Origin: an archaeon | GTDB taxonomy: Archaea; Iainarchaeota; Iainarchaeia; Iainarchaeales; 1-14-0-10-31-34 | DNA length: 32,000 nt | Assembly (NCBI GenBank): GCA_024277355.1 | Contig: JAJRVL010000001.1 | Span: 102,363-134,362, forward strand | Direction of reading: 5' to 3' | In this document: one piece after another, positions 1 to 32,000 of the stretch | Layout of the letters: the number at the start of each line of letters is the position of its first letter | How positions within the stretch are numbered: the first letter of the stretch is position 1 | Position numbers and translations under genes: made by a program | Notes under the pieces: generated by a model | Told to the model about the DNA's origin: nothing | What the model saw: the letters and a program-made list of their open reading frames with translations, nothing else | Databases searched by the model: none

Positions 1-2
1 AG

Positions 3-302
3 AATTCTGCATCTAATTCATTATTGTGGGGAACTTATGGAATAGGAATTAATGCAGATAATAAAATAATTCAAAAAACAAAAGATTCAGCTAGCTGTTT
101 AGGTTTTCCTTTAGGAATAACTCCAAATTATGCAACTTGTTCTGAAGTAAGCAAAATAGCAATAAGAATTCCATTCAAAGAAACAAACAAAAATTATATT
201 ATTGACAAAACAAACAAACCAGTTTATGTAATTGAATTAATTGACGATAAGTTTACTCCTGATTCTTACACTGATGCATTTCATCAGACAACAAGATTTT
301 AA
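3..302 (+). CDS. 3' end of a gene entering from the left window edge; unknown (probably secreted/surface) protein fragment
   Basis: Frame 3 is open from nt 3 (NSASNSLLWGTYGIG...), so the TTG at 24 in the ORF track is probably not the true start. Ends at TAA 300-302. No family motif recognised. The same frame stays open 303-440 (see findings). Confidence 0.55.
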   Translation, partial: NSASNSLLWGTYGIGINADNKIIQKTKDSASCLGFPLGITPNYATCSEVSKIAIRIPFKETNKNYIIDKTNKPVYVIELIDDKFTPDSYTDAFHQTTRF

Positions 303-440
303 GTTAATAATTCAACTTGTGGTTTAGGAAGCGAAACTTCAAATTCATGCGATATTGACGAATGGACTTGTGAAAGTTTAGGTCCTTCAGGGGGAATGCC
401 AGGCGGGGGAGATGATTCAGCAGGAGGCTGTAAAGTTCCT

Positions 441-744
441 TAAAAAAAACAGGAAAATAAAAATAAAAAAATAACAGAAAAAAATAATCAATAAAACAAA
501 AATGAAAAAAATAACAAAAGAAAAAAAACAATGAAATAAAAAAAATTACGTAAAAAAAAGAAAAAATTCAAGAAAAAAACGCAAAAAAACAATAAAAAAA
601 GAAAAGAAAAAAAAATTAAATTACAAAAAAAGTTTGGAAGTTAATTCATTAAAAAAACCAATAGAAAACAGCAAAAACGCAAAGATATATAAACAAATAA
701 ATACACAAAAAATATAGCTAAATAAAATTAAACATAATTTATTA
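441..744 (+). repeat. Strand-asymmetric poly(A)-rich low-complexity intergenic tract (~300 bp) upstream of the giant-gene cluster
   Basis: Direct reading: long runs of A broken by single C/G/T (e.g. aaaaaaaacaggaaaataaaaataaaaaaataacagaaaaaaataa ... gaaaagaaaaaaaaattaaattacaaaaaaag). T is very rare on the + strand until ~620. The only ORF is the antisense poly-Phe artefact at 304-531. Confidence 0.8.
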
Positions 745-745
745 A

Positions 746-751
746 AGAGGG
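746..751 (+). promoter_or_regulatory. Shine-Dalgarno-like AGAGGG, 5 nt upstream of the giant-1 ATG
   Basis: The sequence reads attaaAGAGGGcttaaATG. It is a purine-rich GG core in an otherwise A/T context. Confidence 0.5.
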
Positions 752-756
752 CTTAA

Positions 757-3700
757 ATGGGTTTGAAAGAAGTTTATTCTGCAATAGAAACCAAATATTA
801 TAATTTCATGGATGCGATAGACGAAAAAGGAATTCCAGTGTATAAAGCAATTGATTTTGTTGAATCAAAAAGCATTCCTTCTTTTCCTTTAGCAGTTATT
901 TTTTTTGTATTAATTTTATCAGGATTAATTTTAACTTTAAATGGCGGAAGCTTACTGCAGAATACAACTGAATTTGAATTAATGATAACAGATGGAACAA
1001 CAGCAATACAAGGAACAACAATAAGTTATTTTTTAGGAGAAAAACAAATTACAGTTACAACTAATAATCAAGGAAAAGCAGTAATTGAAGTAACTCAAGG
1101 AAAAGAATTTTCAGTTACAGCAGAAAAAAATGGATTTAAAAAAATAACTAAAACTTTTGATGCAAAAGATGAAAAAGCAACACTTGTTTTAATTGCAGAT
1201 ATATTAAAGCCAATTAAAATCCAGTTATTAGGAAAAGGAAACGAATTATTAGAAGAAGAAATAAAAGTTTCTTTTACTTGTTCTGAAAATGACAAATGGA
1301 ATGAAATAGTTTTATTTAACACAGGAACAACAAATTTAGCTGATGTTCCGGCAAACTGCGGAAAAATTTTAGCTGAACCAATAGGGAAAAAATGTTCAGA
1401 CTGTGACTTTGATGCATATGATTCATTAATTAAAATTTATTTAGAAGAAACCACAACAGAAAAAGGAACAATTAATTTTACTGTATTAGATGACAAAGGA
1501 AATTATGCTGAAGCAATACAAGTAATGGTTATTCCCACAGGAAATTTAAAAGAAGAAGATTCATGCTATACTTTTAATGGTTTATGTGAAACAGAAGTCC
1601 CATTTGGAACTTATTATATTAGAGCAACGGATTCAACAGGAAAATTAAGAGATTATGATTCAAGAAAAGATACAATAACTATTACATTAAATTCAAATAA
1701 CCAAAACATTGATTTTGAAGAAATAATTTTAGGACAAGGAGTAATTGGACAAATAAAAATTAAAATTAAAAGTGAAACAGGAAATTTAATTGAAGATGCA
1801 TTAGTCAGATTATTTAAAGATAATTCTGAAATAAACCAGCAAAGAAGCAATACAGAAGGAGAAATAATATTTAATGTTGCAGAACAAATTGATTACACTG
1901 TTTCAGTTACTCATGCAAATTATTTGAATTCAGATGTAAAAACGGTTTCTCCAAAAAATGATTTTTATTCATTTTCATTAAAAGAAGCAACTTCTTCTAA
2001 TAAAAGAAAAATTGAAGTAAACGTAGTAGACGAAAAAAATGAAGCAGTAGAAAACACTAAAGTTTTCTTAAAAGATGCATTAACCGGAAGCATTGTAGGA
2101 CAAGAAAAAGTAACTGGATTAGACGGAAAAGCTTCATTTGAAAGACTTCCAACAGGAAAATATATTTTAAGAGCAGAAAAAAGAGGCTTTGAAGGAAAAG
2201 ATTCAAGAGTAATTGAAGTAAAAGAAAATGAATTAAATGAAGTAACAATAAAATTAGATTTAGGACAGGGAAACCTTGACGTAATAGTTATAGATAAAGA
2301 AAAACAGCCAATTCAGTCAGCAACAATTAAAGTAATAGATTATTTTACAGGAAAAGAAATTTTTGTTGATTCAACTGACACTGAAGGAAAAAAAAGCTTT
2401 AATATCAGAGCAGACAAAAAAGTTTATTTAGAAGTAAATGAAAGTTCTCACTCTAATTATATTAGTGCACCGATTCAGATGTTTAATGGAACAGAAGAAA
2501 AAACAATTTTATTAGAAGATTCAATTAATTCTTTTGCAATTAAATTAGAAGAATTAAGTTTAGAAGGACAGGAAGTAGAAAACATTACTGTTTCAGAAGG
2601 AAGAACTTATAAAGCTAAATTCAAATTAATGATTCCAACAAATGTTTTTTCAAATAATGCAGGAGTTCATATCAGGACTGGCGCAGACACAAAAAACCAG
2701 AATAATACAATGGAAAAAGATGATTTATACATCAAAAAAGTTATTGCTTCAAATGCAAAAATAATTAAAGGAACAGCATTTAATCCAAATACAGGTTATG
2801 CAATTGACTCAAAGCATTTAACTTCAGGAAATGCAAAATGGACAAACATAATATTTAATTCAGTTAAAGAAGGAACCTATGAAGTTGAAATAGTAATTCA
2901 GGTAAGAGAAACCTTAAACGGCAGTCCAATGGAATTAGCTTATAGAGCTTGGATTGAAAACAATGGATATCAAAGAGATCCATATGATTCAGAATTACAG
3001 GAAGCAGAAAGTTCAGCATTAAAACAAGCATTATATGCAAAAACAAGACATGAACCATTAAAGATTGGGGCATCAAGTTTATGTGCAGAAAATTTTTGTT
3101 CAAGCTTTACAATAAAAGATTTGCAGAATGCAGTAAGAACAAATATAATTGATTCTTTTCCAGCAGAAATTTCAAGTAATTATGAATTAGAATTTAATAT
3201 AATCAGCACAAGCGAAAAAACTTATTCTAATAGCGAACTAATAATTAAAGGAAAAGGAATTGAATTAAATTCATATGAAATTCAAGGCACACAAAAAAAT
3301 GCTGAAGGAGAAATCATAGTTAAAACAGGATTAATAGAAAAAGGACAAAAAATTTCAGGGACAATAAATTTCACAACAAAAAAAGAAGGAACAAACAGAA
3401 TTGACTTAAGTTTGTTTGGAGAAAGTTCAACTTTAGGAAAAGAAAAAATATTATTTAAGCCTATAAGAGCTGAAGTAAAACATGCAAAAACAATGATTGT
3501 TTCAAATTCTCCTCAGAATTTAGTTCCATTTATTAAAAATAATTTATTAGTAAGAATAACAGATGAAGAAGAAAATGAATTAAGTGAAGTAGAAATAAAA
3601 ATAGAAAAGGACTTTGAATTAATTGCTTCAGGAAAAACTGATTCAAAAGGAATTTTTGCTTTTGGGTTTGAAGCAATGAACCCAGGAACAAAAATAATTA

Positions 3701-6700
3701 TTACTGCAGAAAAATACGGTTTTAATTCAGTTGAAAAAGAAATGAAAATACAGGAAAATATTATTGATGTTTCTCCTCCTGAAATAAATGAAAGCTTTAA
3801 TGCAAAACAAGATTATGCAGTAACAAGAGATATAACTTTAAAGAACACAACTGAAATGCCTTTGACTGTTATTGGAGCAGAATTAACTGATTCATTCAGA
3901 GGAATGATTGAAAGTGAAATTACAGGAACAGGAAAAGAATTAACAATAGGAAATTCAGAAAGCATTTTAATTAAACTTGAAATGACAAACAAAGGAAAAA
4001 ACATTAAAACATTAACTTCTTTAAGCGGAGAAGTTGTTTTGATTTTAGAAAACCTTGAAGCAGGAAAGCAATGGACTGCAAGTGTTCCAGTAAAAATTAC
4101 AATCGGGTTAGGCGGAGAAGTTGATTCAGCTGACTGTTTTAGTTTAAGTCCAAATTCATGGACTGCATTAACAGAAAATAAAACAAAAGAAATCAAATTA
4201 AATTTAGCAAATAATTGTACAGTTAAAGAAGAAAATATTTCATTAAAAGATGTTAAAGCAAAAGTTGTATGGAAAGAAAATGCAATTGGAACATTTGAAT
4301 TAACTTCAGGAATTGACGGAACAAAAACAACAACTTTAACTAATAATTATAAGACATTAAATGAAACATTTAATCCAAATACAGGAGAAGAAGAAAATTT
4401 AACTTTAATTTTTACTCCTGATGAAATTGCTTTAGGTTCAGGCACTGCAACAATTTATTTAGAAGCAGTTAATCCAACCGAAAAAGGAAACCAAAAATTA
4501 ATTCAAAAAATAGAAGTACAAACAGAAATAAGCAAATTAAGTGAATGTTTAAGGATTAGGCCTGCAAGCAATCAAATAAGAATCCAGATGAATTCATATA
4601 ATTATGGTTATGGATCTATGCCAAATTACTTTGGTTATACTCCTCAAAATAATTATTATTACGGCATGAATCCAAATTATTTAAGTTCAGGTAACAGAAA
4701 TTATCCTTTTACAAATTATCCTTATGATCCAAATGCTTCTGCCGGAAGTTTAAGAAATAACCCTAATGTAGTTTTCCCTGATGGCTGGAGAAGCCAGCAG
4801 TATCCTCATAATTATTATAATACAACTTACAGCAATCCAACAGGATTTAATCCAAACTTAAATAATGCCTGGAATACTGGTTCATTAGGCGCTCCAGGAA
4901 AAGCAACAATAGATATAGAAAATTCTTGTGCTTCAACAGTTCAAGTTGAATTAGAAGGAACACCAGAAATAAGTGTTTCCGACAGAACAATAGTATTAGA
5001 AAAAGGAAACCATAAAACAATTGAAATAACTCCAACAATGTTTATTGGACAATATCCTTTAACTATTAGAGCAAAACATAAGAGTTCAACTGACTCAGCT
5101 TTTGAAATAGCAAAATATAATGTTTTAGTTGAATCAGAATTTGAAAGAAATTATTATGACTGCATTAATTTAAGCAAAAGAGTATTTACTTTTAATGATG
5201 TAATACAAAAACCAGTTGAAGGAATGGTTTGGAATACCTGTTATGACACAGGAATAAGATTAAATTATCAGTCAATTCCAAGAAATTTAAGCGGAATAGG
5301 AAACTTTAATTTTCCTTCACCTCAGGACACAGGACAAAAAAGGCTTGGAAGTTCAGGAATGATTAGTTCAATTGAATTAATACAATTAGTTAATAAGCCT
5401 GGAGCAGAAGGAAAAATAATACAGGAATTAAAATTCAGAATGAGAAAAAATTTAGGTTATAGAACAGGAAAAATCCCTCAATTACCAAACCAAAACAATC
5501 CATTAATTGAATTAGCAAATTTAAGAATTAAATTAACAGGAGCATATTATACAATTGAAGCCGAAGAAAGACTTCCAATTACTTTCTTTGACAGAACAGG
5601 AAACACTCAGGTTATTCCATTTGATATTATAATAGAAGATTTATGGGCAGGACTGCCAATAATAGCAGAAGAAATAGAATTTGGAAACCCAAATGCAGCA
5701 CATCAGGAATGCATTGATGAAAGTGCATTGCAGTTTAGCGACTGTATTGCAGATGAATTATTTATTGACGGAGTAAGCAGATATATTGATGCCAGAAAAG
5801 TAATAAGAAAAGGAAAAGAATTTTGCGGCGACTCAGACAGAATTGCAAGATTAATTAATAGCGAGATAAAAGATGATTCAGGAATTACATTGAAATTTGA
5901 AGTAAAAGACGGCGACAAAATACAGGTAATAATAGATAAAACAAAAATGAAATATAATCCAGGAAGAATTGAAGGAAAATTATATGCAAGGCTTTCAAGA
6001 GTAAGTCCATTAGAAACAAAAACCGTTGAAATTCCTTTCTCTATTGAAGTATGTGAATTAGCAGAAAAACAAGAAAAATGTTTTGATAAAATAAAAGACA
6101 AAGAAGAAATAACAAAAGATTTAATTGACGAACAATGTCCTGATTTAAGTGAAGATGAAAAACAAGGAATAATAGATAAAACAAAAGAAACAGAAGAAAT
6201 CCAGTTATGTGAAAATGGGTTTACAGGAGAAACAGCATTCAAAGAATATGGTTTAGATAAAATCAAATTAAACTGGGAATGGAATTCAATTGAAGAAAAT
6301 GAATGTGACGCAGAAAACAATAATTCAATTTATTGTGATGCAGTACAATTTGCAATTGAATTAAATAAAAAAGCAAAAAACATCCGCAATTTAGGAGTTA
6401 TTGCAGGAGACTGTACTGGTTATTGTGAACAAACAGATTCATTGAATTTATTCAGGTTTATAATAGCTAAAACAAAAGTAAAAGATGATATTACAAAAGA
6501 ACTGCAATACTTTTTCCTTGATTCAAGTAATTCAATTATTGCAGGAAAAAAGTTTGATGGAACAGAATTCAAAACAGAAATTAATACAATAAAAGAAGCA
6601 TTAGAAACAGATTTAACTAATTCAAAAGCAAAAACAATAACTCAAGTAGTTAACACAATAATTGACGCAGTTAAAACTGATTCAGCAATTGATGAAACAG

Positions 6701-8088
6701 CAATAATAGGAGAAATTAAATTAGGAAACATGCTTCCAGGAAAACTTGAAGCAATCGGCGCAGAAAGAATAATATCAACAAAATATGTTATGACTTTTAA
6801 TGAATACAAAGCTTTAAGAGACCAGTTAAAAACATGCACTGACACAAATCCAACCGCAAAAGAATGCGAAATAAACAAAGTAAGCGGATTAACTGGAAAA
6901 ATATTTATTGACAAAGACTTCTTAAAAGAATTACAAAACAACATTGAATTCAAAGTTGGAATTAGAAATACTGCTTCAATTACTTTAACTGAAAGAAATA
7001 CAGTAATAAAACAAGGAAAAGTAACAGCATCAAAATTAGTTGGAACAAGCTTTGAAGACTTTTACAACAAAAACATTGAATTTATTTCTTTACTAAAAGA
7101 AGACGGAATAAGTCCAGAATTTAAAGAAGATTTTACAAAAGAATATGCAACAAAAGAAGTTGATTCAGGATTTAGAGAATGGACTTTTAATAAAACAAAA
7201 TTTGATTCAGGAACATATTTAGTTAAATTTAATTATGACTGGGCTGCTGAAGGAAAAAACACTGAAGTAAAATTAGAACATGATGGAGACTTAAGTTCAG
7301 TTTACAAAAAGAATTATTTATTTAGTGTTCCATTTGACGGAAAAGTCGGAATAACTGATTCCACTAAAAGAAAAGGTTATGGAACAGGATATGGAAACAA
7401 TAAAACAGTTAACAATATTTATTTGAATAAAAATATTTTATTAAAAGACGGAGACGGATTAAACACTGGATTAAATCAGTTTAATAATACAGAAAAAGCA
7501 GAAGAATTCAAGGATACAAGAAACGGAAAAATACTTTACATGACAAACGGAGAATTAAAGTTTACTCCTTCAAAGCCATTAGGATTAACAGCAGAATTAG
7601 ATTCAGGAAAATCAGGAGTATTTTATGATTTAACTAAAACAGCAAAAGCAATTGGAATAGACCAAGAAACAACATTAAATTATTTATTTAAATGGAATTC
7701 AGTTAAAGATGAAAAACAAGAAGAAAGCAATTTAAAGAAGGCAACTGACTGTCAGGCAACAAGATTTGGAATAATTTTTAATGATGAAGAAATACAGAAA
7801 GTTTTAAGTTTTATTCCGGTTAACTGGGGCTATAAATTTGAAAAATACTGCAATAACGGAATAAAAACAATGACTGGATATGATTTCAGTTATAAAGGAA
7901 TAGTAGAAAAACATGATTTACCAGGAACTGCTTCATTTAGTTCAGATGTAGAAGGCAATATTGAACAAAAAACAAGCATTAAAAAATGGATTGACGATAT
8001 TAAAACTGAAAACATTTGCTTTACAACTAACAACAATGAATTTACATTAGAATGGAATAAAGAAAAATTAATGAAAGAAATGAATTAA
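757..8088 (+). CDS. Giant membrane-anchored surface protein, paralog 1 (2443 aa); CarboxypepD_reg-like beta-sandwich repeats plus uncharacterised conserved modules
   Basis: Uninterrupted 7.3-kb ORF. It has an N-terminal module MGLKEVYSAIETKYY...IPSF followed by the hydrophobic helix PLAVIFFVLILSGLILTL. At least 5 tandem repeats (about nt 970-2460) carry the CarboxypepD_reg-type pattern, e.g. RKIEVNVVDEKNEAVENTKVFLKD...TGLDGKASFERLPTGKYILRAEKRGF. There are many N-x-S/T sequons. It is collinear in homology with the ORFs at 8105-14662 and 14746-21852. Confidence 0.93.
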   Translation: MGLKEVYSAIETKYYNFMDAIDEKGIPVYKAIDFVESKSIPSFPLAVIFFVLILSGLILTLNGGSLLQNTTEFELMITDGTTAIQGTTISYFLGEKQITVTTNNQGKAVIEVTQGKEFSVTAEKNGFKKITKTFDAKDEKATLVLIADILKPIKIQLLGKGNELLEEEIKVSFTCSENDKWNEIVLFNTGTTNLADVPANCGKILAEPIGKKCSDCDFDAYDSLIKIYLEETTTEKGTINFTVLDDKGNYAEAIQVMVIPTGNLKEEDSCYTFNGLCETEVPFGTYYIRATDSTGKLRDYDSRKDTITITLNSNNQNIDFEEIILGQGVIGQIKIKIKSETGNLIEDALVRLFKDNSEINQQRSNTEGEIIFNVAEQIDYTVSVTHANYLNSDVKTVSPKNDFYSFSLKEATSSNKRKIEVNVVDEKNEAVENTKVFLKDALTGSIVGQEKVTGLDGKASFERLPTGKYILRAEKRGFEGKDSRVIEVKENELNEVTIKLDLGQGNLDVIVIDKEKQPIQSATIKVIDYFTGKEIFVDSTDTEGKKSFNIRADKKVYLEVNESSHSNYISAPIQMFNGTEEKTILLEDSINSFAIKLEELSLEGQEVENITVSEGRTYKAKFKLMIPTNVFSNNAGVHIRTGADTKNQNNTMEKDDLYIKKVIASNAKIIKGTAFNPNTGYAIDSKHLTSGNAKWTNIIFNSVKEGTYEVEIVIQVRETLNGSPMELAYRAWIENNGYQRDPYDSELQEAESSALKQALYAKTRHEPLKIGASSLCAENFCSSFTIKDLQNAVRTNIIDSFPAEISSNYELEFNIISTSEKTYSNSELIIKGKGIELNSYEIQGTQKNAEGEIIVKTGLIEKGQKISGTINFTTKKEGTNRIDLSLFGESSTLGKEKILFKPIRAEVKHAKTMIVSNSPQNLVPFIKNNLLVRITDEEENELSEVEIKIEKDFELIASGKTDSKGIFAFGFEAMNPGTKIIITAEKYGFNSVEKEMKIQENIIDVSPPEINESFNAKQDYAVTRDITLKNTTEMPLTVIGAELTDSFRGMIESEITGTGKELTIGNSESILIKLEMTNKGKNIKTLTSLSGEVVLILENLEAGKQWTASVPVKITIGLGGEVDSADCFSLSPNSWTALTENKTKEIKLNLANNCTVKEENISLKDVKAKVVWKENAIGTFELTSGIDGTKTTTLTNNYKTLNETFNPNTGEEENLTLIFTPDEIALGSGTATIYLEAVNPTEKGNQKLIQKIEVQTEISKLSECLRIRPASNQIRIQMNSYNYGYGSMPNYFGYTPQNNYYYGMNPNYLSSGNRNYPFTNYPYDPNASAGSLRNNPNVVFPDGWRSQQYPHNYYNTTYSNPTGFNPNLNNAWNTGSLGAPGKATIDIENSCASTVQVELEGTPEISVSDRTIVLEKGNHKTIEITPTMFIGQYPLTIRAKHKSSTDSAFEIAKYNVLVESEFERNYYDCINLSKRVFTFNDVIQKPVEGMVWNTCYDTGIRLNYQSIPRNLSGIGNFNFPSPQDTGQKRLGSSGMISSIELIQLVNKPGAEGKIIQELKFRMRKNLGYRTGKIPQLPNQNNPLIELANLRIKLTGAYYTIEAEERLPITFFDRTGNTQVIPFDIIIEDLWAGLPIIAEEIEFGNPNAAHQECIDESALQFSDCIADELFIDGVSRYIDARKVIRKGKEFCGDSDRIARLINSEIKDDSGITLKFEVKDGDKIQVIIDKTKMKYNPGRIEGKLYARLSRVSPLETKTVEIPFSIEVCELAEKQEKCFDKIKDKEEITKDLIDEQCPDLSEDEKQGIIDKTKETEEIQLCENGFTGETAFKEYGLDKIKLNWEWNSIEENECDAENNNSIYCDAVQFAIELNKKAKNIRNLGVIAGDCTGYCEQTDSLNLFRFIIAKTKVKDDITKELQYFFLDSSNSIIAGKKFDGTEFKTEINTIKEALETDLTNSKAKTITQVVNTIIDAVKTDSAIDETAIIGEIKLGNMLPGKLEAIGAERIISTKYVMTFNEYKALRDQLKTCTDTNPTAKECEINKVSGLTGKIFIDKDFLKELQNNIEFKVGIRNTASITLTERNTVIKQGKVTASKLVGTSFEDFYNKNIEFISLLKEDGISPEFKEDFTKEYATKEVDSGFREWTFNKTKFDSGTYLVKFNYDWAAEGKNTEVKLEHDGDLSSVYKKNYLFSVPFDGKVGITDSTKRKGYGTGYGNNKTVNNIYLNKNILLKDGDGLNTGLNQFNNTEKAEEFKDTRNGKILYMTNGELKFTPSKPLGLTAELDSGKSGVFYDLTKTAKAIGIDQETTLNYLFKWNSVKDEKQEESNLKKATDCQATRFGIIFNDEEIQKVLSFIPVNWGYKFEKYCNNGIKTMTGYDFSYKGIVEKHDLPGTASFSSDVEGNIEQKTSIKKWIDDIKTENICFTTNNNEFTLEWNKEKLMKEMN

Positions 8089-8095
8089 GAAAATT

Positions 8096-8100
8096 GGTGA
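8096..8100 (+). promoter_or_regulatory. Shine-Dalgarno GGTGA, 4 nt upstream of the giant-2 ATG (16-nt gap after the giant-1 stop, implying co-transcription)
   Basis: The sequence reads aat TAA gaaaattGGTGAattaATG. GGTGA is complementary to the conserved 3' end of 16S rRNA (..AUCACCUCC). Confidence 0.6.
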
Positions 8101-8104
8101 ATTA

Positions 8105-10183
8105 ATGGCAATAAAAGATTTGTATTATGAAATGGAAGATAAATTTTATTCTTTAATTGACAAAACACCATTAACAAAAATAACTGACCCAATAGACAAA
8201 ATTGTCCCTTCATTTATGGTTTTTATTGCAGTAATTTTAATTTTATTTGCATCAGGAATAATTATTTTAATGGGAGAAGGTTTAGGAGAAGAAAAAAATT
8301 TAAGTTTTAAATTAATTGATGAAGACGGACAGGCATTAAGCCAGACAGAAATAATTGTTTCATTTAATGATAAAACAGAAACATTAACTACAAATGCTTT
8401 TGGAAAAACAGGAAAAATTAAAGTACCATTAAATTCAATGGTTTCATTTGAAGTAACTGAAACAGGATTTAAAAAAGAAACTGATTTATTTAAGTTTGCT
8501 GAAGAAGGCGAAAAAACAATTACCTTAAAATCAGGGACAGCAGAACAAGGAAAAACAAGAACAATAAAATTATATGATAAAGAAAACAGAAGTGAATTAA
8601 TTACAGGGAAAACTTATAGAGTTTCTTTTTCCTGCAGTAATTCAAAAGCAACTCCTCCTTCAACAATAACTGTTTCAAATGGAAAAGGAAACGTAATTGA
8701 ACCAGCAGACTGTGGAATATTAACTGCTTCAGTTTCAGGAAACCATTCAGAAAGCATTTCAATGGATTTAGATGAAGAAAGCAATGCAGTTTACTTGGAT
8801 TCATTAATTGAAGTTAATACTTTAATAGTTGAAGTTAAAAATGCAGACAATAAATCATTAGACGGAATAAAAATAAGGATTGATTCATTATATGACAATA
8901 ATGACACTCCTGTTTTTGCAGACAGTTCTTATACTTTTAACGGTCAGGCAGAATTTGAATTAGAATTAGGAACCTACAAAATAACTGCTTTTGATGAAAC
9001 AGGAAATTATTATGAAGCAAAAAAAACAATTAATTTTAATGGAAATGATTTAATTAGAATTGAATTAGAAAGAGCAGTGCCTGAAGGCGGTTACTTAAAA
9101 ATTAAAGTAATAGATAAAGACAATAAAAGCGAGTTAGCTGAAACAAAAGTAAAATTATATTTAGATAACGAAGTATTTGAAGAAAGAACAACTAATACAG
9201 AAGGAATAACAGAATTTTATTTAAAAGACAAAACATTGCTTTATGATGCAGTAATAGATAATGAACAATATATAGTAAAAAAAGTTTCAGGGCTTTCAGT
9301 TGATAATACAGCTGTTACTGTTGAATTAGAAAAATTCACTGGAAATAATGCAGGCACATTAAAGATTAGGACAATAACAATTGACGGAACAAAAGAAAAG
9401 CCTGTAAGAAATGCAAGAATTGCATTATATTCAGTTGAAGAAGATGAAGTAATTCTTACAGGATTAACAGAAAAAATAACTGACATAAATGGTTCAGTTG
9501 AATTTGATAAAATAAAAAACGGAACATACAAAGCTTTTGCATATAAAGGAACTTCTTCAGGATGGAGTGATGCAGTATTATATGACAGAAGAAATTCAGA
9601 TACAACAGGATTAACTGTAACAATGCTTATTCCAAACGGAACACTAAAATTAAATGTTGTGGATGAAGAAAACAATCCAATTCCTTTTACTACAATAACT
9701 TTTTTTGAAGAAGGAAATTCTAAAAAAATAAAAGCAGATAAAACAGACAGCAATGGAAGCATTTTAATTGAAACAAAAGCAGACAAACAGATTTACTTTA
9801 AAGCAGAAAAAGAAAATTTCATGGATTATTACAGCAAAAATTACCCAATATTTGATTCAGCAACAGAAGAAACAATTCAAATGATTCCTGAAAAAAGAAT
9901 GGAAAAACCAGAAATAAAAATTACAGGATTATTCAAAGGAAACGAAGTATTAAATGAAGTTTCTTCACTTGAAGCAGGAGACGAATATAAAGTAAAAATA
10001 CAGTTAATTATTCCTGAAAAGAACTATGAAGAAGCAGGAATTCATTTCAGAGTAGGAAAAGATATTTTCTTAGAAAATGATTTTATTTTTATTAAGACAG
10101 TTAATGCACCAAATGCAATAACAAAAAAATTCACAATGTTTGATGAAACAAACTTAAATGACTCAAAGAAAAGCTCTACTTAA
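8105..10183 (+). CDS. Giant surface protein paralog 2, N-terminal fragment (692 aa) ending at an in-frame TAA inside a conserved domain
   Basis: The N-terminus MAIKDLYYEMEDKFYSLIDKTPLTKITDPIDKIVPSF plus a TM helix is near-identical to giant 3. It carries CarboxypepD_reg-like repeats, e.g. LKIKVIDKDNKSELAETKVKLYLDNEVFEERTTNTEGITEFYLKD. It stops just after the AGIHFRVGKD motif, where paralogs 1 and 3 continue. Confidence 0.85.
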   Translation: MAIKDLYYEMEDKFYSLIDKTPLTKITDPIDKIVPSFMVFIAVILILFASGIIILMGEGLGEEKNLSFKLIDEDGQALSQTEIIVSFNDKTETLTTNAFGKTGKIKVPLNSMVSFEVTETGFKKETDLFKFAEEGEKTITLKSGTAEQGKTRTIKLYDKENRSELITGKTYRVSFSCSNSKATPPSTITVSNGKGNVIEPADCGILTASVSGNHSESISMDLDEESNAVYLDSLIEVNTLIVEVKNADNKSLDGIKIRIDSLYDNNDTPVFADSSYTFNGQAEFELELGTYKITAFDETGNYYEAKKTINFNGNDLIRIELERAVPEGGYLKIKVIDKDNKSELAETKVKLYLDNEVFEERTTNTEGITEFYLKDKTLLYDAVIDNEQYIVKKVSGLSVDNTAVTVELEKFTGNNAGTLKIRTITIDGTKEKPVRNARIALYSVEEDEVILTGLTEKITDINGSVEFDKIKNGTYKAFAYKGTSSGWSDAVLYDRRNSDTTGLTVTMLIPNGTLKLNVVDEENNPIPFTTITFFEEGNSKKIKADKTDSNGSILIETKADKQIYFKAEKENFMDYYSKNYPIFDSATEETIQMIPEKRMEKPEIKITGLFKGNEVLNEVSSLEAGDEYKVKIQLIIPEKNYEEAGIHFRVGKDIFLENDFIFIKTVNAPNAITKKFTMFDETNLNDSKKSST

Positions 10184-10216
10184 GGAGACGCAAAATGGTT
10201 TAATTCAGTCTGGTTT

Positions 10217-13200
10217 TTGCCTGAAAAAGGAGTGCATAATATTGAAATATTAATTAAAGTAAAAGAAAATGCAAGATTAGGACAGGAATTAAAATTAAAA
10301 TACAGAGCTTATGCTGATACAGGTTCAAGAACTGAAAGAAATCCAACAGATGTTTCAGTTACTTCTTCTGAAGAATTAAATGCTGCTGTAAAAGAAAAAA
10401 CTTTTACTGTAGGTGCAAATATTTTTTGTTCAAATGAATTCTGTTTTAGTGCAACAATTTTAGATTTAAAAGAAGACATAATCAAGAAAGTTTCAAATTC
10501 TTATCAAACAAAAATCCTACAGAAATATGAATTACAGTTTGATATATTGAATAATAATAAAACAAAAAAACATTATGATGCAAAAATTCAGTTAAAAAAT
10601 GAAAATGAAATGCTTAATTTTTTAGATTACAGAATAAGCAATGCTGATGCATTAACTAAAAGCGGAACAGCAGACAAAAAAGAATTACCTTGGGTTGAAT
10701 TAGGAGACTTTGATCCAAATAACCATATAACAGGAAAAACTGAATTTATTACTCAGGAAACAAAAACAGGAACAATAGATATTGTAATTGTTTCAAATCA
10801 GGAAATAGTATTTGAAAAAAACATTCAGATTGAAGTTCAGGCACCAAAAAACTTTTTAGTTGAATTTACTCCTGAAAAAATTCCTTCAACTACTTCATCT
10901 TTAATTGAGTTTACAGTATTTGACGAAGAAACAGGAATTGAAATTGAAAATGCTCAAATAAAAGTAATTGACAGGTTTGGAGACTTAATTGCAGGACCTG
11001 AATTAACCGACAGAGAAGGAAAAACAGAAATAATTATTTCAGGACAGGCTCCTGACACAAAATTAATTTTCAGGACAGAAAAACAGGAATACAATATTTC
11101 AGAATTAGAAGTTTTTACTGATAACTCAATAATTGAAATTACTCCTGATAGAATTGGAATTACATTAAACACTAAAACACAGAAGTCAAATGAATTTTCA
11201 TTTAAAATAAAAAACATATTAGAATTTGACTTGGAATTAACTTCACTTAAATTTACTGGAAACTTCAGAGATTTATTAAATAAAAAAGCAATGAATGCAT
11301 GGATGAATACAAATTACGGAAACATAATTATTCCTTCAAAAACAACAAAAGAAGTTAAAGTAAAAGGAATTTTATCTGATTATGCATTAAACAGAGAAGA
11401 AAGAGATATAGTTGAATTAGACTTGGAATTAGAGTTATCTAATGGAGAAGCTTTCTGGACAAAAGAAATTCCAGCAAAAATTTCAATTGGAATAGGCGGA
11501 GAAGTAGATGATCCAAATTGTTTAACTTTAGAACAAAGAACATGGAAAACAGGAACAGAAGGAAGCAAAGTAAAAATAGACTTTGGAATAGAAAATGCAT
11601 GTACAATTAACGGGAATCCAATTGAATTAAAAGACTTAGAAGCAAAAGTTAACTGGAATTCAAATCACATTGGAACTTATACTTTGACTTTTGAAGGAAA
11701 TCCAGTTGAATTAAGGTCAGCTTATTACAGGAAATTAACTGAAGAAATGGAAAACAGAAAATATACTGCAACACTTTCATTTGAACCAAACGGAGGAGTA
11801 AATGGAACAGCAAATGCAGAAATAATTTTAAGGGCAAGAAACCAGTTAGACGGAAAAGATGAATTTATTGAAGATAAAATTTCAACTGAAATAAAAATAA
11901 TTAACTTAAAAGACTGCATTAAGTTTTCTAATACAGACTTAAAAGTCAAAAAAGGAGAAATAACTTCATTTAATGTTTCAACTTTAGGTTGTGGAAGCAA
12001 TGTTTCTTTTACTTTTGATTCAGAATTAAAATTAAACAGTAAATCTTTAACTTTAGGTTCAGAAGATTCAACTGAAATAAAAATTGATTCAAGAGATGCT
12101 TTATCAGGGAGATATTTAATTAAAGCAGAAGCAAAAGGAAATTCTTTAGCAACAAAAACACAAATACAAAATATTTTTGTAACAGTATTTGAAGATTCCT
12201 GTGTTGCATTAAGCAGATATGAATTCGATATTTATGATTCAACTGAAAATGATTTTGATGGATATGACACAGCACAATTATACAATTACTGTGATGAAAA
12301 AGAATTATTAATTAAAGTTAACATGAAAGACTGGAGTTTAGCAATGAGAAATTCATTACTGCCTTCATTAATTGCATTTGGGACAGCAACAATAAGTGAT
12401 AAGAGCAGCGATAAAGCAGATACAACTGATAATTCAAATGGAGAAAAAGTATGGGCTGCAGAAAAAGAAAGCATTCCAACAACAGCATTTATAGGGTTGC
12501 CTTTTATTGGAGAAATTTCTCAGATTTTAAGCGGAGGAAACTTACTAAAAAGTGTTTTTGGTTCAGCTTCTCCATTTGAAATATTTGGAATAACTTTTGT
12601 TGCTTCAACTTTATATAATTACTTTAGTGCAGATGAAATTGGATTTAATGCAATAGCAGATAATATTACAGTCGATGACATTGTATTATTAGAAGGAATA
12701 AAATATACTACAGAAAAAATTGAAGTATTAGATGAAGAAATAGGATTAGTTATTGACGGTCCTTTTTCCTGCTTTGATTCAGTTTCAAATAAAACAATTG
12801 ACTGCTGGGATTTAACTTTTGTAAATGAAAATAAGTTGGTTCAGGAAGACGAATTTACTCCAATAATGAAAATACTTAAAACAAAATCAGCAGAACACTT
12901 CTGGAAAACAGATTACGACGGAGACTATTTCAATGAAAATAAAGGATTCCTTGAAAAAATGTTTAACGGAGCAGACTTAGACTTAAAAAAACCATTACAA
13001 GAAAAAACAAATAAACAAAATGAAATATTACAATACAATAAACTGCAATTTAATTCATTTAATCCAGAAGACACAACTTTAGGAAAACAAAATGCTTTTG
13101 GTTCATGTTCAATTGGAGAATTAACAGGAGAAACAGGAGTAAATGCTTTGCCTAAAATCAAATTAGACTGGAAATGGAATTCAATAACACAAAATTCATG

Positions 13201-14662
13201 CGATGAAAGTAATGAAAATTACATTTACTGTGATGCAACACAATTTTCAATTGAATTACTCAAAAAAATAAAAGAATTAACTGAAAGACTTGAAGCAGAT
13301 GCATTAACTTGTGAAACAAACTGCGTTTATTCAACAATTGAATTGCCTGCATTAATTGAAAACACAGAAAAAACAAGATCTGTTTCAGACAAAGAAAGAT
13401 TACTTGAATTAGTTTCATTTAATTCTTATTTAATTAAAGACGGTTATTCAAAAGACTTCCAGGAAGACTTCCATGATTATGCAGTTAATATTGATTTCTT
13501 TAATGCTCCAACTTCTTATTACAATCCAATAGAAGAAATAGGCCTTGGAGTTTACTTTAAAGACAATTCATTATTTGAATTCAATTACGAAGGCAGTCCT
13601 AACGCACCATTATCAGGACCAGGATTATACAACATTGAAATAGATATTACCTATAATGATTCTTCATGGAAATTATTCAATGGAAATACTCCTAATGCAA
13701 AAATAAAAATTAATTTAAGCAAACAAAGAGCAGCAAAACCAAACTCTCCATTATATTACCTGCCATTTAACGGAGAAATTGGACTTACATCAGATAATGG
13801 AAGAATAGGTTATGGATTAGATTACGAAAATTTAACAGGAAAACCAATAAGAATAAATGACACTACAAGAAGTATTAGAACAGTTCCTCTTTCAGTTGCT
13901 GATCCAGTAGAAGAATTAAGAACAATATATGAAACAGACTTCAAAAAATTAAATTTAGATGAAAGAGCAAAAATAATGCAGTTTGAAAGAACTTCAACCG
14001 GAACAAAATTAACTTATACTCCTTCAACTGCAACTCCAGTAATACTTGAAACAACAAGAAGTTCTGAAACACCAAAAGAAACAGCTTATGCATTTTATTT
14101 AATTACAGTTGACGGTCAGGCACAAAATGTTGGAAGCACAGGAATAACTAATTGGTCAGGAATAGAAGCAAACTGCAAAGACTTTGAAGACAGAAGTTCA
14201 TTAGATTACATGGAAACAGCAGACATGCATGGAATAAGCAGTGAAGCAAGCAATGCACAGATTACTGCAGATAAAGCAACAGCTTATGGATGGATATGGA
14301 ATAATCCAATTAGAACTGGAAAATTCTGGTTAGAAACATTAATTTTTAGTCCACTTGAATCAAAAACACAAATGCATTTAATTTCAGCAGCAAACAATGC
14401 AAAAATTTATACTCCATTAGATTCAGCAGTATTAACAGAGAATTCAAACTTAACTCCTTTTGTTGAATTAAATGGAGTAACAAGCTTGGAAATAACTTCC
14501 CTACAAAAAATACTTGATTTAGTTGAAACAAAAGATGTTTGTGTTGGAGGAATAGGAAATTCAAGTTATAGTTATTTCTTCTGGAATCCAGAAAAAGTTG
14601 ATGACTCAATTAATTCAGTTAAAAACAAGTTAAACGCAGAAGAAAACTGTATTCTGAAATAA
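10217..14662 (+). CDS. Giant surface protein paralog 2, C-terminal fragment (1481 aa from a TTG that is probably not a real start); same frame as 8105-10183
   Basis: It is in the same reading frame as the upstream fragment. The 11 codons between TAA 10181-10183 and 10217 read GDAKWFNSVWF, which aligns to GNAKWTNIIFN (giant 1) and AKAKWTNILWN (giant 3). There is no SD before 10217. The remainder is collinear with giants 1 and 3 to the C-terminus (..NCILK vs ..NCIG). Confidence 0.85.
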   Translation: MPEKGVHNIEILIKVKENARLGQELKLKYRAYADTGSRTERNPTDVSVTSSEELNAAVKEKTFTVGANIFCSNEFCFSATILDLKEDIIKKVSNSYQTKILQKYELQFDILNNNKTKKHYDAKIQLKNENEMLNFLDYRISNADALTKSGTADKKELPWVELGDFDPNNHITGKTEFITQETKTGTIDIVIVSNQEIVFEKNIQIEVQAPKNFLVEFTPEKIPSTTSSLIEFTVFDEETGIEIENAQIKVIDRFGDLIAGPELTDREGKTEIIISGQAPDTKLIFRTEKQEYNISELEVFTDNSIIEITPDRIGITLNTKTQKSNEFSFKIKNILEFDLELTSLKFTGNFRDLLNKKAMNAWMNTNYGNIIIPSKTTKEVKVKGILSDYALNREERDIVELDLELELSNGEAFWTKEIPAKISIGIGGEVDDPNCLTLEQRTWKTGTEGSKVKIDFGIENACTINGNPIELKDLEAKVNWNSNHIGTYTLTFEGNPVELRSAYYRKLTEEMENRKYTATLSFEPNGGVNGTANAEIILRARNQLDGKDEFIEDKISTEIKIINLKDCIKFSNTDLKVKKGEITSFNVSTLGCGSNVSFTFDSELKLNSKSLTLGSEDSTEIKIDSRDALSGRYLIKAEAKGNSLATKTQIQNIFVTVFEDSCVALSRYEFDIYDSTENDFDGYDTAQLYNYCDEKELLIKVNMKDWSLAMRNSLLPSLIAFGTATISDKSSDKADTTDNSNGEKVWAAEKESIPTTAFIGLPFIGEISQILSGGNLLKSVFGSASPFEIFGITFVASTLYNYFSADEIGFNAIADNITVDDIVLLEGIKYTTEKIEVLDEEIGLVIDGPFSCFDSVSNKTIDCWDLTFVNENKLVQEDEFTPIMKILKTKSAEHFWKTDYDGDYFNENKGFLEKMFNGADLDLKKPLQEKTNKQNEILQYNKLQFNSFNPEDTTLGKQNAFGSCSIGELTGETGVNALPKIKLDWKWNSITQNSCDESNENYIYCDATQFSIELLKKIKELTERLEADALTCETNCVYSTIELPALIENTEKTRSVSDKERLLELVSFNSYLIKDGYSKDFQEDFHDYAVNIDFFNAPTSYYNPIEEIGLGVYFKDNSLFEFNYEGSPNAPLSGPGLYNIEIDITYNDSSWKLFNGNTPNAKIKINLSKQRAAKPNSPLYYLPFNGEIGLTSDNGRIGYGLDYENLTGKPIRINDTTRSIRTVPLSVADPVEELRTIYETDFKKLNLDERAKIMQFERTSTGTKLTYTPSTATPVILETTRSSETPKETAYAFYLITVDGQAQNVGSTGITNWSGIEANCKDFEDRSSLDYMETADMHGISSEASNAQITADKATAYGWIWNNPIRTGKFWLETLIFSPLESKTQMHLISAANNAKIYTPLDSAVLTENSNLTPFVELNGVTSLEITSLQKILDLVETKDVCVGGIGNSSYSYFFWNPEKVDDSINSVKNKLNAEENCILK

Positions 14663-14666
14663 AAAC

Positions 14667-14682
14667 TTGTTTAATTAAACAA
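14667..14682. repeat. Perfect 16-nt palindrome ttgtttaattaaacaa, 4 nt after the giant-2 stop
   Basis: Read directly: the sequence equals its own reverse complement. It is AT-only, so any hairpin would be weak. It could be a protein-binding site or a weak terminator. Confidence 0.5.
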
Positions 14683-14745
14683 ACAATTAAATATAAATAA
14701 AAGCATAATATTTCTAATTTAAACTAAGTTAAAGAAGGGAATTTT

Positions 14746-17700
14746 TTGGGATTAAAAGACATTTATTATTCAATAGAAGACAAATATTATTCTTTAATTG
14801 AAAAAACTCCTTTAACAAAAATAACTGATAAAATTGATTCTATTGTTCCTTCTTTTGCAGTATTAATTGCATTAATTATTTTAATTTCAGGTTTTTTAGT
14901 TTTGCCTTTTTTTGGCGGAGAAGAATATTCTTTTACTGTAACAATCAAAGATGAACAGGGAAAAAAACTTGAAGGAATAAAAGTAAATGTTTTTATCGGA
15001 GAAGAAAAACAAGTTTTAACAACAGATTCTGAAGGAAAAATTTCATTAAAAGCAAAAAAAGATTTAAAAATAAAAATAGAAATAGACAACAAAAAATATG
15101 AATTTATAGAAAAACAATTTAATTTAACTGAAAATGAATTAAGTTTTGAAGTTGAATTAAAGAAAATTGAGGCAGAACCCGCAGAAGCTAATTTGAAGTT
15201 TACAGACAAAAGCGGAAAATATATTACAGGAAAAGAAATAACAGTAAACTTAAGCTGCAGTAATTCTTCTATTAAACCTTCTCCTTCAACAGTAAAAGAT
15301 TCAGATAAAGACGGGGAAATAAAAATTAATATTCCTAAAGGATGCGGAAAATTAGTTATTAATTCAGTTGAAGTTGAAGGATATGAAAACTGGTTTGGAA
15401 CAATTAATTCAGCAGTAGAAACAATAAAATTAAATGCAATATTTTTAGGACAGGCATTAGGAGATTTAAAAGTAATCGTGGAAAATTCAAACGGAGAATT
15501 ATTAGATGACATTAAAGTAAGTTTAATGAAAGGGAACTCAAAAATAGATCAAAAGTATACAGTTGACGGAACCGCAGAATTTACCGGAATTGAAATTGGA
15601 TTTTATGACTTAAAATTAGAAGACGAAAAAAATGGGTTTGAACCAAAAAGAGTTTATTCAGTTGAAATAGAAAACGAAAAAATAAATGAAAGAACAGTTG
15701 AAATGCAGCCAACAAAAAAAGGCACACTAAAAATAAATATATTAGATAAAGAAACTAATTCAAAAATAAAAAATTCTGAAGTAATAATAGAAAATGAATT
15801 AGGAGAAATAATAGGGGAAAGAAACACAGGAGAAACAGGAAATACAATTGAATTTGGATTATATTCCACTGAAAAACTAATTATTAAAGCAAGAGCAGAA
15901 AAATATTTGCCTGAAAAAACTGAAATTAACCCTGAAACCCAAAAAGAAGTTGAAATTAAATTAGAAAAAATTACTGCAGAAAACAGCGGTAAATTAAAAA
16001 TAATTTTAGTTGATGAAGACAAAAAAAACATTGCTAATGCAAGAGTAATGCTAAAAGATGAAGACGGCAGTCTGCTTACTGAGTATCCTGAAAAGTTTTC
16101 TGATGCAGAAGGAATAGTTGAATACACAGGAATAAAAAAAGGAATTTATTTTGCTTATGCAGAAAAATATCCTGCTTCTGGACTTTCAGACTCATTTGAA
16201 ATAAAATTAACAGAAAAAACTGAAATTGAATTAAAATTAATCATAGGAACAGCAAAAATTGAACTGCAAACAATAACAAAAGACGGAGAATTCATTCCAA
16301 ATACAAGAGTTAAAGTAAAAAGCATTGATGAAGAAAAAACTTATACTTTAAATTCAGAAGGAAAAACTACTTTAGAAATAAAAGCAGATAAAAGAGTTTT
16401 TTTTGAATTCTTTGATTCAAAAAATGTTTATTCAAAATACACTACAAAAGAATATCAGTTACTTCCAAAGAATTATTTTATTACTGCAACAATGCCTGAA
16501 CAAAATTTAGGAGAAAATTTATGGATTGAATTAAAAGGCGTTTATTTAAATGACACAAAACAAACTATTCTGGCAGGAGGAAAAAAATACAAAGCAGTAT
16601 TAGAATTATTTGTTCCAGAAAACGAATCATATGAAGAAGCAGGAATTCATTTCAGGACAGGAGAAGATGAAAACCCATTTATAGAAAATGATTTAGTTTG
16701 GATAGAAAAAATTAATGTTTCAAACGCTTCAAAAATAAAAGGAACAACATGGAACCCGAAAAAAGGGCAGCAAACTGATTTTGATTCAGATAATTCAGCT
16801 TCAAGCAATGCAAAAGCAAAATGGACAAATATTTTATGGAACAATGTTGAACCAGGAGTATATGAAGCAGAAATAGAACTAAGAATACGAGAAGGAACAG
16901 GAGATAAAGAAAAAGTAAGTTTAAGTTTTAGGGCATGGGGAAAAGGAAGAAACTATTATTACTTTCCGGCAGACAATGAATTAGGTTCAAGTTCTTCCAC
17001 TACAACAAAACAAGGATTATATGCTGAAACATTCCAGAAAGAATTTAACACAGAAGAAGAAGTTCCTGTTTGCATGGAAAACAATTTATGTTTGTCAAAA
17101 CAAAGATTAGAAGATAAAACAAAAGAACCATTTATCATACAAAAAAAACTTCCGTTTGAAGCAGGAGCAAACGGAAACTATGAATATAGTTTTAAAATAG
17201 TGAATAATTCTCAGTCAATTTATGATGAACCTGAATTATGGATTGAATTAATTGATGCAACAGGAAATTTAACTGAAGAAGCAGAAATAAGTTATTATGA
17301 AATTAAAACTTCAGAAGGAAATTCAAAAACAAAAGAAGTTAATTCAAATGAAACACAAGGAATTTCTTTAGGTTTATATGGAAGGCAGTCAGTAATTGAA
17401 GGAATTATTGGAATAAAAACAAAAAATACAGGAAATACTTTTGTTAACTTAAAAATATTTGAAAAAGTAAACAATGGGTCAAATAAAATTTTTGACAATG
17501 AAAAGAAAACAGAAATAAAAATTAAATCAGGAAAAGCATTAGAAATAGAATTAATGCCTGAATTAATTCCTGCTTTTGCTGAAACTCCTGCAACAATAAT
17601 AATAAAAGATTTAGATGGAATTGAAGTAGAACAAGCAAGAGTAAAATTAAATGTAATAGAAGAAGGAAACAGAAAAATAACTATTGAAGAAAAACAAACA

Positions 17701-20700
17701 AACAGGTTTGGTGAAACAGAATTTTTAATCCCAGTATTAGAACCAAACACTAAAATTGAATTTATTGCAGAAAAATTTGAATTTGAAACAGCAGTAAAAC
17801 AAGTAATTTTATCAGAAAACGTTTTTGTTGTTGAACCTGAAACAATAAATGAAACTTTAAGCCAGAGAAATAACCCTGAAATAACAAAAGAAATTACAAT
17901 AAAAAATTTACTTGAAACAGACTTAAAAATAGAAAAAATAGAATTAATTAATGAAACAGGCTATTTTGAAGAGTTTATTGAAATGGGTTTAATAAATGCA
18001 GTATTTGATTCATTTAATGGTACAATAATTAATTCTTATCCACAGGAATTTAATGGACAATTATTTAAAGTAAAATTACAGTCAGGTTTACCTGAAGGTT
18101 ATACTAGTTCCGCTAAAGGAATAATGACAATAAAATTAAAGAATGAAAGATTTAATGCAAGTTATTCAAAAGACATTAAAGTAGAATTAAATTTAGGGCA
18201 AGGCCAAGCAATAAATAATGCTTCTTGTCTGGAAATAGAAAACGGAGAAGCAATTTTTTCAAGGCAGACAACTTCTAATCCTGTTCAATTATCTTATAAA
18301 ATAGTAAATAATTGTATTGATGATTCCGGAGCAGGAATTAAAGTAAGAAATTTAAAAGCAAAAATTGAATGGACAGACAAAAAAGGAACTGTTTCATTGC
18401 AGATGAAAGGAAGAACAGCAGACTTAAAGACAACTTTATTCACTGACTTTTCTTCAGTTGTAAATGAAAGAGAAGAAATGCTTGTTTTGCTTACTTATAC
18501 TCCTGATGCAGAATTAACCGGAGAAGAAGGACAAACCGAATTTAACGTAATAATTGAAGCAGAAATAAATACTTCTTCAGGAATACAAATAATTAGAACT
18601 AATCCGCCTTTAATTAAAGGAACAATTGGAAATGTTGAATTACTTGAATGCATTGTATTTGACCCTAAACCAAAAATTGGAACAATAATTGAATCTGGAA
18701 GCGAAGAAGCAAACTTTTCAATAACAAACAACTGTGGAATGGAAATAGAATTAAGGTTTTGTAAAGGAGACACAAGATGCACTGGGGGAACTGAAGGAGG
18801 AATAATAGTTAAACCAGATACAATAGTTTCTTCATTAAAGATTGGAACAGGAAATAATAATGCAGAACAAGTAACAGTCAAAAGAACAAGTATTCCTGGA
18901 ATTTATGGAATAACAATTGAAGCAAAAAATGCAGGGGAAGCATGGAGAGAAATTTCAGTTTATGATGTTTTAGTTAAACCTAATGCAGGACATTATTTTA
19001 GTTTAGGAGATTATACAATTAAAGTCCCTGAAAAAAATAATCCGGATATAATTGAATTATATAATAACAGATTATTCACTAATGTTGATGTTGATGCAAG
19101 TGATTGTGTATGGGAAACAGCACAAGAAAAAAGTTTTGGAAGAAGCCTGCTTGAATTTGGCGGTTTAGCTTCAGGAGGAGCAGGCACTGCATTGCTTGTC
19201 ATGATGGCTTATAGCGGTCCTGCAGGATGGCTTACTGCAGGAATAGGCGCAGTAATTGGATTGGTTGTTTGTTTATTTGCCTGTTCTGACCCATGCGATG
19301 AAAGAACAACTGACACTTTACAGGATTACTTAATTAATTTAAGCGGAACAGGCGTTATTATGTCTAAAAGAAATTCTCCAAATCTTGCCGGAATTGAATT
19401 AACAATTAATGGAATTTCTACTGGTTACAGTTCTGAAGCAGCAATATTAGATTATACAAATGGCCCTCCAGGAAAAGAAACTCTTCCATTGACTTTTACT
19501 AAAATAACAGATTCATATAATAACATTAAGCCGACTTATGGAATTTTAACAATTAATGCAACAGAACATAATCAATTAACAGAATTAAATGTTCCAGAAA
19601 ATAATGATGACAGAGCAGGAGATTTAGTGCTTTATGGTTTGCCTGATAAATATTCAAATGGAAATGCAGATTATAATAATTTAACTGAAATTCAAAGAAA
19701 ATTCCATGTAAGAGCAATAACAAAAAGATTTATTGAAGAAATTCCTCCATTGCAGAGAAGTCTGGATTGTGTTAAACCAAACGGAGAAATTGGAGGAATA
19801 GGAGAACAAGCTTTACCTAAAATTAAATTAAACTGGGATTGGGATAAAATTGCATTTAATGAATGTGAAGAAGGAAACGAAAATTATATTTACTGTGATT
19901 CCTCTCAGTTTTCAGTAATGTTAAATAAAAGAATACACAAAATAGATGAATTTATGCAGAAAAACAATTTTAGTTTTTCATGTCCAGTAAATCCAGTAAC
20001 AGCAATAAATGAAGTACAATGGAATGCATCAAGAACAAACATAATTGAAAACGGAAAAATTGGAATAAAAGAAGTTCAAATTGAAACAAACAAGGAAACA
20101 GGAATAACAACAGTTTTAGCAGTAATAGAAAATAAAACAAGTGTTTCAATGAATTTAAATCCAGAAATAAATATTACTATTCCTGAAGGAATTGAATTTA
20201 CAGGAGAAAGTTCTTGTGTTACTTCAACAGGGAATATTGCATCAAACTCAACAAAAGAAGTTTCATGTGAATTTGAATTACCTGAAACAAATGAATTATA
20301 TAAAATAGAAATAAAACATATTTCCAAAACAGACTTTGATGCTTTAAGTGAAGAAGAACAAGGAAAATACAATCAAAACATATTCAATATAAATTACAGA
20401 TTAAATCAAATAAGTTCATGTTGGGCTGGAACAACAACAGGAATTTATTCAGGTTTATTTTCATTAAACCTTTATTTAAATAAATTAGATCCAAAATTTG
20501 GAGAATATGTAACTCAAAACGAAGTAAGAATTAATGGGCATTCAGTCCAGACTGACAGTCAGGAAATAATTAATGTAATAAAAGAAATCAAAAAATTAAG
20601 TCATTTTAATGTTTATATGATGAAAGATGGATTTAGTGAAGACTTTAAACAAGACTTTGCAGATTATTATGAAAACACTGCTTTTTTGGAAGGAGCAACA

Positions 20701-21852
20701 TGGTTTACTGATTCAGATTCAACAACAAAAAACAATGAATTAGCTGAATATTATAAACAAGGATTAATTTCATTTAACAGAAAATACTTAAATCAAGAAC
20801 AATTTGAATTGCCTGAACCAGGATTATATAGAGTTGATTTAAGCATTGATTACACTGGAGATAAATGGAATTTATTTGATTCAGAAGGAAACCCTAAAGC
20901 TAAAATAAAAGTTGAATTTACAAGATTACCTTCACCGACTCCAAACTCAATTTTTTATTATTTACCGTTTGACGGAAAAATAGGAGAAGAAAATTTCGCT
21001 TATCACAGAATAGGTTATGGAACAGGATACACTAATTTAAGGGAAGAACAATTAAAGATTAATTCTCAGACAATTCTTTCTTCAAGTCAGGCTTCAAGTA
21101 ATCCATTAAATGAAATGACAATAGAAAAAAGCGATTTATTAACTGAAATGAATTCAGAAGAAGAAACAAGAGGAAGCATTTTGAATTTAAATTATAATGG
21201 AGATGAACTAAACTTAAAGTTTTATCCTTCAAAAGCAACTCCAGTTGCATTAAAAATGCACCATGTGCAGACAACAGAAAATGATGAATTTAGTTATTAT
21301 TATGGAATGCAGGAATCAAATTTGCCTGTGACTGCAGGAAACAGATTAGCTTTTTGGAAAGGAATGGGTTCCTGCAGGGACTTTGAAGGAAAGTTTGTTC
21401 AGCAATACAAACAATGGGATTCAAAATATTCAAGTGAATCACAAAACTTATATGAAGTCAACTGGAATAATGCAATTAAAGGAGGCTCAACTTATTTGAA
21501 AACCGTGTTATATACTCCAATTGAAAGAAATATTTCATTAAAGGTTAATGAAACAGGTTCACTGCAAAATTCAAGTTTATTTACTTCAAATGAAGAAAAT
21601 TCTCCTTTGGTTTCATTAAATGGAATAAGCGGAATGGAATTTAATAACGCAAATCAGGGAACTTCAAGTTATTTGCAGAATATTGAAAATGTATTTGAAT
21701 TAGTTAGAAATGGAAATGCATGCATTTCACAAAATGATGTTTCAATGAATATTTACTGGAATGAAGCAGAATTATTCAGAACACAAGGATTAACTAAAAG
21801 TCTAAACGAATTAGAAGATTCATTGATTGCGGGAACAAACTGCATTGGATGA
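14746..21852 (+). CDS. Giant membrane-anchored surface protein, paralog 3 (2368 aa), TTG start
   Basis: The TTG start is supported by homology of MGLKDIYYSIEDKYYSLIEKTPLTKITDKIDSIVPSF to the N-termini of giants 1 and 2, and by GAAGGGA (14734-14740) 5 nt upstream. It has a TM helix AVLIALIILISGFLVLPF and CarboxypepD_reg-like repeats, e.g. GKLKIILVDEDKKNIANARVMLKDEDGSLL...AEGIVEYTGIKKGIYFAYAEKY. An internal Gly/Ala-rich hydrophobic segment lies at nt 19147-19290. Confidence 0.93.
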   Translation: MGLKDIYYSIEDKYYSLIEKTPLTKITDKIDSIVPSFAVLIALIILISGFLVLPFFGGEEYSFTVTIKDEQGKKLEGIKVNVFIGEEKQVLTTDSEGKISLKAKKDLKIKIEIDNKKYEFIEKQFNLTENELSFEVELKKIEAEPAEANLKFTDKSGKYITGKEITVNLSCSNSSIKPSPSTVKDSDKDGEIKINIPKGCGKLVINSVEVEGYENWFGTINSAVETIKLNAIFLGQALGDLKVIVENSNGELLDDIKVSLMKGNSKIDQKYTVDGTAEFTGIEIGFYDLKLEDEKNGFEPKRVYSVEIENEKINERTVEMQPTKKGTLKINILDKETNSKIKNSEVIIENELGEIIGERNTGETGNTIEFGLYSTEKLIIKARAEKYLPEKTEINPETQKEVEIKLEKITAENSGKLKIILVDEDKKNIANARVMLKDEDGSLLTEYPEKFSDAEGIVEYTGIKKGIYFAYAEKYPASGLSDSFEIKLTEKTEIELKLIIGTAKIELQTITKDGEFIPNTRVKVKSIDEEKTYTLNSEGKTTLEIKADKRVFFEFFDSKNVYSKYTTKEYQLLPKNYFITATMPEQNLGENLWIELKGVYLNDTKQTILAGGKKYKAVLELFVPENESYEEAGIHFRTGEDENPFIENDLVWIEKINVSNASKIKGTTWNPKKGQQTDFDSDNSASSNAKAKWTNILWNNVEPGVYEAEIELRIREGTGDKEKVSLSFRAWGKGRNYYYFPADNELGSSSSTTTKQGLYAETFQKEFNTEEEVPVCMENNLCLSKQRLEDKTKEPFIIQKKLPFEAGANGNYEYSFKIVNNSQSIYDEPELWIELIDATGNLTEEAEISYYEIKTSEGNSKTKEVNSNETQGISLGLYGRQSVIEGIIGIKTKNTGNTFVNLKIFEKVNNGSNKIFDNEKKTEIKIKSGKALEIELMPELIPAFAETPATIIIKDLDGIEVEQARVKLNVIEEGNRKITIEEKQTNRFGETEFLIPVLEPNTKIEFIAEKFEFETAVKQVILSENVFVVEPETINETLSQRNNPEITKEITIKNLLETDLKIEKIELINETGYFEEFIEMGLINAVFDSFNGTIINSYPQEFNGQLFKVKLQSGLPEGYTSSAKGIMTIKLKNERFNASYSKDIKVELNLGQGQAINNASCLEIENGEAIFSRQTTSNPVQLSYKIVNNCIDDSGAGIKVRNLKAKIEWTDKKGTVSLQMKGRTADLKTTLFTDFSSVVNEREEMLVLLTYTPDAELTGEEGQTEFNVIIEAEINTSSGIQIIRTNPPLIKGTIGNVELLECIVFDPKPKIGTIIESGSEEANFSITNNCGMEIELRFCKGDTRCTGGTEGGIIVKPDTIVSSLKIGTGNNNAEQVTVKRTSIPGIYGITIEAKNAGEAWREISVYDVLVKPNAGHYFSLGDYTIKVPEKNNPDIIELYNNRLFTNVDVDASDCVWETAQEKSFGRSLLEFGGLASGGAGTALLVMMAYSGPAGWLTAGIGAVIGLVVCLFACSDPCDERTTDTLQDYLINLSGTGVIMSKRNSPNLAGIELTINGISTGYSSEAAILDYTNGPPGKETLPLTFTKITDSYNNIKPTYGILTINATEHNQLTELNVPENNDDRAGDLVLYGLPDKYSNGNADYNNLTEIQRKFHVRAITKRFIEEIPPLQRSLDCVKPNGEIGGIGEQALPKIKLNWDWDKIAFNECEEGNENYIYCDSSQFSVMLNKRIHKIDEFMQKNNFSFSCPVNPVTAINEVQWNASRTNIIENGKIGIKEVQIETNKETGITTVLAVIENKTSVSMNLNPEINITIPEGIEFTGESSCVTSTGNIASNSTKEVSCEFELPETNELYKIEIKHISKTDFDALSEEEQGKYNQNIFNINYRLNQISSCWAGTTTGIYSGLFSLNLYLNKLDPKFGEYVTQNEVRINGHSVQTDSQEIINVIKEIKKLSHFNVYMMKDGFSEDFKQDFADYYENTAFLEGATWFTDSDSTTKNNELAEYYKQGLISFNRKYLNQEQFELPEPGLYRVDLSIDYTGDKWNLFDSEGNPKAKIKVEFTRLPSPTPNSIFYYLPFDGKIGEENFAYHRIGYGTGYTNLREEQLKINSQTILSSSQASSNPLNEMTIEKSDLLTEMNSEEETRGSILNLNYNGDELNLKFYPSKATPVALKMHHVQTTENDEFSYYYGMQESNLPVTAGNRLAFWKGMGSCRDFEGKFVQQYKQWDSKYSSESQNLYEVNWNNAIKGGSTYLKTVLYTPIERNISLKVNETGSLQNSSLFTSNEENSPLVSLNGISGMEFNNANQGTSSYLQNIENVFELVRNGNACISQNDVSMNIYWNEAELFRTQGLTKSLNELEDSLIAGTNCIG

Positions 21853-21876
21853 AAGCAAAACATTAAAACCAAATTA

Positions 21877-21884
21877 TTTTAAAC
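21877..21884 (+). promoter_or_regulatory. TATA-like box TTTTAAAC, exactly 22 nt before the ATG of the first small membrane-protein gene (candidate leaderless promoter)
   Basis: The sequence reads attaTTTTAAACtacaaaaaacattatttaatttATG, with no SD in the 22-nt spacer. The same box and spacing occur at 29703 and 31166. Confidence 0.4.
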
Positions 21885-21906
21885 TACAAAAAACATTATT
21901 TAATTT

Positions 21907-22236
21907 ATGTTTCCTGAATTAAGTTTTCTTTTTATTGGCGAATTTATTTCAGACATCGGTTTTGCATTAAAAATTTTTGTTTTAATTGCAATTGTTTCTT
22001 TTATTAAAAGTCATTTAGGTTCAGGGCCTTTTGCAGTAATTTTAATGGGTTTAACTGCTTATTTTGTTTTGTTTGATCAATGGAAATTATTTGGCGGAAT
22101 TTATGTGTTATATGTATTGTTTTTGTTTGGAGTAGGGCATTTAATGGTGGATTTCTTTTTTGTTGCACAGCATGCTCCTGGAGATGAAATGAGCCATATT
22201 CCAAGCCATAATATGCCTAAAGGAAGGATGCATTAA
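21907..22236 (+). CDS. Small polytopic membrane protein 1 (109 aa, ~3 TM), unknown family
   Basis: Hydrophobic helices IGFALKIFVLIAIVSFI, GPFAVILMGLTAYFVLF and LFGGIYVLYVLFLFGVGHLMVDFFFV. It has the loop motif KSHLGSGP shared with the next ORFs and a His-rich C-tail. It is the first of five back-to-back ORFs. Confidence 0.75.
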   Translation: MFPELSFLFIGEFISDIGFALKIFVLIAIVSFIKSHLGSGPFAVILMGLTAYFVLFDQWKLFGGIYVLYVLFLFGVGHLMVDFFFVAQHAPGDEMSHIPSHNMPKGRMH

Positions 22237-22237
22237 A

Positions 22238-22570
22238 ATGAATGAAAAAGGCGGATTAATTCTGATTATTTTTGGCTTATTTGTCATTGTAGGCTTATTG
22301 CCTTGGATTTTAATGAGCATAGTCCCGCAAGCAAAAATATTAATTCAATTAATCCTTGTTTTTGCGATTTATACTGCAGTAAGAGGCTATCTTGGATCTG
22401 GAACTTTAACTTTAATTATTTCAGGAGTATTAATTTACATTTTAGTAATAAAATATGCTGCATTTTCTTCTGCTGCTTATATGTATATGGTTGTTGTTCA
22501 GGTTGGAGTCAGTTCAATGCTTATCTGGGGAACAAATTTCTTTTTAATTAAGTTTGGGAGAAAACATTAA
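22238..22570 (+). CDS. Small polytopic membrane protein 2 (110 aa, ~4 TM), paralog of protein 1
   Basis: It starts 1 nt after the previous stop (TAAaATG), with AGGAAGGA at 22221-22228, 9 nt upstream. It carries the motif RGYLGSGT followed by LTLIISGVLIYILV. Confidence 0.78.
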   Translation: MNEKGGLILIIFGLFVIVGLLPWILMSIVPQAKILIQLILVFAIYTAVRGYLGSGTLTLIISGVLIYILVIKYAAFSSAAYMYMVVVQVGVSSMLIWGTNFFLIKFGRKH

Positions 22571-22581
22571 AGAGTGATAAA

Positions 22582-22833
22582 ATGGATTTAATGGTTTTTT
22601 CTGCTTTGGCTTTGGATTTAGAAATAGTTTTATCATTATTTTTTCTTGTATGGGTTTATGCTTGGGCAAAAGGAAAATTAGGCAGTCCAAAACTGGCAAT
22701 AATTTTTGCAGCAATAATTGTTTATTTGACTGTATCACAACACAGAGAATTAATCTGGTTAGGAGTGTTATTATTCTTATTAGCAACATTTGGAAAAGAA
22801 TTACTTGAAAAATTTAAGATTTATGGTGAATAA
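22582..22833 (+). CDS. Small polytopic membrane protein 3 (83 aa, ~3 TM), same family
   Basis: GAGTGAT at 22572-22578 lies 3 nt before the ATG. It carries the motif KGKLGSPK followed by LAIIFAAIIVYL. The N-terminus MDL... is shared with protein 4. Confidence 0.75.
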   Translation: MDLMVFSALALDLEIVLSLFFLVWVYAWAKGKLGSPKLAIIFAAIIVYLTVSQHRELIWLGVLLFLLATFGKELLEKFKIYGE

Positions 22834-23142
22834 ATGGATTTATTTAATTTAATTTTAGCAGTAATTTTTTTAATGATGGCCACGCAATGGGGCGAACCCT
22901 GGCTGATTGTGGGTTTATTATTAATTTTAGTTGTAGCAATGAAAGACTTTAAGTCAACAATAATTCTTTTTGTTGCAGCAATAGCATTATTTTTAATAAA
23001 AGACAATTTACAGGAATATGCTTTATTTGTAATAATTGGATTAATTTTATTAGCATTAATTTTAGGCAAAAAAACAGAAGAAGGGGGCCAATCCGAAATG
23101 TTTAATCCAGGAGGATTAGGCGGATTAATGGAAGGAATGTAA
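22834..23142 (+). CDS. Small polytopic membrane protein 4 (102 aa, ~4 TM), divergent member of the same family
   Basis: The ATG abuts the previous stop (TAAATG), and GGTGA at 22825-22829 lies inside the upstream gene, which suggests translational coupling. It has four hydrophobic helices and a Gly-rich C-tail NPGGLGGLMEGM. Confidence 0.75.
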   Translation: MDLFNLILAVIFLMMATQWGEPWLIVGLLLILVVAMKDFKSTIILFVAAIALFLIKDNLQEYALFVIIGLILLALILGKKTEEGGQSEMFNPGGLGGLMEGM

Positions 23143-23144
23143 AA

Positions 23145-23516
23145 ATGAAATTAAGTTATTTACTTGTATTAGTTTTATTTTTCTTTTATTTTTATTTTAA
23201 TGGACCTTATTTTATTGCTTGGATTATTGGAATACTTATTTTATTAATTGTAATTTCAAATCTTTTTTCTTCTACAACCGGAATTGCAAAAGCAACAGGA
23301 AAAGAATTACTCAGAGATGTTGAGTCAGACATGGAAAAAGCTAATCCTACAACTCCAAATAAAGAATACTTAAAAGAAATAATAAAAGAAACCGGAAGGA
23401 AAACAGGAGAAGCATTAGCTCCTGAAAATTACACTTATAAAAACAAAAATCTTTGGGAAAAAATAGGGCAGGGAACAAAAAATTTCTTTAATGGGTTAAA
23501 AAAAATATTTGAATAA
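23145..23516 (+). CDS. Small membrane protein 5 (123 aa): N-terminal hydrophobic hairpin plus a charged soluble C-terminal half
   Basis: It starts 2 nt after the previous stop, with GAAGGA at 23131-23136. The N-terminus is LLVLVLFFFYFYF..YFIAWIIGILILLIVISNLF, followed by a K/E-rich tail. Confidence 0.75.
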   Translation: MKLSYLLVLVLFFFYFYFNGPYFIAWIIGILILLIVISNLFSSTTGIAKATGKELLRDVESDMEKANPTTPNKEYLKEIIKETGRKTGEALAPENYTYKNKNLWEKIGQGTKNFFNGLKKIFE

Positions 23517-23598
23517 AAACCTTTTTAGAAAAAAGCTTTACCAAAAACAACTTTTAAAAAAAGTTTTATCAAAAAATGGCGAGTTTGATTAAAAACAG

Positions 23599-24186
23599 TT
23601 ATTTTTTTGTTAAAAGTTTTCTTTCAGTTTCAAGGATTTTTTTCATAATGTCATGCATTGCATTAATTTTTGCTTTAAAATCCTTAAAATCATTTTTTAT
23701 TTCAGAAACATCTTTTTCTATAGCATTAATTTCTTTCTTTAATTCATTTAAAGAACCTGCATCAATTTTTCCATGAACTGAATCAATTTTTTTATGTAAT
23801 TCATTTAATTTGTCATCTTGTTCTTCAAGCTTTAAGTCAGTTGACTGTTGTTTTAATACATCAACTCCTTCTTTTTCAGCTAAATGTTCTTTAATTTTAT
23901 TTGATGTCTGTGTTATAACTGAATCAATATCATATTCTTGTATTGAAGGGGTTTCAGTTTCAGAAACTTTTTCATTTATTACTGCTTCTTTTTCTGGAAT
24001 TTCTGCAATATTTTTTCCTGTTTCTTTCGGTTTTACTCCGGAAGTTCCTTTAGCAGTTAAAAGTAATTCTTCTGATTCTTGTTCAGTTAATCCTAAATCA
24101 CTTAAAGTACTTAGGATTATTTTATCTTCTATACCTGAATTAAGCATTTTTTTTATTGTTTTAATTACTACTTCTTTGTTAACCAT
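23599..24186 (-). CDS. Coiled-coil protein (195 aa), unknown function
   Basis: The minus-strand ORF has proteome-like K/E/D-rich composition and heptad-like C-terminal two thirds (LNELHKKIDSVHGKID...LKKEINAIEKDVSEIKNDFKDFKAKINAMHDIMKKILE). The overlapping plus-strand ORFs (23576-23776, 23810-24199) are S/F-rich antisense artefacts. Confidence 0.72.
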   Translation of the reverse strand: MVNKEVVIKTIKKMLNSGIEDKIILSTLSDLGLTEQESEELLLTAKGTSGVKPKETGKNIAEIPEKEAVINEKVSETETPSIQEYDIDSVITQTSNKIKEHLAEKEGVDVLKQQSTDLKLEEQDDKLNELHKKIDSVHGKIDAGSLNELKKEINAIEKDVSEIKNDFKDFKAKINAMHDIMKKILETERKLLTKK

Positions 24187-24303
24187 TAAACCACTTTAGC
24201 AATATAACTTTTTTTTTAAGAAAGATGTTTTTAAAGTATAATGTTATTTATAATATGAAGAACTTATTTATATTACTTTACAGAAAAAAAGATAGTTGAT
24301 TAG

Positions 24304-25803
24304 ATGGATTTTAGAGTAAGAAACGGGCCATGGGAACAAATTTTTTCAGGAAACATGGAAGGATTTGAAATAGAAATTCATTCAAATCCAAAAAGCTTAA
24401 TTTTAGTTACAGTAATAGAAAAAGAAAATGAAGAAATACAAGGAGCAGTAATAGAAATATATAAAGTGTTTTTTGCTGAAGGCAGCATTGAAGATTTTAT
24501 TGAAACTCTTCCAAAAGAAGCAACAGTTTTATTAAAACATGAACCAAAAGAAACACTAAAATTTATGTTATTAAGTTCATCTCCAAGTTATGTTAAATAT
24601 GAAGAAAATGTTTTTTGCGATGAAGCAGAAGATTTAATAGAAAAAATTAATACTTCAAGTTCAATGATGAAAGATTTTTCCAAAGCATATGACCTTCAAT
24701 TAACTGAATTAGATAAGTCTCCTGAAAGAATCAAAAGCTCCTTTTTTTCACAGTCATTAATTGCACCATTACTTATTCCAAAAGGAATGGAAAATAAAAA
24801 TTCAGCTGAATCAACTCTTCAAATAACAGGAAAAGGAACAGTAATGCTGGGTTTAACTAAAGCAAATACAATGATTAAAGAACCATTGGAATTAATGATG
24901 AAAACCACAATTTTTGGTTCAACTCCAAAAGACAGAAAACATGTAATTCATTTAATTGCAGAAGGAGCATTACTTGATAATACTCCTGTGTTGATTTTTG
25001 ACAGAGATAAATCTTTTATCGGCTTAAACAAGCCAAATCCAGATGAAAAAATATTGAAAGAGTATGGAATTGATTTAGAGCCAATGGGGTTTCCAATAAA
25101 GCATTTTACAAGAGAAGAATTTAACATTGACTTAAATTTAATCAGCATTAAAGGATTATTAGAATTAATTGGAATGAAAGAAGGCGAAGAACAAAATATT
25201 ATTTCAAAATTAATTAAAGACACAAAACCAAAATCAATAAAAGAATTAATTGAAGCAGCAAAAAAACTTCCTACAAGAGATGAATCAAAAATAACAAACA
25301 AATACCGTTCAATCAGAATACTAAGTTTAATTGACAACAAATACAAGGGATTATTTAACGGAGAAAACAACATAAAAGAAATAACTAAAAGTTCAGGAAA
25401 AACAATTGGAAGAGTAGGAATAATTCATTTAGAAGGATTAGATGAAACAGCTTTAAGTTTATTAATTCACAGCATGCTTAAAGGAATTTATTTAGAATAC
25501 AGTAAATCAAAACAAAAAATTAATTCAATGATTTTTTTGCCTGAAATAAAACCGATTCTTTACTCAAAAAACAACAGTATTATTACAAAAGAAATAATTG
25601 AATTATTAGACAAACTTAAATCAGTTGGAATTGGTTTTGCTTTAAGCTCAGACAGGCCAATTGACTTAAGAAAAGAAATAATGAAAATCTCTGAAGCAGA
25701 AATATTTTTAATTAACAGAAATGACGTTGGAGTAAAAGTAGCTAAAAGCAAACAATTCAGAATAAAATTAAATCCAACTTTAAGTGCCTGTGAAGAAAAA
25801 TAA
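24304..25803 (+). CDS. HerA/DUF87-like P-loop NTPase homolog with degenerate catalytic motifs (499 aa) and a novel ~170-aa N-terminal domain
   Basis: Collinear matches to the HerA/DUF87 layout: KTTIFGSTPKDRKHVIHLIAEG..PVLIFDRDKSF vs the h-G-x-T-G-S-G-K-S ... viDphgEY pattern; GRVGIIHLEGLDETALSLLIHSMLKGIY vs iiDLSgl..e....vv; SMIFLPEIKPIL vs hhhhEEAH; LKSVGIGFALSSDRPIDL vs GRKyGvgl.lvsQrPs.l. The family call comes from recalled motif patterns, not from a search. Confidence 0.6.
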   Translation: MDFRVRNGPWEQIFSGNMEGFEIEIHSNPKSLILVTVIEKENEEIQGAVIEIYKVFFAEGSIEDFIETLPKEATVLLKHEPKETLKFMLLSSSPSYVKYEENVFCDEAEDLIEKINTSSSMMKDFSKAYDLQLTELDKSPERIKSSFFSQSLIAPLLIPKGMENKNSAESTLQITGKGTVMLGLTKANTMIKEPLELMMKTTIFGSTPKDRKHVIHLIAEGALLDNTPVLIFDRDKSFIGLNKPNPDEKILKEYGIDLEPMGFPIKHFTREEFNIDLNLISIKGLLELIGMKEGEEQNIISKLIKDTKPKSIKELIEAAKKLPTRDESKITNKYRSIRILSLIDNKYKGLFNGENNIKEITKSSGKTIGRVGIIHLEGLDETALSLLIHSMLKGIYLEYSKSKQKINSMIFLPEIKPILYSKNNSIITKEIIELLDKLKSVGIGFALSSDRPIDLRKEIMKISEAEIFLINRNDVGVKVAKSKQFRIKLNPTLSACEEK

Positions 25804-25812
25804 TTAGTTATG

Positions 25813-25837
25813 TTTTTAGTTTAATTTTTTGGTTTTT
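25813..25837 (+). terminator. Oligo-T tracts (T5, T6, T5) just after the HerA-like gene; candidate archaeal intrinsic terminator
   Basis: The sequence reads TAAttagttatgTTTTTagtttaaTTTTTTggTTTTTc, in a convergent gene arrangement. The context is T-rich, so specificity is low. Confidence 0.35.
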
Positions 25838-25849
25838 CTTTTCTTCTTT

Positions 25850-26329
25850 TTACTTTTTTGTTTTTTTCTTTTTTGTTTTTGGAGCACTTGATTTATTATT
25901 TGAAATTAAATCTTTCACTTGGCCTAAAGTAACAAACTCTAAGGGATTAATTGCTTCAATAATATATTTTAATTCCTTTAAGTCTTCAGATTTAGCAAAA
26001 GAAGAATTCATTTTATTTAAATCAGATTTAATTTCATTTAACATAAAATCATTTTGCTTGACTTTTTCCTCTAATTCTTCAACTAAATCATTTACTTCAG
26101 TTGAAACTCCTTCAGACTGAACAGAAGCAACAGGTTTTTTTTGTTCAAAAGCCTTTAATTTTTTGTTTAAAATAATAAAATTTCTTCCAAGAATTTTTTC
26201 ATTTCTAACCAAATAATTCATTTTCTGGCTTAACAATAAAACAGAACTGTTTAATGCCCTGATATCCCGAATAATATCTTCTAAAGTATAACCTGAACTC
26301 TTTCCTTTTTCAGCTCGTCTATGAGGCAT
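25850..26329 (-). CDS. Coiled-coil protein (159 aa) with a poly-Lys C-tail, unknown function
   Basis: GGAG (reverse complement of ctcc in 26336-26340) lies 6 nt upstream of the ATG. Heptad-like segments include LVEELEEKVKQNDFMLNEIKSDLNKMNSSF. It ends APKTKKKKTKK. Confidence 0.75.
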   Translation of the reverse strand: MPHRRAEKGKSSGYTLEDIIRDIRALNSSVLLLSQKMNYLVRNEKILGRNFIILNKKLKAFEQKKPVASVQSEGVSTEVNDLVEELEEKVKQNDFMLNEIKSDLNKMNSSFAKSEDLKELKYIIEAINPLEFVTLGQVKDLISNNKSSAPKTKKKKTKK

Positions 26330-26403
26330 AATAAACTCCTAAAACGAATAATAAAGGATTTATCTTTTAATAAACTTTGTCTTTGCATTAAATAAGAGCC
26401 AAA

Positions 26404-28791
26404 ATGAAAACAAAAGGAATACTTTTAGATTTAGATTCAATCCAGGAAAACGAAAAATCAGTAATAAGGTTATTTGTCAAAACAGAAAACAGAATAGAAA
26501 TCTTTAAAGACAAAAATTTTAGTCCTTACTTTTATGTTAAAGCATTAGACAACAAAAAAGCAATAAAAGACATAATAGAAAAAGAATTTGAAGGAAAAGA
26601 AAAAAAATTTAAAGCCATTAAAGCAGAAGAATCAATTGAAGGTTCAATTAAAATTTATTTTAATTCAACAACAGACTTAGTTGAAGCCCTGCAACAAATA
26701 AAAGAAATTTCAGGAATAACAGAAAAAAGAGAATATGATTTTATTTTTACTTCAAGGTATTTAATTGATAAAGGATTAGAACCATTAAATGGAATTGAAA
26801 TTGAAGAAGAAGAAAAAGAAATTAATTCAATTAAAAAAATTGAAACAGAAACTGAATTAAATTTCATTGCATTTGATTTAGAAACTTATTCTGAAACAAA
26901 ATTTAGTGATGCAAAGTTTGATCCAATTCTTATGTCTGCAGTAACTTTTTTTGACAAAAAAACAAATAAACTTAAAACAGAAATAATTACAACAAAAAAA
27001 GGCTCAAATGTTTTATTAGTAAAAGAAGAAAAAGAAATAATAGAAAAACTAAAAGAAAAAATTCAGGGAAAAGATGTATTAATTACTTATAATGGAGATT
27101 CATTTGATCTGCCTTATGCAAAAGAAAGAGCAAGAAAACTAAAAACAAGATTTGATATTGGAATTGACGGAAGTGAACCATTAATCAGAAGAAAAGGATT
27201 ATATAATGCAACAAGAGTAAAAGGAATCCCGCATTTTGATGCATATCAATTAGTTAGAATTCTTGCAAGATTTGGAATAATTAATTCAATTAAATATGAT
27301 TTAGAGACAATAGTTAATTCAATTTACGGCATAAAAAAAGAAAAAATTAAAGCAGAAGACATAACAAGAATATGGAAAACCGGAGAAGGCTATGAAAAAT
27401 TACTTAAATATAATTATGAGGATTCAGAATATACTTATAAAATTGCATTTGATTTTTTTCCTTTAATGGCTGAATTAGGAAAATTAACTAAACAAACTTT
27501 ATTTGAAGTTAACAGGAGTTCTGCCAGCGACATGGTGGAAAAATTACTTATAAATAAAAGTTTTCAGGAAAAAAAACTTTTTCCAAATAAACCAAATGAA
27601 ACTGAAATAAAAAAAAGAATTATGCAGTCATTAAAAGGAGGCCATGTAAGAGAACCAATTGCAGGACTGCATGAAAACATTGCAGTATTAGACTTTAGAA
27701 GTTTGCATCCAAGCATAATGATTTCTCATAATATTTCGCCTGAAACAATTAATTGTAAATGCTGTAAAAATGGAAAGCATGTTTCTCCTGAAGGGAATTG
27801 GTTTTGCGAAAACAAAAAAGGTTTTCTGCCTTCAATTCAAAAAGAATTATTAGACAAAAGAACTGAATTAAAAAATGAATTAAAAAAAGAAAAAAATGAA
27901 TTAAAAAAAACTTCATTAAATGCAAGACAGCATGCAATGAAAATTTTATTAAACAGTTTTTATGGTTATTTAGCTTATGAAAGAAGCAGATGGTATTCTT
28001 TTGAATCAGCTAAAGCTGTTACTGCATGGAGCAGATATTACATAAAAGAAATAGCAAAAAAAGCAGAAGAACAAGGTTTTACAGTTATTTACGGAGACAC
28101 TGATTCTGCTTTTATTAAAATGCCCAAAACCAAAACAAAAAAAGATGTATTGGATTTTGTTAAAAAAATTAATTTAGATCTTCCAGGAGTAATGGAATTA
28201 GAATTAGAAGGTTTTTTTAAAAGAGGAATTTTTGTAACAAAAAAAGAAGGAACTGCAGCAAAAAAAAGATATGCTTTAATTGACGAAAAAGACAAATTGA
28301 AAATTGTAGGTTTTGAATATGTCAGAAGAGATTGGTCAGGAATAGCAAAAAATACTCAAAAAAAAGTAATTGAATTAGTTTTAAAAGAAGGAAAACCTGA
28401 AAAAGCTATTCAGGAAGTAAAAAAAGTAATTAAAGAATTAAAAGAAGGAAAAATACAAAAAAAAGATTTAGTTATTTTTTCGCAGATAAAAAAAAGCATT
28501 GGAAGCTATGATGCAATAGGCCCTCATGTAAGTGCAGCCAAAAAAGCAATAAAAAAAGGAAAATCAATTGGAACTGGAAGCATTATTGGATATATTATTA
28601 CCAGAAATGGAAAAAGTATTTCAGATAAATCTGAATTAGAAGAATTTGTTGAAGAAGGAAATTATGATTCAGAATATTACATTAAAAATCAGGTTATTCC
28701 TGCAGTAATAAAAATAATTCAGGAATTTGGTTATGACGAAAAAGACTTAATTTTAGGCGGAAAACAAAGTTCTTTAAGCGCTTTTGGTTGA
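26404..28791 (+). CDS. polB: Family-B DNA polymerase (795 aa), archaeal type, with intact 3'-5' exonuclease motifs
   Basis: Exo I is IAFDLETYS, Exo II is YNGDSFDLPY and Exo III is YNYEDSEYTY. Pol motif A is LDFRSLHPSIM, motif B is KILLNSFYGY, motif C is YGDTDS, and KKRYA is present. The N-terminus ILLDLDSI..KSVIRLFVK..FSPYFYV is typical of archaeal PolB. Confidence 0.97.
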   Translation: MKTKGILLDLDSIQENEKSVIRLFVKTENRIEIFKDKNFSPYFYVKALDNKKAIKDIIEKEFEGKEKKFKAIKAEESIEGSIKIYFNSTTDLVEALQQIKEISGITEKREYDFIFTSRYLIDKGLEPLNGIEIEEEEKEINSIKKIETETELNFIAFDLETYSETKFSDAKFDPILMSAVTFFDKKTNKLKTEIITTKKGSNVLLVKEEKEIIEKLKEKIQGKDVLITYNGDSFDLPYAKERARKLKTRFDIGIDGSEPLIRRKGLYNATRVKGIPHFDAYQLVRILARFGIINSIKYDLETIVNSIYGIKKEKIKAEDITRIWKTGEGYEKLLKYNYEDSEYTYKIAFDFFPLMAELGKLTKQTLFEVNRSSASDMVEKLLINKSFQEKKLFPNKPNETEIKKRIMQSLKGGHVREPIAGLHENIAVLDFRSLHPSIMISHNISPETINCKCCKNGKHVSPEGNWFCENKKGFLPSIQKELLDKRTELKNELKKEKNELKKTSLNARQHAMKILLNSFYGYLAYERSRWYSFESAKAVTAWSRYYIKEIAKKAEEQGFTVIYGDTDSAFIKMPKTKTKKDVLDFVKKINLDLPGVMELELEGFFKRGIFVTKKEGTAAKKRYALIDEKDKLKIVGFEYVRRDWSGIAKNTQKKVIELVLKEGKPEKAIQEVKKVIKELKEGKIQKKDLVIFSQIKKSIGSYDAIGPHVSAAKKAIKKGKSIGTGSIIGYIITRNGKSISDKSELEEFVEEGNYDSEYYIKNQVIPAVIKIIQEFGYDEKDLILGGKQSSLSAFG

Positions 28792-28801
28792 AGTGATATT
28801 A

Positions 28802-29695
28802 ATGGAAAAAGAAGAATTTGAAAATTATATTAAAGCCGGAAAAATCCTGAAAACAGTTCAAGACAATGCAAGAAAAAAAGCCAAAATTGGAATGAAATTA
28901 TTGGATTTAGCTGAAAGCATTGAAAAAGAAATATTTGATGCAAAAGCAGGAATGGCTTTTCCTGTTAATTTATCCGCTAATAATTTAGCTGCACATTATA
29001 CTCCTTCATTTAATGATGAAACTTTAATTGAAGAAAAAGACATATTAAAAATTGACATTGGAGTTCATGTTGAAGGATTTATTGCTGATGCATCTTTTAC
29101 AGTTGATTTTTCTGAAGAAAATTCAAAGTTAGTTGAAGCAACAGAACAAGCATTAGAAAATGCATTAAGCATGATTAAAATTGGAACACAAATAGGAAAA
29201 ATTGGAGAGGAAATTGAAAAAACAATTACTTCTTTTGGATTTAAGCCAATAGAAAATCTTTCAGGACACGGATTAATGAAATTTATTGCTCATGCATCTC
29301 CTTCAATTCCAAACATCTCAAAAAATGATTCAAGAACAATAGAAGAAGGAAAAGCTTATGCAATTGAACCTTTTGCTTCAACAGGAAAAGGAAGAGTAAA
29401 AGAAGCAACAAAAACAGAAATCTTTGAGTTTGCAAAACAAATTCCTTTAAGAAATTTAGATGCAAGAAAAATACAGGCAAAAGCAATAGAAGAATTTAAT
29501 GGATTGCCGTTTGCTGAAAGATGGTTAATGAAAGAATTCGGAGAAACAAAAACAAAAATTGCTTTAAGGGAATTATTACTTAAAGGGTCAATTAGCGGGC
29601 ATCCAATATTAAAAGAAGACAAAGACATATTAGTCAGCCAGGCAGAACATACAATAATTGCTTTTAACGAAGAAATTCACATAACAACCAAATAA
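28802..29695 (+). CDS. map: Methionine aminopeptidase, type 2 (archaeal/eukaryotic class)
   Basis: Motifs AAHYTP, DIGVHVEGFIADASFTV, SGHGL, AIEPF and QAEHTI are present, covering the metal ligands and catalytic His. I prefer the ATG at 28802 (297 aa, AAGTGAT 4-5 nt upstream) over the TTG at 28784 in the ORF track, which overlaps the polB stop. Confidence 0.93.
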   Translation: MEKEEFENYIKAGKILKTVQDNARKKAKIGMKLLDLAESIEKEIFDAKAGMAFPVNLSANNLAAHYTPSFNDETLIEEKDILKIDIGVHVEGFIADASFTVDFSEENSKLVEATEQALENALSMIKIGTQIGKIGEEIEKTITSFGFKPIENLSGHGLMKFIAHASPSIPNISKNDSRTIEEGKAYAIEPFASTGKGRVKEATKTEIFEFAKQIPLRNLDARKIQAKAIEEFNGLPFAERWLMKEFGETKTKIALRELLLKGSISGHPILKEDKDILVSQAEHTIIAFNEEIHITTK

Positions 29696-29702
29696 GAAAA
29701 TA

Positions 29703-29710
29703 TTTTAAAC
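29703..29710 (+). promoter_or_regulatory. TATA-like box TTTTAAAC, exactly 22 nt before the ATG of the PKD-repeat protein gene
   Basis: The sequence reads aaaataTTTTAAACccaaacaacctttttattttaaATG, with no SD in the spacer. Confidence 0.4.
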
Positions 29711-29732
29711 CCAAACAACCTTTTTATTTTAA

Positions 29733-31163
29733 ATGAAAAAATTAATTGTAATTTTATTTGCTTTATTTTTTGCTTCAACTGCTTACTCATTAACAATTAA
29801 TTTAACTGCAAATCCAACAGTAGTTGATGTAGGTGATCCAGTAACTTTTACAGCAGTAATAACTCCTGAAGGAGCAGAAACAGGACCCTATGTTTTTGAA
29901 TGGGATTTTGATGATGGAAGCCCAATAGAAACAATAACAATAAATGATCCAGAAAATACTGTTACAACAACTCACACTTATACTGCAACAGGAGATTATC
30001 AAACAGAATTAGAAGTAACTTTTGATCCAGATGGAACTGGAACCACAACAGATAATACAGATGAAGATATTGACATTGAAGTTTATGGATTGACTATTAT
30101 TTTAACTACTATTCCTGATCCAGCAACAGGAGACATTCCTTTTACAGTAAATTTAACTGCAACTGCAACAGGCGGAACAGCACCATATGTTTTTGAATGG
30201 GATTTTGAAGGAGACGGAACAATTGACGCAACAGAAAATACTTCCGGCACATCAAATTTAATTCATGAATATACAACTCAAGATACTTTTACAGTAAAAG
30301 TAAAAGCAATAGATACAATGCTTAGATCTGCTGAAACAACAGCAACAGTAATTGGAACAATTGGAGGAAATATTGCTCCAATAGCTGAAACAAACGGACC
30401 CTACCTAAATCACATAGGAATTTTATTTGATTTAAATAGTGATGGAAGCACTGATTCAGGAGGAGGCGGAGGACCAGGCGGAATCCAAAATTATTCTTGG
30501 ATAATAGAATTACAGGCAGGAAACCCTCAATGTGTTTTTACTTTTACTGGAACAAACTCTATTTCAGGAAATCCCTCAAATAGATATAGATATCCAGAAG
30601 TAGTGTGCAGTGATATTGGAACAGCAAAATTAACTTTAACTGTAACAGACAATGAAGGAGCAACAGATTCAGCTGCAACAATAATTAAAATTAATCCGAC
30701 TCAAACAACAGACAAAGTTAATATAGTTAAAATGGAAATACAACCAGAAATACTAAAAACAGGAACAGACTTAACTGTTTTAATTACAGTAAGAAATGAA
30801 ACCAATGAAATCCAAACATTTGATGTAAATTATCAAATCAAAGAAGGTATGCCGGATACAAATATTAGTAATTTACCAAACTTAATTCAAAATTTAGAAT
30901 TATTAAATCAAACAGTTAATGGTTATTCACAAAAAGAATTTATTTTAGTGATTCCTACTGCAGATTTAGAAGCAAACTTAGAAGGTCAAAAAAATTATTG
31001 GATTTATGCAACAGCAATTGTCTCAGGAGAAAATAATAAAATATTTAATAAAAGAAGAGCAATATTTAATTATAGTGCAATCAGAACAGTTCAATTACCT
31101 GAAACAAATTTTATAGGAATACTAAGTGTTTTGCTGATAAGCCTGATTATTCTAAAAAGATAG
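29733..31163 (+). CDS. Secreted PKD-repeat surface protein (476 aa) with an LPETN + TM + KR C-terminal anchor or sorting signal
   Basis: The signal peptide is MKKLIVILFALFFASTAYS. Two clear PKD domains are present (VTFTA...YVFEWDFDDGSP...HTYTATGDYQTELEV and FTVNLTA...YVFEWDFEGDG...HEYTTQDTFTVKVKA) plus a third PKD-like unit (YSWII...LTLTVTDNEGATDSA) and a CARDB-like unit (LTVLITVRNETNEIQTF). The C-terminus is QLPETNFIGILSVLLISLIILKR. Confidence 0.9.
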   Translation: MKKLIVILFALFFASTAYSLTINLTANPTVVDVGDPVTFTAVITPEGAETGPYVFEWDFDDGSPIETITINDPENTVTTTHTYTATGDYQTELEVTFDPDGTGTTTDNTDEDIDIEVYGLTIILTTIPDPATGDIPFTVNLTATATGGTAPYVFEWDFEGDGTIDATENTSGTSNLIHEYTTQDTFTVKVKAIDTMLRSAETTATVIGTIGGNIAPIAETNGPYLNHIGILFDLNSDGSTDSGGGGGPGGIQNYSWIIELQAGNPQCVFTFTGTNSISGNPSNRYRYPEVVCSDIGTAKLTLTVTDNEGATDSAATIIKINPTQTTDKVNIVKMEIQPEILKTGTDLTVLITVRNETNEIQTFDVNYQIKEGMPDTNISNLPNLIQNLELLNQTVNGYSQKEFILVIPTADLEANLEGQKNYWIYATAIVSGENNKIFNKRRAIFNYSAIRTVQLPETNFIGILSVLLISLIILKR

Positions 31164-31165
31164 GG

Positions 31166-31173
31166 TTTTAAAC
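31166..31173 (+). promoter_or_regulatory. TATA-like box TTTTAAAC, exactly 22 nt before the ATG of the right-edge secreted protein gene
   Basis: The sequence reads tagggTTTTAAACaaaaaaaacattttattaactaATG, with no SD in the spacer. Confidence 0.4.
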
Positions 31174-31195
31174 AAAAAAAACATTTTATTAACTA

Positions 31196-32000
31196 ATGAA
31201 AAAAATAGTTTTATTCTTTTTTTTATTGATTGCAGTTTCTGCTTTTTCTTTAACAGTTGAATTAGACTTAAATCAAAATTATGGAAATACTCCTTTAGAT
31301 GTAAATTTAACTGCAACAATTTTAGATGGAGTTCAAACAAGAACTTGTACAGATTTAGCTTCTTGTGGAACAGAAAACAATAAACCAGAAGAAATTCAGC
31401 CATGCGGTTCATGCACTGATGGAACAATAATGAACTGCACTACAGCAGTTAATTGTCCTGGAACAAGAACTTGTTCAGGAGGAATATGGCAAAATTGTGT
31501 TGATGATGCCTCAGATAATTGTCCGCAAGATGTAAATATTACAGTAAAACAAATTACTCCAATACAAGATATTAATGTAATTCAAAACCAGTTGTTTACT
31601 TTTACTACTTCAGTTACCTGCAATAATGGTTATTGCGGAGATGTAACTGCAACTTTAGATCCTGAAACAACCATTGAAATCTCTGCAGGAGGGAAGGATA
31701 CAACATTAAGAGGATCACAGCATACAGGAACTGATCCAACAATTTACTTAAATGACGCAACATACAGAATTTTAATGCAATTTGATTTATCAAGTATTCC
31801 TCAAGATTCAACAATAAATAATGCAAACTTATGGTTATATGCTACAGGTGCATGGAGAGGCGGAGACGCAATTTCAGTTTACGAAGTATTAAGAGACTGG
31901 GGAGAAACAACTTCTGCATGGAATGCAGCAAACGGAGCAAACTCCGATTACGCGTTATACAATTCAGTTCCATGGAACACAACAAACCTACAAGCAGGAA
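31196..32000 (+). CDS. 5' part of a secreted Cys-rich protein with a DNRLRE-like domain; continues past the right edge (not in the supplied ORF track)
   Basis: Manual translation from ATG 31196 gives 268 codons with no stop. The signal peptide is MKKIVLFFFLLIAVSAFS. A Cys-rich block follows (TRTCTDLASCGTE..PCGSCTDGTIMNCTTAVNCPGTRTCSGGIWQNCVDD..NCPQD), then DTTLRGSQHTGTDPTIYLND..YRILMQFDLSSIPQDSTINNANLWLYA...ISVYEVLRDWGETTSAWN, which matches the pattern I recall for DNRLRE domains. Confidence 0.85.
   Translation, partial: MKKIVLFFFLLIAVSAFSLTVELDLNQNYGNTPLDVNLTATILDGVQTRTCTDLASCGTENNKPEEIQPCGSCTDGTIMNCTTAVNCPGTRTCSGGIWQNCVDDASDNCPQDVNITVKQITPIQDINVIQNQLFTFTTSVTCNNGYCGDVTATLDPETTIEISAGGKDTTLRGSQHTGTDPTIYLNDATYRILMQFDLSSIPQDSTINNANLWLYATGAWRGGDAISVYEVLRDWGETTSAWNAANGANSDYALYNSVPWNTTNLQAG

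What the first reader, a model, noticed from the sequence alone, without database searches (positions are those of the whole stretch)
757..26329. Locus-level hypothesis: giant anchored proteins, five tiny polytopic membrane proteins, a degenerate HerA-like hexamer scaffold and coiled-coil proteins may form one uncharacterised envelope or host-contact apparatus
The gene order is giant1-giant2-giant3 (+), then five translationally coupled 83-123-aa membrane proteins (+), a 195-aa coiled-coil protein (-), a HerA/DUF87-like protein with degenerate P-loop (+), and a 159-aa coiled-coil protein (-). Only after that do housekeeping genes follow (polB, map). No transposase or integrase flanks the block, so it looks like resident chromosome. 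Small 2-4-TM proteins combined with a HerA/VirB4-class ring NTPase is the architecture of the archaeal Ced (CedA/A1/A2 + CedB) and Ted DNA-transfer systems and of other envelope-spanning translocators. Here the NTPase appears catalytically dead, and the locus additionally encodes giant proteins. Their most conserved part is the short N-terminal segment preceding the anchor helix, which is the part that would face the cytoplasm and could dock onto a membrane platform. A structural rather than motor HerA-like ring, a small-TM-protein base and giant extracellular arms would be a plausible attachment or intercellular-bridge organelle for an episymbiotic archaeon. This is inference from gene neighbourhood and motifs only.
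Basis: inference. Interest (0 to 1): 0.8.

Follow-up and report, generated by a model that had tools for sequence, protein, structure and literature searches.

The report
Conserved DPANN surface-protein and dead-HerA gene block
A block of genes for giant membrane-anchored surface proteins, five tiny membrane proteins and a catalytically dead HerA-type ring protein flanked by two coiled-coil proteins is real and keeps its order across two phyla of tiny DPANN archaea, but the evidence points to two linked modules of unknown function, not a DNA-transfer machine.

Summary
Window 757-26329 encodes three giant N-terminally anchored proteins, five tightly packed small membrane proteins (S1-S5), a coiled-coil protein (CC1, minus strand), a HerA-fold protein (H), a second coiled-coil protein (CC2, minus strand), then PolB and Map. 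H matches HerA by profile and fold. Its Walker A and B motifs are degenerate in every member examined of a family of more than 170 clusters. Searches seeded with H and, separately, with S3 recovered about 100 Iainarchaeota loci; nearly every locus with enough flank has the same order. PolB (29/29) and Map stay adjacent too, so synteny alone cannot assign H to the surface genes. In the sister phylum Micrarchaeota only CC1-H-CC2 recurs. The giants with small membrane proteins, and PolB, are each lost from the neighbourhood in some loci. After controlling for PolB divergence, two groups co-vary: giant plus S1-S4, and CC1-H-CC2, with weak cross-links. The Ced/Ted analogy fails: no active ATPase, no VirB6-like channel, no detectable VirB2-like pilin. 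My best reading (about 0.4) is a membrane platform for giant surface proteins loosely coupled to a non-motor HerA/coiled-coil scaffold. The main rival (about 0.3) is an unrelated cytoplasmic triad. Function is untested.

The parts
757..8088 (+). Giant 1 (2443 aa). It has a conserved ~40-aa cytoplasmic N-tail, one TM helix (aa 43-61), transthyretin/Ig-like repeats (CarboxypepD_reg E=2e-24), and then about 1800 aa with no known domain.
8105..14662 (+). Giant 2 (about 2185 aa), a paralogue of G1 and G3. It is split by one in-frame TAA at 10181-10183 into 692-aa and 1481-aa ORFs in the same frame, and homology continues across the stop.
14746..21852 (+). Giant 3 (2368 aa, TTG start). It has the N-tail and TM helix (aa 37-55) plus an internal Gly/Ala-rich hydrophobic segment (aa ~1496-1514). 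A second conservation peak lies at aa 1681-1720 (the KIKLNWxW...YIYCD motif).
21907..22236 (+). S1, a 109-aa polytopic membrane protein and paralogue of S2 and S3. Invariant residues include D16, K22 and D82. A promoter-like ATTTTAAAC sits 31 nt upstream of its start codon.
22238..22570 (+). S2, a 110-aa polytopic membrane protein. It starts 1 nt after the S1 stop codon.
22582..22833 (+). S3, an 83-aa protein with 3 TM segments and the most conserved gene of the block (mean column identity 62%). Its mean pairwise distance is 0.65, against 0.71 for PolB. The WAKxNLGSxK loop and FGK tail are inferred to face the cytoplasm.
22834..23142 (+). S4, a 102-aa membrane protein with a conserved NPGG-type C-terminal tail. 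It starts directly after the S3 stop codon.
23145..23516 (+). S5, a 123-aa protein with two N-terminal TM segments and an ~80-aa hydrophilic tail. It is the fastest evolving gene of the block.
23599..24186 (-). CC1, a 195-aa protein. It has a conserved ~45-aa N-terminal helical domain, an acidic linker, a coiled coil and a conserved C-terminal helix (IMxKILETxRKIL). It lay upstream of H on the opposite strand in 60/60 loci.
24304..25803 (+). H, a 499-aa HerA-fold protein with an N-terminal beta domain, a RecA-like core and a helical insert. At the Walker A position it reads FGSTPKDRKH (family pattern G-x(3-6)-R, never GK[ST]). At the Walker B position it reads LPEIK. It is predicted to be unable to hydrolyse NTP.
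25850..26329 (-). CC2, a 159-aa protein. It has a very conserved N-terminal helix (LNSS..QKMxYLVRNEKILGRNL), a coiled coil, an ELKYVxDxINPLEF motif and a Lys-rich tail. It lay downstream of H on the opposite strand in 43/44 loci.
26404..28791 (+). Family B DNA polymerase, transcribed divergently from CC2. It is a neighbour and not shown to be part of the system, but it was adjacent in 29/29 Iainarchaeota loci and 3 of 6 Micrarchaeota loci.
28784..29695 (+). Type II methionine aminopeptidase, a housekeeping neighbour. It serves as a marker of the high background synteny, being within 10 kb in 12/13 loci.

Best explanation
The block is the Iainarchaeota form of a gene neighbourhood shared by Iainarchaeota and Micrarchaeota. 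I read it as two modules rather than one proven machine.

**Module A (surface).** One to several tandem giant proteins are anchored N-in by a single TM helix, with a conserved ~35-40-aa cytoplasmic N-tail. Outside the cell they carry a stalk of transthyretin/Ig-like repeats, then about 1800 aa of unknown fold. They are followed by a separately promoted operon of five small polytopic membrane proteins.

**Module B (cytoplasmic).** A HerA-fold protein has lost the Walker A lysine/Ser-Thr and, in this phylum, the Walker B acids. It is always bracketed by two oppositely transcribed coiled-coil proteins.

**Proposed mechanism (inferred).**
1. S1-S5 form a hetero-oligomeric membrane platform that holds or organises the giants through their TM helix and N-tail.
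2. The dead-HerA protein, presumably a hexameric ring like HerA, acts with CC1 and CC2 as a non-motor cytoplasmic scaffold or regulator.
3. In most lineages that scaffold works at the platform.
4. It does not translocate DNA or protein itself.

**Shown:** the gene content, the fold, the loss of catalytic motifs, the conservation and the modular co-variation.

**Inferred:** all physical interactions, ring formation, topology and any role in cell-cell contact.
For: - **Giants look like surface proteins.** They have an N-terminal TM helix and Ig-like repeats: CarboxypepD_reg in 16/16, Big_1 in 12/16 and SpaA in 11/16.
- **The N-tail is conserved across both phyla.** Pair identity is 0.49 at aa 1-40, and the N-tail profile scores E=2e-12 on a Micrarchaeal giant.
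- **S1-S5 look like one operon.** They are orthologous and keep the same order in every Iainarchaeota locus, with spacers of 0-11 nt. S3 is more conserved than PolB.
- **H is a dead HerA-fold protein**.
- **Strict co-occurrence from two independent seeds.** An H-seeded scan gave 25 species genomes and an S3-seeded scan gave 72 metagenome loci. The S cluster is upstream of H in 45/46, H is downstream of S3 in 37/37, and a giant is upstream of S1 in 45/46.
- **The order survives insertions** of 1-4.5 kb of toxin-antitoxin, restriction-modification and pilin-like genes at several junctions.
- **Micrarchaeota partly retain it.** The full order recurs in L104. S4/S5-like proteins, CC1-H and a giant recur together in L105, where PolB is absent.
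- **Envelope genes are interleaved in L104.** LysM-M23, M23 and NlpC/P60 cell-wall hydrolase genes sit among S5, CC1, H and CC2, which suggests an envelope theme.
- **Co-variation beyond PolB phylogeny (partial Mantel test).** Giant C-terminus with S1-S4 gives r = 0.30-0.41 (p <= 0.0035). CC1-CC2 gives 0.54, H-CC2 0.40 and H-CC1 0.34. Cross-links are H-S2 0.32 (p=0.002) and H-S5 0.22.
- **Prior report of similar giants.** Tandem membrane-anchored proteins over 1800 aa in another Diapherotrite were already interpreted as cell-cell interaction proteins (PMC5905446).
Against: - PolB and Map are as constantly adjacent as the surface genes (29/29 and 12/13). Conserved order is therefore partly a property of these genomes, not proof of function.
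- In Micrarchaeota the triad occurs without S genes or a giant within 10 kb (L107, L108), and with PolB only (L107).
- Most cross-module co-variation is near zero: H-S3 0.02, H-S4 0.02, H-giant 0.06. Partial Mantel tests are also known to be liberal.
- H, CC1 and CC2 are separate transcription units from S1-S5, which appears to have its own promoter.
- No interaction, localisation or expression data exist.
- The giants' C-terminal two thirds and all S and CC proteins have no recognisable homologues.
- Structure prediction of the giant C-terminal domain failed (pLDDT 31).
Confidence: 0.4

Rival explanations
1. The neighbours are independent. CC1-H-CC2 is a self-contained cytoplasmic module, for example a DNA-bound or cell-cycle scaffold derived from a HerA translocase. 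It sits beside the surface genes only because this lineage inherited and rarely rearranges that gene order. The giants plus S1-S5 are a separate envelope module.
For: - The triad recurs across both phyla.
- It is found alone in L108 and with PolB only in L107.
- CC2 and PolB are transcribed divergently 74 nt apart, and PolB is adjacent in 29/29 loci.
- Map adjacency shows strong background synteny.
- HerA relatives are DNA translocases.
- Co-variation separates into two groups, and H-giant is only 0.06.
- Housekeeping DNA genes (ScpA, ligase, FEN1) lie near H in L105 and L108.
Against: - PolB is absent from the neighbourhood in L105, L108 and L109, so there is no fixed link to replication either.
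- In L105 H stays with S4/S5-like proteins and a giant while PolB is gone.
- H, CC1 and CC2 evolve about twice as fast as PolB, which is unusual for core replication factors.
- Cell-wall hydrolases are interleaved with the triad in L104.
- H-S2 and H-S5 show residual co-variation.
Confidence: 0.3
2. The block is a dedicated biogenesis pathway. S1-S5, possibly with H, CC1 and CC2 as chaperone-like cytoplasmic factors, recognise the conserved N-tail plus TM of the giants. They then insert or export these very long proteins, by analogy with accessory Sec systems that handle giant adhesins. Energy would come from the general Sec/YidC machinery.
For: - The N-tail and TM are conserved across both phyla, like a targeting signal.
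- The S operon lies immediately downstream of the giants.
- The giant C-terminus co-varies with S1-S4.
Against: - The block has no ATPase-competent component.
- The S proteins show no similarity to SecY/E/G or YidC-type insertases beyond chance-level hits.
- The analogy rests on my own knowledge of aSec systems, not on a test.
Confidence: 0.12
3. The block is a Ced/Ted- or T4SS-like DNA or macromolecule transfer system, with small TM proteins as pilin or channel and the HerA/VirB4-class protein at its base.
For: Small 2-4-TM proteins sit near a HerA-superfamily protein.
Against: - Both Walker motifs are lost in every family member examined.
- No 6-7-TM VirB6/CedA-like protein exists in the block.
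- The S1 and S3 profiles match no solved structure; I recall that the CedA1 and TedC pilins have been deposited.
- The best structural matches are HerA proper.
- H is not co-transcribed with the S genes.
- Ced/Ted is defined by VirB4, VirB6 and VirB2 homologues (PMC9905601).
Confidence: 0.03
4. The block is a HerA-scaffolded anti-virus defence system, like Sir2-HerA or DUF4297-HerA.
For: The structural matches include the HerA subunits of such systems. Toxin-antitoxin and restriction-modification genes insert nearby in some relatives.
Against: - H, the S proteins and CC2 have no PADLOC hit.
- No effector enzyme is adjacent.
- The ATPase is dead.
- The genes behave as a fixed, vertically inherited part of the chromosome in about 100 loci, rather than as a patchy island.
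Confidence: 0.03

Closest known systems
HerA (FtsK-HerA superfamily hexameric DNA translocase; HerA-NurA; PDB 4d2i, 9x1m, 7wrw)
   Same: The overall predicted fold matches, with Foldseek E down to 6.6e-13 and HerA as the top 50 hits. The profile matches Sulfolobus HerA at E=3e-4. DUF87 hits occur in 8/18 members. H has the same length class and domain order: N-terminal beta domain, RecA-like core and helical insert.
   Different: No Walker A GK[ST] occurs in any member; an Arg occupies the approximate Lys position in a loop of variable length. The Walker B acids are lost in Iainarchaeota. There are no NurA, Mre11 or Rad50 neighbours. H is always flanked by two coiled-coil proteins. Identity to HerA is about 10-12%.
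Ced / Ted archaeal DNA-import systems (CedA/A1/A2/B; TedA/B/C) and bacterial T4SS
   Same: Several small membrane proteins are encoded near a HerA/VirB4-superfamily protein, and the setting is the archaeal cell envelope.
   Different: Ced/Ted needs an active VirB4-like ATPase, a 6-7-TM VirB6-like channel and a 2-TM VirB2-like pilin (PMC9905601). None of these is detectable here. The giants have no counterpart in Ced/Ted.
Tandem giant membrane-anchored proteins of Ca. Forterrea multitransposorum (Diapherotrites)
   Same: Both cases come from the same phylum-level lineage. Forterrea has five membrane-anchored proteins over 1800 aa within 42 kb, which the authors suggest act in cell-cell interaction (PMC5905446). 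The window has three in 21 kb.
   Different: That paper does not describe the small membrane protein operon or the dead-HerA/coiled-coil triad. Sequence homology to the Forterrea proteins was not tested here.
HerA-scaffolded defence complexes (Sir2-HerA/Nezha, DUF4297-HerA)
   Same: In those complexes a HerA ring serves as an assembly platform for partner proteins, and they are among the structural matches.
   Different: Those HerA proteins are reported as active ATPases with an enzymatic effector (from the entry descriptions and my own knowledge). Here there is no effector, no PADLOC match, and the distribution is core-like and syntenic.
Archaellum motor scaffold (ArlH/FlaH RecA-like ring with ArlX or ArlCDE coiled-coil scaffold and ArlJ membrane platform). 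This is an analogy from my own knowledge and was not tested.
   Same: The concept is shared: a catalytically impaired RecA-family ring plus coiled-coil scaffold proteins beneath a polytopic membrane platform.
   Different: The protein families differ. The archaellum has an active ATPase (ArlI), and none is present here. No homology was detected.

Membership tests
HerA / DUF87 (FtsK-HerA superfamily) | HerA-type fold: N-terminal beta-barrel domain, RecA-like core and helical insertion | tested here: met
   The AF2 model has pLDDT 81.6. The top 50 Foldseek PDB hits are all HerA, with best E=6.6e-13 and TM about 0.46-0.50.
HerA / DUF87 (FtsK-HerA superfamily) | Sequence-profile similarity to HerA or DUF87 | tested here: met
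   The family profile matches 4d2i HerA at E=3e-4. Pfam DUF87 hits occur in 8/18 members, best E=3e-6. The window protein alone has no hit.
HerA / DUF87 (FtsK-HerA superfamily) | Walker A motif GxxxxGK[ST] | tested here: not met
   The window protein reads FGSTPKDRKH. The family pattern is G-x(3-6)-R with no GK[ST] in any of the 18 + 23 + 13 aligned members, including Micrarchaeota.
HerA / DUF87 (FtsK-HerA superfamily) | Walker B motif hhhhD/E-E | tested here: not met
   The position aligned to HerA IEEAH reads LPEIK, IPRIE or LANAG in Iainarchaeota. An acidic residue is retained in part of the Micrarchaeota branch (VVFDEP, VVFEPE).
HerA / DUF87 (FtsK-HerA superfamily) | Genomic association with NurA, Mre11 and Rad50 | tested here: not met
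   None appears in about 100 loci. The neighbours are CC1, CC2, S1-S5 and PolB.
HerA / DUF87 (FtsK-HerA superfamily) | Hexameric ring assembly | not testable with these tools
   Only monomer prediction was available.
Ced / Ted (archaeal T4SS-derived DNA import) | Active VirB4/CedB-like ATPase | tested here: not met
   The catalytic motifs are lost. The best structural matches are HerA proper. No other ATPase is encoded in the block.
Ced / Ted (archaeal T4SS-derived DNA import) | VirB6/CedA/TedA-like channel with 6-7 TM helices | tested here: not met
   The largest membrane protein in the S cluster is 123 aa with 2-4 hydrophobic segments.
Ced / Ted (archaeal T4SS-derived DNA import) | VirB2/CedA1/TedC-like two-TM pilin | tested here: inconclusive
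   The S3 and S1 family profiles find no solved structure at E<=10, apart from a chance-level SecG hit. Pfam gives nothing significant. Ced and Ted pilins themselves lack mutual sequence similarity (PMC9905601), so a fold-level test would be needed, and none was possible.
HerA-based anti-phage defence systems | Match to known defence-system models and an adjacent effector | tested here: not met
   PADLOC gives no hit for H, S1-S5 or CC2, and only generic coiled-coil hits for CC1. No effector gene is present.
Giant membrane-anchored surface proteins of Diapherotrites/Iainarchaeota | More than 1800 aa, membrane anchor, tandem arrangement | tested here: met
   The three giants have 2443, ~2185 and 2368 aa, each with an N-terminal TM helix. 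Compare PMC5905446. Sequence homology to the published Forterrea proteins was not tested.
Micrarchaeota S-layer protein (SLP_Mh, PF05123-type) | S-layer domain PF05123, about 100 kDa | tested here: not met
   None of 16 giants gave a PF05123 hit. The published SLP is 101 kDa (10.1101/2021.04.28.441871).

The most novel reading that the evidence does not exclude
All parts form one envelope-spanning organelle specific to Iainarchaeota and Micrarchaeota. A nucleotide-dead HerA hexamer with CC1 and CC2 would form a cytoplasmic base. S1-S5 would form the membrane platform. The giants would be the extracellular arms that contact other cells. Such a structure could be the genetically unassigned large docking structure seen by cryo-ET in the envelope of a Micrarchaeota-related DPANN (PMC11329633). 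It would be a cell-contact machine built on a motor protein turned into a scaffold.
Probability: 0.15. Interest if true: 0.85.

Novelty: new variant of a known kind. Interest (0 to 1): 0.62.

Why it matters
DPANN archaea depend on contact with other cells, yet the genes behind their contact structures are almost unknown. Cryo-ET of one Micrarchaeota-related symbiont showed a large envelope docking structure whose composition has not been identified (PMC11329633).

This block gives a concrete candidate gene set that is conserved across two phyla. It comprises giant surface proteins, a five-protein membrane module more conserved than the DNA polymerase, and a whole family of HerA-type proteins (more than 170 clusters at 50% identity) that have given up catalysis. 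None of these families is in Pfam or NCBIfam, and I found no paper describing them.

Even if the modules prove independent, a family-wide inactivated HerA that always pairs with two coiled-coil proteins is a clear case of a motor turned into a scaffold or regulator. It can be tested with simple biochemistry.

Tried and rejected
1. Searching Pfam, NCBIfam and PDB with the window H protein alone gave nothing. Only family profiles and structure worked.
2. A second word-index homologue search with a broader H alignment returned no new proteins. The exhaustive profile search was needed to reveal the larger family.
3. Profiles of CC1 and CC2 against PDB and Pfam gave only generic coiled-coil matches such as GCN4, SMC and haemagglutinin.
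4. S1 and S3 profiles against PDB and Pfam gave only chance-level hits to SecG and MnhE.
5. AF2 of the giant C-terminal domain, using only the three window paralogues as the alignment, failed (pLDDT 30.7). No fold search was run on it.
7. The giants are not the Micrarchaeota S-layer protein: the family and size differ.
8. A defence-system reading was rejected after PADLOC found nothing.
9. A mobile-element reading was rejected. No integrase or transposase was noticed in the window, and the block has a fixed position next to PolB and Map in about 100 loci.
10. The 223-aa gene at the CC2 position in L105 is a genuine ScpA neighbour, not a CC2 homologue.
11. Rfam and tRNA scans of the window found nothing.
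12. The ATTTTAAAC motif is not enriched overall: 3 matches against about 8 expected. Only its fixed distance of about 31 nt from several start codons is suggestive.

Full report
**What is in the window.** The window has about 28% G+C, with no tRNA and no Rfam match.

| Gene | Coordinates | Strand | Size |
|---|---|---|---|
| G1 | 757-8088 | + | 2443 aa |
| G2 | 8105-14662 | + | ~2185 aa |
| G3 | 14746-21852 | + | 2368 aa |
| S1 | 21907-22236 | + | 109 aa |
| S2 | 22238-22570 | + | 110 aa |
| S3 | 22582-22833 | + | 83 aa |
| S4 | 22834-23142 | + | 102 aa |
| S5 | 23145-23516 | + | 123 aa |
| CC1 | 23599-24186 | - | 195 aa |
| H | 24304-25803 | + | 499 aa |
| CC2 | 25850-26329 | - | 159 aa |
| PolB | 26404-28791 | + | 795 aa |
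| Map (type II) | 28784-29695 | + | 303 aa |

- PolB and Map are identified by Pfam E=5e-66 and TIGR00501 E=2e-95.
- G2 carries a single in-frame TAA at 10181-10183, and homology to G1 and G3 continues across it.
- The spacers between S1-S5 are 1, 11, 0 and 2 nt.
- A promoter-like (A/T)TTTAAAC element lies about 31 nt before the start codons of G1, G3, S1 and two downstream secreted-protein genes. S1-S5 therefore looks like its own operon.
- CC1/H and CC2/PolB are divergent gene pairs, 117 and 74 nt apart.

**The giants.** Each has a 35-40-aa N-tail followed by one strong TM helix. The first ~550 aa outside the membrane are transthyretin/Ig-like repeats. Across 16 orthologues, CarboxypepD_reg is found in 16, Big_1 in 12, SpaA in 11 and SdrD_B in 7. 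The remaining ~1800 aa match no family.

In an alignment of 19 full-length orthologues, the N-tail (aa 1-40, pair identity 0.49) is one of two conservation peaks. The other is a Cys-containing motif at G3 aa 1681-1720 (0.51). Elsewhere identity is 0.2-0.4.

G3 and several orthologues have an internal Gly/Ala-rich hydrophobic segment; G1 does not.

Tandem membrane-anchored proteins over 1800 aa have already been reported in another Diapherotrite and interpreted as cell-cell interaction proteins (PMC5905446). The giants are not the 101-kDa Micrarchaeota S-layer protein.

**The HerA-like protein.** The window protein alone hits nothing in Pfam, NCBIfam or PDB. Family-level evidence is clear:
- 8 of 18 homologues hit DUF87.
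- The family profile hits Sulfolobus HerA 4d2i at E=3e-4.
- The AF2 model (pLDDT 81.6) has HerA structures as its top 50 Foldseek matches (best E=6.6e-13).

At the Walker A position the family reads G-x(3-6)-R, and never GK[ST]. At the position aligned to HerA's IEEAH, the Iainarchaeota members read LPEIK or similar. An exhaustive profile search found 173 cluster representatives at E<=1e-30 and 400 at E<=1e-3, nearly all 470-510 aa. Thirteen divergent members, mostly from Micrarchaeota, also lack the P-loop lysine. The loss of catalysis is therefore ancient and family-wide.

**Small membrane proteins and coiled-coil proteins.**
- S1, S2 and S3 are weak paralogues.
- S3 is the most conserved gene of the block, with 62% mean column identity and a mean distance of 0.65 against 0.71 for PolB.
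- From charge distribution I infer that its WAKxNLGSxK loop and FGK tail face the cytoplasm.
- Neither the S1 nor the S3 family profile finds a solved structure or a significant Pfam family.
- CC1 has a conserved ~45-aa N-terminal helical domain, an acidic linker, a coiled coil and a conserved C-terminal helix.
- CC2 has a near-invariant N-terminal helix, a coiled coil and an INPLEF motif.
- Both coiled-coil proteins give only generic coiled-coil matches.

**Synteny within the phylum.** Context look-ups for H homologues at 32-53% identity all showed the same order: giant(s), five small ORFs, CC1(-), H, CC2(-), PolB. An H-seeded scan of species-representative genomes gave 25 loci, essentially all labelled Iainarchaeum or unclassified archaeon. 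A separate S3-seeded scan of metagenomes gave 72 loci.

Mapping family HMMs on all of them gave the counts below. Some loci are redundant.

| Relationship | Loci |
|---|---|
| CC1(-) upstream of H | 60/60 |
| CC2(-) downstream of H | 43/44 |
| PolB after CC2 | 29/29 |
| S cluster upstream of H | 45/46 |
| H downstream of S3 | 37/37 |
| Giant upstream of S1 | 45/46 |
| Map within 10 kb | 12/13 |

The order survives insertions of 1-4.5 kb at several junctions. The inserted genes are toxin-antitoxin pairs, a restriction-modification pair, a nucleotidyltransferase/HEPN-like pair, and proteins with pilin-like N-termini by my reading of the sequences. However, PolB and Map are equally fixed, so conserved order cannot by itself assign H to the surface genes.

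**Outside the phylum.** Contexts of divergent H homologues from Micrarchaeota break the tie only partly.

| Locus | Arrangement |
|---|---|
| L104 | Giant, about 13 small ORFs (including S2/S3-, S4- and S5-like), LysM-M23, CC1, H, M23, NlpC/P60, CC2, an ATPase_2 protein, PolB, Map |
| L105 | S4/S5-like proteins, CC1, H, a giant on the opposite strand; no PolB |
| L106 | CC1-H-CC2-PolB-Map; the contig starts at CC1 |
| L107 | CC1-H-CC2-PolB; no S genes or giant upstream |
| L108 | CC1-H-CC2 only |
| L109 | Neither neighbour |

The unit that recurs is the triad, present in 4 of 6 loci, with L105 keeping CC1-H only. Both the surface genes and PolB can be lost from its neighbourhood.

**Co-variation.** For 23 non-redundant Iainarchaeota loci I compared pairwise distance matrices, controlling for PolB distance with a partial Mantel test of 2000 permutations. 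Two groups stand out:
- **Giant C-terminus with S1-S4:** r = 0.30-0.41 (p <= 0.0035), and S1-S2 r = 0.60.
- **The triad:** CC1-CC2 0.54, H-CC2 0.40, H-CC1 0.34.

Cross-links are weak: H-S2 0.32, H-S5 0.22 and CC-giant about 0.27. H-S3, H-S4 and H-giant are near zero. The test is liberal, and linked genes can share recombination history, so I treat this as supporting modularity rather than proving interaction.

**Comparison with known systems.** Ced/Ted is defined by a VirB4-like ATPase, a VirB6-like 6-7-TM channel and a VirB2-like pilin (PMC9905601). Here the ATPase is dead, no such channel exists and no pilin-like similarity is detectable, so membership is rejected.
- HerA proper shares the fold but not the motifs or the partners.
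- HerA-based defence systems are excluded by PADLOC, by the lack of an effector and by the core-like distribution.
- I found no paper on this family; a search for DUF87 with DPANN returned zero papers.

- **Best explanation (about 0.4).** This is a lineage-specific envelope neighbourhood of two modules. One is a membrane platform (S1-S5) for the giant surface proteins. The other is a non-motor dead-HerA/coiled-coil scaffold that usually works with it.
- **Main rival (about 0.3).** The triad is an independent cytoplasmic module, possibly associated with DNA or the cell cycle, kept nearby by inherited gene order.
- **Other rivals.** A dedicated biogenesis pathway for the giants is about 0.12. 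A DNA-transfer machine and a defence system are each about 0.03.

The block is a good candidate for the unknown DPANN cell-contact structures seen by cryo-ET (PMC11329633), but nothing here shows that.

Noticed in passing
window 10181-10183: A single in-frame TAA interrupts giant 2, and homology to G1 and G3 continues directly across it (KSST*GDAKWFNSVW). It could be a pseudogene, a sequencing error or programmed readthrough.
   Followed up: partly
window 444-756: A 313-nt intergenic tract upstream of giant 1 is 68% A on the + strand (214 A, 49 T, 25 C, 25 G). It contains no ORF or Rfam match.
   Followed up: no
window 1-443: The gene that runs in from the left edge ends at TAA 300-302. The same frame then stays open for 46 more codons, a Cys/Gly-rich stretch, up to a stop at 441-443. 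This is a second possible in-frame stop. The protein is not giant-like.
   Followed up: no
window 726-734, 14716-14724, 21876-21884, 29702-29710, 31165-31173: A (A/T)TTTAAAC-type element lies 30-32 nt upstream of the start codons of G1, G3, S1, the PKD-protein gene and the last gene. It is probably the TATA/BRE region of short-leader transcripts. It is not enriched window-wide (3 matches against about 8 expected).
   Followed up: partly
window 29733-31163 and 31197-32000: Two more predicted surface proteins follow Map. One is a 476-aa PKD-domain protein with a signal peptide and a C-terminal TM helix. The other is a Cys-rich secreted protein that runs off the window. PolB and Map are thus embedded among envelope genes.
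   Followed up: partly
window 19180-19330 (G3 aa ~1480-1530): G3 has an internal Gly/Ala-rich hydrophobic segment, with a hydropathy peak of 2.29 at aa 1496-1514. It is also present in L006 and reflected in the consensus of 16 orthologues, but absent from G1. It could be a second membrane anchor or a membrane-inserting loop.
   Followed up: partly
L104:8485-9243, 11515-13257, 13324-15771: In one Micrarchaeon, three predicted peptidoglycan hydrolases (LysM+M23, M23, NlpC/P60), each with a hydrophobic segment, are interleaved with S5, CC1, H and CC2. This is unexpected for an archaeon and hints at attack on a walled partner.
   Followed up: partly
L033:10938-14950; L074:5416-9977; L010, L022, L031, L035 between H and CC2; L040:7585-9053: Several junctions of the block are insertion hot spots. 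Inserted genes include toxin-antitoxin pairs, a methyltransferase with a putative restriction partner, a nucleotidyltransferase/HEPN-like pair, a 1405-aa secreted protein, and three independent proteins whose N-termini look like archaeal pilin (class III) signals by eye. The core order is kept throughout.
   Followed up: partly
window 26404-29695 and L104:17615-21323: PolB-Map adjacency is conserved from Iainarchaeota to a Micrarchaeon although the two genes have no obvious functional link. In the window the called Map start (TTG 28784) overlaps the PolB stop by 8 nt.
   Followed up: no
L107:12199-16278: The PolB next to the triad in this Micrarchaeal locus is 1359 aa and carries an intein with a LAGLIDADG endonuclease, according to the precomputed Pfam hits.
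   Followed up: no

Follow-up and report, generated by a model that had tools for sequence, protein, structure and literature searches.

A conserved N-terminal module precedes the membrane helix of giant surface proteins in Iainarchaeota

Introduction

Some small genomes devote several percent of their length to arrays of giant surface proteins, for which roles in host or cell contact have been proposed. In Nanohaloarchaeota such proteins are represented by the SPEARE proteins, which differ from the giants of Iainarchaeota in domain content and N termini. Iainarchaeota, known under the older name Diapherotrites, are uncultured, small-genome DPANN archaea. In one member of the phylum, Forterrea multitransposorum, membrane-anchored giants encoded in a single array were proposed to act in cell–cell interaction (Probst and Banfield 2018, PMC5905446); they equal the giants described here in number (five) and size, and the paper does not describe an N-terminal module. 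Giant1–5 of Apilactobacillus kunkeei also form a giant surface-protein array that fills several percent of a small genome and for which host- or cell-contact roles were proposed (PMC12863079), but they differ from the giants here in domain content and N termini: they begin with ordinary Sec/SPI signal peptides and have a C-terminal region that is conserved.

Very large surface proteins of bacteria can also carry conserved, lineage-specific N-terminal extensions just ahead of their hydrophobic segment: ESPR (PF13018) in proteobacterial autotransporters and two-partner secretion, and YSIRK-G/S (PF04650) and KxYKxGKxW (TIGR03715) in Gram-positive giants. All three are basic, measure ~25 aa or less and belong to bacterial Sec signal peptides that are cleaved off. 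The module described here occupies a similar place in archaeal proteins, but is acidic, Tyr-rich and ~40 aa long, is predicted to form a helix-turn-helix, is sometimes internal and is followed by a helix of transmembrane (TM) length. The other close comparison is the uncleaved type II signal-anchor whose cytoplasmic N-domain is small and folded; it likewise has an N-terminal cytoplasmic segment, one long hydrophobic helix, a large C-terminal ectodomain and a charge distribution favouring N-in.

Here we analyse a 32,000-nucleotide window of an Iainarchaeota genome that contains three tandem giant genes (g1, g2 and g3). Bases 8105–8275 encode the one membrane helix of g2 and, ahead of it, an uncatalogued domain of ~40 residues that we call the anchor cap. 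We put it at somewhat better than even that this cap sits on the cytoplasmic side and is a docking or positioning device, not an export signal.

Results

Giant proteins of the phylum share an N-terminal module

The five module carriers in this genome are its five largest proteins, no other protein there carries the module, and together their genes take ~35 kb, about 3% of the 1.13-Mb genome. They represent five orthologous paralog classes of the genus and family, g0–g1–g2–g3 in tandem and g4 elsewhere in the genome, each with class-specific signatures and orthologous across the family. Overall identity among g1, g2 and g3 is 24–30%, and the giant ectodomains contain Ig-like, CarboxypepD_reg and Big_1 domains (Pfam). 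Orthologs of g2 have no interruption and reach 2,207–2,278 aa. Coordinates are given in Table 1.

Table 1 Features of the giant-protein locus (positions in the window).
Feature	Position	Strand	Basis or remark
Giant 1 (g1) gene, 2,443 aa, beta-sandwich-rich surface protein	757..8088	+	Pfam CarboxypepD_reg at 2.2e-24
g1 N-terminal module, aa 1–43	757..885	+	Translation; profile match 2.5e-31
g1 membrane anchor, aa 44–61	886..939	+	Kyte–Doolittle
Giant 2 (g2) gene	8105..14662	+	Single reading frame broken by one TAA at 10181–10183
g2 N-terminal module, aa 1–37	8105..8215	+	Translation; profile match 7.6e-28
Conversion tract in g2, aa 16–28, SLIDKTPLTKITD	8150..8188	+	4-codon deletion common with g3
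g2 membrane anchor, aa 38–56	8216..8272	+	Kyte–Doolittle peak 3.13
Giant 3 (g3) gene, 2,368 aa	14746..21852	+	ORF and domain scan
g3 N-terminal module, aa 1–37, TTG start	14746..14856	+	Translation; AlphaFold2 pLDDT 87
Matching conversion tract in g3, aa 16–28	14791..14829	+	g2–g3 and ortholog comparison
g3 membrane anchor, aa 38–56	14857..14913	+	Kyte–Doolittle; AlphaFold2 helix residues 36–56
Five tiny polytopic membrane-protein genes, directly downstream of giants	21907..23516	+	Candidate membrane partners, by context
HerA/DUF87-like protein gene	24304..25803	+	Candidate cytoplasmic scaffold, by context

The module follows the motif Y-x3-E-[DE]-[KR]-[YW]-Y-x2-L-D ... P-[VI]-Y-K-x2-D-P-I-D-x3-P-S-F, which in g2 is laid out as two amphipathic helices, the second of them short, with a turn between them and the PSF junction at the end. 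It is 37–43 aa long and Tyr-rich, has a mean net charge of −1.4 and holds four to five near-invariant acidic residues (E11, D19, D32, D35) and three prolines. The anchor-cap family is defined by this motif (P-x-Y-K accepted) directly before the anchor helix of a protein of >1,000 aa; g1, g2 and g3 all belong to it, with profile E-values of 2.5e-31 to 7.9e-28. A recount from the translations agrees with the earlier sequence-only reading, in which g2 and g3 shared 28 of their first 37 residues and g1 kept the same start and the IPSF end around a longer middle. The g1 module is a long form with two E-K-G/S-I-P-aromatic units, which is also found in other orders of the class; the g2 and g3 modules have no Y28 and are shorter by roughly a turn in helix 1. 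Orthologs of g3 start at the same codon position with TTG, GTG or ATG.

A profile search of the phylum found the module in 195 of 201 genomes, with 1–9 copies each, including 58/58 high-quality Iainarchaeota genomes and 40 of the 41 genomes of the order. Absence of the module outside this locus, which the sequence-only reading had named as a point that would count against it, is thus not what the profile search found. Among 1.84 billion protein cluster representatives there were 977 profile matches, the best 150 of which have one module per protein, at or near the N terminus. A related-locus search with a single-protein query gave 12 loci. One carrier is titled 'Micrarchaeota' (L042), but this is an NCBI label only; its genome (G005) shares the GTDB genus of the present one, and therefore this analysis gives no evidence of a carrier outside Iainarchaeota. 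Some carriers of 1,600–1,800 aa match the G000 giants in the module only (BLAST). In a Pfam scan of five such carriers, beta-sandwich domains (CarboxypepD_reg, SpaA) were matched in three and no domain in two, which gives no sign that proteins of an unrelated class bear the module. Giant beta-sandwich surface proteins of Iainarchaeota, a DPANN phylum, thus make up an ancient family that is defined by the cap.

In 28 full-length giants from six genomes, the module was the top-ranked 40-column window (mean pairwise identity 0.487 versus 0.264 overall), followed by an ectodomain Cys motif (0.439). The proposal that it is the best-conserved part of these proteins therefore holds over the 28 giants and also between g2 and g3, where the N terminus is the best window (27/34), but not when g1, g2 and g3 alone are compared together, where that ectodomain motif (LPKIKLNWxW...YCDAxQF, g1 aa ~1833–1876) outranks it. 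Across 29 giants from 29 genomes of the order, identity was 0.55 in the module versus 0.23 in the next ~450 residues, and the TM sequence, at 0.27, was not conserved.

Predicted structure and topology of the cap

The cap is predicted to consist of two amphipathic helices followed by a long, non-conserved TM helix. AlphaFold2, run with 16 sequences on a 60-residue construct, returned helix-turn-helix-TM in two models (pLDDT 87.2 and 92.4), a three-helix prediction that is weakly discriminating; the g3 model has helices at residues 3–19 and 24–33 ahead of the TM helix, and the TM helices span 19–21 residues. The hydrophobic moment was 0.40–0.47 for helix 1 and 0.68 for the consensus helix 2, values reached in 1–3% and in none of 2,000 shuffles, respectively. 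As had been noticed from the sequence, a hydrophobic stretch directly follows each module, with Kyte–Doolittle peaks of 2.7–3.1 and an AlphaFold2 helix at 36–56. The first hydrophobic peak falls at aa 28–71 in all five giants and is the sole above-threshold peak in four of them; g3 has a second, internal one.

In 123 representatives drawn from the best-scoring of the family, PSF is followed by an uncharged stretch with a median length of 26 aa (IQR 24–31), and net charge is +0.15 in the 18 aa before this stretch and −1.5 after it. In the g4 class and other members, a K/E-rich disordered extension of 40–150 aa stands ahead of the module (75–140 residues precede it in the g4 class), and one family member has two further hydrophobic segments there; both features are compatible with a module inside the cell. 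The 26-residue uncharged stretch, the charge balance and the K/E-rich extensions together speak for a type II anchor that is not cleaved and carries its cap in the cytoplasm. Consistent with this class, the giants have a single predicted N-terminal TM helix, a large C-terminal ectodomain and charge favouring N-in. We infer from these composition rules that the cap lies in the cytoplasm at the inner membrane face and that the helix is a permanent type II anchor and not a cleaved signal peptide. Generic type II signal-anchors are without a conserved cap, whereas here the cap is sharply conserved phylum-wide while helix and ectodomain drift.

A cap in this position might act on the membrane surface alone. 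Its two amphipathic, Tyr/Trp-rich helices would lie on the inner leaflet, fix the N-in topology and resist pull-out of the single-helix anchor of a 250-kDa ectodomain with no protein partner. The significant hydrophobic moments, an interfacial aromatic belt (Y7, [YW]14, Y15, Y28) and the direct abutment of module and helix are all in keeping with this idea. However, the near-invariant acidic residues and three prolines are more specific than lipid binding requires, and acidic side chains are uncommon in an inner-leaflet interfacial helix; we regard this explanation as unlikely, if still worth weighing.

The module differs from known signals and domains

No match to the module was found in Pfam, NCBIfam or PDB. 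With the three N-termini at E≤10, Pfam gave only ApoO, DUF6753 and ATG22, and the weak hits across the Pfam and NCBIfam scans also included YidC, Tet(46) and Loki-CTERM, all far below cut-offs and driven by the hydrophobic helix. A PDB sequence-profile search returned only noise at E = 1.1, and Foldseek with the 60-residue model gave no match.

That the module does not resemble a Sec, Tat or class III signal, as first suggested by eye, is supported by several observations. Its length and negative charge are at odds with the basic n-region of Sec class I signals, no RR occurs in g0–g4 and arginine is rare in the profile. In place of a class III (prepilin/archaellin) junction there is the invariant P-S-F after the ~40-aa acidic module, with no match to a pilin-family profile. 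Downstream of the helix the sequence is not conserved, and an ASA-like site is present only in g0.

The module could instead be an extended signal-peptide or targeting region comparable to ESPR, YSIRK or KxYKxGKxW, which would pace or route the Sec/SRP-dependent export of very long proteins, or direct them to an export route or site of their own, and might be removed later. In very large exported proteins it always abuts the first hydrophobic segment, it resembles ESPR in being conserved and lineage-specific, and the ASA-like site of g0 would suit cleavage in that one paralog. Against these points, the three N-termini had no match to PF13018, PF04650 or TIGR03715 even at E≤10, the module is acidic and not basic, the uncharged stretch exceeds a signal-peptide h-region, the sequence after the helix is unconserved and the g4 class places its long extension ahead of the module. 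Moreover, other secreted proteins of this genome, 1,051–1,714 aa in length, carry ordinary signal peptides, which weakens a generic large-cargo targeting role. A targeting region of this kind is accordingly improbable, though it deserves to be kept in mind.

Protein-level selection and a short gene conversion tract

Between orthologs, amino-acid identity was 0.68 in the module and 0.49 elsewhere, whereas codon identity at identical residues was 0.61 in the module and 0.63 elsewhere. Since synonymous sites are no more conserved there than in the rest of the gene, the module is kept by protein-level purifying selection; the strong purifying selection postulated from the sequence alone is supported at the protein level across the phylum.

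The alternative offered at the same time, gene conversion, applies to a tract of ~12 codons in this genome (Table 1) and accounts only for the excess g2–g3 identity, not for the module. Here g2 agrees with g3 at 12/14 positions, while either of them agrees with its own orthologs at only 6–10/18; seven of the eight shared-derived g2–g3 columns fall in columns 16–27 of 337 (permutation test, P ~7e-4). The donor of the g2 tract was probably g3. Over the first 135 nt, g2 and g3 DNA is 76% identical here versus 62–69% in four congeneric genomes, so that the reported near-identity of the DNA reflects an excess that exists but is modest, and the stretch quoted for it coincides with the conversion tract. 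A second tract was considered in genome G006, where g2 equals g3 over KII.PIDKVFPSFILFI, and rejected: the stretch is the phylum consensus and several synonymous sites differ.

Given this tract, the likeness of the modules could be read as mere concerted evolution, in which tandem paralogs were recently converted and the likeness means nothing for function. This reading is already contradicted and very improbable: the tract is short, beyond it each paralog is nearer to its orthologs in other genomes than to the neighbouring paralog, clustered shared-derived sites were absent from the other genomes tested, and the module is conserved phylum-wide, the unlinked g4 gene included. A constraint on nucleotides or RNA (5′ mRNA structure or a translation-initiation element) in place of the peptide, for which the near-identical DNA might speak, is scarcely credible in view of the codon identities above, the differences between g2 and g3 at about one third of synonymous positions in the module and the internal location of the module in the g4 class.

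Gene neighbourhood

The genes for giants, small membrane proteins and the HerA-like protein keep their synteny across orders. In the window, the same neighbourhood also contains two minus-strand genes, one for a 195-aa helical protein (23599–24186) and one for a 159-aa protein (25850–26329). A homolog of the tiny membrane proteins lies within ~1.2 kb of the last listed giant in four genomes (G023, G022, G017, G037), the HerA-like gene adjoins the giant array in five (G000, G023, G022, G017, G041), and the HerA-like gene is linked to small membrane genes in G046 and G078. Adjacency is not universal: the HerA-like gene is far from the giants in G037 and G009, and the G046 giants are on other contigs. 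One-to-one pairing of the five giants with the five tiny membrane proteins was rejected, as G046 has two module carriers and three small paralogs.

Discussion

We favour a docking or positioning role for the cap, which is suggested by its anatomy, the predicted topology and the gene neighbourhood, with the partners standing as candidates. A common docking surface may be formed by the helix 1 face with Y7, E11, Y15 and D19 and by D32 and D35 in helix 2; through it the five giants would all be joined to a single shared partner or to one another. As candidate partners we would put first the proteins whose genes lie after the array in several orders, namely the tiny polytopic membrane proteins, whose loops are predicted to be basic, and the HerA-like ring protein.

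A bolder version, which we hold to be speculative and rather unlikely, is that the five caps plug into one shared, phylum-specific platform of tiny polytopic membrane proteins and a HerA-like ring, giving an envelope or host-contact machine of fixed composition. Within such a platform, the cytoplasmic ring would organise, or sense through, 250-kDa surface proteins. If true, archaea would possess a type of surface apparatus that has yet to be described.

As the one piece common to all five giants, the cap is a compact, testable handle on the giant system. It can serve as a 40-residue bait in the search for partners and as a sequence signature that marks giants in fragmented metagenomes, and it is a candidate for a new Pfam-type domain. 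It also shows that family-specific N-terminal devices have arisen on the very large surface proteins of archaea, as ESPR and YSIRK have in bacteria, and the archaeal device appears to be a retained anchor cap and not a cleaved signal.

A conserved N-terminal module, probably a cytoplasmic cap, of the giant surface proteins

Bases 757–21852 of the window, part of a 1.13-Mb genome (28% GC, 96% complete), are occupied by three giant genes, g1, g2 and g3, all in the same direction, whose proteins share overall pairwise identities of only 24–30%. The N-terminal peptides quoted for them in the sequence-only reading match the translated starts exactly, and a recount for g2 and g3 again gave 28 identities in the first 37 residues. 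A profile search with this module, the conserved segment directly before the hydrophobic anchor helix, retrieved just five open reading frames, the five largest of the genome: g0, directly upstream of the window, g1, g2, g3, and g4 on a separate contig. The five paralog classes are orthologous throughout the genus and family, each with its own signature, and gene order is conserved across the family as g0–(~2 kb gap)–g1–g2–g3, with g4 elsewhere. The g0–g1 gap keeps a constant size in relatives (window ~1–756; ~2.0 and ~1.9 kb in genomes G001 and G006). The giant array itself has already been noted in Ca. Forterrea multitransposorum (PMC5905446), where the module is unmentioned, and we found no description of the module in the literature searched.

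Two irregularities concern the reading frames. g2 is split by a single in-frame TAA (window 10181–10183), after which the same frame stays open for 1,481 more codons; five related genomes encode its orthologs without a break (2,207–2,278 aa), and the TAA could have arisen very recently by nonsense mutation, stem from misassembly or be read through. The g3 class has TTG or GTG at the same start position in five congeneric genomes (window 14746; G001–G004) and ATG only in the next genus, which looks like a conserved non-ATG start.

Coordinates of the module, the ectodomain islands and neighbouring genes
Feature	Position	Strand	Residues	Remark
g2 module and hydrophobic helix	window 8105–8275		37 + 19	from translation
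Ectodomain Cys island, g1	window 6253–6384		~1833–1876	
Ectodomain Cys island, g2			~1674–1725	
Ectodomain Cys island, g3	window 19813–19941		~1690–1732	
Small membrane-protein genes	window 21907–23516			right after g3
HerA-like gene	window 24304–25803			
g4, fifth giant	locus L006:188–6298	-		contig C9 of the same genome; unlinked from array

Profile searches beyond the locus, as proposed in the sequence-only reading, found the module phylum-wide: of the 41 genomes of the order, 40 carry 2–8 copies, and of the 201 of the phylum, 195 carry 1–9, among them all 58 high-quality genomes. These carriers are mostly frames of 2,000–3,000 aa where the contig end spares the gene, often in tandem. An exhaustive HMMER search of 1.84 billion cluster representatives gave 977 matches at E ≤ 1e-3; among the best 150 of them each protein contains a single copy of the module, at residues 1–20 or behind an extension of up to ~150 residues. 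The taxonomic range of carriers rests on the search within the phylum Iainarchaeota. One carrier (loci L042/L046), labelled 'Candidatus Micrarchaeota archaeon isolate OS_PC_MetaG.mb.82' at NCBI, belongs to genome G005, of the same genus as the window; NCBI phylum labels of such MAGs can therefore mislead claims of taxonomic range. Five carriers with ectodomains that BLAST could not align to the giants of the window's genome were scanned with Pfam, which returned beta-sandwich matches in three and none in two. The module itself had no match in Pfam, NCBIfam, PDB sequences or by Foldseek.

The claim that the module is the best-conserved part of the giants held for the g2/g3 pair (27/34, the top window) but not for g1, g2 and g3 jointly, for which an ectodomain Cys island (LPKIKLNWxW..I..N.C...N.YCDAxQF) ranks higher. 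Among all 40-column windows, the module ranks first in a comparison of 28 full-length giants sampled from six genomes within the family (mean pairwise identity 0.487, versus 0.439 for the Cys island and 0.264 overall). In a set of 29 giants from as many genomes of the order, identity falls from 0.55 in the module to 0.27 in the helix and 0.23 in the next ~450 residues. The Cys island, the giants' second-best, carries paired cysteines (PKIKLDWxW..I..N.C...N.YCDAxQFSIEL..K) and has no match in Pfam.

Predicted structure and topology

In a logo of the best 150 of the 977 matches, Y7, E11, Y/W14, Y15, D35 and P39 are present in 100%, followed by D19 (99%), P26 and S40 (98%), Y28 (97%), F41 (95%), D32 (94%) and P33 (91%). 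AlphaFold2 models of small constructs, built on a 16-sequence alignment, predict a helix-turn-helix-TM arrangement for module and anchor, with helices at residues 3–19, 24–33 and 36–56 in g3 (pLDDT 87) and 2–25, 28–36 and 41–59 in g4, the canonical form (pLDDT 92). A long form with two E-x-K-G-I-P-aromatic units occurs in more distant orders of the class and also in g0 and g1. Both cap helices are amphipathic (muH 0.40–0.47 for helix 1 and 0.68 for the consensus helix 2), values attained in 1–3% of 2,000 shuffles for helix 1 and in none for helix 2. The hydrophobic face of helix 1 comprises L3, F6, Y7, L10, Y14, L17 and I21; invariant E11, Y15 and D19 run along one flank, and the opposite side is variable. 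We consider it unlikely that the cap, for all its amphipathic character, is purely lipid-binding.

The view that the module is not a signal peptide was strengthened. The uncharged stretch behind P-S-F has a median length of 26 residues, with a net charge of +0.15 in the 18 residues preceding it and −1.5 after it (the whole module is mildly acidic, at −1.4), and no conserved sequence was found downstream of the helix in the 29 giants of the order. In all members of the g4 class the module is preceded by an extension of 75–140 residues that is K/E-rich and apparently disordered; no start codon was found near the module in g4 of the window's genome. One distant carrier has two additional hydrophobic segments N-terminal to the module, which would again place it inside. 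On these sequence features, taken together with the comparison with signal peptides below, we favour a type II anchor that is not removed and whose cap lies in the cytoplasm. The ESPR, YSIRK and KxYKxGKxW motifs are functional analogues, but the module fails their profile tests. Secreted proteins of 1,051–1,714 aa from the same genome start with ordinary short signal peptides, so the cap is not a general requirement for big-protein export here; an ESPR-like targeting or pacing role seems doubtful to us.

A separate feature lies deep in the g3 'ectodomain': a Gly/Ala-rich hydrophobic segment of 40–55 residues (aa ~1470–1525, window ~19153–19320), followed by C..F.C.DPCD and conserved within the genus in orthologs of the g3 class. 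Around aa 2000, proteins of the g0 class contain a comparable segment that resembles a glycine zipper. The g3 segment may be a membrane hairpin or membrane-interacting loop, which, if true, would complicate the simple one-anchor topology.

Selection on the peptide and gene conversion

The similarity of the modules had been ascribed to strong purifying selection or gene conversion; protein-level constraint was borne out, and conversion only as a small local tract in the window's genome alone. There, a 4-codon deletion is common to g2 and g3, as is the segment S-L-I-x-K-T-P-L-T-K-I-T-D (12/14 matching); in this stretch the agreement of each with its respective orthologs is limited to 6–10 of 18 positions, while the flanks are closer to the orthologs. 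Seven of the eight columns in which g2 equals g3 and differs from all ten orthologs fall within columns 16–27 of 337 (permutation probability ~7e-4, with the deletion counted as one event); five other genomes have 1–7 such columns, scattered. The conversion signal is real but small, and the donor was probably g3, because Thr in place of Y28 characterises the g3 class. Identity between g2 and g3 in other congeners still amounts to ~56% in the module, against ~20% in the ectodomain; conversion therefore accounts only for the excess in this genome, and concerted evolution alone is a very improbable source of the likeness. Ortholog identity is 68% in the module versus 49% in the following ~530 residues, whereas codon identity at identical residues is alike inside and outside it (0.61 versus 0.63). 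What is constrained is therefore the peptide rather than the DNA or RNA, and a nucleotide-level element is hardly credible.

Gene neighbourhood and proposed role

In G023, G022, G017 and G037, the last giant listed by the profile search has a homolog of the small membrane proteins encoded right after g3 within ~1.2 kb. The HerA-like gene comes next in G023, G022 and G017, and also in G041, from a different order; it is located elsewhere in G037 and G009. G046 and G078 keep the HerA-like gene linked to the small membrane-protein genes and have their giants on other contigs. The link between giants, small membrane proteins and HerA-like gene is moderately strong, as gene adjacency and not contact. 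On balance, we lean towards a model in which the module would form a folded cytoplasmic cap atop a permanent membrane anchor and present a docking face, acidic and aromatic, that all five giants have in common and that may tie them to one shared candidate partner or to one another.

Follow-up and report, generated by a model that had tools for sequence, protein, structure and literature searches.

A lone in-frame stop in a giant archaeal surface-protein gene, and its probable place in a genome-wide series of premature stops

The window analysed here, a stretch of 32,000 nucleotides of archaeal DNA with a G+C content of 28.5%, contains three giant genes in tandem, each encoding Ig-like and CarboxypepD_reg-type repeats. 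The middle gene, giant 2, is interrupted by a single in-frame TAA, and this raises the question of whether the stop is part of the biology of this gene or has another origin. An earlier note on the same DNA had left two options, either a very recent nonsense change (one member of a set of three variant surface proteins being switched off, or a minority allele fixed in the assembly), or a stop codon that is partly read through. The window is C10:102363-134362 of the source assembly, referred to as G000, which comprises 1.13 Mb in 11 contigs, is 96% complete with 28.5% GC, and is the representative record of its species. The names attached to the orthologs point to the DPANN archaea (Diapherotrites/Iainarchaeota). 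The features are listed in Table 1.

Giant 2 and its interruption

The TAA at 10181-10183 ends the ORF 8105-10183 (692 aa), after which the same frame remains open as far as 14662. From 8105 to 14662 this frame holds two stops only, the TAA at 10181 and the terminal TAA, so that the downstream 4.4 kb is indeed open; the other two frames contain 215 and 254 stops over the same interval. A BLASTP search with the read-through product (P0001, 2,185 aa) gave single collinear alignments of residues 1-1273 to giant 1 and of residues 1-1426 to giant 3, both spanning residue 693, thus homology crosses the stop as had been proposed. The same holds for the 33 nt between the stop and the TTG at 10217, which contain the conserved AKW.N motif: in an alignment of 15 orthologs and paralogs (A1), K118 and W119 are invariant and N121 is nearly so. 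A Shine-Dalgarno (SD) motif of the GGAG/GGTG type is absent within 25 nt upstream of this TTG, in agreement with the earlier note. The public gene call (P0009, 1,476 aa) begins the downstream piece at an internal GTG. Translation restarting at either the TTG at 10217 or the GTG at 10232 would generate a protein that lacks both an anchor and a signal, since only one strongly hydrophobic segment (residues 28-62, above 1.6 in a Kyte-Doolittle scan) was found in the read-through product, and none downstream of the stop.

The stop was also described as splitting a conserved domain in its middle, and this is supported by structure prediction. Residues 580-880 were modelled with AlphaFold (mean pLDDT 78.7), and the stop, at model residue 114, falls in a loop that connects strands 93-97 and 119-125 within a single beta-sandwich of approximately model residues 24-190. 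The only Foldseek matches of this domain were generic Ig-like sandwiches of the pilin, cohesin and integrin kinds. A truncated product would, as anticipated, keep the N-terminal anchor (approximately residues 35-57) and the CarboxypepD_reg repeats, because the Pfam matches of the upstream piece (CarboxypepD_reg, Big_1 and SpaA, residues 422-557) precede the stop as well.

Table 1. Coordinates of the features discussed. Giants 1 to 3 and their parts are numbered in the window, and all other features on the contigs of G000 or of the genome named; the position of a listed stop is the first base of its codon.
Feature	Position	Strand	Basis or remark
Giant 1, intact paralog, 2,443 aa	757..8088	+	Stop 16 nt before giant 2 start
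Giant 2, one gene, 2,185-residue membrane-anchored surface protein, single interruption	8105..14662	+	Open frame, collinear paralogs, intact orthologs
Upstream piece, 692 codons + TAA: anchor, Ig-like/CarboxypepD_reg-type repeats	8105..10183	+	Pfam
N-terminal membrane anchor, ~residues 35-57	8207..8275	+	Kyte-Doolittle scan
Beta-sandwich domain cut by the stop	9911..10411	+	AlphaFold model m263ef53d1f8f, residues 24-190
In-frame TAA, differing by one base from the sense codons of all orthologs	10181..10183	+	Ortholog alignment
33 nt, non-coding in the ORF track, encoding the conserved GDAKWFNSVWF block	10184..10216	+	Translation, alignment
Downstream piece, 1,481 codons from TTG, without own anchor or signal	10217..14662	+	ORF, hydrophobicity scan
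Giant 3, intact paralog, 2,368 aa	14746..21852	+	Own 83-nt spacer with TATA-like box and SD
TctA stop, TAA	C2:524366	+	Pfam domain across stop
PdxS stop, TAA	C2:184470	+	Pfam domain across stop
Ferritin stop, TAA	C2:58085	-	Pfam domain across stop
PfkB stop, TAA	C2:26042	-	Pfam domain across stop
NrdD stop, TAA	C2:410824	-	Pfam domain across stop
M17 peptidase stop, TGA	C6:4244	+	Pfam domain across stop
Deoxyhypusine synthase (DHS) stop, TGA	C7:25669	+	Pfam domain across stop
Aminotransferase stop, TAA	C9:98793	-	Pfam domain across stop
RtcA stop, TAA	C11:58238	+	Pfam domain across stop
Unnamed protein stop, TAA	C2:402941	-	Conserved domain or intact orthologs
Unnamed protein stop, TAA	C4:20708	+	Conserved domain or intact orthologs
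NiFe-hydrogenase-like protein stop, TAA	C9:102786	+	Conserved domain or intact orthologs
GluRS (gltX), TAA in catalytic domain	within C3:37701-38615	-	Only GluRS gene
CARDB surface protein (L018), 1,232 residues, split 878 + 353 aa	C2:88805-92500	-	TAA inside CARDB repeat
Top6B, frameshift split: HATPase piece 168 aa + transducer piece 411 aa	C2:418986-420700	+	L084, A8 run
Rad50, frameshift split 224 + 588 aa	C11:87606-89995	-	L087, A-rich run
Decarboxylase-DHS frame, G000	C7:24586-25917	+	L036
Decarboxylase-DHS frame, G002	C41:3737-5062		
HhH-GPD locus compared, G000	C2:32466-32870		
HhH-GPD locus compared, G002	C60:13904-14305		
HhH-GPD locus compared, G003	C4:34314-34703		
HhH-GPD locus compared, G004	C5:33791-34210		

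Comparison with sibling genomes indicated that the stop is private to G000. Within the genus, each giant 2 ortholog is encoded by one continuous frame (2,207-2,278 aa), the orthologs found in databases (2,121-2,326 aa) are uninterrupted too, and the aligned codon is CAA in L004, L007, L008 and L015, AAA in L005, and GAA in L006. The earlier suggestion that one point change would restore a sense codon is therefore correct, since TAA is a single base away from each of these codons. In the ortholog tree, the near neighbours all carry Gln, and the G000 branch is long with 0.28 substitutions per site. Depending on whether the predecessor codon was CAA, which the nearest relatives have, or a lineage-specific GAA, the change would thus be C>T or G>T. 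We also searched for a conspecific strain, but exact-pattern and protein-guided scans of metagenome contigs gave only a relative with 72% identity, and a search of 5.8 billion proteins found nothing above 70% except the downstream ORF of the window itself.

Decay of the downstream part had been named as the outcome that would speak for a plain pseudogene. The protein identity to the nearest ortholog is approximately 68-71%, at which synonymous sites would be saturated, and for this reason dN/dS was set aside and constraint was measured as the deviation at sites that are otherwise invariant among orthologs. In G000 this deviation was 9.3% for the part before the stop and 4.9% for the part after it, and the same score for intact orthologs ranged from 3.3 to 11.5%. 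The 1,492 downstream codons carry no further lesion and their constraint is not relaxed, which argues against plain decay. These codons offer 877 single substitutions that would create a stop, and none of these has occurred, therefore neutral divergence is limited to approximately 1% or less (95%).

Across the order, 40 of 41 genomes have tandem giants of approximately 2,200-2,700 aa each, located side by side. Frameshifts disrupt one of the giant paralogs in each of two relatives, into 311 + 936 + 1,062 aa in G029 (L016, C3:20000-33000) and into 1,344 + 1,212 aa in G015 (L017, C13:143000-156000), and this may reflect either real decay or assembly errors in those records.

Premature stops across the genome record

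The whole G000 genome was scanned for pairs of coding-like ORFs in the same frame that are separated by one stop and have no nearby start, and this yielded 18 candidates. Besides giant 2, at least 14 in-frame stops were located inside conserved domains, so the series amounts to at least 15 stops, together with two frameshifts, and it is scattered over all larger contigs of G000. In nine housekeeping genes (TctA to RtcA in Table 1) one Pfam domain bridges the stop, and with the exception of the aminotransferase, intact orthologs bridge it as well. The splits at L029, L033 and L037 are also bridged by intact orthologs. Same-genus orthologs were uninterrupted in every case tested. The CARDB surface protein, for example, is intact in five out of five same-genus orthologs (1,207-1,258 aa), and these have GAA at the position of the stop codon. 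An intact second copy in G000 was found for none of the nine housekeeping genes, and only the aminotransferase has paralogs, which are distant (~27% identity). Single-copy genes that were hit include GluRS, NrdD, DHS and PdxS. Five frameshift candidates were tested as well, and three of them turned out to be ordinary neighbouring genes.

As a control, the same filtered scan was applied to 380 kb of a sibling genome (G003). This flagged two pairs, neither of which was a real split, while at the rate found in G000 (14 verified per 1,128 kb) 4.7 would have been expected. Reciprocal tblastn of the G000 and G003 junctions was discarded, since conserved DNA aligns in non-coding frames too. The excess of stops is a property of the G000 record. 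Giant 2 accounts for approximately 0.7% of the codons of the genome, and one stop in it among at least 15 genome-wide is unremarkable.

Two of the genes concerned showed further peculiarities. S-adenosylmethionine decarboxylase and DHS domains share one open frame of 444-460 aa in G000 and G002, which appears to be a fusion protein covering two steps in the supply of hypusine, and in G003 and G004 only a stand-alone, more distant DHS was present. The NrdD frames of G002 (C29), G004 (C40) and G005 (C16) are 1,023-1,432 aa long and match in two to three pieces, as expected if they carry inteins. The NrdD gene of G000 has no such intein-like breaks, unlike that of these three siblings.

Among the stops with a resolved ancestral codon, the base change is conspicuously uniform. 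GAA was changed to TAA in PdxS, ferritin, CARDB, TctA, PfkB and NrdD, GGA to TGA in DHS and the M17 peptidase, and TCA to TAA in RtcA, thus all nine sites with an unambiguous ancestral codon are G:C>T:A changes. Based on the codon usage of G000, the expected share of this class among nonsense changes is 0.29 with uniform rates (P = 1.4e-5), and 0.45 when a transition and AT bias is included (P = 7e-4). At L037 the siblings have GAC, which is compatible with the same class, and at L033 the lone sibling has CTA, so that the ancestral codon is ambiguous. With 0.165 G:C>T:A nonsense targets per codon, 15 events would correspond to roughly 3e-4 changes per G:C site. G>T/C>A changes are the published signature of 8-oxoG lesions that arise before or during library preparation, where they have been described as variants that occur at low frequency in deeply sequenced data (PMC3616734, PMC5144678). 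So clean a spectrum speaks for one specific type of lesion rather than for unspecific noise in the consensus.

Origin of the stops

We consider it probable that the TAA in giant 2 is an unselected point lesion, or a consensus error from a damaged template, that belongs to the genome-wide series. The lesion class occurs throughout the genome, essential single-copy genes are hit, and the stops are absent from relatives. Growth is impossible without the only GluRS, NrdD, DHS and Top6B, therefore the stops are not ordinary fixed mutations. Oxidised guanines (8-oxoguanine-type lesions) may have remained unrepaired and been copied into the sequenced material or into the consensus, possibly with a contribution of cytosine deamination, and a low-input or amplified template, or damaged DNA, would provide a suitable setting. 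The living organism would then make full-length giant 2, and the TAA is most likely not a real biological feature of this gene. This is in line with that option of the earlier note which comprised a recent nonsense change, a minority allele or an error, since the stop is one base from a sense codon, private, and followed by 4.4 kb of undecayed sequence. Three points weigh on the other side. Oxidation at the library stage normally leaves low-frequency variants, and would affect the consensus only with few template molecules or low coverage. The stop in giant 2 may be a C>T change, which would place it formally outside the G>T series, as the nearest orthologs have CAA, and the lack of a second HhH-GPD glycosylase in G000, discussed below, leaves room for a real mutator background.

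The stops might be real, fresh mutations resulting from defective 8-oxoG repair or from heavy oxidative stress, in which case giant 2 would truly be knocked out and reduced to an anchored stub of 692 residues that ends in half a domain. The G:C>T:A spectrum agrees equally well with a mutator deficient in GO repair and with an artefact, an undecayed downstream part is what a recent event would leave, and a single HhH-GPD glycosylase occurs in G000, compared with two each in G002, G003 and G004. The second glycosylase of these siblings is approximately 240 aa long and remains below all NCBIfam cut-offs, and tblastn did not find it in G000. However, the missing enzyme is Nth- or 3-methyladenine-like, below every curated cut-off, and not an identified Ogg, and G001 and G005 also show a single HhH-GPD copy. 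A search for the AGOG family gave no match in G000, and the control genomes were equally without a match. The loss of the only GluRS, NrdD, DHS and Top6B would be incompatible with growth, and we regard fresh mutation as unlikely. An on/off switch specific to giant 2, or its ordinary decay into a pseudogene as one member of a variant surface-protein trio, seems very unlikely to us, even though the giants form a tandem array of surface-protein paralogs and one giant is broken by frameshifts in the relatives G029 and G015. Giant 2 carries a single lesion in 2,185 codons under unrelaxed constraint, the trio is retained in 40 of the 41 genomes of the order, and the genome-wide series accounts for the stop without special pleading. 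There is no repeat tract at the stop site, the search for a template-like copy of the stop region gave only a weak paralog match, and the G000 genome contains no reverse transcriptase (RVT_1), which led us to reject a phase-variable gene or a DGR target as candidates. The proposed deliberate switch-off of one surface protein is thus not borne out, as there is no switch element and the same type of stop occurs in at least 14 other genes.

The frames are perfectly open and conserved past each stop, and prokaryotic genes are reported to contain in-frame stops that seem to be under purifying selection (PMC7918605). This would fit leaky or programmed read-through, in which TAA and TGA are partly decoded and the interrupted proteins, giant 2 among them, are still made at full length. 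Stops used for programmed read-through should be shared by relatives, but none of the stops is present in the siblings, and sense codons were found at the giant 2 site and at the other 11 alignable sites. TAA and TGA serve as normal terminators, ending 67% (471/699) and 25% of the long ORFs in G000, respectively, and TAA is followed by G in 9% of the long ORFs that end with TAA. Among the 37 tRNAs predicted by ARAGORN, with or without introns allowed, none has the anticodon UUA, CUA or UCA. The RNA fold downstream of the giant 2 stop is no more stable than that of shuffled sequences (z = 0.15), and there is no common sequence context among 16 stop sites. The replaced residues Glu, Gly and Ser differ, which excludes a single recoding, and tolerance of stops would admit all nonsense changes and not only G:C>T:A. 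Recoding of TAA as Glu or of TGA as Gly, an idea prompted by the prevalence of GAA and GGA among the replaced codons, was rejected in view of the Ser (TCA) case, the use of both codons as terminators, and their absence at these sites in siblings. The partial read-through suggested before is therefore not supported by a suppressor tRNA, a recoding structure or a conserved stop, and we judge it highly improbable. That this archaeon lives with at least 15 premature TAA and TGA codons, its only GluRS and NrdD genes included, by means of leaky near-cognate read-through, with giant 2 made at a lower level as a mix of the 692-residue stub and the full-length protein, appears to be a highly improbable variant as well.

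Taken as probable lesions of the template or errors of the consensus, the stops have consequences for annotation. Giant 2 should be annotated as one gene of 2,185 codons with a suspect base, and split genes, 'pseudogenes' and 'missing functions' of G000 need checking against siblings before they are interpreted. If the stops were real after all, this would be a striking case of nonsense codons tolerated by an archaeon.

Comparison with known systems

The SPEARE proteins of Nanohaloarchaeota are giant membrane-anchored surface proteins of DPANN archaea. The giants described here resemble them in architecture, since they exceed 2,000 residues, are anchored at the N-terminus, contain Ig-like beta-sandwich domains in series and occur as tandem paralogs, likewise in a genome of very small size. 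The giants differ in forming a trio that is conserved across an order of a different phylum. Genes with internal stops in draft or metagenome-assembled genomes are usually annotated as pseudogenes. The G000 series is like such interrupted genes, with a lone stop in an intact frame, found in one record and in many genes, including essential ones, but it is unlike generic cases in its clean spectrum, with nine out of nine G:C>T:A changes. Suspected read-through genes (PMC7918605) and true recoding (Sec, Pyl, and code 25 with UGA=Gly) also have a conserved frame that continues past the stop; the stops in G000 are, in contrast, not conserved, neither a dedicated tRNA nor a signal accompanies them, the genome uses TAA as its main terminator, and the replaced residues vary. 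Library artefacts caused by 8-oxoguanine are low-frequency, and for the G000 stops to reach the consensus few template molecules or a low depth would be needed, but it is with these artefacts that the series shares its class of base change (Costello et al. 2013; Arbeithuber et al. 2016).

Follow-up and report, generated by a model that had tools for sequence, protein, structure and literature searches.

The window studied here, a 32,000-nucleotide stretch of DNA from an archaeon of the phylum Iainarchaeota, raises the question of what five small genes, P1 to P5, do between three genes for giant surface proteins (G1 to G3) and the gene for a HerA-like protein (Table 1). All five small products are strongly hydrophobic by hydropathy. 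A preliminary description of this DNA had taken them for four paralogs and one unrelated protein, expressed from one operon and possibly forming a membrane ring or channel, the platform of the surrounding system.

Table 1. Features of the locus; positions are those of the window
Feature	Positions	Strand	Description
G1	757..8088	+	2443 aa; conserved N-terminal ~35 aa, predicted cytoplasmic; one TM anchor; then Ig-like/CarboxypepD_reg domains
G2	8105..14662	+	one in-frame stop splits G2 into 692 aa + 1481 aa in this genome
G3	14746..21852	+	2368 aa; N-terminal peptide and TM anchor as in G1; residues 1491-1518 form a second hydrophobic segment
TATA-like box TTTTAAAC	21877..21884	+	22 nt upstream of the P1 ATG; read in the sequence
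P1	21907..22236	+	109 aa; three-paralog family; three TM helices; acidic N-terminus; KSHLGSGP loop; conserved DFFFV motif
P2	22238..22570	+	110 aa; paralog; extra N-terminal helix, giving four helices; RGYLGSG loop between helices 2 and 3
P3	22582..22833	+	83 aa; shortest paralog; WAKGKLGSPK loop; conserved C-terminal FGKEL motif
P4	22834..23142	+	102 aa; ~four TM helices; conserved Gly-rich C-tail (QPE..P.GYGGL.GG); no kin of P1-P3
P5	23145..23516	+	123 aa; N-terminal hydrophobic hairpin, then ~80 aa charged helical tail (DMEKAK, G.GAKNF...KLF)
CC1	23599..24186	-	195 aa; small helical N-domain, acidic linker, coiled coil
HerA-like	24304..25803	+	499 aa; no TM segment; HerA fold; Walker A and Walker B lost family-wide
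CC2	25850..26329	-	159 aa; coiled-coil protein; always after the HerA-like gene, on the opposite strand

The lengths of the five ORFs and their junctions (TAAaATG, an 11-nt gap, TAAATG and TAAaaATG) are exactly as first described, and purine-rich SD-like strings do lie ahead of P2 to P5. The TATA-like box sits inside the 54-nt gap between G3 and P1. From its position it is likely to be the small-gene unit's own promoter, giving a leaderless or short-leader transcript; similar strings are common here because the window is only 28% G+C.

P1 to P5 are real genes, well beyond chance ORFs, because orthologues of each keep the same order in dozens of genomes. P2 is present in 57 of 61 relatives and in 32/32 high-quality genomes, and its profile matches 188 of the 215 genomes of Iainarchaeota (57 of the 58 of high quality). 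P4 was found in 39 of 43 genomes with at least 92% completeness, and conservation is lowest for P5. In a set of 1.84 billion representative proteins, P2 matches only 68 clusters. Nearly all of the named records are Iainarchaeum, Diapherotrites, Forterrea or unclassified archaeon, with three labelled Micrarchaeota and two carrying bacterial labels. The P families are confined to one phylum, Iainarchaeota (Diapherotrites, DPANN), and are near-universal there.

The first reading of the sequence had recognised no family for these proteins, and library searches led to the same result. P1 to P5 gave only scattered sub-threshold matches when searched singly against Pfam, NCBIfam, PADLOC and PHROGs, and the P2 profile had no match among PDB sequences. 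One could suppose that the five come from a known family of small transporters or housekeeping proteins, such as SMR, the small Mrp/Mnh subunits or SecG/SecE-like proteins, that has diverged past easy recognition. The sub-threshold matches, of P3 to MNHE (E 0.29; 11 bits against a cut-off of 27) and of P4 to SecG (E 0.38), might be taken that way, but they are single matches: when all members of the P2 (34), P4 (33) and P5 (13) alignments, 80 in total, were scanned, no family recurred, and neither PDB sequence nor fold comparison, both made with P2, gave a match. SMR (Pfam Multi_Drug_Res) was matched neither by P1 to P5 nor by any of the 80 alignment members, none of the five matched Mrp/Mnh, and no large Mrp/Mnh antiporter subunit (MnhA/D) is encoded within the window. 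We regard a disguised known family as highly improbable. The genes are also both conserved and adjacent in relatives, and none of the outcomes that the first reading had named as counting against it was seen. In the literature we found no published description of the P1-P5/giant/HerA-like cluster; the arCOG01314-type predicted archaeal secretion system (PMC5898192) was considered and set aside, as its components differ from those found here.

Profile-profile alignment (hhalign) reduced the proposed four paralogs to three. P1 and P2 align at 97.8-98% probability (E about 1e-12), P1 and P3 at 95-96% (E about 1e-8) and P2 and P3 at 86% (E 5e-6). P4 reaches just 1-2.4% against P1, P2 and P3 (2.4% against P3), and the MDL start and KDFKS loop that had been read as signs of its kinship are coincidental. 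P5 is related neither to P1-P3 nor to P4, in keeping with its earlier description as a distinct protein with a hydrophobic hairpin and a charged tail; the tail is probably cytoplasmic. The loop-plus-helix strings noted originally for P1 to P3 are present in the sequence, and the three proteins have in common a core of three helices bearing a [KR]G.LGSGP loop. In the tree P2 forms one well-supported clade (100/99) and P3 another (100/95), each with other orders of the phylum included. Judged from these comparisons, P1, P2 and P3 appear to descend from an ancient triplication. P0086, an apparent three-repeat match to P2, turned out to be no fusion but a repeat protein of low complexity.

The AlphaFold2 model of P2, built from 34 sequences, has a pLDDT of 88.6 and places helices at residues 3-28, 30-52, 56-72 and 74-107. 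A Foldseek search of the PDB with this model returned two matches only, both with E above 6, and therefore no fold is assigned. The [KR]G motif, followed by one residue and a hydrophobic helix, superficially recalls an archaeal class III signal-peptide site, as would be expected if P1-P3 were prepilin-like proteins cut by a prepilin peptidase. Its position argues against this idea, which we consider very unlikely. The motif lies at residues 34-35 of P1, 49-50 of P2 and 30-31 of P3, thus 30-50 residues in and behind one or two conserved hydrophobic TM helices instead of a short charged leader. The upstream helix is as well conserved as the remainder, and no pilin or archaellin family was matched in the Pfam and NCBIfam scans.

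The neighbouring 499-aa protein belongs by fold to the HerA clade of the FtsK-HerA superfamily. It matches DUF87 (PF01935; 31.1 bits against a cut-off of 23.2), and its profile finds HerA 4d2i in the PDB (E 2e-5). The AF2 model (pLDDT 83) has 4d2i_B as its best Foldseek match (E 5.8e-13, probability 1.0), and the 50 matches listed are HerA or HerA-containing defence complexes, none among them named VirB4. None of the 16 family members aligned has GxxxxGK[ST] where Walker A should be, and all read hhhhP at Walker B instead of hhhhDE. Other HerA-family paralogs in the same genome retain their motifs, one of them as GARGSGKS and LFIDEA. With both Walker motifs missing, the HerA-like protein is predicted to be catalytically dead. 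The CC1 gene, on the opposite strand, invariably separates P5 from the HerA-like gene.

The giants are predicted to expose about 35 residues to the cytoplasm and have no ATPase domain. Their N-terminal peptide, ...KDIYYSLEDKYY..LDKID..IPVYK.IDPID..VPSF-TM, shows conservation between paralogs and across families, and G2 is a single ORF of 2200-3250 aa in relatives. A strict pairing of three small paralogs with three giants does not hold, since five giant proteins in this genome, and only these, bear the motif, and genome G208, from another order, has one detectable giant yet encodes P1-P3. Word-indexed searches with G3 residues 1-120 and with the HerA-like profile returned close relatives only and are uninformative on other phyla.

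The order G1-G2-G3-P1-P2-P3-P4-P5-CC1-HerA-like-CC2 was found in 12 of the 16 genomes, from different families, that were compared at 35-52 kb, and from the giants through to CC2 it is retained across more than 12 families. Every rearrangement seen breaks solely between P2 and P3, so that P1-P2 stay with the giants and P3-P5 with the HerA-like gene. Four such rearrangements appear independent. The two halves of the block are 310 kb apart in Forterrea and 138 kb apart in genome G037, the block from P3 to CC2 is inverted in G034, and 4.5 kb has been inserted between P2 and P3 in G049. Intergenic distances point the same way: the median gaps across genomes are 12 nt for P1-P2, 10.5 nt for P3-P4 and 2 nt for P4-P5 versus 71 nt for P2-P3, and the long P2-P3 gap tolerates insertions (a PIN-like pair, a 1405-aa gene, an extra TM ORF). 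The single coupled operon first proposed is thus upheld for its parts, tight coupling within P1-P2 and within P3-P4-P5, but not as one obligatory five-gene unit; the genes form two tightly coupled units. Elsewhere in the phylum, in the other orders, P1-P5 do not have the giants as neighbours, and the link to the giants is therefore weaker than that to the HerA-like gene. G208 keeps P1-P4, CC1, the HerA-like gene and CC2 together, but no giant gene next to them. On a divergent metagenomic contig, L144, a further giant gene follows the HerA-like gene.

Not all of this synteny need be functional. PolB and MetAP also adjoin the block in most genomes, and given that these genes are kept alongside, part of the conserved order could be inertia. 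Taken further, this would mean that P1-P5 are a self-contained and essential membrane complex, perhaps an ion channel, a transporter or a membrane-homeostasis factor, whose neighbours have been kept because the region is rarely rearranged. The near-universal occurrence of the P families is as expected of a housekeeping function, and both the housekeeping company of PolB and MetAP and the lack of adjacent giants in other orders fit such an account. It would not lead one to expect repeated splitting at one point with the two halves keeping different neighbours. The neighbours also differ in how they behave at the breakpoints: in Forterrea the P3-P5 half moved with CC1 and the HerA-like gene and without PolB, and in G034 one breakpoint falls between CC2 and PolB. 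PolB and MetAP, which the breakpoints separate from the block in these two cases, were rejected as members of the system. As P1-P5 also show no similarity to any transporter family, we think a self-contained complex rather unlikely.

The recurrent P2|P3 breakpoint might instead mark the border between two separate functions, P1-P2 serving as dedicated partners in the anchoring, insertion or assembly of the giants and P3-P4-P5 as the tether of an unrelated HerA-like/coiled-coil machine, for example one for division or chromosome handling beside PolB. That all breakpoints fall there, and that the long gap accepts insertions, is what such a division would produce. However, P1, P2 and P3 are paralogous and have the same conserved loop, which suggests one shared type of contact, and all five genes occur together in most genomes and in other orders. 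The giant gene that follows the HerA-like gene on L144 likewise runs against a strict separation, and we find two unconnected functions doubtful.

P1-P5 are probably the membrane part of a cell-surface apparatus, because they are kept phylum-wide beside the giants and a disabled HerA-type protein. That they form the platform of the giant/HerA-like system, as the preliminary description proposed, gains comparative support from the kept order and from the halves travelling with their respective neighbours, and the platform itself is still putative. More specifically, and with about an even chance of being right, we propose that P1-P5 act in the membrane as subunits joining the giant surface proteins to a cytoplasmic scaffold of the dead HerA-like protein and coiled-coil proteins. 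The five would then be integral-membrane subunits of an Iainarchaeota-specific cell-envelope apparatus. P1, P2 and P3 would form a hetero-oligomeric membrane core, with their conserved basic [KR]G.LGSGP loops facing the cytoplasm; P4, with four TM helices and a Gly-rich tail, and P5, with its hairpin and cytoplasmic helical tail, would complete it. Such a core would link two partners otherwise unable to meet. One is the set of giants, whose only route to the cytoplasm would be a single TM helix and the conserved N-terminal stretch of about 35 aa; the other is a soluble, presumably inactive HerA-like ring protein together with the coiled-coil proteins CC1 and CC2. The apparatus may anchor, assemble or position the giants, its topology and physical assembly being likewise predicted from these comparisons. 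A bolder version, which we hold to be unlikely, would make P1-P3 a pseudo-threefold hetero-oligomeric ring that docks the N-terminal peptides and TM anchors of three giants onto a nucleotide-free HerA-like hexamer braced by the two coiled-coil proteins.

The arrangement would be a "split" counterpart of the SPEARE-type giants of Nanohaloarchaeota, giant membrane-anchored surface proteins (Hamm et al. 2019, PMC6642349; re-analysed by Reva et al. 2023, PMC10266531). SPEARE carries an ectodomain, a TM helix, a VirB4/HerA-superfamily ATPase and a coiled coil in one polypeptide (Reva et al. 2023, PMC10266531), and the likeness is one of architecture, taken from that published domain description. 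Both lineages are DPANN, both encode together a giant ectodomain rich in Ig-like domains, one TM anchor, a cytoplasmic P-loop module of the FtsK/HerA/VirB4 superfamily and coiled-coil parts, and in both a host-contact or surface apparatus has been proposed. In contrast to the single SPEARE polypeptide with its conserved VirB4/TraG-like ATPase, the Iainarchaeota system is spread over several genes, its giants have their anchor at the N-terminus, and its HerA-like protein most resembles HerA and keeps neither Walker motif. The five small membrane proteins are an addition in Iainarchaeota without described counterpart.

Three other systems bear a more partial resemblance. The Ced DNA-import system of Crenarchaeota consists of the small membrane proteins CedA, CedA1 and CedA2 and the HerA/VirB4-like ATPase CedB. 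The resemblance lies in an archaeal locus that combines a HerA-clade protein with several tiny polytopic membrane proteins. However, CedB is an active ATPase, whereas the Iainarchaeota protein has neither Walker A nor Walker B; Ced is not known to include giant surface or coiled-coil proteins, and P1-P5 match no library family. The type IV secretion core (VirB3/VirB6/VirB8 with VirB4) is similar in grouping genes for small membrane proteins with one for an FtsK/HerA-superfamily protein, and the broad concept of a platform in the membrane beneath a surface structure would fit both. It differs in that no match to VirB3, VirB4-N (PF03135) or VirB6 was found in Pfam and NCBIfam, the fold here is closest to HerA and not to VirB4, the ATPase is predicted to be dead, and the cluster is a single-copy core locus and not a mobile element. 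SlaA/SlaB of Sulfolobales is a two-component archaeal S-layer with a separate membrane anchor, in which, as proposed here, dedicated small partners hold large surface proteins on the membrane. The Iainarchaeota giants carry their own TM anchor; S-layer anchoring is not known to include a HerA-like cytoplasmic component, and no sequence or fold relation was found.

The prevailing view has DPANN archaea living attached to hosts, and to our knowledge their molecular contact apparatus is almost unknown outside Nanohaloarchaeota and Nanobdellota. The present analysis defines conserved, putative small membrane partners of the giants, three ancient paralogs and two unrelated proteins in two sub-modules, together with a cytoplasmic docking-type peptide, and adds three new protein families without detectable relatives. 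It also provides a minimal parts list (five small proteins, one putatively dead HerA ring, two coiled-coil proteins and the 70-residue N-termini of the giants) for structure prediction, heterologous reconstitution and cryo-ET. If the ring arrangement were true, it would represent the base of a new ATP-independent archaeal cell-surface or host-contact organelle and the split evolutionary counterpart of SPEARE. Independently of that, the locus offers a clear case of a HerA-fold protein kept phylum-wide without ATPase motifs. The giant surface proteins alone take up 2-3% of the Iainarchaeota genome of about 1.1 Mb.

Five small ORFs, P1 to P5, encode membrane proteins downstream of the giant gene G3; the positions and lengths given for them in the preliminary description are exact in the sequence (see table). 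Their junctions read, in order, TAAaATG, an 11-nt spacer, TAAATG and TAAaaATG, and the purine-rich, SD-like strings reported there are found within the coding sequences of the upstream neighbors. TTTTAAAC lies 22 nt upstream of the P1 ATG, inside the 54-nt gap that follows G3. Hydrophobic helices make up most of each of the five proteins. The window (G+C 28%; C10:102363-134362 of a 1.13-Mb source genome, 96% complete) also encodes an archaeal PolB and a type II MetAP, and its scans for tRNAs and Rfam families gave no match.

Positions of the small membrane-protein genes and of features in and around the cluster
Feature	Position	Length
P1	21907-22236	109 aa
P2	22238-22570	110 aa
P3	22582-22833	83 aa
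P4	22834-23142	102 aa
P5	23145-23516	123 aa
HerA-like gene	24304-25803	499 aa
Peptide-bearing giants	757-21852; G000:C10:93524-100750; C9:103568-109681	
G2 (giant)	8105-14662	692 aa + 1481 aa
Second hydrophobic segment of G3	19216-19299	residues 1491-1518
Insertions at the P2/P3 junction in relatives	L034:9206-9992; L032:10368-11046; L035:10315-10757; L140:5405-9960	
Long PolB of G020	L033:15883-19650	1255 aa

P1-P5 are real, conserved genes. A single-sequence search with P2 was positive in 57 of 61 relatives (32/32 high-quality genomes), and its profile is present in 188 of the 215 genomes of the phylum (57/58 high-quality). The P4 profile is present in 39 of 43 genomes with completeness of at least 92%; a weak P4 was recovered at the locus by direct HMM scan in 2 of the 4 negative genomes. 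Orthologs occur in the same P1-P5 order in 30 short loci and 20 loci of 20 kb. Most named public records with the cluster belong to Candidatus Iainarchaeum or Diapherotrites, among them the complete Forterrea multitransposorum genome, which places the source genome in the phylum Iainarchaeota (DPANN). A search of 1.84 billion representative proteins with the P2 profile yielded only 68 clusters with E of 1e-3 or lower, and the six sequences read from its weak tail (P0079-P0088) are P1-family paralogs. Two P2-bearing Iainarchaeota contigs, JAFCBY010000074.1 (L077) and JAFCCG010000009.1 (L108), were deposited in bins assigned to Candidatus Falkowbacteria and Chloroflexi and are probably mis-binned archaeal contigs. 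One predicted 348-aa library protein, P0042, combines about 270 N-terminal residues of the HerA-like family with about 75 from the C-terminus of P2, which may reflect either a true gene fusion or an assembly chimera formed at an inversion breakpoint.

Four of the proteins had been proposed to be paralogs, and profile-profile comparison of family alignments (hhalign) reduces these to three. P1 matches P2 with a probability of 97.8-98% (E about 1e-12) and P3 with 95-96% (E about 1e-8), and P2 matches P3 with 86% (E 5e-6); P4 against any of them reaches a non-significant 1-2%, and P5 showed no relation to P1-P4. The common core of P1, P2 and P3 consists of a helix, a [KR]G.LGSGP loop, a short helix and a long helix, to which P2 adds one helix at its N-terminus. 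A single-chain AlphaFold2 model of P2 (34 sequences, pLDDT 88.6) has helices at 3-28, 30-52, 56-72 and 74-107. The positive-inside rule would place the C-termini and the basic loop in the cytoplasm and, for P1 and P3, the acidic N-terminus outside. The source genome has exactly three family members. A maximum-likelihood tree puts the P2 sequences in one well-supported clade and the P3 sequences in another (100/99 and 100/95), each taking in members from the phylum's other orders, and two changes, the minimum, explain the P1/P2/P3 labels. The triplication is therefore older than the radiation of the phylum.

The giants each have an N-terminal peptide on the cytoplasmic side, about 35 residues long (...KDIYYSLEDKYY..LDKID..IPVYK.IDPID..VPSF), and a single TM helix after it. 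The peptide, which resembles a motif for docking or targeting, is conserved across families and between G1, G2 and G3. It lies within the first ~150-200 residues of G3, the region that most matches from other orders cover, and in the source genome it occurs only in five giants, all of about 2000-2440 aa. On the other side of the small genes, the 499-aa neighbor is a HerA-clade protein, as indicated by its profile match to HerA 4d2i in PDB (E 2e-5), the HerA structures that are the top Foldseek matches (E 6e-13) of its single-chain AlphaFold2 model (pLDDT 83), and a DUF87 score above the cut-off. In 16 of 16 aligned family members GxxxxGK[ST] (Walker A) is absent and an invariant Pro replaces the Walker B Asp; a 1036-aa DUF87 (HerA-family) paralog on C6 of the source genome retains GARGSGKS and LFIDEA. 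No TM segment was found in the HerA-like protein.

Since a short conserved peptide and one helix would be the giants' only route to the cytoplasm, and the dead HerA-like protein would be soluble, as would its coiled-coil companions CC1 and CC2, P1-P5 are the obvious candidates to link the two sides. P1, P2 and P3 might together make up a hetero-oligomeric core in the membrane, their basic loops on the cytoplasmic side; P4 would complete this core, and P5 would supply a helical tail in the cytoplasm. An architectural precedent for such an association in DPANN is provided by nanohaloarchaeal giants, single chains that join an ectodomain and a TM helix to a VirB4/TraG-like ATPase and a coiled coil (Reva et al. 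2023, PMC10266531; Hamm et al. 2019, PMC6642349). The Iainarchaeota locus may be a split version of this design with an inactive ring. The likeness is architectural, however: theirs is one polypeptide with its ATPase, whereas here the genes are separate and the ring would be inactive. That P1-P5 join the giants to these partners in some manner we judge about evenly balanced; the specific ring-and-dock picture is doubtful.

A known family was sought for each protein. Pfam and NCBIfam gave no significant match to any of P1-P5, no family recurs when all members of the P2, P4 and P5 alignments are scanned, PADLOC and PHROGs scans gave no match, and neither the P2 profile nor the P2 model matched PDB sequences or folds, so that the family not recognized at the outset is still without a relative in these libraries. 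The outcomes that the preliminary description named as refuting it did not occur: there is no SMR or Mrp/Mnh match, and the genes are both conserved and adjacent in relatives. A diverged known transporter is very improbable in our estimate, and prepilin-like processing equally so. We found no paper describing the cluster, and the archaeal secretion/remodelling systems predicted by Makarova et al. (2015) have different components.

Gene context was compared across 16 genomes from different families, using joined loci of 35-52 kb. Twelve of the 16 have the order G1-G2-G3 (about 2200-3250 aa each), P1-P2-P3-P4-P5, CC1, HerA-like, CC2, PolB and usually MetAP, with CC1 and CC2 on the opposite strand, and a divergent metagenomic contig reads giant, P1-P5', CC1, HerA-like, giant. 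In G208, from another order, P1-P2-P3-P4-x-CC1-HerA-like-CC2-PolB stay together and the only detectable giant sits on a separate contig. A self-contained housekeeping membrane complex, merely syntenic with its neighbors, seems rather unlikely to us. The complete Forterrea genome has giants-P1-P2 at 276 kb, and P3-P4, a 128-aa gene, CC1 and HerA-like at 585 kb, flanked by ribosomal protein L15e and TFB; G037 has giants-P1-P2 at 478 kb and P3-P4-P5-CC1-HerA-like-CC2-PolB at 340 kb; and in G034 the block from P3 to CC2 is inverted as one unit. Median gaps (54-83 loci) are 12 nt for P1-P2, 10.5 nt for P3-P4 and 2 nt for P4-P5, against 71 nt for P2-P3, which exceeds 100 nt in 26/74. Rearrangements and insertions fall between P2 and P3, where the median gap is also widest, so the cluster comprises two tight sub-units, P1-P2 with the giants and P3-P4-P5 with CC1 and HerA-like. 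That these serve two separate functions is unlikely, and a link between giants and HerA-like partners through all five remains our preferred reading.

The P2/P3 junction is an insertion hot spot, and the inserts are unrelated. G032 has a PIN-like protein there together with a small partner, which may be a toxin-antitoxin pair; G006 has an additional TM ORF of 117 aa, G036 a basic protein of 128 aa, and G049 an insert of 4.5 kb with a 1405-aa secreted-type protein. The PolB adjoining the cluster in G020 is longer than the about 800 aa seen elsewhere, which suggests an intein or other insertion. G2 is divided by one in-frame stop in the source genome, and is split too in Forterrea; its orthologs are single ORFs of 2200-3250 aa in most of 15 other genomes, and the stop may be a nonsense mutation, an assembly error or a site of read-through. 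The Gly/Ala-rich second hydrophobic segment of G3 lies about 1450 residues past the N-terminal anchor; no counterpart was picked up by hydropathy in either G1 or G2.
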